A stretch of 64,000 nt of DNA from Trichormus sp. ATA11-4-KO1 (lineage in GTDB: Bacteria; Cyanobacteriota; Cyanobacteriia; Cyanobacteriales; Nostocaceae). A program made the position numbers and the translations under genes. How positions within the stretch are numbered: position 1 is the first letter of the stretch; every line of letters begins with the position of its first letter. The notes under the pieces are model-generated. The model saw only the letters and a program-made list of their open reading frames with translations. It made no database searches and had not been told where the DNA came from. Shown here one piece after another: positions 1-64,000 of the stretch. The DNA is taken from positions 41,080 to 105,079 of the forward strand of contig JAHHIM010000013.1 in NCBI GenBank assembly GCA_019358915.1, read 5' to 3'.

Positions 1-434
<434 letters not shown>

Positions 435-558
435 TCAAGAAGGGAACAGAGGACAAGCCTCGCCGTGAGCGTTAGTTGAACTGGAATAGGGAACAGAGTT
501 TTTGCTTTCTATTTTCTCTTTGGAAGTAAGAGATTCCCAATTCTGCAAGTGACAGGTT

Positions 559-585
559 TTGGATGGGGTATAAATCCCCATCCAA
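559..585. terminator. hairpin between convergent ilvC and dapL, probable bidirectional terminator
   Basis: TTGGATGGGG-tataaat-CCCCATCCAA perfect 10-bp stem. Confidence 0.6.
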
Positions 586-594
586 CATTCTCTG

Positions 595-1830
595 TTAAAG
601 TTTAAACTTCTCAGTAATCCGTTTCATTGCTTCTTCCACATTTTCCCGGCTGTTAAATGCCGAAATGCGGAAGTAGCCTTCACCCGCAGCACCAAAGCCA
701 GAACCAGGTGTACCCACCACATTGACAGTGTGTAGCAACTTATCAAAGAATTCCCAACTAGACAGATTATTAGGAGTTTTCACCCAGACGTAAGGTGCAT
801 TCACTCCACCGTACACAGCCAATCCGGCGGCTGTTAGTTGTTCACGAATAATTTTGGCATTTTCCAGATAAAACCCAACTAATGCCTGAATTTGTGCCTG
901 TCCTTCCTCAGAATAAACCGCTTCGGCTCCCCGTTGCACGATGTAGGACACGCCATTAAACTTGGTAGACTGGCGGCGATTCCACAGCTTCCACAGTTCC
1001 ACATCAGAACCATCGGCGGCTTTGGCTGTCAGTGTCTTAGGTAAGACAGTTAACGCACAACGAGTTCCTGTAAAGCCTGCATTCTTGGAAAAAGAACGAA
1101 ATTCGATCGCACATTCCCTGGCACCGGCAATTTCATATATAGAATGGGGAATCGCCGGATCTGTGATATAAGCTTCGTATGCAGCATCAAAGAAAATGAT
1201 CGAGTTATTAGCCCTAGCATAATCCACCCATGCTTGCAAGTATTCTTTGGTAGCAGTCGCACCAGTGGGGTTATTGGGGAAACAGAGGTAAATTAAATCA
1301 ACTTTCTTGGAGGGAATTTCGGCGGTGAAGTTGTTTTCAGCCGAAATCGGCAGATAAACTAAACCCTCAAACTCACCTTGCTCATTGGCAGAACCAGTAT
1401 TACCTGCCATAACATTTGTGTCCACATATACGGGGTATACAGGGTCAGTAACAGCGATAATATTGTTTTTGCCAAAAATGTCGAGAATATTGCCAGTATC
1501 GCACTTAGAACCATCGGAGATAAAGATTTCCGCAGCGTCTATCTCAGCTCCCCGTGCTTGGAAATCTTGGGCAGCAATTTTTTCCCTTAACCAAGCATAA
1601 CCTTGTTCTGGCCCATAGCCTTTAAAGGTGGAGCGATCGCCCATTTCTTCCACAGCTTTGATCATAGCTGTGCGGCAAGCTTGGGGTAGAGGTTCGGTGA
1701 CATCACCAATACCCAGGCGGATAATCTGAGCATCAGGATTGGCTTCGGCAAAGGCATTCACCCGCCGGGCAATTTCGGGAAACAGATAACCAGCTTTTAG
1801 CTTCAGGTAGTTGTCGTTAATCGTTGCCAT
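595..1830 (-). CDS. dapL: LL-diaminopimelate aminotransferase
   Basis: [37 protein letters not shown] (PLP lysine); start at ATG 1830 rather than the ORF-track start. Confidence 0.95.
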
Positions 1831-2134
1831 AGTAAAGTTGAAAAAACGGCCTAGATAAAACAGCTTACTGCTAATTGATATATGCAATAGCGTGATTTTT
1901 TAAGAAAATTAAATATGCGTTTTCCATAACCCTTGTGGAGACATTACATGTAACGTCTCTACATTCTGTTCATAGCCGTGGGATGAGTTAATTGCGGTCT
2001 ACATCAAAAAAAGTAGTAACAATGCAAATATTCCTTGAGGCTATCTATAATTAGTTCCGATGGCAGATTTAATGCCAAGGTGTGAATTGTTAATCTATGA
2101 ATGTTCTGTAAAAATATTTACTAAATTAAAAACA

Positions 2135-2407
2135 ATGAACATTCTTGCTTGGATTGTTTTAGGTTTAATTGCTGGTGCCATTGCTAAGGCTATCTATCCC
2201 GGTCATCAAGGTGGCGGTATTTTAGGAACAATTTTACTAGGAATTATCGGTGCATTTATTGGTGGCAGCTTGGGTGTATTTTTCAGTACAGGAACCTTTG
2301 CCTTAGCCGCACCTACCCTGAGTATTACAGGTATCATATTAGCGATTATTGGCGCGATCGTTGCCATTTTCTTATGGAACTTGCTAACTTCTCGTAGTGC
2401 TGTGTAA
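2135..2407 (+). CDS. GlsB/YeaQ/YmgE family (transglycosylase-associated) small membrane stress protein
   Basis: MNILAWIVLGLIAGAIAKAIYPG...GIIGAFIGG signature. Confidence 0.85.
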   Translation: MNILAWIVLGLIAGAIAKAIYPGHQGGGILGTILLGIIGAFIGGSLGVFFSTGTFALAAPTLSITGIILAIIGAIVAIFLWNLLTSRSAV

Positions 2408-2476
2408 CAAGTTCAATTGCGGTTAGTTAGGTAATACTTAATTAAAGTCTGTTTCTACTTTTAAGAGGTAGATCCA

Positions 2477-2836
2477 ATGGATGTGGATAAATTTTTGCAG
2501 CGCTATGCTTCTGGAGAACGAGATTTTTCCCAGGTCGATTTGAGTAGAGCCAATCTGGGTGGAGCGATTTTACATCAAGTTAATCTCAGTGGTGCAAATC
2601 TCAGTAAAGCTAATCTGAATAAAGCACATCTTGAAGAAGCAAATCTCAGTAATGCAGATTTGAGTTCAACCTATCTAACAGCAGCAAATTTACAACGTGC
2701 TAACTTGCAAGGAGCTAACCTGCATAAAGCCGATTTAGATCGTGCCAATTTACGCTCAGCCAATTTGAAAAACGCTAATTTGGACGGAGCTAATCTGCGA
2801 AATGCTACGCTCCCTGATGGTAAAAGCTCAGATTAG
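2477..2836 (+). CDS. pentapeptide repeat protein
   Basis: YASGERDF N-terminus followed by A(N/D)LxX repeats; GAGG RBS. Confidence 0.92.
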   Translation: MDVDKFLQRYASGERDFSQVDLSRANLGGAILHQVNLSGANLSKANLNKAHLEEANLSNADLSSTYLTAANLQRANLQGANLHKADLDRANLRSANLKNANLDGANLRNATLPDGKSSD

Positions 2837-2900
2837 AGATCGTTTGCGGCAAATTTTTACTTAAGTAGTGTACGAGTAGGATAGCGTAAATAATTACAAG

Positions 2901-3010
2901 TTTGTAGTGAGAACTTTAGTCCTCTCTATCTCCTGTCAGAGACGCTTCGCGGTAAGCACAGCTATGCCCGCAGGGCTTTACAAAAAAGGGCTAAAGCCCT
3001 TACTACGAAC
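2901..3010. repeat. REP-like palindromic element containing an inserted small dispersed repeat
   Basis: arms GTAGTGAGAACTTTAGTCC...GGGCTAAAGCCCTTACTAC enclose GCACAGCTATGCCCGCAGGGCTTTAC. Confidence 0.55.
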
Positions 3011-3167
3011 TATTTCATTGTTTTAATTATTACTTACTCCGTTATCTTTCATCGCAGAATAATTAAATTCCCTGATTTTTTACAACTAGATTAATTCAAA
3101 GAGTTGGGGATAGGAGAAAAGAGGTTTCATAGTCCCCAATCTTCAATCCCCTTGAATGATAAACGGA

Positions 3168-3719
3168 TTAGCGAGACTTACCAGAAGTAGAACCACCAGC
3201 AGACTTAGCCTCCTGAAGTAGCTGTGGCATACATTGTTCAATCTTTTGGGCTGTCTGTTCTTCTTGCTGCAAGTTTTGCTGTAGCAACTGCACAACCTGA
3301 TTTTGATTCATCTGCTCGGCAACCTTAATCATGCCACGGTAACAGGCAATCTCTAAGTTTTCGACCTTGGCCTGCGCTCCTGTTAGTGCCAAGTCCAGAA
3401 TTTTAGGATTATCGGCAGCCAACAACATAAGTTTTTGACCGTCACTGACAAGCCCAGCTGCACTATCACAATTCACTCGTTGTGGTTCCTGTCCCAAAAT
3501 TTTGAATACCTGTTCCAGGTTCTGTATTTGCTGTTCTGTTTCGCGAATATGTGTCTCCATCAAAGACTTTAACTGGTTATTTTGACAACATTGGCACATC
3601 ATCTGCATCGCTTCTAAAAAGCGATTTTCAGAATCGTACATTGCCCCTAATTCATAAGTGAATTTCTGTTGTAAGTTGGTAATTTTTTGTGTACCTGGAC
3701 GTTCGCTGAGTTGAACCAT
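3168..3719 (-). CDS. ferritin-like DUF892 (YciE/YciF-type) protein
   Basis: YDSE...HIRETEQQIQNLEQVF...AQAKVENLEIACY...LQQEE pattern. Confidence 0.8.
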   Translation of the reverse strand: MVQLSERPGTQKITNLQQKFTYELGAMYDSENRFLEAMQMMCQCCQNNQLKSLMETHIRETEQQIQNLEQVFKILGQEPQRVNCDSAAGLVSDGQKLMLLAADNPKILDLALTGAQAKVENLEIACYRGMIKVAEQMNQNQVVQLLQQNLQQEEQTAQKIEQCMPQLLQEAKSAGGSTSGKSR

Positions 3720-3990
3720 TTTAATCTCCTAAAGGTTTGACCCTGTATTCGACAGTCATACCTTTAACCTAAGTCCATCACCTGCGTCTTCTCTTCATAC
3801 CTGAGGCACAGCTAACTGTTAATTATGTCTGCTAAATCAGATACATTACTTAGTATCTGGGTTAGGTCAATTTTTTTGATTGACCATCGTGTCGTTCCGG
3901 AATACCACTACACTCCTACGTCACTATGATGACAGCCTCATCAGGGAATCAGTTAAAGTAAAGATACGTAAAGAAAGCGCTTTGAATTAA

Positions 3991-4671
3991 ATGGTTGCTC
4001 CACGCTTAGATGAAATATCTACTCAGTTAGAAAGTCCGGATTTGCGCGATCGCATGGTAGCTCTTGCTAGTTTGCGTCATGTATCCCCTGAAGATGCTGT
4101 ACCTTTAATTAAAAAGGTATTGGATGATGAATCTCTGCAACTGCGCTCAATGGCAATATTTGCCCTAGGAATCAAGCCAACAGCAGAATGTTATCCAATT
4201 TTGGTAAAGATTTTGGAAAATGACCCAGATTATGGTATCCGTGCTGATGCCGCCGGAGCCTTAGGCTATTTGGGTGATGCTAGAGCATTTGAAGCACTGG
4301 CACGGACTTTTTATGAAGATACTGATTGGCTAGTACGTTTTAGCGCAGCTGTTTCCCTGGGTAATATTAAAGATCCACGTGCCCGTGAAATTCTCATTCA
4401 AGCTTTAGATAGCAACGAAACAGTGTTGCAAGAAGCAGCAATCTCCGCACTGGGAGAAATTCAAGATATTGAGTCTGTCGATAGTATCCTGCGCTTTGCC
4501 CAATCATCTGATTGGTTAGTCCGGCAACGTCTTGCAGAAGCCTTGGGAAATCTTCCTACTCCTAAGAGTATTTCAGCTCTAAAATACTTAGAAAAAGATA
4601 GCCATACCAATGTTGCTCAAGCAGCGAGAATTTCCCTCAAGCGACTTGAGGAAAAAGGCTATCAAGCCTAA
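3991..4671 (+). CDS. HEAT-repeat (PBS lyase-like, NblB-like) protein
   Basis: repeated VRxxAAxALG HEAT motifs, upstream of cpcS. Confidence 0.8.
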   Translation: MVAPRLDEISTQLESPDLRDRMVALASLRHVSPEDAVPLIKKVLDDESLQLRSMAIFALGIKPTAECYPILVKILENDPDYGIRADAAGALGYLGDARAFEALARTFYEDTDWLVRFSAAVSLGNIKDPRAREILIQALDSNETVLQEAAISALGEIQDIESVDSILRFAQSSDWLVRQRLAEALGNLPTPKSISALKYLEKDSHTNVAQAARISLKRLEEKGYQA

Positions 4672-4742
4672 TCTCAGCGTCTCCTGCTACCTTTTAATAA
4701 TAAGTAGGATTTGTAGCATTTTCGTGCAGGGTAATTTCATTC

Positions 4743-5309
4743 ATGAATATTGCAGAATTTTTTGAGTTAAGTGCTGGTAGATGGTTTTCCCATCGTACTA
4801 GTCACCATTTGGCTTTTAAGCAAGCTGAAGACGGTAAGTCAGACATTGTAATTGAGATGCTGGCTGCCGATCATCCAGAGGTAATTAAACTGTGTCAGCA
4901 GTACGAAATTACTCCTGACTCCGCCTCCTGCGGCGCTAGAGTTACCTGGAACGGTACCATGGAATGGGATGAAGAAAAACACAGTGGCTCAACTGTGTTG
5001 GCTTCAGTTCCTGATGCCGATAATCCTCATGAAGGCAAGTTACTGCGAGAAATGGGTTATGCCGAGAAAGCCCCTGTTGCTGGACGCTACAAGATGGGTA
5101 GCGATGGCGCTTTGACTTTAACGACCGAATACGAAACCATGTGGTCTGAAGAACGTTTATGGTTTGCTAGTCCTAATTTACGGATGCGGGTAAGTATCCT
5201 CAAACGCTTTGGCGGCTTTAGTATGGCTTCCTTCACTTCGGAAATTCGGATGGGTGGTAGTTCATCAGCTACAAAAGTGTCAGAGGCGGCTAATTCCGTG
5301 TCTAGTTAG
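4743..5309 (+). CDS. cpcS: CpcS/CpeS-type phycobiliprotein lyase
   Basis: [23 protein letters not shown]...[14 protein letters not shown]. Confidence 0.9.
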
Positions 5310-5409
5310 TGGAAGTGGGGAGTTGGAAGTGGGGAACAAGGGAAAATTATCAAAGTAATTTCGCCTCATTCCCCTCATCTCCTGCATCTCCCTGTTTTCA
5401 CAGCATCAT

Positions 5410-6882
5410 TTAAATTTGCAACCAATTAGCGATCGCCTGCGGTAGTGGTAGCACAATGATCACTAACAGTGCCATTGCCATTAATCCTAAAATGTCACGT
5501 CCATTATCTAATTCGGTGACATCGTTTAAGGCAGGTTCATCGATCAAGGGGATAAATAATAAAATAATCGCCCAGACAAAAAATCCTGACTGCACTAAAG
5601 AAAGTAGTAACAGTAATAAGCGGGAAATTTGACCAATGACCATTGCTGTTCTTTGCCCAAACATTGCATGGACAATGTGACCTCCATCGAGTTGTCCCAC
5701 AGGCATCAAATTCAAAGCTGTGACGATTAGCCCCAAAAAACCAGCTATGGCTATGGGATGCAGGTTAATCGCTGATGTTGCCGTTAACTCGCTCCCTAAT
5801 GCTAACTTCGCAACCAACGCTAATAAAATTGAATATTTAGGATTGAGTGCTTCAGGATTCAATAGTCCTGTTTGGTCACTCATGGGAACCACTTCCGAAT
5901 TAGCCAAACCCCAGATTAACAAGGGTAATGTGACAACAAAACCTGCAATTGGCCCAGCAATGCTCACATCAAATAAAGCTCTGCGGTTGGGAATTGGACT
6001 CCGCATCTGAATAAATGCGCCAAATGTGCCTAAGAAAAAAGGCAGAGGAATAAAATAAGGAAGTGTTGCCCGAATTTTGTAGTACCGCGCTGTTAAATAG
6101 TGCCCCAGTTCGTGGATACCCAAAATAGTCATCAGCCCTAAAGCATAAGGCAATCCTTGCAACAAGGTAATTGGGTCAGATGCTAGTTGTTGCGGATCAA
6201 AACCAGCGATTGTTGCTCCCACTAACGTTGTCGTCACCAAAGTAGCTACTAGCAAAAATAAAGCTAATCCTGGTCGTGTTACCTGTTCTGGTTGACTGGC
6301 ATTTTTAGCTGCTTGAGTGTTAGGAACTAGCACAAAGAAAGGTTTGCCATTGAAACCCTCTTGAAAAATCAGCAAAAAGCGATCGCCAAATTGTGCTTCA
6401 ATATTTGCCTTAATCTGCTGATAAGCTCTAGTAGGTGTGGTTCTAATCTGACCTCTACAGATCACAGCCTGCGGTCTGTACTCAATATTTTGAATGTAGT
6501 AAACAGACCAGGGAAAACAATTTCGCAGCTGGGTTTCTTCCGTTGGTTCAATGGGACGCACTGGTACTGGTTCTGCGGTAGGATGGATAGCCGATTGTGA
6601 TTCAATAGCTTGGGGTTCAGTTTGTGGATCTCTTGGCGCTCGACGACCCCACTGAAACAACAGCCAGTATAACAGAAGGCAAATAATTGAGGGCCAAATG
6701 ATCAGTAACGGCGGCGGCGGTTGTTTTGCTCCATAAATCACTGTCCACCCGCTTAATATCAATGCTGGTGTCATTAACACCAGCCACAACAACCAGACTG
6801 GTGTCCGGGTGATATTAGCGACGCTGCGCTGCACCATCAAATAAGTAGCTAGTCCCAGTAGGAGGAGAAACCAAAATGTCAT
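5410..6882 (-). CDS. site-2 protease (M50) membrane metalloprotease
   Basis: HELGH, AGP and LNLMPVGQLDGGH motifs; many TM segments. Confidence 0.9.
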   Translation of the reverse strand: MTFWFLLLLGLATYLMVQRSVANITRTPVWLLWLVLMTPALILSGWTVIYGAKQPPPPLLIIWPSIICLLLYWLLFQWGRRAPRDPQTEPQAIESQSAIHPTAEPVPVRPIEPTEETQLRNCFPWSVYYIQNIEYRPQAVICRGQIRTTPTRAYQQIKANIEAQFGDRFLLIFQEGFNGKPFFVLVPNTQAAKNASQPEQVTRPGLALFLLVATLVTTTLVGATIAGFDPQQLASDPITLLQGLPYALGLMTILGIHELGHYLTARYYKIRATLPYFIPLPFFLGTFGAFIQMRSPIPNRRALFDVSIAGPIAGFVVTLPLLIWGLANSEVVPMSDQTGLLNPEALNPKYSILLALVAKLALGSELTATSAINLHPIAIAGFLGLIVTALNLMPVGQLDGGHIVHAMFGQRTAMVIGQISRLLLLLLSLVQSGFFVWAIILLFIPLIDEPALNDVTELDNGRDILGLMAMALLVIIVLPLPQAIANWLQI

Positions 6883-7071
6883 TTGCTCTTCAGTAATTTG
6901 GAAAAAATGTCTCACTAGTGTGTCGGCACCACAACCTACTCTACTAGACAGACTCTAAACCCCAATTTGTCTACAACAGTTAACAGAACTTATTAATTCT
7001 CAAGTGTTAATTCTTAAGAAGTTCAACTCTGTAAACCAATTTTTACCACTCCTCAGTTACGGTTTTTACTC

Positions 7072-7728
7072 ATGTGCCCCTTACCTCAACAGCCAAGTCA
7101 TACAGCTAAGCAACCACGTCCGGTGCTAGATAATATCTTTGCTTTTCCACCAAATCGGGACACATTGGGGGGAACCTCTTACCTTATTGTAGGAAATGAA
7201 GGCAATATCCTGATAGATTGCCCAGCCTTAGAACAAACAAATCTGGACTTTTGGCGCTGTCATGGCGGCGTGCGTTGGTTATTTCTCACTCATCGGGGTG
7301 CTATTGGTAAAACAGCAGAAATTCAGCAAACTTTGGGCTGTGAAATTCTCATTCAAGAACAAGAAGCCTATTTATTACCTGGGTTAACTGTAACTACCTT
7401 TGCCCAGGAATTCACACTCACTACTACAGCAAAAGTTATTTGGACACCAGGCCATTCCCCTGGTTCCTCTTGTCTATACTACAGTGAGTTGGGAGGCGTG
7501 CTGTTTACTGGTCGCCATTTAGTCCCCAATCCCCAAGGCGAACTATTACCACTACGAACAGCCAAAACATTTCACTGGCCAAGGCAAATTAAAAGTCTTC
7601 AATTACTCAAAGAACGCTTGACACCAGAAACACTCCAGTACATTTGTCCCGGTGCGAACACAGGTTTCCTCAGAGGTAAACGTGTCATAGATAATGCTTA
7701 CCAGCGACTTTTGAGTGCTGAGTGTTGA
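7072..7728 (+). CDS. MBL-fold metallo-hydrolase-like protein (degenerate metal motif)
   Basis: LIDCP, FLTHRG, TPGHSPGS, LFTG motifs. Confidence 0.75.
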   Translation: MCPLPQQPSHTAKQPRPVLDNIFAFPPNRDTLGGTSYLIVGNEGNILIDCPALEQTNLDFWRCHGGVRWLFLTHRGAIGKTAEIQQTLGCEILIQEQEAYLLPGLTVTTFAQEFTLTTTAKVIWTPGHSPGSSCLYYSELGGVLFTGRHLVPNPQGELLPLRTAKTFHWPRQIKSLQLLKERLTPETLQYICPGANTGFLRGKRVIDNAYQRLLSAEC

Positions 7729-7738
7729 GTGCTGAGTG

Positions 7739-7764
7739 CGCTTGCCCTGAGCGAAGTCGAAGGG
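7739..7764. repeat. small dispersed repeat GCTTGCCCTGAGCGAAGTCGAAGGG inside TGCTGAG heptamer tract; inverted copies near 61618 and 63338
   Basis: near-identical copies seen at three positions. Confidence 0.8.
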
Positions 7765-7819
7765 AGTGCTGAGGGGAGATGAGGAGTATTTTGGTTCTTG
7801 TCCCCTTGTCCCCCACTCC

Positions 7820-9073
7820 CTATTCCCCACTCCCCACGCCCGCCAAAACAGAATTTGTCTTCAACAATTCCAATGCTGCTTGATATTGCAGATCGGCTGC
7901 TGTGGCAATTTGTTCGCGGGTAATTGATTCTTGGGAAATTACTTGGTCTGGCTTAATGCCTAATTTGTTAATATCCCGATGGTTAGGAGTTTCGTATTTA
8001 GCAATTGTGACTGCCAAACCAGAACCATCTGATAATTCAAACAAGGACTGGATTAAGCCTTTACCAAAAGTAGTTTCACCTACTAACTGGGCACGACCAT
8101 TATCTTGTAGCGCCCCAGCAAGAATTTCACTGGCGCTGGCAGTTCCTTGATTGACTAAAATCACTAAAGGATCGTCCGTTAAGGCAGGGCCAAATGATTC
8201 AAAACTACCCTGAATTCCTTGGCGATTTACCGTGTAGACGATAGTACCGGAATTTAACCACAGGCGGGCAATTTCCACTCCTGATTGTAATAACCCACCA
8301 GGATTATTTCGCAAATCTAGAATATAGGCAGCAGCGCCTTTTTTCTCTAAACTAGAAATAGCGTGTGCCAATTCCATAGAGGCGTTAGCGTTAAATTGAG
8401 TGAGGCGAAGGTAGCCAATGGGCGTGCCTTGTGGTGAAAAACGCAAGTCGGCTACCACAGGGTTTAGCTCAATGCGATCGCGCATGATGCTAACTTCTTT
8501 TTCTCCTTCCCCATCTCGTTCAATCACCAGGGTGACCAAACTACCAATAGGCCCCCGCATTTTGGCGGCGGCTTCGTCAAGGGTCAAATCATCTGTGGCA
8601 ATGCCTGCGATTTTGAGAATGCGATCGCGTGGTCTGATTCCTGCTTTATCTGCTGGTGAATCCATGATGGGAGTCACTACCTCCAGCTTTCCCGTCTGGG
8701 GATTTAGGGCAATTTGCAAACCCACCCCAGTCAATTCACCAGAAGTATTTACCTGCAAACTGCGGTACTGCTGCGGGTCTAAAAAGCGGGTAAAAGGGTC
8801 GCCTAGAGTCTTAAGCATCTTCTGAATTGCCTCATAAGCTGCCTGATTGTTTCTCAGAGGCTTTTCCAGCGCCTTTTGCCGCGCCATCGACCAATTTTGA
8901 TGATTAAACGTCTCATCTAGATAGGTACGATTGACAATTCGCCAAACTTCTGAAACTAGCTTTTGCTCATCTGTCAAAGCTGCTGCTGGTGGAATGAGAG
9001 CGCCCAGCGCCAACCAAAACGCCATTAGCAATGAAAATCCTAGCCGAAAAACCTGTTTGTGCATGAACCCCAT
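7820..9073 (-). CDS. ctpA: carboxyl-terminal processing protease (S41, PDZ)
   Basis: DLRNNPGG, TASASEI, TFGKG motifs; divergent from petB. Confidence 0.9.
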   Translation of the reverse strand: MGFMHKQVFRLGFSLLMAFWLALGALIPPAAALTDEQKLVSEVWRIVNRTYLDETFNHQNWSMARQKALEKPLRNNQAAYEAIQKMLKTLGDPFTRFLDPQQYRSLQVNTSGELTGVGLQIALNPQTGKLEVVTPIMDSPADKAGIRPRDRILKIAGIATDDLTLDEAAAKMRGPIGSLVTLVIERDGEGEKEVSIMRDRIELNPVVADLRFSPQGTPIGYLRLTQFNANASMELAHAISSLEKKGAAAYILDLRNNPGGLLQSGVEIARLWLNSGTIVYTVNRQGIQGSFESFGPALTDDPLVILVNQGTASASEILAGALQDNGRAQLVGETTFGKGLIQSLFELSDGSGLAVTIAKYETPNHRDINKLGIKPDQVISQESITREQIATAADLQYQAALELLKTNSVLAGVGSGE

Positions 9074-9439
9074 ATCCAATGTCACCTGAACCCAAATTAC
9101 CTAGAAATGCCCATTTACCTCGTTATTGATGAAATCTATATCTCAACTATGTTACTTTTTTTATAGAAGTGGTGCATTGCTCTCATCAACTTGTAGAAAG
9201 AACTGATGCGGTGCATCCCACTCAACAAACGATAAAACCCACTTGGTATCCAGCATTTTTGATGTTGGCTTGCAAAGAGAACGCAATATATTCCATATTT
9301 ACAGAGTGTTAAGTTTCTGAAAACTCTTATCACTCTGAAGGCTCAAAAGCAAACGAACAAACTCCCCTTTTTGAAAATCCCAAAAATCCTAATTGGGAGA
9401 TTGATCAACCGCAACTGATTTTTAGGAACTTGAGATTGT

Positions 9440-10087
9440 ATGGCCAACGTTTACGACTGGTTTGAAGAGCGCTTGGAAATTCAGGCGCTTGCTGAGGACG
9501 TGACTAGCAAGTACGTCCCTCCCCATGTAAATATTTTTTACTGTCTGGGCGGAATTACCTTAACTTGTTTTCTCATCCAGTTTGCCACTGGATTTGCGAT
9601 GACGTTCTACTATAGGCCAACAGTTGCTGAAGCTTACTCCTCTGTACAGTACATCATGAATGAGGTGAACTTCGGCTGGCTGATTCGCTCCATCCATCGC
9701 TGGTCTGCCAGCATGATGGTGTTGATGATGATTTTGCACGTCTTCCGGGTGTACCTCACAGGTGGCTTTAAAAAGCCCCGCGAGTTGACTTGGGTAAGTG
9801 GTGTCATCCTAGCTGTAATCACCGTTTCCTTTGGTGTTACAGGCTACTCCTTACCTTGGGACCAAGTAGGTTACTGGGCCGTGAAAATCGTGAGCGGTGT
9901 ACCAGAAGCAATTCCCGTCGTTGGCGTTTTGATTTCTGATTTGTTGCGTGGTGGTTCTAGTGTTGGTCAAGCTACACTAACTCGCTATTACAGCGCTCAC
10001 ACCTTTGTACTGCCTTGGTTAATTGCTGTCTTCATGCTGTTCCACTTCTTGATGATCCGCAAACAAGGTATTTCCGGTCCTTTGTAA
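9440..10087 (+). CDS. petB: cytochrome b6
   Basis: [15 protein letters not shown]...KQGISGPL, 215 aa. Confidence 0.99.
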
Positions 10088-10330
10088 TCTACAAATTCAG
10101 CCAAAATGCAAAAAGGCAACAGCTTTCAGTTTCCAGATGGAGTTGTTTGTTTTAAACTTATGGGAAATCAGAAATAAATAACTCATAAGTGACAATAAGA
10201 ACAAACAATTTATTTTAAGCTGAAAGCTGTAAACTCCCTCCGGGCTGCTTGCCGCAGACCAGGGTTGCCTTATAGCTGATGGCTTTCATCAATACTTTAA
10301 CTGAACTTGAGCAGGAGAGCGCATTAAACA

Positions 10331-10813
10331 ATGGCAACGCAAAAAAAACCCGATCTGAGTGATCCTCAGTTAAGAGCCAAACTCGCCAAAGGCATGGGTC
10401 ACAACTACTATGGCGAACCTGCTTGGCCTAATGACCTACTGTATGTATTCCCTATCGTGATTATGGGTTCATTCGCTTGTATTGTGGCTCTAGCTGTGCT
10501 AGACCCCGCAATGACAGGTGAGCCAGCAAATCCTTTTGCCACACCGCTAGAAATTTTACCGGAGTGGTATTTGTATCCTGTATTCCAGATTTTGCGATCG
10601 CTTCCTAACAAACTTTTAGGAGTGTTAGCAATGGCCTCAGTACCTCTGGGACTGATCCTCGTTCCCTTCATTGAGAACGTCAATAAATTCCAAAATCCCT
10701 TCCGTCGTCCAGTTGCGACCACAGTGTTCCTATTTGGCACACTTGTCACCCTCTGGCTAGGTATTGGTGCTGCTCTCCCACTAGATAAGTCTTTGACCTT
10801 GGGATTGTTCTAA
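10331..10813 (+). CDS. petD: cytochrome b6f subunit IV
   Basis: [18 protein letters not shown] motif, 160 aa. Confidence 0.99.
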
Positions 10814-11110
10814 ATTAGTCACCAAAAAACCTTTGACGCCTGTCGTTTCCAGAGCACATACCATGGTTAGCAGTTTTTTGCAGGGTTTCCCTGATTCAAA
10901 CTGCTGGCTAGTTCCCCAAACAAGTATCCTCCGAAAGCAGCTGATACTTTTGGCAGATGAACTTTTGCAACTGACAGGCGTCAATTTTAGTATTCCAGGT
11001 AGCTACTAGGATATTTAGTTTTGGATAAAAACGGTATTCCAAAATCTAAAGTCACCAAAATACAAAAAATACAGACATTTTTTACTAATCTTATATTCAA
11101 GTCAAGGTCA

Positions 11111-11551
11111 ATGCTTAGCATAGTGCAGCACGACCATCTGACGGTGAAGAGCGAACTTAAGCTCCTAAACTACGTACAACAATGGTTTGAGCAATTTTGT
11201 CTAAAATATTTATCTCAACTTGGCTGGTCAGAAGGCCAACTTTATCGCCTCAATTTAGCATTAGCTGAGGGTTTTACCAACGCAGTTCGTCACGCTCATC
11301 GTGCTTTACCACCGGAAACAACTATAGAGATTGAAGTTAGTTTGTGGATTAACAGACTAGAGATGAGAATTTGGGATCAAGGAAAACCCTTCAATCCTGA
11401 TGCCATCACTGAGCCACAGCCAGGTACTCTGCAAGTAGGGGGGTATGGATGGTTTCTTTTGCGGCGTTTAGCTGACCGTGTTGTCTACGAACGCAGTGCA
11501 GATGGGAGAAATTGTCTACTAATTGTTAAATATGCCCAAGAAGGTCATTAG
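11111..11551 (+). CDS. anti-sigma/RsbW-like HATPase protein
   Basis: LALAEGFTNAVRHA, WDQGKPFNP, GGYGWFL boxes. Confidence 0.85.
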   Translation: MLSIVQHDHLTVKSELKLLNYVQQWFEQFCLKYLSQLGWSEGQLYRLNLALAEGFTNAVRHAHRALPPETTIEIEVSLWINRLEMRIWDQGKPFNPDAITEPQPGTLQVGGYGWFLLRRLADRVVYERSADGRNCLLIVKYAQEGH

Positions 11552-11718
11552 TACTGAGTTCTGAGTCTCATTTAATGTAAATAGTAAAAAATCAATATTT
11601 GTTGTATAAAAAAAACTACTCAATCTAGTAAAGTCAGCATACGAGTTATACTTGCTACTTTGTTACGATTTGGCAGCAGAAATGTTAGAAGTAGTAAATT
11701 TTGCCATAGCGTACTCAT

Positions 11719-11877
11719 AATGAAGAGTGATGAGTTGAAAGTGCTGAGTGCTGAGTTAAAAGACCGCCCACACTTCGGCAAGGCTTAGTGACCACAATTC
11801 GCGTTGCATTTACCGAGTGCAAAAGTGTTTCCTTCCTCTTGTTATTACTCAGCACTCAGCACTCAGCACTGTGTAAG
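11719..11877. mobile_element. MITE-like element with TGCTGAG/CTCAGCA heptamer inverted ends, copy 1
   Basis: shares ends and internal blocks with 31352-31579. Confidence 0.65.
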
Positions 11878-11959
11878 GTAAAGTGTTTCCTTGCTGCGCT
11901 TATAGCCCGTGCTAAGTATAAACCCAGTTGCTTCATTGCTCTCTTGTATCAACACTGTC

Positions 11960-12136
11960 CTCAACTATGTGACTACTGCTATAAAGAAAAATTATCTGGG
12001 TTGGGAACCTCAAGTTAGCTTTAAGGAACTATTAAAGAAAATGGTACAGGCAGATATAGAGCCGTGGCAAAACGGTAAAATTGCAACCTGCCACTCTACC
12101 CTCTCTGGGAGTATAAACAATATAAATGCTGATTGA
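11960..12136 (+). pseudogene. C-terminal remnant of a GDP-mannose 4,6-dehydratase-like (NDP-sugar) gene
   Basis: LGWEPQVSFKELLKKMVQADI resembles the Gmd C-terminus; no N-terminal Rossmann part; overlaps the GT4 start. Confidence 0.55.
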
Positions 12137-13289
12137 TACAGTCGGAGAAAACCTCAATTCAGGTAAAAAGGTTAATAAACAAGCTAACCATGTCTTCGTG
12201 TTTTTAGAGATTTTTGCCTGCGAAGGTGGTATTCAATCCTATGTCAAGGATATTTTTCGTGCTTATGCAGAATTAAATGCTGGCTGTAAGGCAGAAGTCT
12301 TTTTGTTGCGAGATAATTATGACCACTCAAATCCTTTTGAGTCTGATAGTTTAAAATTTCACTACTTTCAAAATAAGTTACCCCAAATAGGTAGATTGAA
12401 AATGGCGGGGGCTTTGTTGAAGTTCCTCTTACAAAAACGCCCCCAGCAAGTTTTTTGCGGTCACATTAATCTGGCAGTCCTGATCCAAATACTTTGCCAG
12501 CCGTTAGGTATTCCCTACACAGTCCTGACTTACGGCAAAGAAGTTTGGGAACCACTGAAAAATAGCGAAAGACGCGCTTTAGCATCAGCAAATGCCATTT
12601 GGACAATTAGTCGTTACAGCCGCGATCGCGCTTGTGCTGCCAATGGTTTAGATGCTAAAAAAATCAAGATGTTACCTTGTGCCATTAATGGCGATAAATT
12701 TACACCTGGTTCTCAGCAACCAGAATTAGTCGAAAAATATGGCTTAGGTGGTACTAAAGTATTAATGACCGTGGCGCGACTATGGTCAGGGGATATTTAT
12801 AAAGGTGTCGATGTGACGATTCGCGCACTACCCCAAATCGCTGAGGCTTTCCCAGAAATCAAATATTTGGTAATTGGTCGCGGCGATGACCAACCACGAT
12901 TAGCCCAACTAGCACAAGATTTAGGTGTGAGCGATCGCGTGGTTTTTGCGGGTTTTGTGCCTACAGAACAGTTAATGGCCCACTATCGCCTTGCTGATGC
13001 CTATATTATGCCCTCTCAAGAAGGCTTTGGGATTGTTTATTTAGAGGCGATGGCTTGTGGTGTACCAGTGCTATCCGGTGATGACGATGGATCGGCCGAC
13101 CCCTTGCAGGATGGTAAATTGGGATGGCGAGTACCACACCGTGACCCAGAGGCGGTAGCAAAAGCTTGTATAGAAATTTTGCGAGGGAATGACCAACGTT
13201 GTGATGGACAATGGCTAAGAGAACAAGCGATCGCCACTTTTGGTATGGAAGCCTTTCGACAACGTTTACAAGAACTACTTTTGTCCTGA
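12126..13289 (+). CDS. glycosyltransferase family 4
   Basis: GGIQ N-terminal motif, YKGVD, EGFGIVYLEAMACG. Confidence 0.92.
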   Translation: MLIDTVGENLNSGKKVNKQANHVFVFLEIFACEGGIQSYVKDIFRAYAELNAGCKAEVFLLRDNYDHSNPFESDSLKFHYFQNKLPQIGRLKMAGALLKFLLQKRPQQVFCGHINLAVLIQILCQPLGIPYTVLTYGKEVWEPLKNSERRALASANAIWTISRYSRDRACAANGLDAKKIKMLPCAINGDKFTPGSQQPELVEKYGLGGTKVLMTVARLWSGDIYKGVDVTIRALPQIAEAFPEIKYLVIGRGDDQPRLAQLAQDLGVSDRVVFAGFVPTEQLMAHYRLADAYIMPSQEGFGIVYLEAMACGVPVLSGDDDGSADPLQDGKLGWRVPHRDPEAVAKACIEILRGNDQRCDGQWLREQAIATFGMEAFRQRLQELLLS

Positions 13290-13411
13290 GTCGTAAGCCA
13301 ATAGTCCCAAGGTGAGATTAATATTTCTTGACTTTTGGTAGTTGACTGTAGGCTTTTGTCTCTCAACTAAAATCGCTATCCTAGAGGGAGAGGAAGACAA
13401 TATTTTATAAA

Positions 13412-13789
13412 ATGAGCCTTAAATCTTTGCAATTGAGTATTGAAAATCTTCGCCCTTGGCTCACTCTGTTAGCAGTTTTTTGGTTGCTAGCATCATTAGG
13501 CTTAGGGTGGTTGGTGAATTCGTTGTTAATCATCTTTGGTTTGCTGTTGTTGACACCTGTTGTAGCTTTCTTCGGGTTTCGCTGGTGGCTACAACACAAT
13601 TTAGTTACTGATCAATGTCCTGTCTGCCGCTATGAATTTACAGGTTTAAATAATAGTCAGTTGCAGTGTCCCAACTGTGGAGAGTCACTGTCAGTCAAAC
13701 AGGGACATTTTCAGCGCTTTACACCAGAAGGCACAATTGATGTTACAGCAATTGAAGTACCAGCCAAATCACTGGAAGAAAAAAGTTAA
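13412..13789 (+). CDS. conserved membrane protein with C-terminal zinc ribbon
   Basis: hydrophobic N-half, CPVC...CPNC, TIDV tail. Confidence 0.75.
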   Translation: MSLKSLQLSIENLRPWLTLLAVFWLLASLGLGWLVNSLLIIFGLLLLTPVVAFFGFRWWLQHNLVTDQCPVCRYEFTGLNNSQLQCPNCGESLSVKQGHFQRFTPEGTIDVTAIEVPAKSLEEKS

Positions 13790-14017
13790 CACTGCTGTTA
13801 TAGTATAATTACTGAGATAATAACTAGCGATTACCCAATATGTAATGTATTTTTCTTGGGGTCTTAGTGACTTAGTGGTTAAAAAAATGACTTTTGCACC
13901 ACAAAGGCACTAAGACACTAAGGTGGAAAGCCTAAAACTGGACAAAATTTTAAGTAGTTTTTACCCACCTTGATTTCTTTGTATAGCCCCACCCTGTCAG
14001 GGTGAGGTCTATTAAAG

Positions 14018-15490
<1,473 letters not shown>

Positions 15491-15761
15491 AATGTAAATT
15501 GTACCACCTTGATTATGAATGCGGATGAGGTGTTTACAATTTATGAGGAGTGAGAAGAGCTTATTCTCCGCTTTATTGCACTTTATTTTAAAAGTAACGG
15601 TTGTACTGCTGACAAGAAGCCAATTGTTGTTAGCTTGCTTCACTTCTGGGCTGCAATACATACAACGAAGGCGATTGTTTTTGGGGTTGTCAGTGCAACA
15701 GCAATGCTTGAATCAAAGCAGCCATTGAGATACGCTATAACCCAGCATTTACAGCATCTTC

Positions 15762-16064
15762 ATGAAGTTTGAAATTTTTACGCCTCTCGGATTTATGGTT
15801 AGAACATCCGAAGAGTATTGGCAACGGTTGATCATCAAGCATCCTGATATTGAGGAGTTAGAGGAGCTAATTCGATTAGCTCTTGCCATACCGGACGAAG
15901 TTCGACACAGTAGCCGAGATGCAGAAGTATTATTGTTTTATCGGGTACGGGGAGAAGAACGTTGGGTTGTTGCGGTTGCACGGCGCTTAAATGGAGATGG
16001 ATTCCTCATCACAGCTTACCAAACTGATGCGATTAAGGAGGGAGAAACAGTATGGCTCAAATAA
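15762..16064 (+). CDS. putative RelE/BrnT-like (BECR-fold) toxin
   Basis: 100 aa, KHP...ALAIPDEVRHS...WVVAVARR...GFLITAY pattern; overlaps the downstream small acidic gene. Confidence 0.55.
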   Translation: MKFEIFTPLGFMVRTSEEYWQRLIIKHPDIEELEELIRLALAIPDEVRHSSRDAEVLLFYRVRGEERWVVAVARRLNGDGFLITAYQTDAIKEGETVWLK

Positions 16065-16288
16065 AGGTGTTTTACGAGCCGGAGACAGAGCTATTAAGCG
16101 TATTTTGGCAAGTTCCAAGAAAAAATCAAATTAGTACTGAGCTTGGAGATGGTGTGATCTTGATAAAAGATGGGGCAAGTGGTGAGCCAATTGGGTTAGA
16201 GGTTTTGTCCTACCGTCCTGGGGACGACCGCTTTGATACTGTGAGTGTTGAGTTGGGGCAAATAAGTTCGATGCAACCAGCCAGCTAA
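16052..16288 (+). CDS. DUF2283-like putative antitoxin
   Basis: IKVFYEPETELLSV...ELGDGVILIKD..GEPIGLEVL pattern. Confidence 0.65.
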   Translation: MAQIKVFYEPETELLSVFWQVPRKNQISTELGDGVILIKDGASGEPIGLEVLSYRPGDDRFDTVSVELGQISSMQPAS

Positions 16289-16369
16289 CAACCCGGTTGG
16301 AGCGGATTGACACAGAATCTTGGTTGGGCTGCAAAAGCTGCTAGCAACCGCAAAACTTGACCGTTGGGC
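16283..16369 (+). mobile_element. attC-like integron cassette recombination site
   Basis: R'' box AGCTAAC overlaps the stop codon, R' box GTTGGGC; imperfect inner arms GTTGGAGCGG...CCGCAAAAC; 87 bp. Confidence 0.65.
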
Positions 16370-16432
16370 TGCTGCGTTCGGCTTGACTCAGGTGCAAGTT
16401 TTGAACAGCTTAAACAGGTAAGAGGGCGAGTT

Positions 16433-16918
16433 ATGGAAATGTCGAAAGGTGAACTGACCTTTGTATTTTTGGCGGACAGACAAGATGCAATCCCAACTGT
16501 AGCACAATGGTATTATGAAGAGTGGGGCAGAGTTCCTGACAATTCGGTTGAGCAAACGATTGAACGGATAAAAGGCAAACTCAACTGCGATAAACCTCCT
16601 TTTCACATTCTGGCAATTTCAAAGGATAGCGTTCTGGGGGTTGCTCAATTTAAGCTACGCGAGACGAGCATCTATCCAGAAAAAGAGTTTTGGCTTGGAA
16701 GTCTTTTTGTTGCTCCTAAGTTCAGAGGTTGTGGTATCGGGTCAGCTCTAGCAGAAGAAATTGCTGTCATTGCCAAAGGTTTCGGGGTCAAATATCTTTA
16801 TCTGCAAACGGATGCTTTGGATGGAGGTTTGTATAAGCGTCTTGGCTGGAAAATCATCGAGACAACCGAATACAATAGCGTGCGAGTGGCTGTCATGGTA
16901 AGGCAACTGGTTGGGTGA
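16433..16918 (+). CDS. GNAT family N-acetyltransferase
   Basis: WLGSLFVAPKFRGCGIGSAL (acetyl-CoA motif A), LYKRLGW. Confidence 0.88.
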   Translation: MEMSKGELTFVFLADRQDAIPTVAQWYYEEWGRVPDNSVEQTIERIKGKLNCDKPPFHILAISKDSVLGVAQFKLRETSIYPEKEFWLGSLFVAPKFRGCGIGSALAEEIAVIAKGFGVKYLYLQTDALDGGLYKRLGWKIIETTEYNSVRVAVMVRQLVG

Positions 16919-17001
16919 TAGACCGAGCAGAAACACACCAACAACAGCAGAAAACCTTGAACTTTCACCGATAGACTCTTTATATTTGGTTTTTCCTGTC
17001 A

Positions 17002-17619
17002 ATGCGTAAGTATTATAAATATATTATTTTTTACAAACCCTATGGAGTTCTCAGCCAATTTACACAGGAAAGTCCCAAACATATCACCTTGAAAGACTAT
17101 ATCCAGGTTGCCGATGTTTATCCTGTAGGACGTTTGGACTGGGACAGTGAAGGTTTATTGTTGTTGACGAACGATGGAAAATTACAACATCGCCTCGCCC
17201 ATCCTCGATTTGGACATCAACGAACTTATTTGGTGCAGGTAGAGCGCATTCCTGATATAGATGCTATAAACAAGTTACAAAATGGTGTGGAAATTCAAAA
17301 TTACCGCACTCAGCCAGCCCAAGTACGACTATTATCAGCAGAACCGCAGCTACCTGAACGTAATCCGCCAATTAGATTTCGGAAAAATATCCCCACAGCA
17401 TGGTTGGAGATGACATTAACCGAAGGAAAAAATCGCCAGGTGCGGCGCATGACTGCGGCGGTAGGGTTTCCCACTTTGCGACTAGTCAGGGTAAGCATAG
17501 CCCATCTAAATCTCAATGGTCTACAGCTAGGTCAGTGGCGCGATCTCACGCCATGTGAACTGAGACTTCTGCATAAATTGCCTCAAAACTACAAAAGAGT
17601 TTCTAGCGCTAGGACATAA
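17002..17619 (+). CDS. RsuA/RluE-family pseudouridine synthase
   Basis: [41 protein letters not shown]. Confidence 0.92.
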
Positions 17620-17829
17620 AGCGGCTTTTTAGTTAAATTTCACAACAGAAGCAATATATTTTCATGTTGACAAACGTAATTAGATGTAAATAAACGTAAT
17701 TTTGAGCCAAAAGGACTATATAAGTTTTTATTTGCCTCTTTTTGGCGCAAAATCAGCCAAAAGGATTATAATAATCTTTTTTTATTCCTGACCAGTTAAC
17801 ACCAGCCCTTGGGTGCAAGTTTAAGTCTT

Positions 17830-19260
17830 ATGAGCCTTAATCAGCGATTGCGCGGAGCGCAGCGCCAGAGGCGATCGCTCTGGCATCAAACTCACCAACA
17901 ACAAGATATCTTGTCTGCAAAACCTGTATGCTTGGAATTTGTACCCGAACGAGCTTCAGATTTAGAACTTTGCACGGTAGCAGAAACGCTGCGTCGTACC
18001 CAAGAGGAACTTCAATGGTATCGCCAGCTTTATGAACATACCCCTGCTATATATTTCAGCTTGGATACAACTGGAATAGTTCTGTCTGTGAACCAGTTCG
18101 GAGCAACCTGTCTTGGTTACACGCCTGAACAATTGATTAACCAGCCTGTATTTAACTTGTTTGCAGCATCAGACAAACAAAGGCTATCTGATACATTCAC
18201 ACGGTTATTAACGGCTGCACATCAAAGCGAAATTGTCCATAGGGAGTTTCGCTTAAACTGCCCTGCAAGTAAGATTGCATGGGTAAAAGTCGTAATGTGT
18301 TTATTACCTGGTGGGAATAAGCACTGTTCTTTGGAAGAAAACCAACAGCTACTTACCAACCAGGCGGAAACCTCTACATTACAGTCTGATCAAATAGATT
18401 CGGTAATTCTCATGGTGTGTGAGGATATTACTGCTTACAAGCAAACAGAAACTAACTTAAAAGAATTAGCACAAGCAGTTTTAAAACAGAGCCAAATAGC
18501 AGCACAGGCTCATTTAGAGGAAATGGATCACCTCAATCGCCTCAAAGAAGAATTTTTGAGTACGGTTTCCCATGAACTACGCACGCCACTAACTAATATG
18601 AAAATGGCGATTCAGATGTTGGGAATCACGCTGCATCAAGAGCAGAAGTTTTTGTCGGAAATGGCAAAACCACAAGCAGAACGATCAAAAGCATTTCGCT
18701 ATTTTGAAATTTTAGATAACGAATGTGAACGAGAAATTAACTTAATTAATAACTTCCTGGATTTGCAACGGCTAGATACAAGTGCTAAACCCTGGGTGCT
18801 AGAAACAATTCAAGTGCAACAATGGCTTTGGCGCGTTGTAGAGCTATTTAAAGCGCGCCATTATACCTCCTGTCAACAAAAGTTGCACCTTAGCATAGCT
18901 GCTAATTTGCCCCCGTTGGCGTATGATCCGTTGAGTCTAGAGCGCATCTTGGTGGAACTTTTGACAAATGCCTGTAAATTCAGCCCCTTAGATGCCGAAA
19001 TTACCATTTCCGCCCAATTGAAATCTCATAATATCCAATTTCAAGTCATCAATTCCGGCGTAGAAATTCCTAGTTTTGAATTACCACGCATTTTCGACAA
19101 ATTTTATCGTATTCCTAGTAATGATCCACGAAAGCAGGGAGGAACGGGGTTAGGACTGGCACTAGTACAAAAACTTACTAAGCACTTAGGCGGAACAATT
19201 GCAGTGGAAAGTGGAGCAAATCGGACTTGTTTCACCATCCTACTAGCGCTGAAGAGTTAG
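17830..19260 (+). CDS. PAS-domain sensor histidine kinase
   Basis: PAS, VSHELRTPL H-box, ELLTNACKF, GGTGLGL. Confidence 0.9.
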   Translation: MSLNQRLRGAQRQRRSLWHQTHQQQDILSAKPVCLEFVPERASDLELCTVAETLRRTQEELQWYRQLYEHTPAIYFSLDTTGIVLSVNQFGATCLGYTPEQLINQPVFNLFAASDKQRLSDTFTRLLTAAHQSEIVHREFRLNCPASKIAWVKVVMCLLPGGNKHCSLEENQQLLTNQAETSTLQSDQIDSVILMVCEDITAYKQTETNLKELAQAVLKQSQIAAQAHLEEMDHLNRLKEEFLSTVSHELRTPLTNMKMAIQMLGITLHQEQKFLSEMAKPQAERSKAFRYFEILDNECEREINLINNFLDLQRLDTSAKPWVLETIQVQQWLWRVVELFKARHYTSCQQKLHLSIAANLPPLAYDPLSLERILVELLTNACKFSPLDAEITISAQLKSHNIQFQVINSGVEIPSFELPRIFDKFYRIPSNDPRKQGGTGLGLALVQKLTKHLGGTIAVESGANRTCFTILLALKS

Positions 19261-19502
19261 GGAGTGGGGAGATGAGGGGGAATTGAAAATGCCCCATTCC
19301 CCATTCCCCAAAATATTATGAAGAATTGGCAGCCAATATCTGAAATATTTAGCTAATATGCGTCACAATTAATACGGCCACCAAAATTCACTGGTGAAAC
19401 CACAATTTATTGTACGTCTACTGGAGGCAGGGGCAGCCAATTGTGGCACTGGGGATATTTAGTGGCTAAGCACCTTGGAATGGGAATTAAGGAACTTCCA
19501 CC

Positions 19503-21545
19503 ATGCTGATTTGCCCTCAGTGTACATTTGAAAACCCCGACACTAACAAATTCTGTCAAAACTGTGGTGCGTCCCTGACCCACAAGGTCTGTCCTGAATG
19601 CAGTACCGATGTCCCTGTGAATGCACAACTTTGTCATAACTGTGGTGCGGAATGCGGCACAGTTTGGCAGGCAATTATTACCCAGGATGAGACTAGAGAC
19701 TGGGAACTAGGGAGTGGGGAAGAAATAGCAGAGAAGACCACAGAACAAGAAAATCAAGAAAACTCACTCCCTCTCGCCTCAACTCTAGAGGAGACTTTGA
19801 AGTCACCTATCTTGGCAACACAACTCACAGCAGGCTCTTATTTAGACCAAGAACAGCGTTATCAATTATTAGAACTGCCATCAGCCCCAAGGAAAAACGT
19901 TGCCAAAATCGAAGTGTGCGTGAGAGTGTTAGACTGCCAGCCTTATCAAATATCACCTGTTGAGGCAATACTAACCAATCAGCAACAGGGACTAGTAGTG
20001 CCATCAGTGGAAGCAGGTGGAATTCCTAGCCTTGCTAAGGCTTATATCGATTTACAATCTTTAATTCATCCAGGAATACCACCAATTCATGATGCTTGGC
20101 AGCAGGATGATATGCAGGTGGTACTAATTGAAGACCGATCGCATTGGCAGTCTTTACTCGATTTGTGGCGAGATGAAACAACAGATTCGTTACAAATTTT
20201 ACATTGGTTATATCAAATGACCCAACTCTGGGCTGTACTGGAAACAGTAAATTGTCGACAAAGTTTGTTGGATTTGGCGAATTTACGAGTGGATGAAGAC
20301 CAGACATTAGCGCTACAGCGTTTGTATGTGGAACCATTGAATAAACAGCCGGCGATTCCTGCGGATAACTTGGCTAATGCATCGTCTGAAGATGAAGAAA
20401 AAGAAACATTTACAGGTTTTGGGCAAACTTTCACTATCCAAGCTTTGGGACAAGTTTGGCAGGAACTATTTCGTCAGTCTCAACGCACTCAATTTGGTTC
20501 TATAGTGCAGACTTTGGAGGATGTGGAACTTGGTAAAATTCAGACGGTTGAGCAGTTGCGATCGCGTTTAACTCAAATCGCTGCTGAACTAGAAACACCC
20601 ATCACAGCAACTTTTCATCCAATGGAAGAAAAAGATCCTGTTACACCTACCATTCTGCAATTAGATGAGTTAGAAGATTCTGCGGTCAAACCAGATGATC
20701 TGCCTACAGTTGTACTGTCAATGCAATTGAGCAGCTTAGAAGACGCAGGACGCACTGATGTTGGCCGTCAACGTAATCACAATGAAGACTGCTTTGGGAT
20801 TGAAACCAAAATCGAGAAATTGGAATTACCCAAAAACCGAGTCATACAAGCCCGTGGTTTGTATATTCTCTGCGATGGTATGGGCGGACATGCAGGTGGT
20901 GAGATAGCCAGTGAGTTGGCAGTTAAGACTGTGCGGCAATACTTTCAAGAACATTGGATTACCAACCAAATGCCCACATCAGATAGTATTCGTGAGGCAG
21001 TTTATTTAGCTAATCAGGCAATTTACGAAACTAATCAACAAGATGCCCGTTCTGGTATCGGGCGCATGGGGACTACTCTAGTTATGCTTTTAATTCAAGG
21101 CACTCAAGCAGCAGTTGCCCATGTAGGGGATAGTCGCCTTTACTGCTTGACACGCAAGCGCGGACTGGTACAAATCACGGTGGATCACGAAGTCGGTCAA
21201 CGAGAAATTTCTAGAGGAGTGGAAGCAAACATCGCTTACGCCCGTCCAGATGCCTATCAATTGACTCAAGCTTTAGGGCCTCGTGATCAAAACTCAATTA
21301 ATCCTGATGTGGAGTTTTTCGAGATCAATGAAGACAGTCTCTTCATTTTGGTTTCAGACGGTTTATCAGATAATGATTTACTAGAAATTCATGGGCAAAC
21401 CCATCTAATTCCCCTGCTGAGTTCTGGCGCCAATCTGGAACAGGGGGTTATGGAATTAATTGATTTGGCTAACCAATACAATGGTCATGACAATATTACT
21501 GCTGTACTTATCCGGGCAAAAGTCCGCCCAAATATGGACAGTTAA
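19503..21545 (+). CDS. PP2C-type Ser/Thr phosphatase with N-terminal double zinc ribbon
   Basis: four CxxC, GRQRNHNED, CDGMGG, HVGDSR, SDGL, GHDNIT. Confidence 0.92.
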   Translation: MLICPQCTFENPDTNKFCQNCGASLTHKVCPECSTDVPVNAQLCHNCGAECGTVWQAIITQDETRDWELGSGEEIAEKTTEQENQENSLPLASTLEETLKSPILATQLTAGSYLDQEQRYQLLELPSAPRKNVAKIEVCVRVLDCQPYQISPVEAILTNQQQGLVVPSVEAGGIPSLAKAYIDLQSLIHPGIPPIHDAWQQDDMQVVLIEDRSHWQSLLDLWRDETTDSLQILHWLYQMTQLWAVLETVNCRQSLLDLANLRVDEDQTLALQRLYVEPLNKQPAIPADNLANASSEDEEKETFTGFGQTFTIQALGQVWQELFRQSQRTQFGSIVQTLEDVELGKIQTVEQLRSRLTQIAAELETPITATFHPMEEKDPVTPTILQLDELEDSAVKPDDLPTVVLSMQLSSLEDAGRTDVGRQRNHNEDCFGIETKIEKLELPKNRVIQARGLYILCDGMGGHAGGEIASELAVKTVRQYFQEHWITNQMPTSDSIREAVYLANQAIYETNQQDARSGIGRMGTTLVMLLIQGTQAAVAHVGDSRLYCLTRKRGLVQITVDHEVGQREISRGVEANIAYARPDAYQLTQALGPRDQNSINPDVEFFEINEDSLFILVSDGLSDNDLLEIHGQTHLIPLLSSGANLEQGVMELIDLANQYNGHDNITAVLIRAKVRPNMDS

Positions 21546-21606
21546 GGGAAATTTTCCTCTAACCTCTAGCCTCTAATTCCTTTGTTCAGTTTATGCAGGT
21601 CGTATT

Positions 21607-22878
21607 GTGGTTATTCTGACTCTGTTAGAACCGCAACAAAAAACGCCACTCAAGCAATGGTGCTTTGAAAACTCCTCCGTAATTCGGATTGGTCGGGCGG
21701 CGGATAATCATGTTGTTTTATCTGATAGTTTGGTTTCGCGGCATCATCTAGAACTGAGGCAGGTCAATCCTGCCAAAAATATTGGTTCTTGGCAGGTGAT
21801 TAGTCAAGGCACAAATGGCACTTTCCTCAATGGTATCCTGGTGATTCAGAGTTTGTTGCCAGATAATTCCTTGTTGCAATTGGCACAGGGAGGGCCGATA
21901 TTACAATTTCAACTCCAGGAAATACCGGATACTTGGTTGCGATCGCCTGAAGGTGGCGAGATACCAGAAAACACTGCTGCATCAGTCTTTTCCGCTAGCA
22001 CCCCTGCCAGTTTATCTGCCAGTTGCAATCACGAAGGTAACTCGCCTAATAATCTATTTTGTATCCACTGCGGTCAACCTCTGTCGGTGCAACAAACCAT
22101 TCGTCAATATCAGGTGTTGCGAACTTTAGGACAGGGAGGGATGGGGACTACTTATTTAGCTTGGGATGCAGCAGGCATAATTGCCGGAAAACCACAATTG
22201 TTGGTATTAAAGCAAATGAATGCTGATATGGCGAAAATTGCCAAAGCCCAAGAATTATTTGAACGGGAGGCGTATACTCTCAAATCCCTTAACCACTCTG
22301 GGATTCCCAAGTATTACGATTTTTTTGTTGTGGGTGGTAAAAAATACTTGGCCATGGAATTAGTTCATGGACAAGATTTAGAAAAAAGAGTTTATGCTAC
22401 TGGGCCAGTAACGCCCAGCCAGGCGATCGCTTGGATGATTCAAACCTGCGACATCTTACACTACCTCCATAGCCAAGATCCGCCACTGATTCACCGTGAT
22501 ATTAAACCCGCTAACCTGATGGTGCGAAATTCTGATAATCACGTAGTAGTATTAGACTTTGGTGCCGTCAAGGAGATTGGTACGACCCCAGGCACTCGTA
22601 TTGGTGCAGAGGGTTACTGTGCCCCCGAACAAGAACGGGGACAACCTTTAACTCAATCCGATTTATATGCCATTGGGCCAACACTGATTTTTCTGCTCAC
22701 AGGCGAAAACCCTTTTAAGTTCTACCGTCACCGGGGGCAAAATTCCCGGTTTGATGTCACCAAGGTGCCGACAATTACTCCTAAATTAAGAGAAATTATT
22801 GAACGCGCTACGGAGCAACTGCCACGCGATCGCTACCAAAGTGCTAAAGAACTGGCTGTAGCATTAGCTAGTTGCTAA
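21607..22878 (+). CDS. FHA-domain Ser/Thr protein kinase
   Basis: IGR..SRHH..NGT FHA motifs; GQGGMG, HRDIKPAN, DFG. Confidence 0.92.
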   Translation: MVILTLLEPQQKTPLKQWCFENSSVIRIGRAADNHVVLSDSLVSRHHLELRQVNPAKNIGSWQVISQGTNGTFLNGILVIQSLLPDNSLLQLAQGGPILQFQLQEIPDTWLRSPEGGEIPENTAASVFSASTPASLSASCNHEGNSPNNLFCIHCGQPLSVQQTIRQYQVLRTLGQGGMGTTYLAWDAAGIIAGKPQLLVLKQMNADMAKIAKAQELFEREAYTLKSLNHSGIPKYYDFFVVGGKKYLAMELVHGQDLEKRVYATGPVTPSQAIAWMIQTCDILHYLHSQDPPLIHRDIKPANLMVRNSDNHVVVLDFGAVKEIGTTPGTRIGAEGYCAPEQERGQPLTQSDLYAIGPTLIFLLTGENPFKFYRHRGQNSRFDVTKVPTITPKLREIIERATEQLPRDRYQSAKELAVALASC

Positions 22879-22965
22879 GTATAGGTTGGGGGAATTGTGA
22901 TTAGGCTGTGCCGTGAGCGTCAGCCGAACGGGAATGGTGAGTATTAAAAATACCTATTCCCGTCT

Positions 22966-23184
22966 CTACTCTTCGTCCCAAGCCTCTACTGCTAGCAGTT
23001 CGCCAATAGGGTCTTGCATACTAAACCCAAAATCTTGCAGTTCTTGTTTCCAGTGCTGCCACTCATTGCCATAGAGCAATGCAATTTTCCAAATGCTATC
23101 AGTTGGTTTGATAATATTGGATTCGACGAGTGATTGCACGTTACGCTGCAATTTCACCATTGGGTGAATTACTTGCTGAGTCAT
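22966..23184 (-). CDS. DUF4327-like small cyanobacterial protein
   Basis: HPMVKLQRNVQSLV...IGELLAVEAWDEE. Confidence 0.7.
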   Translation of the reverse strand: MTQQVIHPMVKLQRNVQSLVESNIIKPTDSIWKIALLYGNEWQHWKQELQDFGFSMQDPIGELLAVEAWDEE

Positions 23185-24064
23185 AACCTCGATTCAATTC
23201 AGATTTTGTTTGGTAAATGCTTAATCAAAACTGCTTTCCGTTTTGCAATTGTCATCGATGCGTAGAGTTTTGTAAGTGGCAAAGCTAGTCTTAACTTTCT
23301 AACTATATCATAACAAACTCTACTAATTAGCTGGAAAATTCGGTTTTGTACGGTAATTACCACCACAGAACTGAAATTCCTTTGAGCGCTCATCGTTGAT
23401 GCTAAACGAAAAAACTGGCCGTCCGGAAAATTAAATTGAACTGACAACTAGGGACGACCTGGGAAATTTTATTTGTTTGTTTTATGCTCACTAAAATCTC
23501 TACGCTTGTTAGAAAACCATAGAAACTGGGAATTTTTGGGGTTTTTGTGCAACGTGACAAAAAAATTTATTGCACACATTTAAACGTTATATAGAATATC
23601 GCAAACATCTGGGATTAATCAAACTCCTTGCAAATCTTTATATAAATTTAATTTTTAACGAAAAATTAAGTATTTACCTTACTCAGCACTCTTCATGTCT
23701 TAAATAGGGAAATTCTTCGACTACACAGCTTCCTTCTTTACAATTTTCACGTTGACCTACTAACACTAGGTTGACCACGCCCAGGATATTAACGGCATCG
23801 CTGGGCATTTTTATTTTGCCGCGCGTAAAATCCCACCCACAAGGAGGTGGGGATGTAAGTGCTACCACATAAAACTACCATTCAAAACAACGCAAAAGTC
23901 TAGTCCCAGGCGTTGGACTGATCGCTTAAGGCAATGAGATTGACACTGAGCGTTTTTCACTGAGAAGTTTTTGCGACACAATCCACAAGAATTCTACTGG
24001 TTTCGACTGCTGATTTCCGATAAAGTCTAGACTATGAAGAAACCTTAGACGAATAAGATACGCC

Positions 24065-25921
24065 ATGCCGACCTATCGATCCAAAACCTCCACCCAGGGA
24101 CGCAATATGGCCGGTGCTCGTGCGCTCTGGCGCGCCACCGGAATGCACACCGAGGATTTCGAGAAGCCCATCATTGCGATCGCCAACTCTTTTACCCAAT
24201 TCGTACCTGGCCACGTTCACCTGAAGGATTTAGGGCAATTGGTGTGCCGTGAGATTGAAGCCGCCGGTGGTGTTGCCAAGGAATTCAACACCATCGCCGT
24301 GGATGATGGCATTGCCATGGGACATGACGGAATGCTCTACAGTCTACCCTCGCGCGAGATCATTGCCGATTCGGTTGAGTACATGGTCAACGCTCATTGT
24401 GCTGATGCCTTGGTCTGCATTTCCAACTGTGACAAGATCACCCCCGGAATGTTGATGGCAGCCCTGCGTCTCAACATTCCCACAGTATTCGTCTCCGGGG
24501 GCCCCATGGAAGCTGGCAAGACGAAGCTCTCAGACCACAAACTGGACTTGGTGGACGCTATGGTGGTTGCCGCAGACGACAGCATCAGCGACGAGGTTGC
24601 CGACGAATATGAGCGTTCTGCGTGCCCGACCTGTGGCTCTTGCTCCGGTATGTTCACCGCCAACTCCATGAACTGTCTCACCGAGGCCATTGGTCTCGCC
24701 TTACCTGGCAACGGCACGGTGCTGGCGACCCATTTCGACCGCAAGGATTTGTTCCTCAACGCCGCGCGGACTATTGTCAGCATTACCCGCCGCTACTACG
24801 AGCAGGACGATGAATCGATCCTGCCGCGCTCTGTGGCTAGTTTCCAAGCGTTTGAAAATGCCATGACGCTGGATATTGCTATGGGCGGCTCTACCAACAC
24901 CATTCTGCACTTGCTGGCCGCCGCCCATGAAGCTGGTGTTGATTTCACCTTAGCCGATATCGATCGCCTCTCGCGCCAGGTTCCCCAACTCTGCAAGGTG
25001 GCACCTAACACACCCAAGTATCATATCGAGGATGTCCACCGGGCTGGCGGTATTCCCAGCATTCTTGGTGAACTGGATCGGGCTGGACTGCTGCACACGG
25101 ACTTACCGACGGTGCACAGTCAGACGCTGAAAGCAGCGCTCGATCGCTGGGATCTCATGCGTACCGATGACGAAAGCGTCCACACCTTCTTTAAAGCTGG
25201 CCCTGCGGGGATTCCCACTCAGCAAGCGTTCAGCCAATCGACTCGCTGGCCCTCACTCGACCTGGATCGGGAAAACGGCTGTATTCGCAGCGTCGAAAAC
25301 GCCTACAGCACCGAGGGCGGACTGGCGGTACTGTATGGCAACTTGGCTGAGCGCGGTTGTATTGTGAAGACGGCAGGCGTAGACGAAAGCATTCATGTGT
25401 TTGCAGGACGGGCGCGCATTTATGAAAGTCAGGATGCTGCTGTCAAAGGAATTCTCAGCGATGAAGTGGAACCGGGCGACGTAGTAATCATTCGCTATGA
25501 AGGGCCGCGCGGTGGGCCGGGGATGCAAGAAATGCTCTATCCGACCAGTTACCTGAAATCTAAGGGTTTGGGCAAGGTTTGTGCATTATTGACCGACGGC
25601 CGCTTCTCAGGCGGTACTTCAGGCCTCTCGATTGGTCATGCCTCTCCGGAGGCGGCGGCGGGCGGCAACATTGCTCTGGTTCAGGGCGGCGATCGCATCT
25701 TGATCGACATCCCCAATCGCACCATCAATGTGGATCTATCGGCGGAGGAATTAGCCATCCGTCGTGCTGCAATGGAAGCGAAGGGCAAAGATGCCTGGAA
25801 GCCTGCGCAGCCCCGGCCGCGTCGGGTAACAGCAGCACTCAAGGCTTATGCAGCGCTGGCGACTAGCGCGGATCAAGGCGCGGTAAGAAATGCTGAGTGC
25901 GGCTCGACTGACTTGTACTGA
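24065..25921 (+). CDS. ilvD: dihydroxy-acid dehydratase (long, E. coli-like type)
   Basis: [42 protein letters not shown]-rich. Confidence 0.96.
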
Positions 25922-25995
25922 GCCTTGTCGAAGTAGCTTCGCCGAACGTCTGAGTGCTGAGTCAGAAGAAGAATAAGGAAGGACTTTCGCACTCA
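25890..25995 (-). repeat. partial inverted copy of the heptamer-ended MITE family with nested small repeats
   Basis: reverse complement matches GAGTGCGAAAGTCCTTCCTT...GACTCAGCACTCAG at 31517-31565. Confidence 0.65.
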
Positions 25996-26015
25996 TCATA
26001 ATCACTAGGAATAGC

Positions 26016-27188
26016 TTAAAATTTGAGGATTTCTCGGTCATAGTTGTCGGGAAGGGGTTCAATTTCCCAGACTATGCCTTCTCCTGCTTCTAAAGCAACT
26101 TCTACATAAAGTTGTTCTACGGCAGTTGTGGCTGTATCTTCATTGTTGGGGAAAGGCTGTAAATCTTCAGTCAGGAGTCTCAGTGTAAAACCACCAGGAA
26201 TGGCTGCGCCCACTGTAGTGTGACGCAACTCAAAGCGCCAATATGGAGCGTCGGGTTCGCCTTGTGGTGTAATTAACAGTTCATATAATTGCCCGGCGAT
26301 CGCTAGTTGGCGTGATAAAGTTACTCCTGGTGGGATTTCTTCTGCACTCCGCGCCCCCGCCGCACTCAACTGCATATTTAATTTTCCCCAGCCTATGGCT
26401 TCTGCCACTTGAGAAACGCCACTTTGCAACCATTGGATCACTGAGCGTTGTTCTGGTAGCCCTATGCGGCGTTCATATAAACTTTGTCGCCAGCCGCCAT
26501 GGGCAATTAATCCTCCCCACAATTGAAAAGGAATAGCTAAACGCGGGGTGATAATTTCTGGATTTCCTAGCCGGGTAATGAGGTTTTGGGCTTGTGCCTG
26601 TGGTAGGGTGGGCAACTGGATAGTAGCGCTACGTGTGACTGCATCTGCACAAAAATCCCGCACCACAGTTAATACACTGATATCAGCAATCATCTCAGTC
26701 GCATCCAAAGTATAAGTGCGATCGCCTGAGTCATAATTGCCTTGATTTTTGAGTTGTTCATGAGTACAGTAACCCCAAACCCTGACATAACCTTCATCAG
26801 GTTCTACTTGGACTGCTAAATAGTAATCACCCGCCCAACTCGATAAATCTACCCATTCTTGAGGTACACGTATTTCACTGGAGTCAATAGTTTCACTAGG
26901 AACCAAAATAAATCTAGTTGCGTCTGCTGTAACTGCGGTTCCGTTCACTAGTTCCCAAAAACTAGATAAAGCTGTAGTATTTGGCCAAACCTGGGCTGGG
27001 GATGTGAAATCCTCTTGCAACCAAGGCAAAACAGCACCTAAACAAAGTTCGTTGAGATAAGCTTGATAACCAGAACTAGGTTGAGAAAAAGATTGACTGT
27101 GAAGACGTGCTTGACGTTCTACAGTAGCAGGAATTTCCAAAATCAGGTCTGTTGAGGCAAAACTTATGATAGGGGTGTTAGCAGTCAT
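26016..27188 (-). CDS. DUF1822-like protein
   Basis: AYLNELCL, WELVNGTA, RVPQEWVD..WAGDYYLAVQV, VWGY motifs; C-terminal beta domain; follows the sigma-like gene. Confidence 0.75.
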   Translation of the reverse strand: MTANTPIISFASTDLILEIPATVERQARLHSQSFSQPSSGYQAYLNELCLGAVLPWLQEDFTSPAQVWPNTTALSSFWELVNGTAVTADATRFILVPSETIDSSEIRVPQEWVDLSSWAGDYYLAVQVEPDEGYVRVWGYCTHEQLKNQGNYDSGDRTYTLDATEMIADISVLTVVRDFCADAVTRSATIQLPTLPQAQAQNLITRLGNPEIITPRLAIPFQLWGGLIAHGGWRQSLYERRIGLPEQRSVIQWLQSGVSQVAEAIGWGKLNMQLSAAGARSAEEIPPGVTLSRQLAIAGQLYELLITPQGEPDAPYWRFELRHTTVGAAIPGGFTLRLLTEDLQPFPNNEDTATTAVEQLYVEVALEAGEGIVWEIEPLPDNYDREILKF

Positions 27189-27273
27189 GGGTAATACTCC
27201 GGGGAACTCTTCAGCTTGTTTTGGATTTACCAGGGATTGCTATTCCCTAGCACAACAGACGCAAAACTTTGTT

Positions 27274-28452
27274 TTAGCATAGGTTAGAGGCGCTGTAATA
27301 GTTGTGCAGCCATTCCTCAATCACAGTACTCATACTTGTTAGTAGGTCTGTTGTCACAGAAATATGCAGGGTATCTTTACTCCAATTAGCTAAAGAACGC
27401 AGCAAAATTTCCTTGGCTTTTGTCAGTCGCCGCGAAACGGTATACTGCTTGATTTCTAGTTGTTTGGCAATTGCATCTTGATTCAACTGCTGACTGTAAT
27501 ATAGTTGCAGAATTTGTTGTACTTGTGGATCTAGTTGGGCGATCGCCGTCGCTAAAACATGTTTAATTTCAGTTTGTTGCGCAGTCCGCGTTGCTGTTTC
27601 TTCTTGGACGATGATTTCCTGGATCAGGGATTCTTGTTGCGTTCCTGGGAGATTATCAAGTAATTCCCATGAATCATCACCACTTTTGGAGACATTTAGC
27701 GAATCTGGGGTGGGATACAGATATTTACGCGCTGCTTTTGCCGCACTTAGTAGCCATTTTTCTAAGTTTGCTGGGTCTTCTGACTGAGTACTTTGTGAAT
27801 TATAAGCTTTAGCGATCGCCTGCCAAATCTCAGGATCTGGTCGAGAAAGTTGGCGGGAGTTACCAGCTTTTACAGGGACATACAGAGTTTTAAAACATCG
27901 CCAAGCTAAAACGTAAGTATTAATTGTCTCTGGGGATAAACCAGCATTTTGCAAAGACTCTTCCAACCGCTTTTGCGATATTTTGCGTAACAGACCCCAA
28001 TCTGTACAAATATCAACTTCTCGACATTGGCGCAAGGTTTCGCGGATAGCACTACCAAAGATCACGCCGGCGTAGCTTTTGAGTGTGCTGCTTTGACTGG
28101 GATTAAAACCTTTCAAAACTCGATCAATTTGGGCGATCGCAATTTGAAAACAGTCTGCAAGTCTGTACTGAGTACTGACAAAGTTAGCAACCGTTTTTTG
28201 GGAAGTCCAATAGCAGGGTTCTTGTAAATAAGCGGCAAGATGTTGCTTGGCTAGTAATTTTGTTTCGGAAATTTGCCAAAACTTATACCAATACAAAACC
28301 CAAAAATACTCAGAACTTTCTTTTGGTGTTTGGTTTAAACAACTTTGAATACTGCGACGCAATCGCGATTCTATCGCCCAACGACTGAAACGGTCTCCGT
28401 CAAATTGCACGAAAGTTGAAAAAATTTCAATGATGCTTTGCCGAGGTTGCAT
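27274..28452 (-). CDS. atypical sigma-70-family / sigma-like factor
   Basis: HLAAYLQEPCYW, FNPSQSSTLKSYA (region 2-like), C-terminal region-4 HTH LNQDAIAKQLEIKQYTVSRRL. Confidence 0.75.
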   Translation of the reverse strand: MQPRQSIIEIFSTFVQFDGDRFSRWAIESRLRRSIQSCLNQTPKESSEYFWVLYWYKFWQISETKLLAKQHLAAYLQEPCYWTSQKTVANFVSTQYRLADCFQIAIAQIDRVLKGFNPSQSSTLKSYAGVIFGSAIRETLRQCREVDICTDWGLLRKISQKRLEESLQNAGLSPETINTYVLAWRCFKTLYVPVKAGNSRQLSRPDPEIWQAIAKAYNSQSTQSEDPANLEKWLLSAAKAARKYLYPTPDSLNVSKSGDDSWELLDNLPGTQQESLIQEIIVQEETATRTAQQTEIKHVLATAIAQLDPQVQQILQLYYSQQLNQDAIAKQLEIKQYTVSRRLTKAKEILLRSLANWSKDTLHISVTTDLLTSMSTVIEEWLHNYYSASNLC

Positions 28453-28496
28453 AAAAAATGGGAAACCGACCTAAAGGAAGAGTGGAGGCGTTGAAC
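28448..28496 (+). promoter_or_regulatory. conserved promoter-like motif copy A (TGCATAAA-N13-ACCTA-N7-AGTGGAGGCGTTGAA)
   Basis: same blocks and spacing as 49116 and 50621. Confidence 0.65.
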
Positions 28497-28577
28497 AATA
28501 CCTGCACAAACTTTACTACAAGGAATGAGGGTCATGTTTCGCCTAGTAATGAAATTTTTAACATTTAATGGAGATTT

Positions 28578-29051
28578 ATGAAAATGTTACAACGTTCTTT
28601 AAGTTTTGCTGCTGCTAGTATTGCCTTAACTGCTAGTTTAGTTAGTCCGGCAATGGCTGCCCCTGGTGATTTTGTGGGAACATGGGTGAATAAAGATGCT
28701 AATACTCGTGGGATTACTCGCTTAGTGATTACATCAGCAGGTGGTAATAAATTAAACATTCAAGTATTTGGTAAATGTCATCCCCAGGATTGTGATTGGG
28801 GTAAAACATCATTAGTTACCTATGGTCTCAATGTCCAAGATACTAATCATAGTTATGCCTCAGCCAACTATAACAAGAGTTTTGCTAATTCTTTCTTAAC
28901 CTTGGGTCATTCTGGTAATCAAATTATGTTGCAAGGCTACACTCAGTTTTTGGATAATAGTAATCGCCAAAATTACTATTCCCGTGATTACTTTCAAAAG
29001 CAAACAAGAGTGAGAGTTCCTGGTAATATTCGGAGATTGCCCAATTTTTAG
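28578..29051 (+). CDS. secreted hypothetical protein, probably beta-rich
   Basis: Sec signal ending PAMA; FVGTWVN, GKCHPQDCDWG; GGAG RBS. Confidence 0.8.
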   Translation: MKMLQRSLSFAAASIALTASLVSPAMAAPGDFVGTWVNKDANTRGITRLVITSAGGNKLNIQVFGKCHPQDCDWGKTSLVTYGLNVQDTNHSYASANYNKSFANSFLTLGHSGNQIMLQGYTQFLDNSNRQNYYSRDYFQKQTRVRVPGNIRRLPNF

Positions 29052-30988
29052 ATTTGTAATAACCCCTCTGGATTTACGGACAAAAGCGATCGCCTCTGTA
29101 ATCCCTCTCGATGTAAAATCTCATTGGCTGCCAATAAGCCACTACTAACTGCCCTTTCCATTAATCCACAAGGGAAGGGCATTTTTACCCAATCTCCAGC
29201 AAATAGTAAATTAGATACATCGGTACTGGTTTCTGGACGTTCGGCATAACTCTTGGGTGGATATCCCGAAAAGTTACGCTGATTGACTAGTTCTCGATGC
29301 AGGATTTTGGCTTGTTTTAACTCAGGCACAATTTCATAAAGTTCCTGTGCAAATGTTGTTAATAAAGCTGCTTGGGTGGGAAATTCTTTTTCTTTATAAC
29401 AATAGGCGTGTAACTCTACAACACTACCACCAGTGCGTTGTGACCAGTCGATGAATTGTTGTTGAATGCGATGATAAAGGGTGATACTATCAGTTAACTG
29501 GTAGCCAGATAAAGAAGTAAAATTACTTTGTTTCCACTCAAAATCCCGGTCAAACCAGAAACGACACACAGCAAAAGGATCGGCAATACTCAACTTTTCG
29601 ACTTGCGATCGCACTTTTTGGTCTACATCTCCACTAACTCGCTTGAATAGTTGTTGCACACCAGGGACATCGGTAGCAAACACATAATAATCGGCTGTGA
29701 TTGTTTGTGGTGATAATGATTCATGATTTACTGCAATCAGTTGCAACTCATCATTTTGTCGTTGCGCTACTTTAAACTTAGGTAAATCTTGTTGAGCCGG
29801 CCCTTTTAAAACTTTACCATCAGCAGTAAACACTGCTCCATGACAAGGGCAATGAAATTTCCCGTCTGCTGCTTGCTTAACAGTACAACCTTGATGAGTA
29901 CAAGTGAGGGAAATAGCTTCTTTACTCCCAGATGGTAAAGCAAATACTTCATCAGCCGCTCCAAAATATTCTATCTTGCCATCAGCAATAACTGAGTTTT
30001 GTTTTACCCAAAAAGGAACATGGTTTTGATTACTGCCAACATAATAATTTAGGGCATCAATCTTACCTGCCACAGCCGGAACTTCACTCACAGTTGCACC
30101 AGTGATTATTTTACCCCCATTACTTTGAATTGCTCTAGCAATAGGTTGCACTAAACTTGTACCCATATCATCTTTAGTGCCATTAAAAGCAAGTCCTTCT
30201 GGATTGCCAAAAAAATAAAAATGAAAGAACTGCATGAGTTCTCCCACACTCATCATATCTGGAGCATTTAAGCTGGATTTAGCAAAGGGCAGAAAATACA
30301 AATCGTATAAACCCTGGGGAAATTCTGTTTTTACCCAGTCAGCCACCGAGATATGATCAAATCGCTGATAGTTTCTTTCTCTTTGAAACCCAGTAATTGC
30401 TTGGAAAACTTGTAAATGCTTGAATTTAGTCAGATTAATTCCCCATTGGAAGCGGTTGGGAGAAGCGATCGCTAAATCTACAATATTCCAAGGAAAAGCC
30501 GAATGACTGGGGCGAAATACCTCTGGTTGGTATTTGGCATCGCGGTAAACTACAGAATAAAAATTTAACGATTGAAAGTTATGATTAATTTCCAGTTCGG
30601 AAACTACACTTTTTAGATTATAATACTGGGGAAAAAATCCATGAAAGCCATGTTCCATCATGAAGTTTTCACCAGCAGCTTCTATTTGCCAACTAGCAAT
30701 TTTGCCACCGAGTTGGGGAGATTTCTCTAAGAGAGTAACTGCAAACCCTCTTTGACTCAATTCATAAGCACAAGCTAAACCTGCTAAACCACCTCCAACT
30801 ACTACAACACTTTTATTTTGATTTAAGATTCGTGGCAAACTCAGGGTATCTTTTTGAAAAACTGTTGGTTTTGGCTTAGTAAACCGGGAGTATCCTGCTC
30901 CTCCGACAATCGCACTAATGCCAAATAATTTTAGTAGTGTACGACGGGAGACAACAGATGATTCCGGTGAATTAAATAGTAAACTCAT
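29048..30988 (-). CDS. FAD-dependent carotenoid desaturase-like enzyme with Rieske insert (CrtU/CruE-like)
   Basis: SRRTLLK twin-Arg, GGGLAGL, EHGFHGFF, CTHQGC...CPCHG Rieske motif, AGDW...MERAV. Confidence 0.75.
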   Translation of the reverse strand: MSLLFNSPESSVVSRRTLLKLFGISAIVGGAGYSRFTKPKPTVFQKDTLSLPRILNQNKSVVVVGGGLAGLACAYELSQRGFAVTLLEKSPQLGGKIASWQIEAAGENFMMEHGFHGFFPQYYNLKSVVSELEINHNFQSLNFYSVVYRDAKYQPEVFRPSHSAFPWNIVDLAIASPNRFQWGINLTKFKHLQVFQAITGFQRERNYQRFDHISVADWVKTEFPQGLYDLYFLPFAKSSLNAPDMMSVGELMQFFHFYFFGNPEGLAFNGTKDDMGTSLVQPIARAIQSNGGKIITGATVSEVPAVAGKIDALNYYVGSNQNHVPFWVKQNSVIADGKIEYFGAADEVFALPSGSKEAISLTCTHQGCTVKQAADGKFHCPCHGAVFTADGKVLKGPAQQDLPKFKVAQRQNDELQLIAVNHESLSPQTITADYYVFATDVPGVQQLFKRVSGDVDQKVRSQVEKLSIADPFAVCRFWFDRDFEWKQSNFTSLSGYQLTDSITLYHRIQQQFIDWSQRTGGSVVELHAYCYKEKEFPTQAALLTTFAQELYEIVPELKQAKILHRELVNQRNFSGYPPKSYAERPETSTDVSNLLFAGDWVKMPFPCGLMERAVSSGLLAANEILHREGLQRRSLLSVNPEGLLQI

Positions 30989-31351
30989 GTTACACAATTA
31001 GATCTTCACGATCAATGACTGGCGTGAAATTAATGACTATCAGCTAATTAAATTTTAAAATTATTTTTGCAGTTTTTTATTGATGCTGAACGAAATTATT
31101 TTTGCAGAATTCAGGCAATTGTCAATACCTGATGATAAATTTTGAGAATAATGCACTTCAACTTTACATAGTCAACGTTTCTATCTAATGGGATGTCAGA
31201 CAGCAAAAATTGAGTAAACAAATTAGAAGATTATTTGATAGTTTAATATATTATTTAATAATTAGCTACCAAGAGTTAAGTAGTTGGTCATGAGCAGAAG
31301 CAGAGGAACAGAGGAGAATATTAATACAATTTCCCCAATGCCCACTCCCCT

Positions 31352-31579
31352 AATGAAGAGTGCTGAGTTAAAAGTGCTGAGTGCTGAGTTAAAAAACCGC
31401 CCACATTCGGCAAGGCTCAGTGACCACAATTCGCGGGGTATCAACCTTCTGACAGTAATCAGATTCCGCCCACACTTCGGCAAGGCTCAGTGACCACAAG
31501 GGACGGGGCTTGTACCGAGTGCGAAAGTCCTTCCTTCTTCTTCTTTTGACTCAGCACTCAGCACTCAGCACTGAGTAAG
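31352..31579. mobile_element. MITE-like element with heptamer inverted ends, copy 2 (two internal repeat units)
   Basis: AATGAAGAGTGCTGAGTT...ACTCAGCACTGAGTAAG; CCGCCCACA(C)TTCGGCAAGGCTCAGTGACCACAA occurs twice. Confidence 0.7.
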
Positions 31580-32003
31580 ATGAATAGGATACAGCCTTGG
31601 GTCTGAACTATACCAGAATTTTCCTGCGCGATCGCCATAACAATCACACTCAAGGGTCAGAGGTTATGGTTCTGGTAAAGTTGCTAGTGGTCTATGACTT
31701 AGTACAGATTTGCGTAAAATCATGGCGAATTGAGGTTGGAAATTTAAACGCAAAGGAGCGCAGAGGTACGCAAAGAATTCGCTACGAATTAATGAAATGT
31801 TGTACTTAGCTGCTGTGGAGTGTTGTTTTGCCATTATTTCATCTATCCTAGGAGTGATGTTCATTGAATTCGCCTCAGATTTTGGCTTTGGTTACGGCTG
31901 AGGATTGCCAGTCAGTTAACCCTTTGGTTTACTAAGAGTTGAGATTTGAAGCTACCACTGGTCAGAGATTTTGATATTCCCCACTCCCTACCCCCAAAAT
32001 TCC

Positions 32004-32777
32004 ATGAAGTATTGGCGTGAAACTATAGCTGTAACTCAGCGTATCTTAATTGAACTGTTGCGCCGTAGACGCAGCCTAATTTTTTGGAGTATTTTTCCCA
32101 TTTCAGTATTAATCCTCAGTGGATTTATTCTAGTAGAACGGGCAGAATTATCACTAGCTGATGCTTTTGGATATGCTGCACCTTCTACTTTGGTAGGTGC
32201 GGCGTTATTTTTTAGCTGTTTGGGTGGTAGTGTGGCTACTGTTGTTGCCGAAAGAGAACAGCAGACCCTGAAACGTTTATTTATTTCACCCTTAAGTGGC
32301 ACTTCCTATTTTTTGGGGATTTTTCTGGCTCATAGTTGCATTGGTATGGGACAGACACTTTTGGTTTATACAATTGCCGCTTTTTGGGGTGCTACTTTTA
32401 AGGGTTCTATTTTATTAGGACTCACGATTATTTTTATGAGTATCGTGGCTTACGTTGGTTTAGGCTTTATTTTGGGTACTCAATTAGCTCGGCGCATCGA
32501 AGATGTCAACGCTTTAGTGGCTGCGTTTGGAGTTCCTTTATTAATTTTAGGAGGGGCATTTTTGCCTGCTTCACTGTTTCCCCAAAACCTAATTAATATT
32601 GCCAAATATAATCCAATTTATCATATGAATGAAGCTTTTGTGGGTGTATCATCCCAAGGTTATGAAATCAGCCAAATCACATCACATTTTTGGTTTTTAC
32701 TAGTGTTTGCATTGGTGATGATTGTAGGTGGCTGGTTATCTTATCAACGAATGCTGATAGTAGAAAGAAGACTTTAA
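32004..32777 (+). CDS. ABC-2 type transporter permease
   Basis: six hydrophobic segments, VAEREQQTLKRL, NPIYH. Confidence 0.9.
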   Translation: MKYWRETIAVTQRILIELLRRRRSLIFWSIFPISVLILSGFILVERAELSLADAFGYAAPSTLVGAALFFSCLGGSVATVVAEREQQTLKRLFISPLSGTSYFLGIFLAHSCIGMGQTLLVYTIAAFWGATFKGSILLGLTIIFMSIVAYVGLGFILGTQLARRIEDVNALVAAFGVPLLILGGAFLPASLFPQNLINIAKYNPIYHMNEAFVGVSSQGYEISQITSHFWFLLVFALVMIVGGWLSYQRMLIVERRL

Positions 32778-32788
32778 AATTTTTCAAT

Positions 32789-33685
32789 ATGCTAAAAATT
32801 CAAAATTTAAATAAATCATACAACACCAGAAAAGTTCTTCAAAATTTGACATTGCATATTGAATCTGGAGAAATTTACGGTTTGCTGGGAGCTAATGGAG
32901 CCGGGAAAACCACAACAATCAATATTATTTGTAATTTACTCAAGGCTGACAGTGGTAAAGTTACAATTAATCATCAACCAGTTTCTGAAGCGACCAAAAA
33001 AATAATTGGTATTGCTCCTCAAGAGAATTTACTCTATAAAACTCTATCTTGTGAGGAGAATTTGCAATTTTTTGCTGATATTTATGGACTAAATCGGGAA
33101 ACACGACAAAAACAAATAAAAGCAACTTTGGCAGCAGTAAATTTATTAGACAGAGCCAAAAGTCCAGTGGAAACCCTCAGTGGTGGGATGAGGCGGCGGT
33201 TAAATATAGCGGTTGCTCTGGTACATCAGCCACAGTTAGTAATTTTAGATGAACCAACTACGGGGTTAGATATTGAAGCACGATATGAAATCTGGGAGTT
33301 GATTCGGCAATTAAAAAATCAGGGGATTACCGTTTTGTTAACAACTCATTTATTAGACGAAGCAGAGCGACTTTGTGATAGAATTGGTATTCTCAAAAAT
33401 GGTCAGGTTCTGGCAGAGGGGAGTTTAGCCGAGTTACGCACTTTGATTCCAGCTTCCGAAATTTTAGTATTACAAACTGCACAAATAGAACAAGCGATCG
33501 CCCGCGCCCAATCATATGGTTTTACGCATAAATATTATGGTAATGAACTAGCTTTTTGGTTACCAGAATCTCTAGAATTAAAAGAAATTATTGCCCGGTT
33601 TGAGGGAATAGAAATTGATGCGATCGCACGTCAGTCCGTGCGCTTAGAGCATATTTATTTGGAAGTAACACAAGCAGGCGCGTAG
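32789..33685 (+). CDS. ABC transporter ATP-binding protein
   Basis: GANGAGKT, LSGGM, LDEPT, TTH. Confidence 0.95.
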   Translation: MLKIQNLNKSYNTRKVLQNLTLHIESGEIYGLLGANGAGKTTTINIICNLLKADSGKVTINHQPVSEATKKIIGIAPQENLLYKTLSCEENLQFFADIYGLNRETRQKQIKATLAAVNLLDRAKSPVETLSGGMRRRLNIAVALVHQPQLVILDEPTTGLDIEARYEIWELIRQLKNQGITVLLTTHLLDEAERLCDRIGILKNGQVLAEGSLAELRTLIPASEILVLQTAQIEQAIARAQSYGFTHKYYGNELAFWLPESLELKEIIARFEGIEIDAIARQSVRLEHIYLEVTQAGA

Positions 33686-33735
33686 CGACTTCCGGGAAGG
33701 AAGACCGCCTGCGCAGGTTAAAAATCTCTTAATGC

Positions 33736-36700
33736 TTAACTTTCTGACTCTTCTTGAGAGAACTTTTTATGGATGGTTTTAGTTTGTGTCCCATTAGCAG
33801 CAATGGCCGTCATTAGATAGTCAATTAAGTTGTCTGAAAAGGGAACACGCAAATGGAAACTACCATCTGATTTGAGTGTGATGGGATTACCACCAACAGT
33901 TACTGTTGCACCAGGCTCTGTTGCTCCGTGGATAATTAACTCAGCATCTGCTACAAACCAGAAATCGGCTTGGGGACGACTAAAGACGCGCACCCTGGGG
34001 GAACGGGCAATTGTCTCCCAGCGATCGCCTGCTGTTACATAGCCAATTTCGGCAATATAGTCACGATCGCTCGTGGGAATGGCGACATAGCGATCGCGTG
34101 TGATTTCCTCACATTCATACTGCTGCAAAAGCTGGGGAGGATGATAACTCAAATCCAAATCTGTGACATCATACAGGCGCAGAGATAATCGATATATGCC
34201 CGCATTTCGCAGTGCTTGCTTGCTAGTTTCGGCAATATGCCAAGCAGTATAAGCCCACTTGGCAGTCCGGGGTTTGAGGATAATACTACTTTCTTCATCT
34301 GGATTGTGCAAGTGCACGGATGTTTCGTCTGCTGTCGGTGGATTTTCCACTGTAATTTCTGCTAGGGGAAGACTAAAGACGCGCACCCTGGAGGAACGCG
34401 CAATTGTCACCCAGCGATCGCCTTCAGTTATATAGCCTATTTCAGCAATGTAATCGCGATCGCTTGTGGGAATCTCTAAATAATGTTCTGTGATTCCTGA
34501 CTCAATTTCGTATTGCTTGACTAGTTGGGGAGTTTGATAACTTAAGTCTAAATCCGTGACATCATATAACCGCAGTGCCAATTGGGAGATACCTGCATTT
34601 TGCAATGCTTGTTGGCAAGTTTCTTCTATGTACCAAGTTGCATAAGCCCATTGAGGGTTCCGGGGTTTGAGGGTGATACTTCTTTCCCCCTCGATATTGA
34701 GTAAGGGATCATCTGTGGCTAGGGGAAGACTAAAGACGCGCGCCCTGGGGGAGCGAGCAATTGTCATCCAGCGATCGCCTTCAGTTATATAGCCAATTTC
34801 GGCAATGTAGTCGCGATCGCTTGTAGGAATCTCTAAATAATGTTCTGTGATTCCTGACTCAATTTCGTATTGCTTGACTAGTTGGGGAGTTTGATAACTT
34901 AAGTCTAAATCTGTGACATCATATAACCGCAACGCCAATTGGGAGATACCTGCATTTTGCAATGCTTGTTGGCAAGTTTCTTCTATGTACCAAGTTGCAT
35001 AAGCCCATTGAGGGTTCCGGGGTTTGAGAGTAATACTTCTTTCACCCTCGATATTGAGTAAGGGATCATTCCCAGTATTATAGGCTTGTTCCTCTGATTC
35101 GGTGTTGTCCTGATTACCAGATATATTAGCCCATGTCCCAACGCCTGTTTCCTGTGACAGGTTAGATCCTGTTACATAGTCTATGGGTTCAGCCGCATCC
35201 GCTACTATATTCAATGTATCTTCGGGAATATCTGGGAATGTGGATTGTGAAGTAGTGACTGTCGGCGTAGGCTCCACATTTGATGTTTTTTCCTCTGCTA
35301 CAGGTGAGATGATTTCATGAGTATGACTGAATTCTGTTGTATCACTGGTTTCTTCAATATTAGACCAGACGTTAGCTCCTGCTACTGCATCGCCAGCGAC
35401 AGATGTAGTTTTAGTGATATCCTCAATTAAATCAGATTCTACTTGGTGTTGTTCTGCCGTCAATTCACCAGAGATATGCTGATATTCTTCATTAGATTTT
35501 ACTTCAGTCATATCTGAGTCTGCTGGAGGAGTAACCTTAGATACATCTGGTATTTGAGGATATGAAGTATTAACTACAGCTGCTGGTGCTTCTATATCCC
35601 AAGGAGATTCGCTAAAATCATAAGAGTTTATTTCAGTATAATTATTTAAATTTGTAACTTCATTAGGTGCATTATTATCTGCTCCTGTACCGGAAACTGT
35701 AGACGAAATAACTGCCCCCGATCCTGCTACTAAGGAGGCAGCGTTGGATGTTGCTTCGGCTGGAGGTTCACTAACGGCAGGAGCAACATTCGTATCATTT
35801 GTTGCTATTTTTTCCCCATCGCCTGAAGGTAAATTTGGCATGTTATTTGCAGACTCAGTTGCCCACAAGCGTGACCGGAAAAACCACACCAGTAATCCGC
35901 CTATTCCCGCCGCAGGTAAAAGAAACCACCAAATTGGTATTTGTCTAGGACTAGAAGTTGTTTGTAAAGGAGGAGTGTCAGACGGCTGTTGGGCAACTGA
36001 AGTGGTGGCATCTGGTGTAGGATTTGTTACAAGGAACGATGTTTGTGATTCTCCTCTAGCGATCGCCTCTGCTTCCGCAATTCTGCCTTCTTCTATAGCT
36101 TGCTGTCCTGGCGGTGCGAGTGTAAAACCGAGAAAGCTGGCTACACTAGGGCTAGGATTTTTTCTGTAAGCATAAACTAAAGGCTGGGAGTAGAGATATT
36201 GAGGATCATCTGGCAAGGCTTGCTCTAACGGGATCACTCGCACATTTGGCAGCTTTGATACATGATGAGCCATTGCATAGCTGATGCCGTCATTGCCCAA
36301 TTGTTTAACGATTTCTGCGGTGTCATCCTCGTCAAGTTGAGTAGCATTAGAGCCTGTAGAAAATTGAGCAGCCTTGAAAGCCGGATAAGTGCGAAACGTA
36401 TTGCGGGTATCACTGGTGGCTGGGCGATCAATTACCCGAATCTTACCCCCAGGAGCTCCCAATTGTGACCAATCTGTAATTCCTCCCCGGAAAATTCTCG
36501 CGAATTGCCTATCAGTCAAGCTGCCCTGAAAAGGATTATCTACACCCACGATAATCGCAATTTTTTCTCGGTGAATCGGCACTTGCTCCAGACCTTGCGC
36601 TTGTTCTTGCGGAGTCAAGCCACGAGCGATCGCGACTACATCGACGGTTCCATCTAGCAAAGCTTGTATTGCTACATCAGCGCCGTTAGCAGCAACTTCC

Positions 36701-36957
36701 ACATTTGTACCAAAAAACTGTTGCTCAAAACTTCTTTTTAGGCTTTGGTTAATTGCAGCCAAGCTAATCGAACCATCAATCCGCACCGTAGTCCCATTTT
36801 CCACTGTTTGTGGTAGTGGGAACGAGGGAGCGTCAGTGGCAGATTGTGCCAGTACAGGTGTTGACACAAACAAAGGTGCTGCCATAGGGGTAGTGGCTAA
36901 GGCCAGCAATAATGCCAGACTGACTATTACACTATCTTTTTTTTCTATTTGCCACAT
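33736..36957 (-). CDS. PstS-like periplasmic-binding domain + TM + acidic linker + three DUF4912-like repeats
   Basis: VRIDGS...DWSQLG...RPATSDT PBP motifs; LKPRNPQWAYATW...LRLYDVT x3; DAELIIHGAT tail. Confidence 0.8.
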   Translation of the reverse strand: MWQIEKKDSVIVSLALLLALATTPMAAPLFVSTPVLAQSATDAPSFPLPQTVENGTTVRIDGSISLAAINQSLKRSFEQQFFGTNVEVAANGADVAIQALLDGTVDVVAIARGLTPQEQAQGLEQVPIHREKIAIIVGVDNPFQGSLTDRQFARIFRGGITDWSQLGAPGGKIRVIDRPATSDTRNTFRTYPAFKAAQFSTGSNATQLDEDDTAEIVKQLGNDGISYAMAHHVSKLPNVRVIPLEQALPDDPQYLYSQPLVYAYRKNPSPSVASFLGFTLAPPGQQAIEEGRIAEAEAIARGESQTSFLVTNPTPDATTSVAQQPSDTPPLQTTSSPRQIPIWWFLLPAAGIGGLLVWFFRSRLWATESANNMPNLPSGDGEKIATNDTNVAPAVSEPPAEATSNAASLVAGSGAVISSTVSGTGADNNAPNEVTNLNNYTEINSYDFSESPWDIEAPAAVVNTSYPQIPDVSKVTPPADSDMTEVKSNEEYQHISGELTAEQHQVESDLIEDITKTTSVAGDAVAGANVWSNIEETSDTTEFSHTHEIISPVAEEKTSNVEPTPTVTTSQSTFPDIPEDTLNIVADAAEPIDYVTGSNLSQETGVGTWANISGNQDNTESEEQAYNTGNDPLLNIEGERSITLKPRNPQWAYATWYIEETCQQALQNAGISQLALRLYDVTDLDLSYQTPQLVKQYEIESGITEHYLEIPTSDRDYIAEIGYITEGDRWMTIARSPRARVFSLPLATDDPLLNIEGERSITLKPRNPQWAYATWYIEETCQQALQNAGISQLALRLYDVTDLDLSYQTPQLVKQYEIESGITEHYLEIPTSDRDYIAEIGYITEGDRWVTIARSSRVRVFSLPLAEITVENPPTADETSVHLHNPDEESSIILKPRTAKWAYTAWHIAETSKQALRNAGIYRLSLRLYDVTDLDLSYHPPQLLQQYECEEITRDRYVAIPTSDRDYIAEIGYVTAGDRWETIARSPRVRVFSRPQADFWFVADAELIIHGATEPGATVTVGGNPITLKSDGSFHLRVPFSDNLIDYLMTAIAANGTQTKTIHKKFSQEESES
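34361..35069. repeat. near-identical intragenic tandem duplication, period 357 bp
   Basis: 34361-34712 vs 34718-35069; a more diverged third copy at about 33975-34290. Confidence 0.9.
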
Positions 36958-37253
36958 ATGCTTCTTTTTAAGGTACAGAAAATGTATCTTTTTTATAAAG
37001 TAGGAGACGCGCTAATTATACATCTGGTGTTAACTTTCTTCTAAGTTCCTGAATATACTTAACTTGATCGCGATTCATCGACTGTTTAAAGTACTGATGG
37101 TAACAAATTAAAAAAGAGTATCAAAACTTGGTGTCTTTGTGCCTTGGTGGTAAAAAAATCCGCATCACTAAGACATAATGACGGTTACTTACATTTATTA
37201 CAGCCCTTACGGGCATCGCTGCGCGTGGGCGAACTTGGCGGTTAAAAAATAAC

Positions 37254-38624
37254 TTATTGACCTACCCAAGCGAGACACAAGTTGCGGAAATCATCGCCCC
37301 GCACTTCAAAGTTGGGGTACTGGTCGAAACTTGCACAAGCTGGAGATAGTAGCACTACAGGCGCTTGATATTGTTTAGCTAATTCTGCTGACCGAGGAAC
37401 TGCTTTCTCCATCGTTTCCACAATTTCGTAATTAGCATAACCCACCTCTTGTAGACGTTGGGCAAAGGCTGGTGCTGCACTACCAATTAATAACACCGCC
37501 GCAGCTTTAGCTTGAATTTTGGCTAACCAACCAGTATCATCACCAGGTTTGGCTTCACCACCAGCAATCAAAATCGCAGGGCTTTTCACAGAAACTAAAC
37601 CAACTTCAGCCGCATCATAATTAGTAGCTTTGCTGTCGTTAATAAAGTCAATACCTTGCCAAGTACAAATATGTTCTAAACGATGGGGAACACCAGAAAA
37701 TTTGCGAATGGCTGTATCAATAGCTTCACGTTCAATTCCTGCTAACCGCGCGGCTGCAACTGCCATTAAGAGATTTTGTAGGTTATGTTGTCCTACCATG
37801 CGCAAAGCAGAGGCTGACAAAATTCTTTCTGGTGTAAAGTTTGGCTTTAACTTTTCTACAACCCAGCCGTCCTCAATATAAAAGCCTTGTTCACCCACTA
37901 AAAAATCTTGTCCTTTGACACTTGTCCAGTAAGCATCAGGCCAATGACTGATACCCATTTTGTTTAAATAGGGGTCATCACCATTGAATACTTGAAAATG
38001 CGCCTGACGTAATAACTTGGCTTTGATGTTGTAGTAATTTTCTAACGTCTTGTGACGGGCCAGATGATCTGGGGTAAAAGTTGTCCAAATACCGATGCGG
38101 GGGGACAAAGTTACTGAAGATTCTATTTGATAACTGCTAATTTCTGCGATTACCCAGTCGGACAACTTTTCAGATAAAGCTACTTCACAGGCAGCATAGC
38201 CAATATTACCACAGGCGGGAGCATTTAATCCGGCTGCTTGAAATATGGCGGCAATTAACGCAGTGGTGGTAGTTTTACCGTTAGTGCCAGTTACACCCAC
38301 CCAAGGAGAAGCTCGCAAGTGTCGCCAGGCGAGTTCCATTTCGCCAATGGTTTCAATGCCTAATTCTCGCGCCTTGACTAACAGGGGAATATCCCAAGGG
38401 ACACCAGGACTAACAACAATTAAATCAGGTAAATTACTGCCACTCAAATCGGGGGAATGCCCCAATTTCACAGTTATTTGCTCGGTAGCGAGTGCTTGTT
38501 GTTGTTCAAGGAGGGCAGGGGAGGTGTTACTATCACTGAGCATAACCTCCCAACCTTCCCGTTTCAACAATCTCGCCGTAGCAACACCGGACTTTCCCAA
38601 TCCAATTACTGAAGCTCTAGGCAT
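37254..38624 (-). CDS. murD: UDP-N-acetylmuramoyl-L-alanine--D-glutamate ligase
   Basis: [33 protein letters not shown]. Confidence 0.96.
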
Positions 38625-38707
38625 AGACTGTAGCAGAGATCCCTGGTTAAGCACTCATTATCCTAACGCTTATTGGCAAAAATTACACCACCTTTTGTTG
38701 CTTTAGG

Positions 38708-40861
38708 CTACAGATTTTTGACAATGGCACCAAAATCAGCCAACACACGGGCATGATTCCGCAGTAATCCTAGTAAGTGTAGCCGATTGCGTTTGATGTC
38801 TGGATTGGGGTCTATCACTAAAACACTATCTTCGCCATCGAAGAAATTAGCCACGGTGGGAGCAATTTTAGCTAATGCGGCAATCAACAGTTGATAGTTA
38901 CGTGACTGTTGCGCCTCTTGGGTTTGTGGTACTAATTCTACTAAGGCGTTGTAAAATGCTTGCTCGGAAGACTTTTGGAAGAGTTCTGGCTGAATTAAAT
39001 TTTTGGGTTCTAGCTGCTGGAAGTCTAAATCACCTTGGGCTGCTAGTCTGGTGGAACGGTTGACGGTTTCGTAGATTGTATCTAGAGTACCATTGTTGCG
39101 GATTTGTTGCAGATATAAGGCGCGATCGCGTACATCTAGCAAATCTTCTAACGCTCTTTGGGTGTATTCTGGATCATTTTCTCCCAAAACAGCGTTGACT
39201 AGGTCATAGTCTATTTGTTTTTCGTCTTGTAGTAAGGTGCGGATACGTTGTAAGAAAAATTCTTGCAAGGTTGTGGTTAAAGCATTTTGATCTTTGTTAT
39301 ATGTTGCGGCAAAATTCCCTGCTATTTGCGTTAATAACTGTGATAAATTAATCTGTAAGTTGGCAAACCAAGTAATATTAATTACTGCATTGGCAGCCCG
39401 ACGCAAAGCAAAGGGATCTGAAGAACCAGTGGGAATTAAACCTAAGCCAAAAATACTGACTAAAGTATCTAATCTATCGGCTAAACCAACAACTTGACCA
39501 GTTAAAGTTTCGGGTAAATTATCACCTGCACCTGTTGGTAAATAATGTTCAACAATTGCCCTAGCAACTTCCGCATCTTCCCCACTAGCTAAGGCATATT
39601 TTTCCCCCATAATCCCTTGTAATTCTGGGAACTCATACACCATTTGACTCACCAAATCAGCCTTACACAATAAAGCTGCCCGTTGTATTTTTTGGCGTTG
39701 ATTTTCTGCTAATTGTAATTGGCTACTAATGTAATCAGCGATGGTGACGATTCTATCTACCTTGGCACGGACTGAACCTAATTCTTCTTGGAAAGTAACC
39801 GTTTCTAACTGTGGTAAAAAGCTTTTTAAAGGTTTAGCTAAGTCAGCTTTGTAGAAAAATTTGCCATCAGCTAATCTAGCCCTAATTACCCTTTCATTCC
39901 CGACAGCGATGATATCTGATTTCCTTGTGTCACCGTTGGAAACAGTGATGAAATGAGGCAATAATTCTTGCTGAAAACTACCTTCTTTAAATACCGGAAA
40001 ATAACGCTGGTGAGTCACCATCACTTCGGTAATTACTTCCGTGGGTAACTGTAAAAATTCTGATTCAAAATTACCGACTATAGCCGAAGGGTATTCAACT
40101 AAATTTGTGACTTCCTCTAATAAATCCGGGTAAATAATTGTAGAACCGCCAGATTTTTGGGCTGCTGCATTTACTTGGTTTTGAATCATCTTAGCCCGTG
40201 CTTCCTGGTCAACGATAACAGATGCAGAACGCAGAGTATCTACATAATCGGTAGCTTGGGCAATAGTTACAGGTTTGGGATGTAAAACACGATGACCAAA
40301 GGTAATGCGATCGCTTGTAATTGTCTTTGATCCATTGACCAATTCAATCGGTAAAACTTGATCATCTAACAAAGCCACCAGCCAGCGAATGGGGCGAGAA
40401 AACCTCACATCGCCATCACCCCAACGCATCAAGCGTTTACCTTCTAAACCAGAAATCCATTGCGGGACTAGTTCTGTTAAAATATCTGCTACCGGACGAC
40501 CAGCAATGCTTTTCTTGACAAAGACAAAATCCCCCTTATCAGTGGGGCGAATTTCTAAAGCTGACAGTTCCACACCTTGTCTTCTAGCAAAACCTGTAGC
40601 GGCTGGTGTGGGCTGACCATCCTTAAAAGCAGCTTGAGCAGGAGGCCCCTTAATTTCCTCTTCCCGGTCTGGTTGCTGGGAGGGGAGACCTGTGATTAGT
40701 ACCGCCAACCGCCGGGGAGTACCGTAAACCTCTACAGCAGTGTTAGTGAGAGTATTGGCTTCGAGACTTTGGGGAACGCGCGATCGCCATTGTATTATGG
40801 CATCACTGAGAAAACTTGCGGGTAGTTCTTCTGTACCAACTTCTAATAAAAACGCAGGCAT
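38708..40861 (-). CDS. glyS: glycine--tRNA ligase beta subunit
   Basis: [33 protein letters not shown]. Confidence 0.96.
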
Positions 40862-41221
40862 AGGAAAATATTTTAACTTTGCGTAGCTCAACTTTATCAG
40901 TCAACTCCCACAGTTTACCTGGGAGCATCCAATTTTGTTCAAACACCAAACACAAAGCTTGCGTTAAACCTTGGCGACCCTCTGCGTGAACCTCTGCGCT
41001 CCTCTGCGTTTAAAAAGATGATCTCACGTAAAGGCAAGCCAGTGCGCCCTGCGGGTTTCCCGACTTGTAGCAACTGGCGCACAAAGACGCAATAAGTTTT
41101 GCTCATTCGGGTTGAGTTTCCTTAAACAAAAAAATAACAGCTTGCTATTCTCAATATTATTTAAATCCACGCGGATTTTACCCAAGATAATATAAAATCA
41201 AGGCTTACAAAAAAAATTATC

Positions 41222-41815
41222 ATGGAAACCCTCACCTTAAACATACCTCCAGCCGTAGGTTTAACCGATGAGCAATTTTATCAACTCTGCATTGCTAACG
41301 AACCTTGGCAATTAGAACTTACTCAGACTGGAGAATTAATTATTATGCCTCCAACAGGCGGAGAAAGCGGAATTAGAAACTCTGATATTAATATAGAACT
41401 TGGTTTATGGAACCGTAAAACCAAATTAGGGAAAGTCTTTGACTCTTCCACCGAGTTCAAATTACCCAGTGGTGCTTATCGCTGTCCTGATGCTGCTTGG
41501 ATAAAGTTAGAACGCTGGGAAGCTTTAACAAAAGATCAAAAACGACGTTTTCCGCCTATTTGTCCTGATTTTGTGATTGAACTGCCCTCAGAAAGCGATC
41601 GTTTAGATAAGTTACGCGCTAAAATGCGGGAATATCAAGAAAATGGTGCGCGTTTAGGTTGGTTAATTGACCCGCAAACTCCTTTAGTAGAAATTTATCG
41701 CCCAGGACAAGATGTAGAAGTTTTGAATTTTTCTTTTGATCACCCTCCTCAACTTTCTGGTGAAGAAGTTTTACCTGGTTTTGTTCTAGATTTGAAGATT
41801 ATCTTAAATCCTTAG
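41222..41815 (+). CDS. Uma2/DUF820 family endonuclease-like protein
   Basis: ELIIMPPTG, PDAAW, CPDFVIEL, LGWLIDP. Confidence 0.9.
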   Translation: METLTLNIPPAVGLTDEQFYQLCIANEPWQLELTQTGELIIMPPTGGESGIRNSDINIELGLWNRKTKLGKVFDSSTEFKLPSGAYRCPDAAWIKLERWEALTKDQKRRFPPICPDFVIELPSESDRLDKLRAKMREYQENGARLGWLIDPQTPLVEIYRPGQDVEVLNFSFDHPPQLSGEEVLPGFVLDLKIILNP

Positions 41816-41930
41816 TAAATAGTTTACAGACAACTCGCCGCATTCTCGGTATTGTCTATGTCGGCTTTCTTCTCACCTGATTTCCACCCTTCCGCAGCCG
41901 ATAAAAATGGTTAAGCCCAAATGGTATAAA

Positions 41931-43211
41931 TCAATCCTGTAAAATTGTCTTTGAGACAATCCTAGTTTTTTTGAGGTCTGCTTGGGAAAGTTCTTCTCCA
42001 GCTTGCAGGCGAGTAGCTGAACTTTGCAACACTGTTGCTGCGCCTTGATCTCCTATTTGTAAGGCGGTGTTAGCAGCACTTTGTAACATGGTCACAGCAC
42101 CAGTGCGATCGCCTTGGTGTAATTTTGCCTCAGCTAACTGAGTTTGGCGATACTTAGCTAGTGCCAAAATCGACTGTTGCACATGGGGATTAAACGCAGG
42201 TTGATAAGTCTGTACCACATTTGCATATATGGGCACCATTGGGGAAAGCAAATCCTGTTGGTTCACAGATGGATCATCGTAGCGAATTTGTACATGTCCA
42301 ATCACCTGTTTACCTGCTGGTAATTGCCCTAGATAAATATTAGCTAAAACCACTCGTTCCCTATCCTGCATCAAATCGCCCAAGCGCACAGCAAAACCTC
42401 CATGCGGTTCTGATTGTACTGGTAACTCAATCGTATCTGGAGCAACTTGGGCAATGGGTTTGAGTTCTGCTAGTCGGACATGAGGAACCAAAGACAGCAG
42501 CAAATGGGCATTAGTTAGCCTGACAGACTGAATGCGCCGCAACAAATGACGAAATTGATCTAGTGCTTGTTCAGGGTGCTGAATATAGCCTAAAGTACCC
42601 CCACCAGCATCCACAATTTTTTCCAACAAATTCTGGTTCCAGTCATGACCAAAACCAAGCGCGTTGATAGTCAGGTTAATTTTAGTAGCCTTGTGCGCCA
42701 GTTCTAGACAACGCTTATTGTCATCTGAGCCAATTTCTAACTTCCAAATGCGCAAACTGCTTTCACCATGACCATCGGTGAGTAAAAAAGCCTGGGAAAC
42801 AGCTCCTTTTGTCCCTTTCATGAGTTCTGTGATTCCCAGTTGCAAACCTTCAGCAATTGCCGTCCCACCGCTAGCTTTGAGTTTCTTTTTGATTTGAGCT
42901 TTTATGCTGACAGCATCTTGAACTGCTTGGTTGGGGATAATCACTTCAGCAGCACCAGCAAAGGCTACAACCGAGATGCGATCGCCTGGCTGTAGCCGAT
43001 CCAATAATTGCTCTACGGCCTGGATGACAGTTGCGATTGGTTTACCATGCATAGAACCACTCTGATCCAAAATCAGGCATAAATTGAGTGGTAAATGCTG
43101 GTCAAACTCACCAGAGATCGCGGAAATGGAAATTGCCAGTTGACGCTGGTTACTCAATTGAGTTGCATCAACATTAGTATCATTTAGGGCACAGAGCAAT
43201 TGAACTTTCAT
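41931..43211 (-). CDS. VWA-domain protein (paralog 2)
   Basis: LILDQSGSM MIDAS, GGT, LLTDG. Confidence 0.9.
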   Translation of the reverse strand: MKVQLLCALNDTNVDATQLSNQRQLAISISAISGEFDQHLPLNLCLILDQSGSMHGKPIATVIQAVEQLLDRLQPGDRISVVAFAGAAEVIIPNQAVQDAVSIKAQIKKKLKASGGTAIAEGLQLGITELMKGTKGAVSQAFLLTDGHGESSLRIWKLEIGSDDNKRCLELAHKATKINLTINALGFGHDWNQNLLEKIVDAGGGTLGYIQHPEQALDQFRHLLRRIQSVRLTNAHLLLSLVPHVRLAELKPIAQVAPDTIELPVQSEPHGGFAVRLGDLMQDRERVVLANIYLGQLPAGKQVIGHVQIRYDDPSVNQQDLLSPMVPIYANVVQTYQPAFNPHVQQSILALAKYRQTQLAEAKLHQGDRTGAVTMLQSAANTALQIGDQGAATVLQSSATRLQAGEELSQADLKKTRIVSKTILQD

Positions 43212-44464
43212 TAAATAGGGGTATCTTGCAACACGGTTTTTGAGACAATCCTGGTTTTCTTGCGATCGCTATCCGATAATTCTCCACCAGATTGGAGTTG
43301 AGTGGCAGAAGTTTGTAACACCGTTGCTGCACCTTGATCTCCCATTTGCAACGCTGTTTTAGCCGCAGTTTGCAGCATTGTCGCTGCACCAGTGCGATCG
43401 CCCTGTTGCAACTTCGCCTCAGCTAACTGAGTTTGGCGATACTTGGCTAATGCCAAAATCGACTGTTGCACACGAGGATTGATCTCTGGTTGGTAAACCC
43501 CAGTGACATTGGCATAAACTGGGATGTTAGCGGTAAATAACCCCAGCTGATTTTGTGCAGGGTCATCATAACGAACTTGTACATTAGCGATCGCTTGTTT
43601 ACCTTCTGGCAACTGTCCCAGATAAATATTAGCTAAAATCACCCGTTCTGCATCTTTCATTAAATCTCCCAAGCGGACAGCAAAGCGTCCATCTGCTTCT
43701 TGCTGTATGGGTAACTCAATTGTGTCTGGGGAAACCTGAGCAATAGGTTTGAGTTCTGCTAGTCGAATGTTAGGCATTAAGGACAATAATAAATAGGCAT
43801 TAGTCAATCCCACCGTTTGCATGCGGTTAAACAGGCGATTAAATTCATCTATTGCCTGGTCTGGTCGTTGAATGTAAGACAAAGTACCCAAACCCGCATC
43901 AGCGATTTTTTCTAAAACATCTTGGTTCCACTTATCGCCAAATCCCAAGGTGTTCAAAGTCAAATTGTAACCAGTAGCCAGTTGAGCAAACTTCAAACAA
44001 CGTTGATTATCACCGTGTTCATTTTCACCATCAGTTAACAAAAAAGCTTGAGAAACAGTTTCTTTTTTCCCCTTTGCTAACTCCTCAATACCCAAACGCA
44101 AACCTTCATCAATTGCTGTACCACCATCGGCAGCTAAACGATTAATTTGCTTTTTGATATGTTCGGGATCTTCAATCAATTGATTCGGTACCAAGACCTT
44201 AGCACGGTGATCAAAAGCGACAACACTCAGGCGATCGCCAGGCTTGAGTTTATCAACTAAATTAGTGGCTGCTTTCTTCACAGTTTCTAAAGGTCGCCCA
44301 TTCATCGAACCACTATGGTCGAGAATTAAGCATAAATTCAGTGGCACATTCCGGTCTTGAACTTCCGCGATCGCGGAAATCGAAATTGCCAACTGACGTT
44401 GACTACTCGGTTGACGCGCGTCCAAATTAGCATCATTGAGGATAGGCTGCAAATTGACCTTCAT
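43211..44464 (-). CDS. VWA-domain protein (paralog 1)
   Basis: LILDHSGSM MIDAS, LLTDG; its stop overlaps the paralog-2 start. Confidence 0.9.
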   Translation of the reverse strand: MKVNLQPILNDANLDARQPSSQRQLAISISAIAEVQDRNVPLNLCLILDHSGSMNGRPLETVKKAATNLVDKLKPGDRLSVVAFDHRAKVLVPNQLIEDPEHIKKQINRLAADGGTAIDEGLRLGIEELAKGKKETVSQAFLLTDGENEHGDNQRCLKFAQLATGYNLTLNTLGFGDKWNQDVLEKIADAGLGTLSYIQRPDQAIDEFNRLFNRMQTVGLTNAYLLLSLMPNIRLAELKPIAQVSPDTIELPIQQEADGRFAVRLGDLMKDAERVILANIYLGQLPEGKQAIANVQVRYDDPAQNQLGLFTANIPVYANVTGVYQPEINPRVQQSILALAKYRQTQLAEAKLQQGDRTGAATMLQTAAKTALQMGDQGAATVLQTSATQLQSGGELSDSDRKKTRIVSKTVLQDTPI

Positions 44465-44718
44465 AACCCAAAATTCCTAGTTCAGGATATATATATAAAT
44501 AACTTCAAAGCGCCAAATCAGCACTACGGAAAAATTAGGGCACAGGTGACAGGCTTCGGCGTGAGCGCTCAGTCGAACGGTGACAGGTGACAGAGAGATT
44601 GCTCTTTTGCTCCTTTGCCCCATTTCCTTGAATTAGCGAGAAATCCACACTTGATGTGAGCTAGCATCGCGCTAGGATGTATTACAGTTAACGGCATACT
44701 TTCAGGCGATCAGTTGCT

Positions 44719-45381
44719 ATGGACATTTCCCCCATCAAGGCTGTTCAAGCCCCATATTACGGTGATAACTTCTACCGGACACCACCGCCAGATTTACCTT
44801 CCTTATTGTTGAAAGAACGAATTGTCTATCTGGGAATGCCACTGGTGCCTGCGGTCACGGAATTAATTATCGCCGAATTGCTGTATTTGCAGTCCGACGA
44901 TCCGGAGAAGCCGATAAAAATCTACATTAACTCTACTGGTACTTCCGGTTATAGTGGCGAACCCATTGGCTTTGAAACCGAAGCCTTCGCCATTTATGAC
45001 ACAATGAAATATATCAAGCCCCCCATTCACACTATTTGTATTGGTTCGGCAATGGGTATGGCAGCAATGCTACTCAGTGCTGGCACAAAAGGTTGCCGCG
45101 CCAGTTTGCCCCACTCTTCTATTATCCTGCACCAGCCTAAGAGCTACGCCCAAGGTCAAGCAACGGATATTCAAATTCGGGCAAAGGAAGTTTTGGTAAA
45201 TAAAGTGTCGATGGTTGATATTTTGTCTTACACCACCGGACAGCCACCAGAAAAAGTTACCAAAGATATGGATCGTCTCTTCTACATGACTCCCTATCAA
45301 GCTCAGGAATACGGTTTGATTGACCGGGTTTTTGAAAAAGAAGAACTGGCCAATCCCCCACTACCAGCGAGTGTGCTTTAG
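44719..45381 (+). CDS. clpR: non-catalytic Clp protease subunit
   Basis: RTPPPDLPSLLLKERIVYLG; catalytic Ser replaced (AMGMAA). Confidence 0.88.
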   Translation: MDISPIKAVQAPYYGDNFYRTPPPDLPSLLLKERIVYLGMPLVPAVTELIIAELLYLQSDDPEKPIKIYINSTGTSGYSGEPIGFETEAFAIYDTMKYIKPPIHTICIGSAMGMAAMLLSAGTKGCRASLPHSSIILHQPKSYAQGQATDIQIRAKEVLVNKVSMVDILSYTTGQPPEKVTKDMDRLFYMTPYQAQEYGLIDRVFEKEELANPPLPASVL

Positions 45382-45511
45382 TGAGTGCTGAGTGCTGTCT
45401 TGGGGTCTCCCCCGCCGCAGGATGCGCGCAGCACTGTAGTGGAGCATCTGGCGTTGCGAGTTAAGAACTTGCTCACAATTCCCCAATTAATTATCAAGTG
45501 GAGTAACGAAA

Positions 45512-46105
45512 ATGCCTATAGGTGTTCCTAAAGTTCCTTACCGGATGCCCGGAGGACAATATACAGATTGGATTAGCATTTATGATCGCCTTTATCGCGA
45601 ACGGATTATTTTCCTGGGGCGAGATGTTGATGATGAAATTGCTAATCAAATTATTGCCGTCATGCTGTATCTGGATTCAGATGATCCGGGTAAGGATATT
45701 TATTTATACATCAATTCCCCCGGTGGTATGGTCACTTCCGGCATGGCGATTTTTGACACCATGCAACACATCAAATCAGATGTAGTCACAATTTGCGTCG
45801 GTTTAGCTGCCTCAATGGGTTCATTTTTGCTGGCAGCTGGCACCAAGGGTAAACGGATGGCATTGCCTCATTCTCGGATTATGATTCACCAGCCTTCTGG
45901 TGGTACCCGTGGGCAAGCAAGCGATATCGAAATTGAAGCCAGAGAAATTCTCCGGATTCGTCACCAGCTCAATGGGATTTATGCTGAAAAGACTGGTCAG
46001 CCTATAGCCAAAATTGAAAAAGACATGGATCGCGACTTCTTCATGTCTGCTGCTGAAGCCAAAGAATACGGTTTAATTGACCGTGTGATTGAAGAACGAC
46101 CCTAG
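45512..46105 (+). CDS. clpP: ATP-dependent Clp protease proteolytic subunit (ClpP3 type)
   Basis: [24 protein letters not shown]. Confidence 0.95.
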
Positions 46106-46294
46106 GAGTAGGGAGTGGGGACAAGGAGAGATTACTAATATTAAGTCCTTCCACCCATCCCCCCATTCCCCATTCCCCATTCCCAAAAACCGTCTAGCGT
46201 GAACGAAAAATTAGCAGATTAGTCTTTATAATTAAAACCTTAAGGCTGGAAGCTAAAAGCTGAAAGCTAAATATTCGATAGCTGATAGATCAAG

Positions 46295-46918
46295 ATGGAT
46301 CTTGGAGATTGCTACCGTTTATTGGGTTTAAGGTCGGGAGCCTCTTTTGCTGATGTCAAAGCGTCTTACAGACGACTGGCGCAGCAATATCATCCCGATA
46401 TCAACCCAAGCGACACCAAAGCTAAAGATAAGTTTATTGCTTTGACAGAGGCTTACAGATTCCTTTTAACGGTAGTACCTTCAGAGGAGATAGCCCAACC
46501 GTCAAGTCAATCTTCTGTATCTGGAAGTGGTGGCATCAACGCCACCCACCCAGAAACAGCACCAACAATCACTGTGACGGATGAAAAACCGCCCACTCAA
46601 AAGCTGCCTAATATTGTAGAAATAGAGCAACGACTGAAGTGGAAAACTTATGAACAACTGCAACGGTTCTTAAAAGAAAGAAGATTTCCCCAAGCGATCG
46701 CTCTGGCGGAAGCTTTAGCGGTACGGTTACCACAAGATGCAGAGGTACGCCAATGGCAGGCGGTTGCTTATCAAATTTGGGGACGGGCGTTAATTGCCGA
46801 ACATCAACTGTTGAAGGCCAGAATTTATCTCAAAAAAGCCCTAAAAACAGACCCTAACAACAAGGCTCTGTGGCTTGAGGTGCAGAGAGATTTCCAACGA
46901 TTGGAGCAGATTTTTTAA
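46295..46918 (+). CDS. J-domain protein with TPR-like C-terminus
   Basis: YHPD motif, helical C-terminus. Confidence 0.88.
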   Translation: MDLGDCYRLLGLRSGASFADVKASYRRLAQQYHPDINPSDTKAKDKFIALTEAYRFLLTVVPSEEIAQPSSQSSVSGSGGINATHPETAPTITVTDEKPPTQKLPNIVEIEQRLKWKTYEQLQRFLKERRFPQAIALAEALAVRLPQDAEVRQWQAVAYQIWGRALIAEHQLLKARIYLKKALKTDPNNKALWLEVQRDFQRLEQIF

Positions 46919-47467
46919 AACTCTTGAGTGCCAGTCAAAATATAACTTTATTTATTAAATAAGACTAAATCTGCCTCTCATCCTTATTGTTGATTATTGA
47001 TAATATTTTTTAATATCAACACAAGGAATTGATGGTTTCTCAAAGCAATTTTAACGTGAATTCAATGAACCTTACCCCAACCCCTCTGGGACACTCAGAG
47101 GGGCAAAAATATCCTGGTTTTCAACGAAGTCAGAGGGAACACGGAAGACGGAAGAAGTGATATTAAATAAGGAAGTTTTGAGGCGGGATGGATACTAAAA
47201 TTAGGTATATTTATTGGTGTTGTCTATTTTCGTGAGGGATTATTACTTAAATGCAGCCTAAAACGGTTAATTTAAAGATGATTTAAAAAATCATAATATT
47301 AATAAATATATGTAAACTTAACTTTTTTGTTACAAAAGAGACTCAGTAAATTATATTTTATCACAGACAATATGTTTATCAGGTTGCTTTCGTAGTAATG
47401 AACCAAATTTGCTATGTAGAGTCTGAAGAACATGAAAGGGTTGCAAAAATAAGTTGAGGATCAGCGC

Positions 47468-48409
47468 ATGAAATTCGGAATTGATATAGGGCATAACTCT
47501 CCTCCAGATACAGGCGCAAGAGGGATAAAAATTGAGGATGTTTTAACCTTAGATGTAGGCAACAGAGTTATGTCTAAGTTAAGAGCTTTGGGGCATGAAG
47601 TAATACCATGTAAACCAGATAGGTCTAGTTCAGTCACGAATTCACTGTTTCAAAGAATCAATACGGCAAATACTAACAGGGTTGAGGTTTTTGTCTCAAT
47701 ACACTTTAATGCTTTTAATGGTCAAGCTAATGGTACGGAAGTATTTGCAGCTAGTGATACTGGCAGAAGAATTGCTCAACCAGTGTTAAATGAAATTGTC
47801 AGATTAGGATTTTTTAATCGTGGGGTTAAGAGTGGTTCCCACTTATACGTCCTGAGAAATACTAATATGCCTGCGATACTTGTAGAATGCTGCTTCATCG
47901 ATTCACCAAGAGATATGAATATTTTTGAATCGGAAGCAACGGCTAATGCGATCGTCAAAGGCTTGACAGGTACAGTTCCTAGCGCTCCTGTGAATCCCGT
48001 TCCCGATGAAGAACTAAATACCGATACCACAGTCATCAGACTGCAAAAAGCCTTAAATCGACTAAAAATAACCGATAGAAATGGTCGTGCTTTGGTAGAA
48101 GATAACATCACAGGGCCATCAACGAACTCTGCCACAGTAAACTTCCAAAATATTGCTGGGATTCAACCAACTGGAGTTGCAGACACAAATACATGGAATG
48201 CGATTAATCTGATTTTAGCCAAACGCATCATCAGACCCAACCATGCTGGAGGCCCAGTTGTGAGATACATACAATACCGTGTCGGGGTTGATGTTGATGG
48301 CGTTTATGGTCCCCAGACAGGGGAGGCAATTAAGAGATACCAAAGGCAAAATGGTTTACTTGCTGATGGAATTGTCGGAGGAATGACCTGGCAAAAATTA
48401 ATTGGTTAG
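47468..48409 (+). CDS. N-acetylmuramoyl-L-alanine amidase with peptidoglycan-binding domains
   Basis: DIGH, E, SIHFN, PAILVE; DGVYGPQT and DGIVG PG-binding repeats. Confidence 0.9.
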   Translation: MKFGIDIGHNSPPDTGARGIKIEDVLTLDVGNRVMSKLRALGHEVIPCKPDRSSSVTNSLFQRINTANTNRVEVFVSIHFNAFNGQANGTEVFAASDTGRRIAQPVLNEIVRLGFFNRGVKSGSHLYVLRNTNMPAILVECCFIDSPRDMNIFESEATANAIVKGLTGTVPSAPVNPVPDEELNTDTTVIRLQKALNRLKITDRNGRALVEDNITGPSTNSATVNFQNIAGIQPTGVADTNTWNAINLILAKRIIRPNHAGGPVVRYIQYRVGVDVDGVYGPQTGEAIKRYQRQNGLLADGIVGGMTWQKLIG

Positions 48410-48414
48410 CTTGA

Positions 48415-48999
48415 CTAGCCACGATTTCGTTCTAGCAGCAGCATCATCATTAAACTTAATAAAACCTGCTGCTCTTCGCGATCGCTGAGTTGATCGACGG
48501 CTTTGATGGTAAACTTCCTAGAGAGAAAAGTCGGAATTTTCTCCAGACGCATCACAACCGTACCATCAGCTCGGCTGACTAAGTAAGTGGGATTAAACAC
48601 ATAACCAGTAAATATGCCCAAAACTGGGATTTCTGCAAATAAGGCATCTGCAATCTTCACCCACGGATTTTTCTCCTGGATGTTTAAGGTGGTTGTGTCG
48701 CCATCAAAGATATCATAGCGGGCACGCCACAGAGATTTTAAACCTCGCCGTTTTACCGAACCAATATAAGCGCCGTTGCTGTCAGTGAAATCATAGCGAG
48801 CCGAAAAGTCAATAATGCGATCAGCTTTGATGTAGTACAGAGGATGGGTGCGTTCAACATCAGCAAAGATTGTAATTGCTTCCTTGAGTTTAAAAAGTTT
48901 CTGTTTTACGTAGAAAGTCAAATTACCTTGAACATCAACAACAGATATTTGCGGAGCTAATGCCCAGAGTTTGAAGGTGAGTTCGAGAGGATACTGCAT
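48415..48999 (-). CDS. LURP-one/scramblase-like hypothetical protein
   Basis: YVKQKLFKLKEAI...IKADRIIDFSARY pattern. Confidence 0.6.
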   Translation of the reverse strand: MQYPLELTFKLWALAPQISVVDVQGNLTFYVKQKLFKLKEAITIFADVERTHPLYYIKADRIIDFSARYDFTDSNGAYIGSVKRRGLKSLWRARYDIFDGDTTTLNIQEKNPWVKIADALFAEIPVLGIFTGYVFNPTYLVSRADGTVVMRLEKIPTFLSRKFTIKAVDQLSDREEQQVLLSLMMMLLLERNRG

Positions 49000-49115
49000 A
49001 GCACGATGAATATATATAATTTCTCACCTTATTAATCCCAGTTGTAAAAACTAAATAACGTCAGCCTAGAAATTTAACGTGAGTCTCCAACGGAGGCGAA
49101 GTTGCGGGAAGGAAG

Positions 49116-49169
49116 TGCATAAACCACAAAAGGTCAACCTATTGAGTAAGTGAAGGGGTTGAAACCCAA
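49116..49169 (+). promoter_or_regulatory. conserved promoter-like motif copy B
   Basis: TGCATAAA-ccacaaaaggtca-ACCTA-ttgagta-AGTGAAGGGGTTGAAACCCAA. Confidence 0.7.
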
Positions 49170-49199
49170 GATACATACCAACACTGAAACTTTAGGAGC

Positions 49200-49859
49200 A
49201 TGACCATGAAATTCCGTCACTTAACTAGTTCTTTGCTAACAGCTACCGCACTTTTGACCTCCTCTCTCCCAGCTTTCGCAGGGCCGTTTGATGTTCAACC
49301 TGCTGGTATATTCAAACCTGCTACAGTTATCCCCGGAGCCGTTATTGGTAATGGAACCCCCAAAACTCCTGCTCACGCACCCAGCAACCCAGTAGGTAAT
49401 AGTGAAATTCAAGGATTAGGTGACCATCAATCTTGGGTTGACCAACAAACTCTAGCAAAAGACCCCCGCGCCTTGTGTAGTGATATTGGTTTAGGCAACA
49501 ACACTCGCAACAGTGCTAGCAAAGTTGCTCTAGCAACCTCTGTCAGCACTCGTTCTAGTTCTGCAAGTAATCACAAAAATGGTGGTGGCGGTGGTGTGAG
49601 CATCCTCGGTATTGGTGTCAGTGGTAGCGGTTCCAGCCAAGGTAGCAAAAACGAAAGTAATTCCCGCGACCAACGGATCAACCGCAACGAAGAAGAAAGC
49701 AGCAGCTCCTCCACAGTAGTCCAAGGCAAGAATTGCGATGCTTTTGTTAACTCTGCTGCTGCTAGAGACATGAACTACCAAGACAACCTCACTCGCCGCT
49801 ATGAAATTAAAACTGGTCGTCGAGGACAACAGGTCAACCAACTGCTGGAAAATCCGTAA
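49200..49859 (+). CDS. secreted Ser/Gly-rich hypothetical protein
   Basis: AGGAG RBS; signal peptide ending PAFA; two Cys flank a Ser-rich segment. Confidence 0.8.
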   Translation: MTMKFRHLTSSLLTATALLTSSLPAFAGPFDVQPAGIFKPATVIPGAVIGNGTPKTPAHAPSNPVGNSEIQGLGDHQSWVDQQTLAKDPRALCSDIGLGNNTRNSASKVALATSVSTRSSSASNHKNGGGGGVSILGIGVSGSGSSQGSKNESNSRDQRINRNEEESSSSSTVVQGKNCDAFVNSAAARDMNYQDNLTRRYEIKTGRRGQQVNQLLENP

Positions 49860-50019
49860 TATATGGGGGTAAAGGGTACGCGGTCGGTTGTCTCCAATTA
49901 CCAATTCTTAATTGCTATGTGGACTTTGAGTCTAAATTGGTTAATTTTTAATTTTTAATTGTGGAAACGCCGGGGGGTAAATACCCTGGCAATTGCTTTA
50001 TTTATCCTCAGGAGAAACT

Positions 50020-50457
50020 ATGAAAAGCAGGCTAGGTAGAGGAATTATTATTCTTAGTACCACCTTGTTACTATCTGTAACATCTGTGGTAAATGCCCAA
50101 ACACCATCTCGGAGAATTCGGGACTCTCAAATTCTACCGTATTTATTGGATAATCCTAATCAAAACTCATGGGTGAGAGTGCGTTGCGTTCCCAGTCATG
50201 GGCAGAAATTAGACTACAAGCGAGGTATTATCAGAGATAGACTCTTGCGCCCAAATGTTAGCGATCGCAATGGTACTGTCACCATAGAAATAGAAGGCAG
50301 TTGTCGGGATGTGAGAATTCGCGCGCAAGACGGCTCAGACTTTTTAGATTACCCCATCTACAATCCCTACATAGATGGCAATCATCACGATTTTGGCGAT
50401 TCCTGGCTGACTCGTCCAGGCTCTGGGTGGTATTGGCTACTGCAACGTCAACGATGA
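50020..50457 (+). CDS. secreted hypothetical protein
   Basis: AGGAG RBS; signal peptide ending VVNA; two Cys; Trp/Tyr-rich tail. Confidence 0.75.
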   Translation: MKSRLGRGIIILSTTLLLSVTSVVNAQTPSRRIRDSQILPYLLDNPNQNSWVRVRCVPSHGQKLDYKRGIIRDRLLRPNVSDRNGTVTIEIEGSCRDVRIRAQDGSDFLDYPIYNPYIDGNHHDFGDSWLTRPGSGWYWLLQRQR

Positions 50458-50492
50458 GGTTATGAAAAATTGGCACATGGGGACAATGAATC

Positions 50493-50530
50493 AATTCAAA
50501 ATTCAAAATTCAAAATTCAAAACTCAAAAT
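50493..50530. repeat. heptamer tandem repeat (AATTCAA)n, STRR-type
   Basis: about five consecutive units. Confidence 0.85.
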
Positions 50531-50620
50531 AAATTCTGAAATTTACCCTTTGGGTAAATTTTGAAATTCAACCTTGATTTTTCTGCTCAGGACTCAGGAC
50601 TCAGCACTTTGACAACAGAC

Positions 50621-50674
50621 TGCATAAACTCAAAATAACTAACCTATTGATTGAGTGAAGGGGTTCAAGCCCAA
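50621..50674 (+). promoter_or_regulatory. conserved promoter-like motif copy C
   Basis: TGCATAAA-ctcaaaataacta-ACCTA-ttgattg-AGTGAAGGGGTTCAAGCCCAA. Confidence 0.7.
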
Positions 50675-50707
50675 AACAAACTACTGAAATCACAGGGAAA
50701 AACGATT

Positions 50708-51361
50708 ATGAAAATGCAAATATTATTGAGTCTTGCTTGTTCTATTTCTTGCTTGGGTTCTGTTACACTGCCAGCTAACGCTCAACCTGTTCCTACTGAG
50801 CCTACTGTGCAACCTCAGTCCCCAAGCTTCAGCGAAGAAATTACCGTCCCTCAAGATACAGCGATTATCGTTTCTTTTCCTGCACCTGTTACCATAGATG
50901 TTGGACAAAAAAAGGATTATCCCTTGACGGTTCCTTTAGCTAATGCTATCCAAGATGCTCAAGGCAATACCATAGCATCTGAAAATACTCCGGTAACTAT
51001 TGTTCTCCAGCCCACAGATGGTGGCGCTAAAATTGTCGCCCAATCTTTAGTAATCAATGGTCGCATTGTCTCAATTAAAGCATCAAGTCAAACAATTCCC
51101 GGCACTACTATTACTCACAAACGAGCTAACGACAAAGCTGTTGAAAATGGTTCAATTTGGGGCAGAATTGGTGGCAGTACCTTGGGCTTTTTAAACCAAG
51201 GTGATCCAGATCAATTTGACCGAGGCGCTATGTTGGGGAGTGCTGTAGGATTAATCTCAGGCTTACGTTCTGCTGAAAATACCCGTGTTGTGCAGATTCC
51301 CCAAAGCAGTGTGTATGTTTTGTCCCTTGAAGCACCTATCAGTTTGTCTGCTCGCCGCTAG
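50708..51361 (+). CDS. secreted protein, TrbI/VirB10-like beta domain with glycine-rich helical hairpin
   Basis: signal peptide ending PANA; VPQDTAIIV...IQDAQGNTIASENTPV...GGAKIVAQSLVING; GRIGGSTLG...GAMLGSAVG. Confidence 0.6.
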   Translation: MKMQILLSLACSISCLGSVTLPANAQPVPTEPTVQPQSPSFSEEITVPQDTAIIVSFPAPVTIDVGQKKDYPLTVPLANAIQDAQGNTIASENTPVTIVLQPTDGGAKIVAQSLVINGRIVSIKASSQTIPGTTITHKRANDKAVENGSIWGRIGGSTLGFLNQGDPDQFDRGAMLGSAVGLISGLRSAENTRVVQIPQSSVYVLSLEAPISLSARR

Positions 51362-52334
51362 AATCATTCGATGGGTGTAGTATTGTTAAATAAAAGCTAT
51401 GTTTGTTTTCAGCTTTTAAATACTTTTCTTGTAAAGGTTGCCACTGCTGCCATAACTGATCACGATTTGACGCTAATAAAGCAGCAAATGTCGGTAGATG
51501 AGCATCAATTTCTGACTTGAACACATCTCCAAGCCACTCACCCATAACCACATTATCTTGCAGTTGTCCTAAAATATCTTGGATACCTTTCACTTCAGCA
51601 ATACAAGCTGCATAAGACTCACCATACAAGTCGGTAAATAACTCCATTTGGTAGCGTACACGTTTAGCCTGTTTCCGCAAACTATGAAGAACTTCACCTT
51701 CAGTTGCTAATTGTTGTTCTATCTGTTCCGGTGTCCAGTTTGTGCAAATTTTGATCTCTGCATTCACAACTTGGGTTCCTACTAGCCACCCAGGATGTAG
51801 TAAGAAACTACTCACTTCAGGTAACAATAAATCTGGTAGTACTTGTTGAATTGGTAAAGATGCCAAAGGCTGATAGCTGGGTTTCTCTAACCAATCTGCC
51901 AACGTTTGTTTGAGAGATTTATAAGCTTCATCCTTTAAAGTTGTTTGCGTTTTGGAGAATGCATCTTTACGTTGTTTAGCCAAAGCATTAAAAGCTGTTT
52001 GCAGAACTTCTTGTTCTTGGTGAGGTAAATGTGGTTGGTAAAGGGTTTCTAAAGTTTCTTTTAGTACATCTAAGTCTCTGAGGTTACCAAGCCGACGGGC
52101 AATTTTACCGATTTTTTTATCGCTGGCTGGCTTTGGTAAATTTAGTGCTAAATCAAACCTACTTATTGCCGTGCGTAGGCGACGCATCCCGACTCGCATT
52201 TGATGTAATGCTTCCGGATCTTCATCTTTCTTAACTGGTTTCTCCCATTTTAAGGTTTTCTTTAAGTGTTGTTGAATTGCCTGGTAAGCGTAATCTTTTA
52301 GACTTTTTACTGTGGGTTCTGTAAGCAATATCAT
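51339..52334 (-). CDS. CHAD domain (polyphosphate-binding) protein
   Basis: EALHQMRVGMRRLR, LGNLRDLDV, LHSLRKQAKRVRY, LGQLQD. Confidence 0.9.
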   Translation of the reverse strand: MILLTEPTVKSLKDYAYQAIQQHLKKTLKWEKPVKKDEDPEALHQMRVGMRRLRTAISRFDLALNLPKPASDKKIGKIARRLGNLRDLDVLKETLETLYQPHLPHQEQEVLQTAFNALAKQRKDAFSKTQTTLKDEAYKSLKQTLADWLEKPSYQPLASLPIQQVLPDLLLPEVSSFLLHPGWLVGTQVVNAEIKICTNWTPEQIEQQLATEGEVLHSLRKQAKRVRYQMELFTDLYGESYAACIAEVKGIQDILGQLQDNVVMGEWLGDVFKSEIDAHLPTFAALLASNRDQLWQQWQPLQEKYLKAENKHSFYLTILHPSNDSSGEQTN

Positions 52335-53062
52335 ATTCACAAACTACTAAAATGTTGAGTATATATAATAGCATTAGTTAAAATTTACTCTACTCTGCTT
52401 AGATATATAACAATCCTCAATCATAAGTCTTACGGACACATTTAGTGGTTAACAAAGCTATACCTGCAAGGGCTTGACATAAAATTTATCTTTTTTCTTA
52501 GTGCTTTTGGCGACTTGGTGAACCAGCGCTGTAGTGAGGCGGAATTTCTTGGTGGTTTCCCCAAAAAGGAACTGCTGTAAAGCCCTGACGGGCATGGCTG
52601 CGCTGTGTGCCTTAGGTATATAAGGGTTTCCTAACCTAGGCAACTGTGAACCCTGTTTATTTTGATAAATTAAACCTCTTGCATAAATGCTGTGGTGTTG
52701 TTGAATACTACTAATTAGAAGTTCGCGCAAAGCCGCAAAGAAGACTGTCAAAAAAATGACTGTTACAAGTCATCTATGCAGATTATTAAAGATTCGTGCA
52801 AGAGGTCTATTAAATAAGATTTTATAGGACTTATCATCAAAAGTATTTGTTGATGCTGAGAAATACCAGCTTATTTGTACTAGTAAACAACCTTCCCAAG
52901 CCAGGCGATCGCTTATTCTTTTTCTCAGAAAATAATTATTACTAAATGATCACTAAATTTTAATCTTTTGTTTACAGGCTGTTTACTTATTCTTATCAAA
53001 CCAAAGATATATTTCAGGCGCTAAGTTTTACTTAATTTCTGTATTAACTACAGAAAAAATAA

Positions 53063-53908
53063 ATGAAAAAAATTCAGCGTCTCAGAGTGGTTTTGCTTTT
53101 TGCAGGTGTAGCATTATTCTTCATTCTGCTCAATTACCTGCAAAACCCACTAACTGCCCAAACCTCAAGTGTTCATTTAAGGATGGGGAATCCCAGTAAT
53201 GCTGGTAGTAGTTTCAGTAACCGTTTATTAAACAAATCACAATATGCAGTTTCTTATAACTGCTTCAGAGGTACACCAAATTGGGTGAGTTGGCAGTTAA
53301 ATAGATCATGGTTAGGAAGCGCACCTCGCCAAGATGATTTTCGTGCAGATACCACAATACCTTCAGACTGCTACCGAGTCACTTCTTCTGATTATACTGG
53401 TAGTGGGTTTGACAGAGGACATATGGCTCCTTCAGCAGATAGAACAAACACAATTGTTAATAACTCTGCAACTTTTTTAATGACAAATATAATTCCTCAA
53501 GCACCTGATAATAATCAAGGGGTATGGGCGAGTTTAGAAACTTATTCTAGAGATTTGGTAGTCAATCAAGGTAGAGAACTCTATATTATTTCGGGTTCTT
53601 ATGGTTCTGGCGGCACAGGATTAAATGGAACAAGAACTACAATTGCTGGTGGTAGAGTGACTGTTCCAGCCAGAACCTGGAAGGTTATTGTAGTCTTAAA
53701 TGCTGTCAATTCTGGCGCTAGCAGCGTCAACACTAACACAAGAGTCATTACTGTAGACATACCTAATATCCAAGGTATCAGAAATGCGAGTTGGAGAAAT
53801 TATCGAGTTAGTGTTGATACTCTGGAATCTAGAACTGGTTACAACTTTCTTTCCAACGTTCCTTCGTCTATTCAAAGTGTAATTGAGTCTAGAGTGGATA
53901 ATTTGTAA
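53063..53908 (+). CDS. nucA: secreted sugar-nonspecific nuclease
   Basis: signal peptide, SVHLRMGNPS, FDRGHMAPSAD, TFLMTNIIPQ..NNQG.W. Confidence 0.92.
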   Translation: MKKIQRLRVVLLFAGVALFFILLNYLQNPLTAQTSSVHLRMGNPSNAGSSFSNRLLNKSQYAVSYNCFRGTPNWVSWQLNRSWLGSAPRQDDFRADTTIPSDCYRVTSSDYTGSGFDRGHMAPSADRTNTIVNNSATFLMTNIIPQAPDNNQGVWASLETYSRDLVVNQGRELYIISGSYGSGGTGLNGTRTTIAGGRVTVPARTWKVIVVLNAVNSGASSVNTNTRVITVDIPNIQGIRNASWRNYRVSVDTLESRTGYNFLSNVPSSIQSVIESRVDNL

Positions 53909-54187
53909 GCTCAACTTTATCCAAAATTCAGAACTCGGTTTTTTATCCGGCAAAAACCCTGGCTTTTTGGCAAATACTTTTTCTACGTCACAGATGATCT
54001 ATGAAGTTTAAAAAGTAAAACTACGGTAATTATTGTGGGTTGGGCGTCCTCGCCCGCCCAAAACAGGTAAGATGCCTGTTACACACGAAAACTTCAATAC
54101 ACGCCACTACACCTAATTTATCTTTACATAGTTATAAATATTTTTACCTACCCAACTTATATTCGCCCAAAACTTAAAAAAATCATC

Positions 54188-54589
54188 TTAGGTTTCTATA
54201 AGTTTTGTGGAAACTCCGGCTAAATCTCCAGATGAAGTTTTACCAACAACATATACATCAATATCAATCGTACCTAAACGATAAACCTTAATATCCGTGA
54301 GGTTATCTTTGAGTATTTTGACAAGGGATTGAAATTTTTGTACATTTTGTTTTTGTATGTCATCATGCCATTCTTTTTCTTCAGCACAGTTACGAAAAAG
54401 ATAATCTAGTTCTACTGTTTCAATTGATGTGTCTTGAGGATGATTTGTTAACTCAAGGATTTTTTGATTTGTCAAATTTTCTCTGGCTTGGTTAGACCAC
54501 AGAAAAACTTCAAAGGGATAATCTGACTCACTCATCATTAGCAAATCATCGGAGGCTTGCCTGAGTTTTTTAGTAATTTCATTAGTCAT
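54188..54589 (-). CDS. nuiA: nuclease A inhibitor
   Basis: LLMMSESDYPFEVF...GVSTKLIET; convergent with nucA. Confidence 0.9.
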   Translation of the reverse strand: MTNEITKKLRQASDDLLMMSESDYPFEVFLWSNQARENLTNQKILELTNHPQDTSIETVELDYLFRNCAEEKEWHDDIQKQNVQKFQSLVKILKDNLTDIKVYRLGTIDIDVYVVGKTSSGDLAGVSTKLIET

Positions 54590-54639
54590 AAAGTTTTCAG
54601 TAAATAAACAAAATATATTTTTTAGTTTATTCCTAAGTA

Positions 54640-55044
54640 TTAAAGATTAGTGGAAATTGCTTGCACAGGACAGGTAGGAATACATTGTTCACAGACAATG
54701 CAGCGCGATCGCGTGAATGTTAATTTGGATGTTTCTGGATGGAGACTGAGGGCTTCTGTGGGACAAACCCCTGTACATAAACCACAGTGAACACATACAT
54801 CTTCATCAATGGCAATTTCACCTAGGTTATGGGAAACGTTAACATGGCGCGATCGCATCCATTCGATAGCTGCATCTAACTGGTCAATGTCCCCCGATAA
54901 TTCTACCACCAGTTTGCCAATTTGATTTGGGGCAACTTGGGCGCGGATAATATTGGCGGCTACATTAAATTCTTTTGCTAGTAGGTAAGTGACCGGCATT
55001 TGAATAGCACGTTTAGGAAAGGTGAGAGTAACTCGTTTTTTCAC
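54640..55044 (-). CDS. NIL-domain 2x[4Fe-4S] ferredoxin
   Basis: NIIRA, CVHCGLCTGVCP and CIVCEQCIPTCP. Confidence 0.88.
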   Translation of the reverse strand: MKKRVTLTFPKRAIQMPVTYLLAKEFNVAANIIRAQVAPNQIGKLVVELSGDIDQLDAAIEWMRSRHVNVSHNLGEIAIDEDVCVHCGLCTGVCPTEALSLHPETSKLTFTRSRCIVCEQCIPTCPVQAISTNL

Positions 55045-55149
55045 AGGTTTAGCAAAGAGTTATTTTTGTTCTAGCTTATCGGGAATCGCCAAGAGGGAAA
55101 GAGGTAAACTAAATAATGAAAGTACTTAATAAGTTTTAATAAATTTGTG

Positions 55150-55740
55150 ATGACTACAGAAACACCTATTAATTCTCCCGCCAAGCCAGAAACCACGACT
55201 GGGGTGCGTGTGAGAAATTTCTTAATTGCCATAGTCGCGATCGCTCTTAGTGTAGCCTTAGTCATAGGACTGCGAACCGAAACAAATTCAGCTTCATTAG
55301 CAGACTTGGATCAAGCCTCTACCCCCCTAGAAGTAGCCATCAGCAACGGTAAGCCTTCAATAGTCGAGTTTTATGCTAACTGGTGTACTGTCTGCCAAAA
55401 AATGGCACCAGATATGGCCCAACTAGAACAGCAGTATGCTGATAAAGTCAATTTTGTCATGTTGAACGTAGACAACACCAAATGGCTGCCAGAAATGTTG
55501 AAATACCGAGTAGATGGCATTCCCCATTTTGTGTTTTTGTCTCAAGCTGGAGAAACCATAGCACAGGCGATCGGTGATCAACCCCATACAGTAATGGCAA
55601 GTAATTTAGAGGCCTTAGTTAGTGGCTCATCTTTGCCTTATGCTCAAGCTAGTGGCCAAGTTTCCAAATTCTCAGCCCCAGTTGCACCAGTTAACAATCA
55701 AGATGATCCCCGCAGTCACGGTAGCCAAGTGGTGAACTAA
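55150..55740 (+). CDS. txlA: membrane-anchored thioredoxin-like protein (TxlA/HCF164 type)
   Basis: N-terminal TM, EFYANWCTVC, VDGIPH. Confidence 0.75.
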   Translation: MTTETPINSPAKPETTTGVRVRNFLIAIVAIALSVALVIGLRTETNSASLADLDQASTPLEVAISNGKPSIVEFYANWCTVCQKMAPDMAQLEQQYADKVNFVMLNVDNTKWLPEMLKYRVDGIPHFVFLSQAGETIAQAIGDQPHTVMASNLEALVSGSSLPYAQASGQVSKFSAPVAPVNNQDDPRSHGSQVVN

Positions 55741-55838
55741 ACTCAGTGCTGAGTGCTAAGAAAAGTTTTGGGCGAATATAATAGAGCCTCCAGCACGCTC
55801 CGCGGTAAGCGCAGCTATGCCCTTTAGGGCTTTACGCT

Positions 55839-55936
55839 ACTACACAAACAAAGTCCGCCTGCGCGGACTAACACAAAATTAGGCATTTGAAACCCACGGA
55901 GGTGGGTTTTGTCTGTGTAGCGATTTCTAATCGCCA
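55839..55936. repeat. REP-like composite palindromic element
   Basis: CTACACAAACAAA/TTTGTCTGTGTAG arms, AGTCCGCCTGCGCGGACT and AAACCCACGGAGGTGGGTTT hairpins. Confidence 0.7.
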
Positions 55937-56117
55937 GGGCTGGTATTAATTTAGACTTTTCAAACAACCTCTAAGGTTTCCTCAAATTGATGTACGAATA
56001 TAGCCTGTAAAATTGATTGAGCAATGCATACAGGCTATATTTAGTCAAATAAAATTATTACAAGTGATGAAAACTGCTCATCATTAAACATTTAAAAATA
56101 TTGGTAGATCCATAATC

Positions 56118-57050
56118 ATGAGCATTATTGTCTTTGGCAGCATCAATATAGACTTAGTAGCAACAACGCCCCGGTTGCCAGTTGCGGGAGAAACATTGCT
56201 GGGCGAAGATTTTTTCAAAATACCGGGAGGCAAAGGTGCAAATCAAGCAGTAGCCTTGGCGCGACTGGGAATTCCTACTCAGATGGTAGGACGTGTAGGC
56301 GCACACAGTTTTGGTGCAGAACTTGTGCATAATTTGCAAGTTGCTGGTGTGCAAACTGATAATATCTTAATTGATGAGACCGTTAGTTCTGGGGTCGCCA
56401 TCATCACTGTAGATCATGCAGGTGAAAACCAAATCGTAGTAATTCCTGGTGCAAACGGGCGTGTTAATCAAGAAGATATAGAGCGATTATCTCACTTATT
56501 CCCAACAGCTACAGCACTGCTTTTACAACTAGAAATTCCCATTATTGCCGTATTAGCAGCAGCCCAAGCAGCAAAAAATGCAAATCTCAAAGTAATTTTA
56601 GATCCTGCACCTGTGCAAACGAATTTACCTAATGAAATATATCCATTAGTAGACATTATTACACCCAACGAAGTTGAAGCAGGGCAATTGGTGGGTTTTC
56701 CAGTAGATAATCAAGAATCGGCAATCAAGGCAGCTAAAGTTTTATTACAACGGGGTGTGAAATGTGCGATCATCAAGTTAGGTGCAAAAGGTGTAATTTG
56801 TGCTACTACTGAAGAAATATTCTTTTTCCCAGCTTTCCCCATTGATGCAATTGATACTGTTGCGGCTGGTGACGCTTTCAATGGTGGTTTAGCAGCCGCA
56901 TTTTTTACAGGACTTTCTTTACATCAGGCGGTTGTTTGGGGTTCAGCCGCAGGCGCTTTAGCCGCAACAACAATGGGCGCACAAACTTCGTTACCTGATA
57001 AGGTGACGTTTGATTCTTTCCTCAAAGAAAGGGAGATTTATAATTCGTAA
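56118..57050 (+). CDS. rbsK: ribokinase
   Basis: GSINIDL, GGKGANQAVA, PNEVE, DTVAAGDAF. Confidence 0.93.
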   Translation: MSIIVFGSINIDLVATTPRLPVAGETLLGEDFFKIPGGKGANQAVALARLGIPTQMVGRVGAHSFGAELVHNLQVAGVQTDNILIDETVSSGVAIITVDHAGENQIVVIPGANGRVNQEDIERLSHLFPTATALLLQLEIPIIAVLAAAQAAKNANLKVILDPAPVQTNLPNEIYPLVDIITPNEVEAGQLVGFPVDNQESAIKAAKVLLQRGVKCAIIKLGAKGVICATTEEIFFFPAFPIDAIDTVAAGDAFNGGLAAAFFTGLSLHQAVVWGSAAGALAATTMGAQTSLPDKVTFDSFLKEREIYNS

Positions 57051-57088
57051 TTCGTAATTATACTTTTGTTCCCTGTTCCCTTTTAAAA

Positions 57089-57520
57089 CTATTTACCTAT
57101 ATCTTCGTTCCATAGTTCGGGATTAGTATCAATAAATTCACTCATCATGTGTTCGCATTCGTCCAGATTTAAATCAATTACTTCCACGCCGTGGGATACC
57201 ATAAATTCTTTAGCACCTGGAAAGGTTCTCGATTCTCCGGCGATGACTTTTTTAATGCCAAATTGTACAACTGCCCCAGCGCACAAATAGCAAGGCATTA
57301 AGGTTGAATATAATGTTGTACCTCTGTAGCTACCGACTCTCCCAGCATTGCGGAGACAATCTATTTCCGCATGGGTGACAGGATCATCGTCTTGTACACG
57401 CTTGTTGTGTCCTCTACCGATAACTTTGCCATCCTTGACAAGAATAGAACCGATGGGAATGCCACCTTCTTTTCTACCTTGTTTTGCTTCGGCGATCGCA
57501 GCTTCCATAAATTCATCCAT
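57089..57520 (-). CDS. cytosine/nucleoside deaminase (zinc, CDA fold)
   Basis: HAE, PCYLC, WNEDIG tail as in yeast-type cytosine deaminases; AGGAG RBS. Confidence 0.88.
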   Translation of the reverse strand: MDEFMEAAIAEAKQGRKEGGIPIGSILVKDGKVIGRGHNKRVQDDDPVTHAEIDCLRNAGRVGSYRGTTLYSTLMPCYLCAGAVVQFGIKKVIAGESRTFPGAKEFMVSHGVEVIDLNLDECEHMMSEFIDTNPELWNEDIGK

Positions 57521-57537
57521 TTGTGAATTCTCCTAAT

Positions 57538-58461
57538 ATGTCAAAACAACTCGTATTAATGGATCATGATGGCGGTGTAGATGATTATCTAGCAACTATG
57601 CTGCTGTTGACGATGGATCATATAGAACTTCTCGGTGTCGTCGTCACCCCAGCCGACTGCTATATCCAACCAGCTGTTAGTGCTACACGTAAAATTCTCG
57701 ATTTGATGGGATTTTCTCACATCCCAGTGGCAGAAAGCACTGTGCGCGGTATTAATCCTTTTCCCCGTCTCTATCGTCGTGATTCCTTTATTGTTGACCA
57801 TCTGCCAATTCTTAATCAAAGCGAATTTATCAACACGCCTTTGGTGACAGCAGCAGGTCAAGATTTTATGATCCAAGTTTTACGGAAAGCACCTGCACCA
57901 GTAACACTGATGGTAACTGGGCCATTAACAACGGTAGCAGTAGCGCTGGATAAAGCACCGGATATTGCAGCCAAGATAGAAAAGATAGTCTGGATGGGAG
58001 GTGCGTTGAATGTCCCTGGTAACGTCGAAAAAAGTTTAGAAGCAGGACAAGACGGTTCCGCCGAATGGAATGTTTATTGGGATGCAATTTCCGCCGCGCG
58101 AGTTTGGCAAACCCAAATTGAAATTATTATGTGTCCTTTAGATTTAACTAATACTGTGCCAGTCACATCACATTTAGTCCAAAAAATGGGAAAACAACGC
58201 CATTATCCCATCTCTGATTTAGCCGGACAATGTTACGCCCTGGTCATTCCCCAAGATTATTATTTCTGGGATGTCCTAGCAACTGCTTACCTAGGACACC
58301 CAGAATTTTATCAACTACGCGCATGGGAAACAGAAATTATTACCACTGGCCCCAGTCAGGGAAGAACTAAGGTAGTCCCTGGCGAACGCAAAATTTATGC
58401 AATGGATACAGTAGATAAAGATGCATTTTATGCTTACATCTTACAGCAATGGGCGCGTTGA
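57538..58461 (+). CDS. nucleoside hydrolase (IAG-like)
   Basis: DHDGGVDD, TGPLT, WMGG, AEWNVYWD, YYFWD. Confidence 0.92.
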   Translation: MSKQLVLMDHDGGVDDYLATMLLLTMDHIELLGVVVTPADCYIQPAVSATRKILDLMGFSHIPVAESTVRGINPFPRLYRRDSFIVDHLPILNQSEFINTPLVTAAGQDFMIQVLRKAPAPVTLMVTGPLTTVAVALDKAPDIAAKIEKIVWMGGALNVPGNVEKSLEAGQDGSAEWNVYWDAISAARVWQTQIEIIMCPLDLTNTVPVTSHLVQKMGKQRHYPISDLAGQCYALVIPQDYYFWDVLATAYLGHPEFYQLRAWETEIITTGPSQGRTKVVPGERKIYAMDTVDKDAFYAYILQQWAR

Positions 58462-58494
58462 ACTCATCTTTGCGGCTTTGCGCGAGATAAAAAC

Positions 58495-59784
58495 CTAAGG
58501 ATAAAGACCCCTATCAGCCAACGCCTGGGCAACTCTACCCACACCCAAGGTATAGGCTGCTAACCGTAAAGGAATTTTCCTGACCCGCGACTGCTCAATC
58601 ACTTGGCGATAAGCTTGCACCATCAAATATTCCATTTCCCGATTAACACGTTCTTCATCCCAAAATACATAAGAAAGACCTTGCACCCATTCCAAATAAC
58701 TAACCACAACACCGCCAGCATTGGCCAGGATGTCTGGTAACACAGTCACGCCATGCGCTTCGAGGAATTGGTTAGCTTCCAAAGTCACAGGCCCATTAGC
58801 TGCTTCTGCAACAATTTGCGCTTGCACTTGACTCACATTGTCTTTAGTGATTTGATTTTCCAAAGCTGCTGGGATTAAAACATCGCAAGGCAAAGTTAGT
58901 AAATCTGCGTTACTAATTGGTTCTGCTTGGGGAAAACCCACAACACTCCTGCGATTTTCAGCAGCATAGGCTTTCAATGCTGGAATATCAAGCCCATCGG
59001 CAGCAAAAATTCCCCCTGCACCTGTGGAAACAGCTATGATTTTAGCCCCCAATTGATGTAACAATGCAGCTGCTGCACCCCCTACATTCCCGAAACCTTG
59101 AATAACTACTTGCGTTCCCGCCACAGATTTACCTTGCTCTTTCAGTGCTTCACGGACAGTAATCATTACACCGCGTCCGGTTGCCATTTCTCTTCCCCGC
59201 GAACCGCCAATAGAAATCGGCTTACCAGTGACAACTCCTGGAACAGCATGACCAACGTTCACAGAATAAGTATCCATCATCCAAGCCATTTCTCTGGCAG
59301 AAGTACCCATGTCTGGTGCAGGGATATCTACGGAAGGGCCAATATCTTTAATTAACTCGCTGATATAGCGACGACTGATTCTTTCTAGTTCACCGACACT
59401 ATAACTTTTTGGATTTATGGCAATACCTCCCTTAGCACCACCATAAGGTATACCTAACAATGCACACTTCCAAGTCATGAGCATTGCCAGTGCTGACACT
59501 TCCCGCAATGTCACAGCCGGATGGTAACGAATTCCTCCTTTATAGGGGCCTAAAATATCAGAGTGCTGCACCCGATGTCCGGCAAGAACCTGCACTTCTC
59601 CATTATCCAATTTCACAGGAATAGAAACGGTTACTACTTTGCGGGGATGGCTAAGAATTTGCAGTACACCTTGATCTAGCTTTAATTCTTTACCTGCCGC
59701 ATCTAAGTAACTACAAGCTTGATCAAATGGACAAATATGCGCTGGAGTAGCAGCTTCCAGTGGTTGCAGAGGCGTTGCAATCAT
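58495..59784 (-). CDS. gdhA: glutamate dehydrogenase
   Basis: GPYKGG, GGAKGG, APDMGT, GFGNVG, EAANGP, NAGGV. Confidence 0.92.
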   Translation of the reverse strand: MIATPLQPLEAATPAHICPFDQACSYLDAAGKELKLDQGVLQILSHPRKVVTVSIPVKLDNGEVQVLAGHRVQHSDILGPYKGGIRYHPAVTLREVSALAMLMTWKCALLGIPYGGAKGGIAINPKSYSVGELERISRRYISELIKDIGPSVDIPAPDMGTSAREMAWMMDTYSVNVGHAVPGVVTGKPISIGGSRGREMATGRGVMITVREALKEQGKSVAGTQVVIQGFGNVGGAAAALLHQLGAKIIAVSTGAGGIFAADGLDIPALKAYAAENRRSVVGFPQAEPISNADLLTLPCDVLIPAALENQITKDNVSQVQAQIVAEAANGPVTLEANQFLEAHGVTVLPDILANAGGVVVSYLEWVQGLSYVFWDEERVNREMEYLMVQAYRQVIEQSRVRKIPLRLAAYTLGVGRVAQALADRGLYP

Positions 59785-59879
59785 AAAATTTTCTCCTAAT
59801 CACGGTATCTTCGCGCACCGGATGTTGATATGCCTAATACGCCTAGCTTATCCCTTTTTGATGAGAAAAGGAGAAATTT

Positions 59880-59895
59880 TGTAGTTTCTGTTACA
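59880..59895. promoter_or_regulatory. NtcA-consensus site upstream of gdhA
   Basis: TGTA-GTTTCTGT-TACA (GTA-N8-TAC) about 96 bp before the start. Confidence 0.6.
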
Positions 59896-60028
59896 ATTTT
59901 ATTTTTTCTTAGTATTTTTGAGAATCCTATTGAGAGGATAGCGATCGCGTAGGGCATTGGCGATTAAGATCATTAAAGATTGAAGCAGCCTTCATGAAAA
60001 AGGGGCTAAGAACTAGGTACGCAGAGTT

Positions 60029-61522
60029 TTAGATAAAGACTTCAGTAGTGAAGTTTCCATGCAGACCATAGGGAATATGATGTTTGAGATGTAGTCTGGC
60101 AATGGCACCTCTATTAAAATCACTGGCATCTAAAATAACTACGTCTGAGCGATGATGGGCAGCATCATACACCAAAGCTAGTACCCAGCCATCATCTTCT
60201 TTTTCTGCACTTGGGCGGAGGACAAAAATCGGCTCACCGATAAAACCACGGGGTGCGGCACTCCAAAGTTGTCTTTCTCCAGATTTTAAATCAATTTTTA
60301 GTAATGCTTGTAAAGGCGCATTACCAGTTTCTGCATAAGCCGCACCTATGTATAAATACTGATAATTGCGTCCTACATGTTCAGAATTTATACTAGAAAA
60401 TTCACAACAACGGCTTTCAATCATCTCCTGTTGTACTATCTCACTTTCCCAATTAAGACGAAATCGCCACAGTTGACCAGGTGAATTAGTCTCAAAATTA
60501 ACTTGCCGAAAATCGCTTTCTGGCTCCACTTCTGGTAAGGATTCGTAACAAATTGAGTCAATCACAATTTCATCTCCCACCTCAAAAGCATTCGCGTGGT
60601 GAAAGACAAAGCCAGATTGAGTTTCCCAGAATTTAACTTTTGTTTGCCCTGATTGAGAGTTACGGGGAATCACTATTACACGAGTTGCTTGATGGGGCTG
60701 AAACTTAATACATTCTCCGGCTGCACGTATCCCTGCAACTAAAGGTATGGGGTTGAAGGTAACAGGATTTTGAAAGAAAATGCAGTAATTGGGAGTAATA
60801 ACAAAATCGTGGATGAAGCAGAAACCTGGAATACTGTGAGCGTGTTTTCTCACAACTTCTCCTGCTGGGTTTAGCTCAAAAATAGTAATTGTAGTGGATA
60901 GTCCTGGTTTAATTGAGAAATTAACCAAACAAGGTGCGCCTTCATCTTGGTTGGAACTAGGGTCAAACCGTGGATGCGCGCTGAAAGCTTCACCTGCTGA
61001 TAAAACACCGTTAAAATATTCTTTTCCTAGGGTTTCCAAAGTATGAGGATCAAGTTGATGAGGTTCAGCTGCTTCCCATAATGCCAAGAGTTTACCACCC
61101 CAATAAATCACGTTGGTGTTGGCAATATTTTTGATTTTAAGGTCGAATATATTAGCTAACCAACCCCCAGGTTTTTGAGTACCAAACACACCCCGATGCA
61201 AAATTTTACCAGCTTTTTGTTCGGCTAAATAGCCTTCAGTGCGGACAAAGCGGTTGCGGTAATGGGCGCGGCCATTCACAAAGCTGATGCGGCTAATCAT
61301 ACCATCACCATCAAAGGGATGATGAATGGGTTGTCCATTGATATCGAGTAAACCGGGGCCATTTCTAAATAACGTACCTTGCAGTTCCGGGGGAATTTGT
61401 CCCTCTATATCATCAATCCAATAATCAAATTCTTGGGTAAGAGATTGATATCCTCCCTGCCAATCTGCACGGGTGTAGGATTTTTCTGGAATTGCACGTT
61501 TTTCTGGTTTTAAACTCTGCAT
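60029..61522 (-). CDS. carotenoid cleavage oxygenase (RPE65 family)
   Basis: FRNGPG, HPFDGDG, SAHP, FIHDF, FHHANA, GLHG iron ligands. Confidence 0.92.
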   Translation of the reverse strand: MQSLKPEKRAIPEKSYTRADWQGGYQSLTQEFDYWIDDIEGQIPPELQGTLFRNGPGLLDINGQPIHHPFDGDGMISRISFVNGRAHYRNRFVRTEGYLAEQKAGKILHRGVFGTQKPGGWLANIFDLKIKNIANTNVIYWGGKLLALWEAAEPHQLDPHTLETLGKEYFNGVLSAGEAFSAHPRFDPSSNQDEGAPCLVNFSIKPGLSTTITIFELNPAGEVVRKHAHSIPGFCFIHDFVITPNYCIFFQNPVTFNPIPLVAGIRAAGECIKFQPHQATRVIVIPRNSQSGQTKVKFWETQSGFVFHHANAFEVGDEIVIDSICYESLPEVEPESDFRQVNFETNSPGQLWRFRLNWESEIVQQEMIESRCCEFSSINSEHVGRNYQYLYIGAAYAETGNAPLQALLKIDLKSGERQLWSAAPRGFIGEPIFVLRPSAEKEDDGWVLALVYDAAHHRSDVVILDASDFNRGAIARLHLKHHIPYGLHGNFTTEVFI

Positions 61523-61653
61523 ATATTTATTTATATTATTCATGAAAAAATTGGCGTTGCTGATTGAAAGACAGTAGTTCTGAGTCCGAGTAATTTTAAT
61601 TTTTTCACTCAGCACTCCCCTTCGACTTCGCTCAGGGCAAGCGCACTCAGCAC

Positions 61654-63105
61654 TCAGCACTTCTTTTGTGATTCAAATGCTTCTGAGTCTGATTCTCTCA
61701 ACATCAATTCCGACATTAAATCAGGTAAAAATGGTTGTTCTTTATCTGTTACTGAAGCTGGTTGTAATGTCGGTGTCTCGGCTTGCGGGTCGTTCGCTGG
61801 TAGCCAGTTAATAAATGGCAGTGGTAACAGTGTGCTGAGGTTAGTAATAATCACTAACAGCCACAGTGACTCAAAGTTAGTTTCGGTGATTCCCAACCAA
61901 TGCATGATCATAGCCCCAAATTCATAGGAAACCATTGCTGCTAGGTTCGATACCGACATCAATAAGGCAAATAATGTAGCTTCTACACCTGGGGGACACA
62001 ATCTTGCTGCTAGTACCAAAACTGGCATATAGGCGATTTGCCCCATAACGGTAAGGATGAGACTGTCGCCTAAACTAAACCAGTGGTCATCTATACCCAA
62101 AACTCGGTTTGTGTGAGTTACCAGTAGCAGCATTGTCATTCCCAAAATGGCTGAGAGGACTGTACTCCAAGCAAAAATCACGCGAAAGGAAACACTTTTA
62201 AGGAACCGTTGAAAAATCCAAATACCGATTAATGAAGCACCACTGGTAACTAGTCGCACCCTACCTAAAAATTCTGGTTGAAAGTGGAGTTCGTTGGTGC
62301 TGAAGAAGAAAAAGGCTGCATCGGCTGTTGGGGTGGCTAGCCAGACAAATACAAATGCTGTGGGTAGCCAAATTGCTTTTTGAGTAATGGCTTGGCGTAG
62401 TTGCTTGATTTGATGCTTGGTGCTAAGGGAATTTTGACTATGACTATCTGGGGAATTTTTGTTGACCGGGGTTTCGGCAATTAACCAAGCTACAGCTGAG
62501 ACAATCAGAGGAAATGAAGCGGTAATCCAAAATACAGTGCGGGTGGTGAAATGTTCAAGAAGTAACCCACTAAAATAGGCTGTAAGTAAGCCTCCCAGTG
62601 CAGAAGCACCCCAGCACAAAGATTGTAGCGAACCCGCATCTGCTTGGGATTCTACTCTGGCTCGTTCGACAACTAGGGAATCAACGATGACATCGCTGAC
62701 AGCAACGGAGAGGGAACCGAGAGCGATCGCTAGCGTAGCCGCCCAGCTAGTATGAACTATAGTTGCCAAACTTACCCAAGAAATAGCTCCCAGTATCCCA
62801 GATAGTACCAAATATGGTCTTCGGCGGTAACCGAATATGGGCAAGCCATCGGAGATAAAGCCAAACACTGGCTTGATAATCCAAGGTAAGGCGACAATTC
62901 CCAATAGCGCCGAAACTTGAGCCGGACTCAGTAATAATTCATCTTTGAGAAAAAAGCTGACTGCTAGACGCGCCAGCCCTAAAATTCCTTGGACGAAGTA
63001 GACAGTAAGAATGGCAATTAATTCAGCACTGGGTTCATGGCCGAAGAATATCTTGCTTTTCACTGAGTCTTTGACCTTGGACAAGCCGGGGGTGTCAATC
63101 AGCAT
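61654..63105 (-). CDS. folate/biopterin (BT1/FBT) MFS transporter
   Basis: LPWIIKPVFGFISDGLPIFGYRRRPY, CPPGVEATLFALLMS. Confidence 0.92.
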   Translation of the reverse strand: MLIDTPGLSKVKDSVKSKIFFGHEPSAELIAILTVYFVQGILGLARLAVSFFLKDELLLSPAQVSALLGIVALPWIIKPVFGFISDGLPIFGYRRRPYLVLSGILGAISWVSLATIVHTSWAATLAIALGSLSVAVSDVIVDSLVVERARVESQADAGSLQSLCWGASALGGLLTAYFSGLLLEHFTTRTVFWITASFPLIVSAVAWLIAETPVNKNSPDSHSQNSLSTKHQIKQLRQAITQKAIWLPTAFVFVWLATPTADAAFFFFSTNELHFQPEFLGRVRLVTSGASLIGIWIFQRFLKSVSFRVIFAWSTVLSAILGMTMLLLVTHTNRVLGIDDHWFSLGDSLILTVMGQIAYMPVLVLAARLCPPGVEATLFALLMSVSNLAAMVSYEFGAMIMHWLGITETNFESLWLLVIITNLSTLLPLPFINWLPANDPQAETPTLQPASVTDKEQPFLPDLMSELMLRESDSEAFESQKKC

Positions 63106-63434
63106 TTGATAAATATTTTTTAAGTTTTATCTACTTTTCTATCATATCGATTTCTCTTAATCACGGAGTGGTTCGTCCACTTGCTTAGGTAACCAGGCGC
63201 GTTGGTCTCCTGATTTGAAGGGATTGGCTGAGTTAACGAAGTCAGAGGGAAGTTCCGATGAAACGAGTTTCACAGCCAAGTATGAAAGAGAGACTAGAAG
63301 CTAGAGACTGGAATTTTTACTCAGCACTCAGTACTCCCCTTCGACTTCGCTCAGGACAAGCCTTCTGACTCCAACAGCACTTCCTTCTTTAAGTACTTGG
63401 TACCAGCAAAGCGAATTGTGGGTGGTCTTTTCAC

Positions 63435-64000
63435 TCAGCACTCTTGATGATTGATTATACTCATTGCTTCCATAATTTGCTCAAACTGAAAGTTATGAGC
63501 TAAATCTGTTAAATAGTTATTTAGCACTGCATTTTCTGAAGGAATTTTTTCAAGTAATTGTAAAATTAAGTCATCGCTGCATTGAGCCGCAGCATTATAT
63601 ACTTTTGCTATCCATTCATCTGACATTTGAGATAATAAAGTTAGTAATTCATCGGTTGTCAAAATTTGTTTTTTGGTTGGGATTCTTGAGTCTAATATGG
63701 GGTAAAATTCTGGTTGATAGATATATTGGATTCCCAGATATTGGCTGATTTTTTCTAATATTTCTTCCTCTCGAAAAGGCTTGTTAATTAAATCATCACA
63801 ACCTGTTGCCATCATGGACTCTCGTTGTTCCTCAAAAGCGTTGGCAGTCAAGGCAATAATGATTGAATTAGGCTTGATTTTGCTAGCTTTAATGATTCTT
63901 GTAGCTTCGTAACCATCCATCACAGGCATCCGCATATCCATGAAAATCAGGTGTGGTTGCCATGCCATCCATTGAGCGATCGCTTCTTGACCATTTGCCG
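63435..64000 (-). CDS. C-terminal receiver domain of a (hybrid) signalling protein; 5' part outside window
   Basis: LIFMDMRMPVMDG, LTANA, INKPF. Confidence 0.85.
   Translation of the reverse strand, partial: ANGQEAIAQWMAWQPHLIFMDMRMPVMDGYEATRIIKASKIKPNSIIIALTANAFEEQRESMMATGCDDLINKPFREEEILEKISQYLGIQYIYQPEFYPILDSRIPTKKQILTTDELLTLLSQMSDEWIAKVYNAAAQCSDDLILQLLEKIPSENAVLNNYLTDLAHNFQFEQIMEAMSIINHQEC

Follow-up and report, generated by a model that had tools for sequence, protein, structure and literature searches.

A closely similar described system is HetZ-PatU3 of Anabaena PCC 7120 (Hu et al. 2026, PNAS, PMC13342950), for which the available text describes about 546 sites, a TCCGGA/TGnA (DIF1) promoter and a PatU partner. 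As there, the locus analysed here encodes a sigma factor of about 400 aa carrying insertions, together with a downstream anti-sigma gene that is activated by the sigma itself (here a prediction). In both systems the inhibitor contacts sigma4 and the insertions (here in a model), the −35 box is a hexamer of the form T.C..A and the −10 box ends in T-A. Unlike HetZ-PatU3, the boxes are TGCATA/ACnTA, the partner is a DUF1822 protein and the predicted regulon comprises a few exported proteins. The HetZ family model NF037963 matches three other places in this genome and not the sigma gene; no HetZ model (NF037963/4/5) stood among the best 25 of the 54 families listed for the sigma protein, its hhalign comparison with HetZ gave 10% probability on a shallow three-sequence alignment, and the DUF1822 profile does not match the ORF downstream of hetZ.

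The gene pair itself, an ECF sigma with DUF1822, was catalogued in neighbourhoods of EACC2-caspase genes (Kaur et al. 2021, eLife, PMC8195603); the available text calls DUF1822 a TPR protein and mentions neither a promoter nor a regulon nor an anti-sigma role. A caspase or CHAT gene is found near 30/37 paralogous and 12/80 orthologous loci, whereas the present pair has no adjoining protease gene, and a scan of 54 window proteins detected none. Other contigs of the genome carry two caspase-STAND-WD40 genes in which the SGHG and DACH motifs are intact. Protease-released sigmas are also described in the accessible part of a report on type III CRISPR systems (Csx29/Csx30/CASP-sigma, CalpL/CalpT/CalpS and SAVED-CHAT/PCaspase/PCc-sigma; bioRxiv 10.1101/2023.06.23.546230). 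In the same way, a caspase-family protease is proposed here to cut the sigma-holding partner, a putative cleavage, but no CRISPR context was seen at the sigma/DUF1822 locus. Finally, the available part of PMC11119718 lists alr7311, alr1376 and all3581 as an unclassified, region-4-only 'SigJ.1' class. The protein all3581, which falls in one 90% cluster with orthologues of our sigma from two other loci, is its orthologue in PCC 7120 and alr7311 a paralogue (49% identity); unlike that listing, our model contains a full sigma2 as well. It is also distinct from the SigJ of hormogonia, whose box is given as GGGaAtacT in the accessible text of PMC6495340.

The first-pass annotation had called this a candidate undescribed regulon. 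For the proposed TGCATA promoter, feedback site and regulon we found no description in the literature available, but the sigma/DUF1822 pairing had been catalogued in 2021. The module remains a sigma/anti-sigma regulon in kind, small here (four promoters), and is therefore not categorically new. It occurs in 89/301 genomes of the host's order and in the model strain PCC 7120, and is made bench-testable by a predicted promoter consensus with its feedback site and specific target genes, as DIF1 did for HetZ.

Promoter-like sites in Trichormus

We analysed a window of 64,000 nt, the whole stretch of DNA considered, from Trichormus sp. ATA11-4-KO1 (GCA_019358915.1, contig JAHHIM010000013.1; whole assembly 5.97 Mb). 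Its relevant features are the following.

26016..27188, minus strand: DUF1822 protein, 390 aa, predicted cytoplasmic anti-sigma (PF08852, E 1e-125; complex model)
27274..28452, minus strand: atypical sigma70-fold factor, 392 aa, orthologue of PCC 7120 all3581 (profile and structure comparison)
27323..27328, minus strand: TACTGT, SigA-type −10 hexamer, 17 nt downstream of the start predicted for site D
27343..27368, minus strand: site D, internal promoter candidate TGCATA-N15-ACCTA facing DUF1822, predicted +1 at about 27333
28448..28473, plus strand: site A, TGCATA-N15-ACCTA, −35 box over the sigma start codon, predicted +1 at about 28483
28481..28520, plus strand: predicted 5' leader of gene A, AGTGGAGGCGTTGAA, which may form a weak stem-loop at its 5' end, and the conserved block ACTTTACTACA at 28510-28520
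28534..28581, plus strand: 15-codon remnant (MFRLVM...), its stop overlapping the gene A ATG (compared with homologous loci)
28578..29051, plus strand: gene A, 157-aa signal-peptide protein of no known family
49116..49163, plus strand: site B, TGCATA-N15-ACCTA followed by AGTGAAGGGGTTGAA, predicted +1 at about 49151
49200..49859, plus strand: gene B, encoding 219 aa with a signal peptide and a core rich in Ser/Gly; no family
50020..50457, plus strand: gene B2, 145-aa signal-peptide protein (rule-based), without a motif of its own
50621..50668, plus strand: site C, TGCATA-N15-ACCTA followed by AGTGAAGGGGTTCAA, predicted +1 at about 50656
50708..51361, plus strand: gene C, encoding 217 aa with a signal peptide; no family

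As first reported, three sites share an identical spacing: TGCATAAA-N13-ACCTA-N7-AGTG occurs without a mismatch on the plus strand at 28448, 49116 and 50621. A tolerance of 3 mismatches brought no further match, and shuffled sequences gave a mean of 0.32 matches, 1 of 100 shuffles reaching three. Throughout the assembly the full pattern, and likewise AGTGRAGGSGTTSAA alone, matches only these three positions; this in-genome count is post hoc because the pattern was built from the same sites, and independent support comes from other genomes. The distances to the ATG are 130 nt (gene A, 28578), 84 nt (gene B, 49200) and 87 nt (gene C, 50708), in line with the 85-130 bp given before. The Sec signal peptides ascribed to the three products were recovered under a simple rule (basic N-terminus, hydrophobic core, A-x-A motif), and none of these proteins matched a Pfam family.

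Across sites, the conserved core is TGCATA-N15-ACnTA. The promoter proposed earlier gains computational support as a bipartite element, with fixed spacing in orthologues, but its −10 box is ACnTA and not strictly ACCTA. The AGTG block, taken earlier for the +1 region, does not belong to the core: conservation of this third block (AGTG...GTT.AA) is loose, 38-84% at each position from −2 to +13 in 100 sites, and site D lacks it. Site A had been placed next to, and divergent from, the sigma gene. It does point away, but its TGCAT reads on the opposite strand as the sigma start codon and the next two bases (ATG CA, 28452-28448), so that it overlaps the gene rather than adjoining it.

The exact core of site A is present in 48/94 other homologous loci, with one mismatch in 7 more, and the ACTTTACTACA block in 55/68 loci with site A compared with 4/28 without it. 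For the leader, the AGTGGAGGCGTTGAA hairpin has a z of −1.6 in the Trichormus sequence and RNAalifold gave no consensus structure. Relatives carry the intact form of the MFRLVM... remnant, a secreted gene of 262-266 aa, first in the gene A operon; a gene A homologue lies at most 10 kb from the sigma gene in 26/80 loci, and a DUF1822-cluster ORF beside it in 75/80. The core precedes the gene B orthologue in 10/10 genomes having B (our own counted) and, in addition to these, at a locus where B lies at most 6 kb from the sigma gene, and the gene C orthologue in 10/11; in both footprints the spacing is fixed and the spacer letters vary. B2 follows B without an intervening motif in all loci examined and is probably co-transcribed with it.

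A fourth copy, missed in the first pass, was found at 27368-27343 on the minus strand (site D), inside the sigma gene and 180 nt upstream of the DUF1822 start, where it ranks third genome-wide by PWM. It is spelled by the codons L362-H363-I364...D369-L370, and its −35 box TGCATA is present in 121/135 sigma homologues. In homologous CDS, codon 362 ends in TG in 96/96 and position 370 in TA in 96/96, across L/I/V, while His is CAT in 96/96 (background 0.64), Ile is ATT in 91/93 (0.50) and Asp is GAC in 87/90 (0.29); only 4/119 conserved degenerate columns of the 96 CDS reach this level of fixation. The regulon would take in the DUF1822 gene itself, by way of this internal promoter. Predicted starts could be compared with a mapped one in a single testable case, all3580 of PCC 7120, and did not coincide: gTSS_4326110r, inside all3581, lies 52 nt from the first T of TGCATA where about 35 nt is expected, which puts it 17 nt downstream of where it was predicted, at a SigA-like TAnnnT box (read from the DNA of close orthologues, not of PCC 7120). 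TACTGT has the same offset from site D, and TAnnnT occurs at this offset in 57/135 internal versus 1/115 external sites; TACTGT probably marks a second, housekeeping promoter for DUF1822.

Distribution of the motif and its variants

In a scan of 61 genomes the motif gave 50 matches against 4 for the reversed control, and was present in 25/45 sigma-positive and 1/16 sigma-negative genomes. A scan of 301 genomes gave 43 matches against 2, in 22/89 sigma-bearing versus 4/212 other genomes, counts in which the genomes are related to one another and some matches are the sigma gene's own start. The strict pattern is absent from 67/89 sigma-positive genomes, and one genome has a convincing site yet only distant sigma homologues. 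In several families the sites sit about 57-115 nt before non-homologous signal-peptide genes. The first ORF is signal-peptide-like at 12/25 new external sites, compared with 322/4967 ORFs of the Trichormus genome, and at 17/24 under a looser rule; one locus has four tandem sites. A scan of this kind had been proposed in the first-pass annotation, and the placement supports the exported-protein output that it had suggested.

The internal −35 box tracks sigma4 residue 337: Tyr goes with TGCATA in 121/123 cases, Pro or Val with (T/A)GAATA in 10/10 and Phe with TGCATG in 2/2; the Tyr-to-Pro switch probably represents one or two events. Non-coding sites near paralogues copy the local variant, namely ACGTG (two loci), TCGTA (three loci) and, at locus L237, TGAATA..ACCAA. 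The latter was not enriched genome-wide in P-type-sigma genomes (14 matches versus 6 in controls; 1/9 such genomes matched).

The sigma-like protein and its DUF1822 partner

The modelled sigma consists of an N-terminal extension (1-45), sigma2 (about 48-145), an insertion (about 150-280), sigma4 (about 291-359) and a C-terminal helix (368-389). Its sigma2 superposes on domain 2 of RpoS, SigA, pro-sigmaK and SigE with Z of 9.3-10.6 and rmsd of 1.7-3.0 Å over 80-100 residues, with a weak sequence match as well. Its sigma4 matches 2h27 (Z 8.9, rmsd 1.3 Å over 69 residues), PF04545 above the cut-off and TIGR02937 with 105 bits (cut-off 42.9); Pfam detects region 4 alone. The modelled sigma2 and the helix-turn-helix of sigma4 point to a member of the sigma70 family. 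ECF (group 4) sigmas contain sigma2 and sigma4 alone, with a short linker between them, a layout ruled out here by the gap of about 145 residues with its folded helical insertion and by the terminal extensions. In ECF systems the sigma operon is also preceded by a promoter that the sigma itself recognises (positive autoregulation); no motif copy lies upstream of the present sigma gene on its own strand, site A pointing away and site D starting inside towards DUF1822.

The sigma-DUF1822 complex model scored 0.83, the best of 3 controls 0.00; the mark used is reached by 116/157 solved and 2/215 mismatched pairs and is a rough guide here (own alignments). At least 94% of contacts recur between model runs, and the partner pLDDT is at least 85. 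DUF1822, which matched no solved chain by profile, would bind through residues 8-214, at an interface including sigma residues 335-337, 340-341, 343-345 and 347-348, and is placed over the −35 recognition helix. The model supports the sigma-DUF1822 contact that the regulation suggested earlier would require, with DUF1822 in a predicted anti-sigma role; in ECF systems the gene adjoining the sigma gene codes for an anti-sigma masking sigma2/sigma4.

Competing explanations and proposed mechanism

We assign a probability of about 0.8 to the reading that TGCATA-N15-ACnTA is the −35/−10 promoter of the sigma encoded at 27274-28452 and that DUF1822 is its cytoplasmic anti-sigma. Motif, conservation and placement are observed, and sigma2/sigma4 folds and a confident complex are modelled; co-occurrence, boxes changing with paralogues and these folds agree with the initial suggestion that the sigma-like protein reads the motif. 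The sites could instead be real promoters read by another sigma, HetZ-related protein 2 or a classical group 3/4 factor, with the local pair as target. TGCATA-N16-ACGTA is conserved upstream of the HetZ-related-2 gene in 6/6 sigma-positive and also in 4/9 sigma-negative genomes, so that a nearly identical sequence is read by another factor, and 4/26 motif-positive genomes have no close sigma homologue. This explanation is unlikely given the strong co-occurrence with the sigma gene and the variants of both boxes, which track the local paralogue and its sigma4 residue; moreover, HetZ-related-2 is present in 14/15 genomes searched, including sigma-negative ones without ACCTA sites, and the site upstream of it differs in its 16-nt spacer and downstream context.

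Still less probable is a DNA-binding activator or repressor whose operator lies upstream of ordinary SigA promoters. The sole start mapped at such a site, at its TAnnnT box, would suit it, as would a protein twice the size of an ECF sigma in which Pfam sees region 4 only, but that box is nearly confined to internal sites, the model shows a complete sigma2 domain, and the motif is non-palindromic and bipartite, with a −35/−10-like spacing comparable to the HetZ promoters described in the available text of PMC13342950. An origin of the sites as dispersed-repeat ends or by chance from coding constraint (ATG-CA in A, L-H-I...D-L in D), B and C going back to a single duplicated 5' region, is very improbable. 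TGCAT in site A is indeed forced by Met-Gln/His, 22/94 homologues keep TGCATA without a −10 box, and B and C share additional bases outside the core. Nevertheless, flanks and spacers of A-D do not align, only three exact copies exist genome-wide, and no Rfam match was found in 25900-51500, which answers the repeat-end objection raised at the outset; orthologue footprints, synonymous fixation at site D and recurrence before non-homologous genes in other families largely refute this explanation.

Under the promoter/anti-sigma reading, DUF1822 made from the housekeeping promoter would at rest grip the recognition helix and the insertion of sigma. Once freed by a signal, sigma would transcribe A, B-B2 and C, encoding small exported proteins, and also DUF1822 from site D, closing a negative feedback loop; polymerase on site A would cover the sigma start region and, speculatively, may damp sigma further. 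The likeliest trigger, to which we give slightly less than even odds, would be proteolytic, with a caspase-STAND-WD40 or CHAT-type protease cutting DUF1822 at Arg280 (G-A-R-S), a site suggested by its conservation (R in 83/87, K in 3, S in 1) within a variable stretch before the C-terminal part. If so, it bears on what cyanobacterial caspase homologues cut.

Somewhat more tentatively, the paralogues may form a family of caspase-gated switches, in which caspase-STAND-WD40 or CHAT receptors cut DUF1822 at the conserved arginine and free a large, insertion-bearing sigma, each paralogue reading its own variant, with a lineage-specific output of small exported proteins possibly used in defence or competition. 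As a paralogue's promoter variant is copied in its own last codons, each gene would spell the promoter that it recognises, and the internal site would be a built-in readout of its specificity. Cyanobacterial caspase homologues would then have a natural substrate and a role in signalling other than cell death, and the family would yield a set of orthogonal promoters that can be predicted from sequence. Among the exported products, gene A gave a weak avidin-like lead (score 0.84) and gene B aerolysin-like feature matches (0.79), a lead only.

The motif and its four sites

We read the motif as a real, conserved promoter of a predicted sigma/anti-sigma variant with a small exported-protein regulon, at a probability of roughly 80%. 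The three sites claimed by the first-pass annotation (A, B and C) are real and lie exactly where it placed them. A fourth copy that it missed, site D (TGCATA-N15-ACCTA), is located within the sigma gene, 180 nt upstream of the DUF1822 start.

26016-27188, minus strand: DUF1822 gene (390 aa), predicted anti-sigma
27274-28452, minus strand: sigma gene (392 aa)
27368-27343, minus strand: site D
28448, plus strand: site A, before signal-peptide protein gene A (28578)
49116, plus strand: site B, before signal-peptide protein gene B (49200-49859)
50020: signal-peptide protein gene B2
50621, plus strand: site C, before signal-peptide protein gene C (50708)

In a pattern search of the whole 5.97-Mb assembly, the complete pattern matched at A, B and C and nowhere else, and its AGTG-starting part, the third block, was likewise confined to them. 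Site A overlaps the sigma gene instead of lying next to it, as had been stated: its TGCAT is the reverse complement of the first five bases of that gene. Pfam gave a Sigma70_r4 match for the sigma protein and DUF1822 for the adjoining protein. The Pfam scan found no family for genes A, B, B2 and C, whose products would be exported according to a simple signal-peptide rule, in agreement with the earlier claim. When a PWM trained on other genomes was scanned here, A, B and D led, a 16-spacer site within an ORF on contig C65 ranked fourth and C ranked fifth; since the four sites are all among the top five, the regulon in this genome appears small.

The promoter and regulon had been called undescribed, and this stands for the open-access literature, where our searches turned up no account of its promoter, of an internal feedback site or of a regulon; subscription journals, bioRxiv or other supplements could contain one. 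It does not stand for the sigma/DUF1822 pair, as the sigma/DUF1822/caspase neighbourhood has one paragraph in Kaur et al. 2021 (PMC8195603). The PCC 7120 orthologue of the sigma protein, all3581, appears in PMC11119718 among the unclassified sigmas, with region 4 only.

Tandem repeats of short heptamers (AAATTCA- and CAGGACT-type) occupy 50495-50525 and 50588-50605, immediately 5' of site C. Gene B encodes a Ser/Gly-rich stretch, and its features faintly resemble those of aerolysin-type clusters (0.79), which is a lead only. What is left of a 264-aa secreted gene, found ahead of gene A in relatives, is a 15-codon stretch at 28534-28581 whose stop codon overlaps the gene A start codon. Convergent genes for a non-specific endonuclease and a NuiA inhibitor (nucA/nuiA-type pair) lie at 53063-54589.

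Conservation of the motif and the genes behind it

Among the 61 related genomes, ten, this one among them, have a gene B orthologue, in each case with TGCATA-N15-ACnTA 75-94 nt upstream, and close orthologues of gene C occur in 11 genomes, with the motif upstream in 10. The spacing is constant at these sites while spacer and flank sequences vary, and every genome with a B or C orthologue also has the sigma gene. Site A, in 94 other homologous loci, is intact in 48 and near-intact in 7; TGCATA stands without the -10 box in 22 and is absent in 17.

For site D, the codons of 96 different sigma genes were compared. All 96 have TG at the end of codon 362, CAT for His363 (background 0.64) and TA at the end of codon 370; Ile364 is ATT in 91/93 (0.50) and Asp369 is GAC in 87/90 (0.29). 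Since synonymous positions are fixed, and codon 370 keeps its TA whether Leu, Ile or Val is encoded, the fixation is, on this codon evidence, a constraint on DNA rather than protein. Of 119 conserved degenerate columns, just 4 reach this level of fixation, three of them at site D. The lone strongly fixed synonymous site outside it is Asp147, GAT in 95/96 (~28012-28014).

A motif scan of the genome and its relatives, as proposed in the first pass, showed enrichment in sigma-bearing genomes and near signal-peptide ORFs. The first pattern, TGCATAA-N14-ACNTA-N6-8-AGT, gave 50 matches in 61 genomes versus 4 for the reversed pattern used as control; its free position was C in 41 of the 50, and the motif was present in 25/45 genomes with a sigma homologue versus 1/16 without. 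In the same way, a stricter pattern gave 43 matches versus 2 for the control in 301 genomes of the order, found in 22/89 genomes with a close sigma homologue versus 4/212 without, where kin are not independent, homologue calls scored at most 6 candidates per genome and some matches are site A itself.

The first scan and fetched regions yielded 25 new external sites, and a signal-peptide-like ORF comes next in 12 of them (background of this rule here, 322/4967 ORFs). Three sites have no ORF and ten ORFs fail the rule, some exported-looking by eye and some clearly other genes, e.g. kdpA-like ORFs. Under a looser rule, 17 of the 24 second-scan sites pass, 1 fails and 6 lack an ORF in reach. Locus L188 (genome G037), from another family, presents four tandem sites, and a short exported-type ORF follows every one of them. 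Ahead of caspase genes, sites occur inconsistently (4/9 among the loci listed, two with ACCCA).

Additionally, we observed other arrangements. The L188 array is interrupted by a transposase-like ORF. In L154, L169 and L278 (two families), the motif and, after it, a conserved non-coding sequence (GGTCCCGTGTAGAGA...) sit 450-800 nt ahead of kdpA-like genes, possibly as a regulated leader. In L191, L187, L199, L103 and L107, the motif, a short signal-peptide ORF and a radical-SAM-type gene run in one direction, followed in some by a caspase-STAND-WD40 gene in the same direction; such a row may be an operon for peptide modification, and the protease would then itself belong to the regulon. Several relatives (L032, L034, L042 and L085) have, downstream of the DUF1822 operon, arrays of near-identical 76-87-aa ORFs whose N-termini look leader-like, and another such array is found elsewhere in this genome (contig C10, 15741-18070). 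Our impression is that they resemble peptide precursors; they gave no family match.

The sigma protein, its boxes and DUF1822

The alignment-based model of the sigma protein (pLDDT 80, pTM 0.44), which replaces a single-sequence model of pLDDT 47, presents a sigma2 domain at ~48-145 (Z 9.3-10.6) joined by a large insertion to a sigma4 domain at 291-359 (Z 8.9, rmsd 1.3 Å). All 49 Foldseek matches listed are sigma70 chains or complexes. HetZ identity was rejected, the HetZ model matching three other genes in this genome and the profile comparison giving 10%; sequence search found no HetZ structure in the PDB. The likeness is one of design: PMC13342950 presents HetZ-PatU3 as a long sigma activating its own inhibitor, and we propose that sigma/DUF1822 would act alike.

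In a set of 135 homologues, the internal -35 box varies with recognition-helix residue 337: Tyr with TGCATA (121/123), Pro or Val with (T/A)GAATA (10/10) and Phe with TGCATG (2/2). The Pro switch probably reflects one or two events. Residue 337 aligns, via FliA, with the position of E585 in E. coli sigma70, which we take to contact base -33, the base that changes between the box variants. Non-coding sites near paralogues (related sigmas with altered boxes) repeat the internal variant of that paralogue: ACGTG in L220 and L222, TCGTA in L218, L219 and L223, and TGAATA..ACCAA twice in L237; L221 and L225 are exceptions, with TCGTA outside and ACGTA inside. Genome-wide, TGAATA..ACCAA was not enriched (14 matches versus 6 controls).

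The modelled sigma-DUF1822 complex scored 0.83 (best control 0.00), with contact agreement of at least 94% between runs and partner pLDDT of at least 85; the score mark, a rough guide here since we used our own alignments, is reached by 116/157 solved versus 2/215 mismatched pairs. The model supports binding of sigma by DUF1822, whose residues 8-214 would cover the sigma4 recognition helix, the sigma2 end, the insertion and the C-terminal helix, where an anti-sigma would be expected to sit. Sequence search found no similar complex, and the DUF1822 profile had no PDB match below E 1.

As the trigger we tentatively prefer protease gating, at somewhat under even odds, with DUF1822 Arg280 as the candidate site. 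The preference comes from several observations: Arg280 is kept in 83/87 homologues (Lys in 3), in a variable stretch outside the modelled interface; caspase/CHAT genes lie near 30/37 paralogous and 12/80 orthologous loci; and non-animal caspase homologues cleave after basic residues (bioRxiv 2023.06.23.546230 and PMC6426788). On other contigs, this genome also has one CHAT gene and two caspase-STAND-WD40 genes whose catalytic motifs are intact. A second module (L204, 2743-6881, contig C73 of this genome) follows a two-component pair and has no adjacent sigma. It consists of genes for a short DUF1822-like protein and a CHAT membrane protein plus a 264-aa ORF; A-F-R-S is conserved at the matching place.

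Start sites, leaders and a related motif

In PCC 7120, the mapped start of all3580, the DUF1822 counterpart, is at 4326110, within all3581 (PMC10287535 and PMC11119718). An internal promoter requires a start within all3581; the position is 17 nt off, downstream of the motif-predicted start (4326127). Considering the box at -12 to -7 of the mapped start, TACATT in close orthologues and TACTGT in this window, it reads as a SigA-type promoter that would stand in tandem with the predicted sigma-specific start. At that offset, 57/135 internal sites have a box of this type, versus 1/115 external ones. In PMC3141674, all3581 is barely expressed (RPKM 1.6-2.8), and all3580 is expressed above it, rising ~3-fold after nitrogen step-down, which is compatible with a switch in its off state. 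Promoter tables contain TGCATA 17 times for N. punctiforme and 11 times for Fischerella, never as TGCATA-N15-ACnTA, and alr3582 is absent from two PCC 7120 tables.

A very similar sequence is probably read by some other factor. The gene for HetZ-related protein 2 is preceded, at ~120-135 nt, by a conserved TGCATA-N16-ACGTAAT (L153, 1489-2685, contig C55 of this genome; L260-L264, L298, L300, L302 and L303), and TGCATA-N16-ACGTA persists there in 4/9 genomes without this sigma. The C55 site was therefore rejected as a target of this sigma, and the conserved sequence is a candidate promoter for another sigma, possibly HetZ-related-2 itself. Genome G325 has a good site and only distant sigma homologues.

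A 5' stem-loop is possible for the third block: single folds favour it (100 sites have a median z of -1.9 relative to mononucleotide shuffles; -1.2 to -1.6 at our own sites), but consensus folding does not, RNAalifold giving no consensus pairs in 24 A-type leaders. A conserved block at 28510-28520, ACTTTACTACA, is TGTAGTAAAGT when read on the minus strand; it may contain a -10 box for the sigma gene itself, facing site A, or may instead belong to the leader of A.
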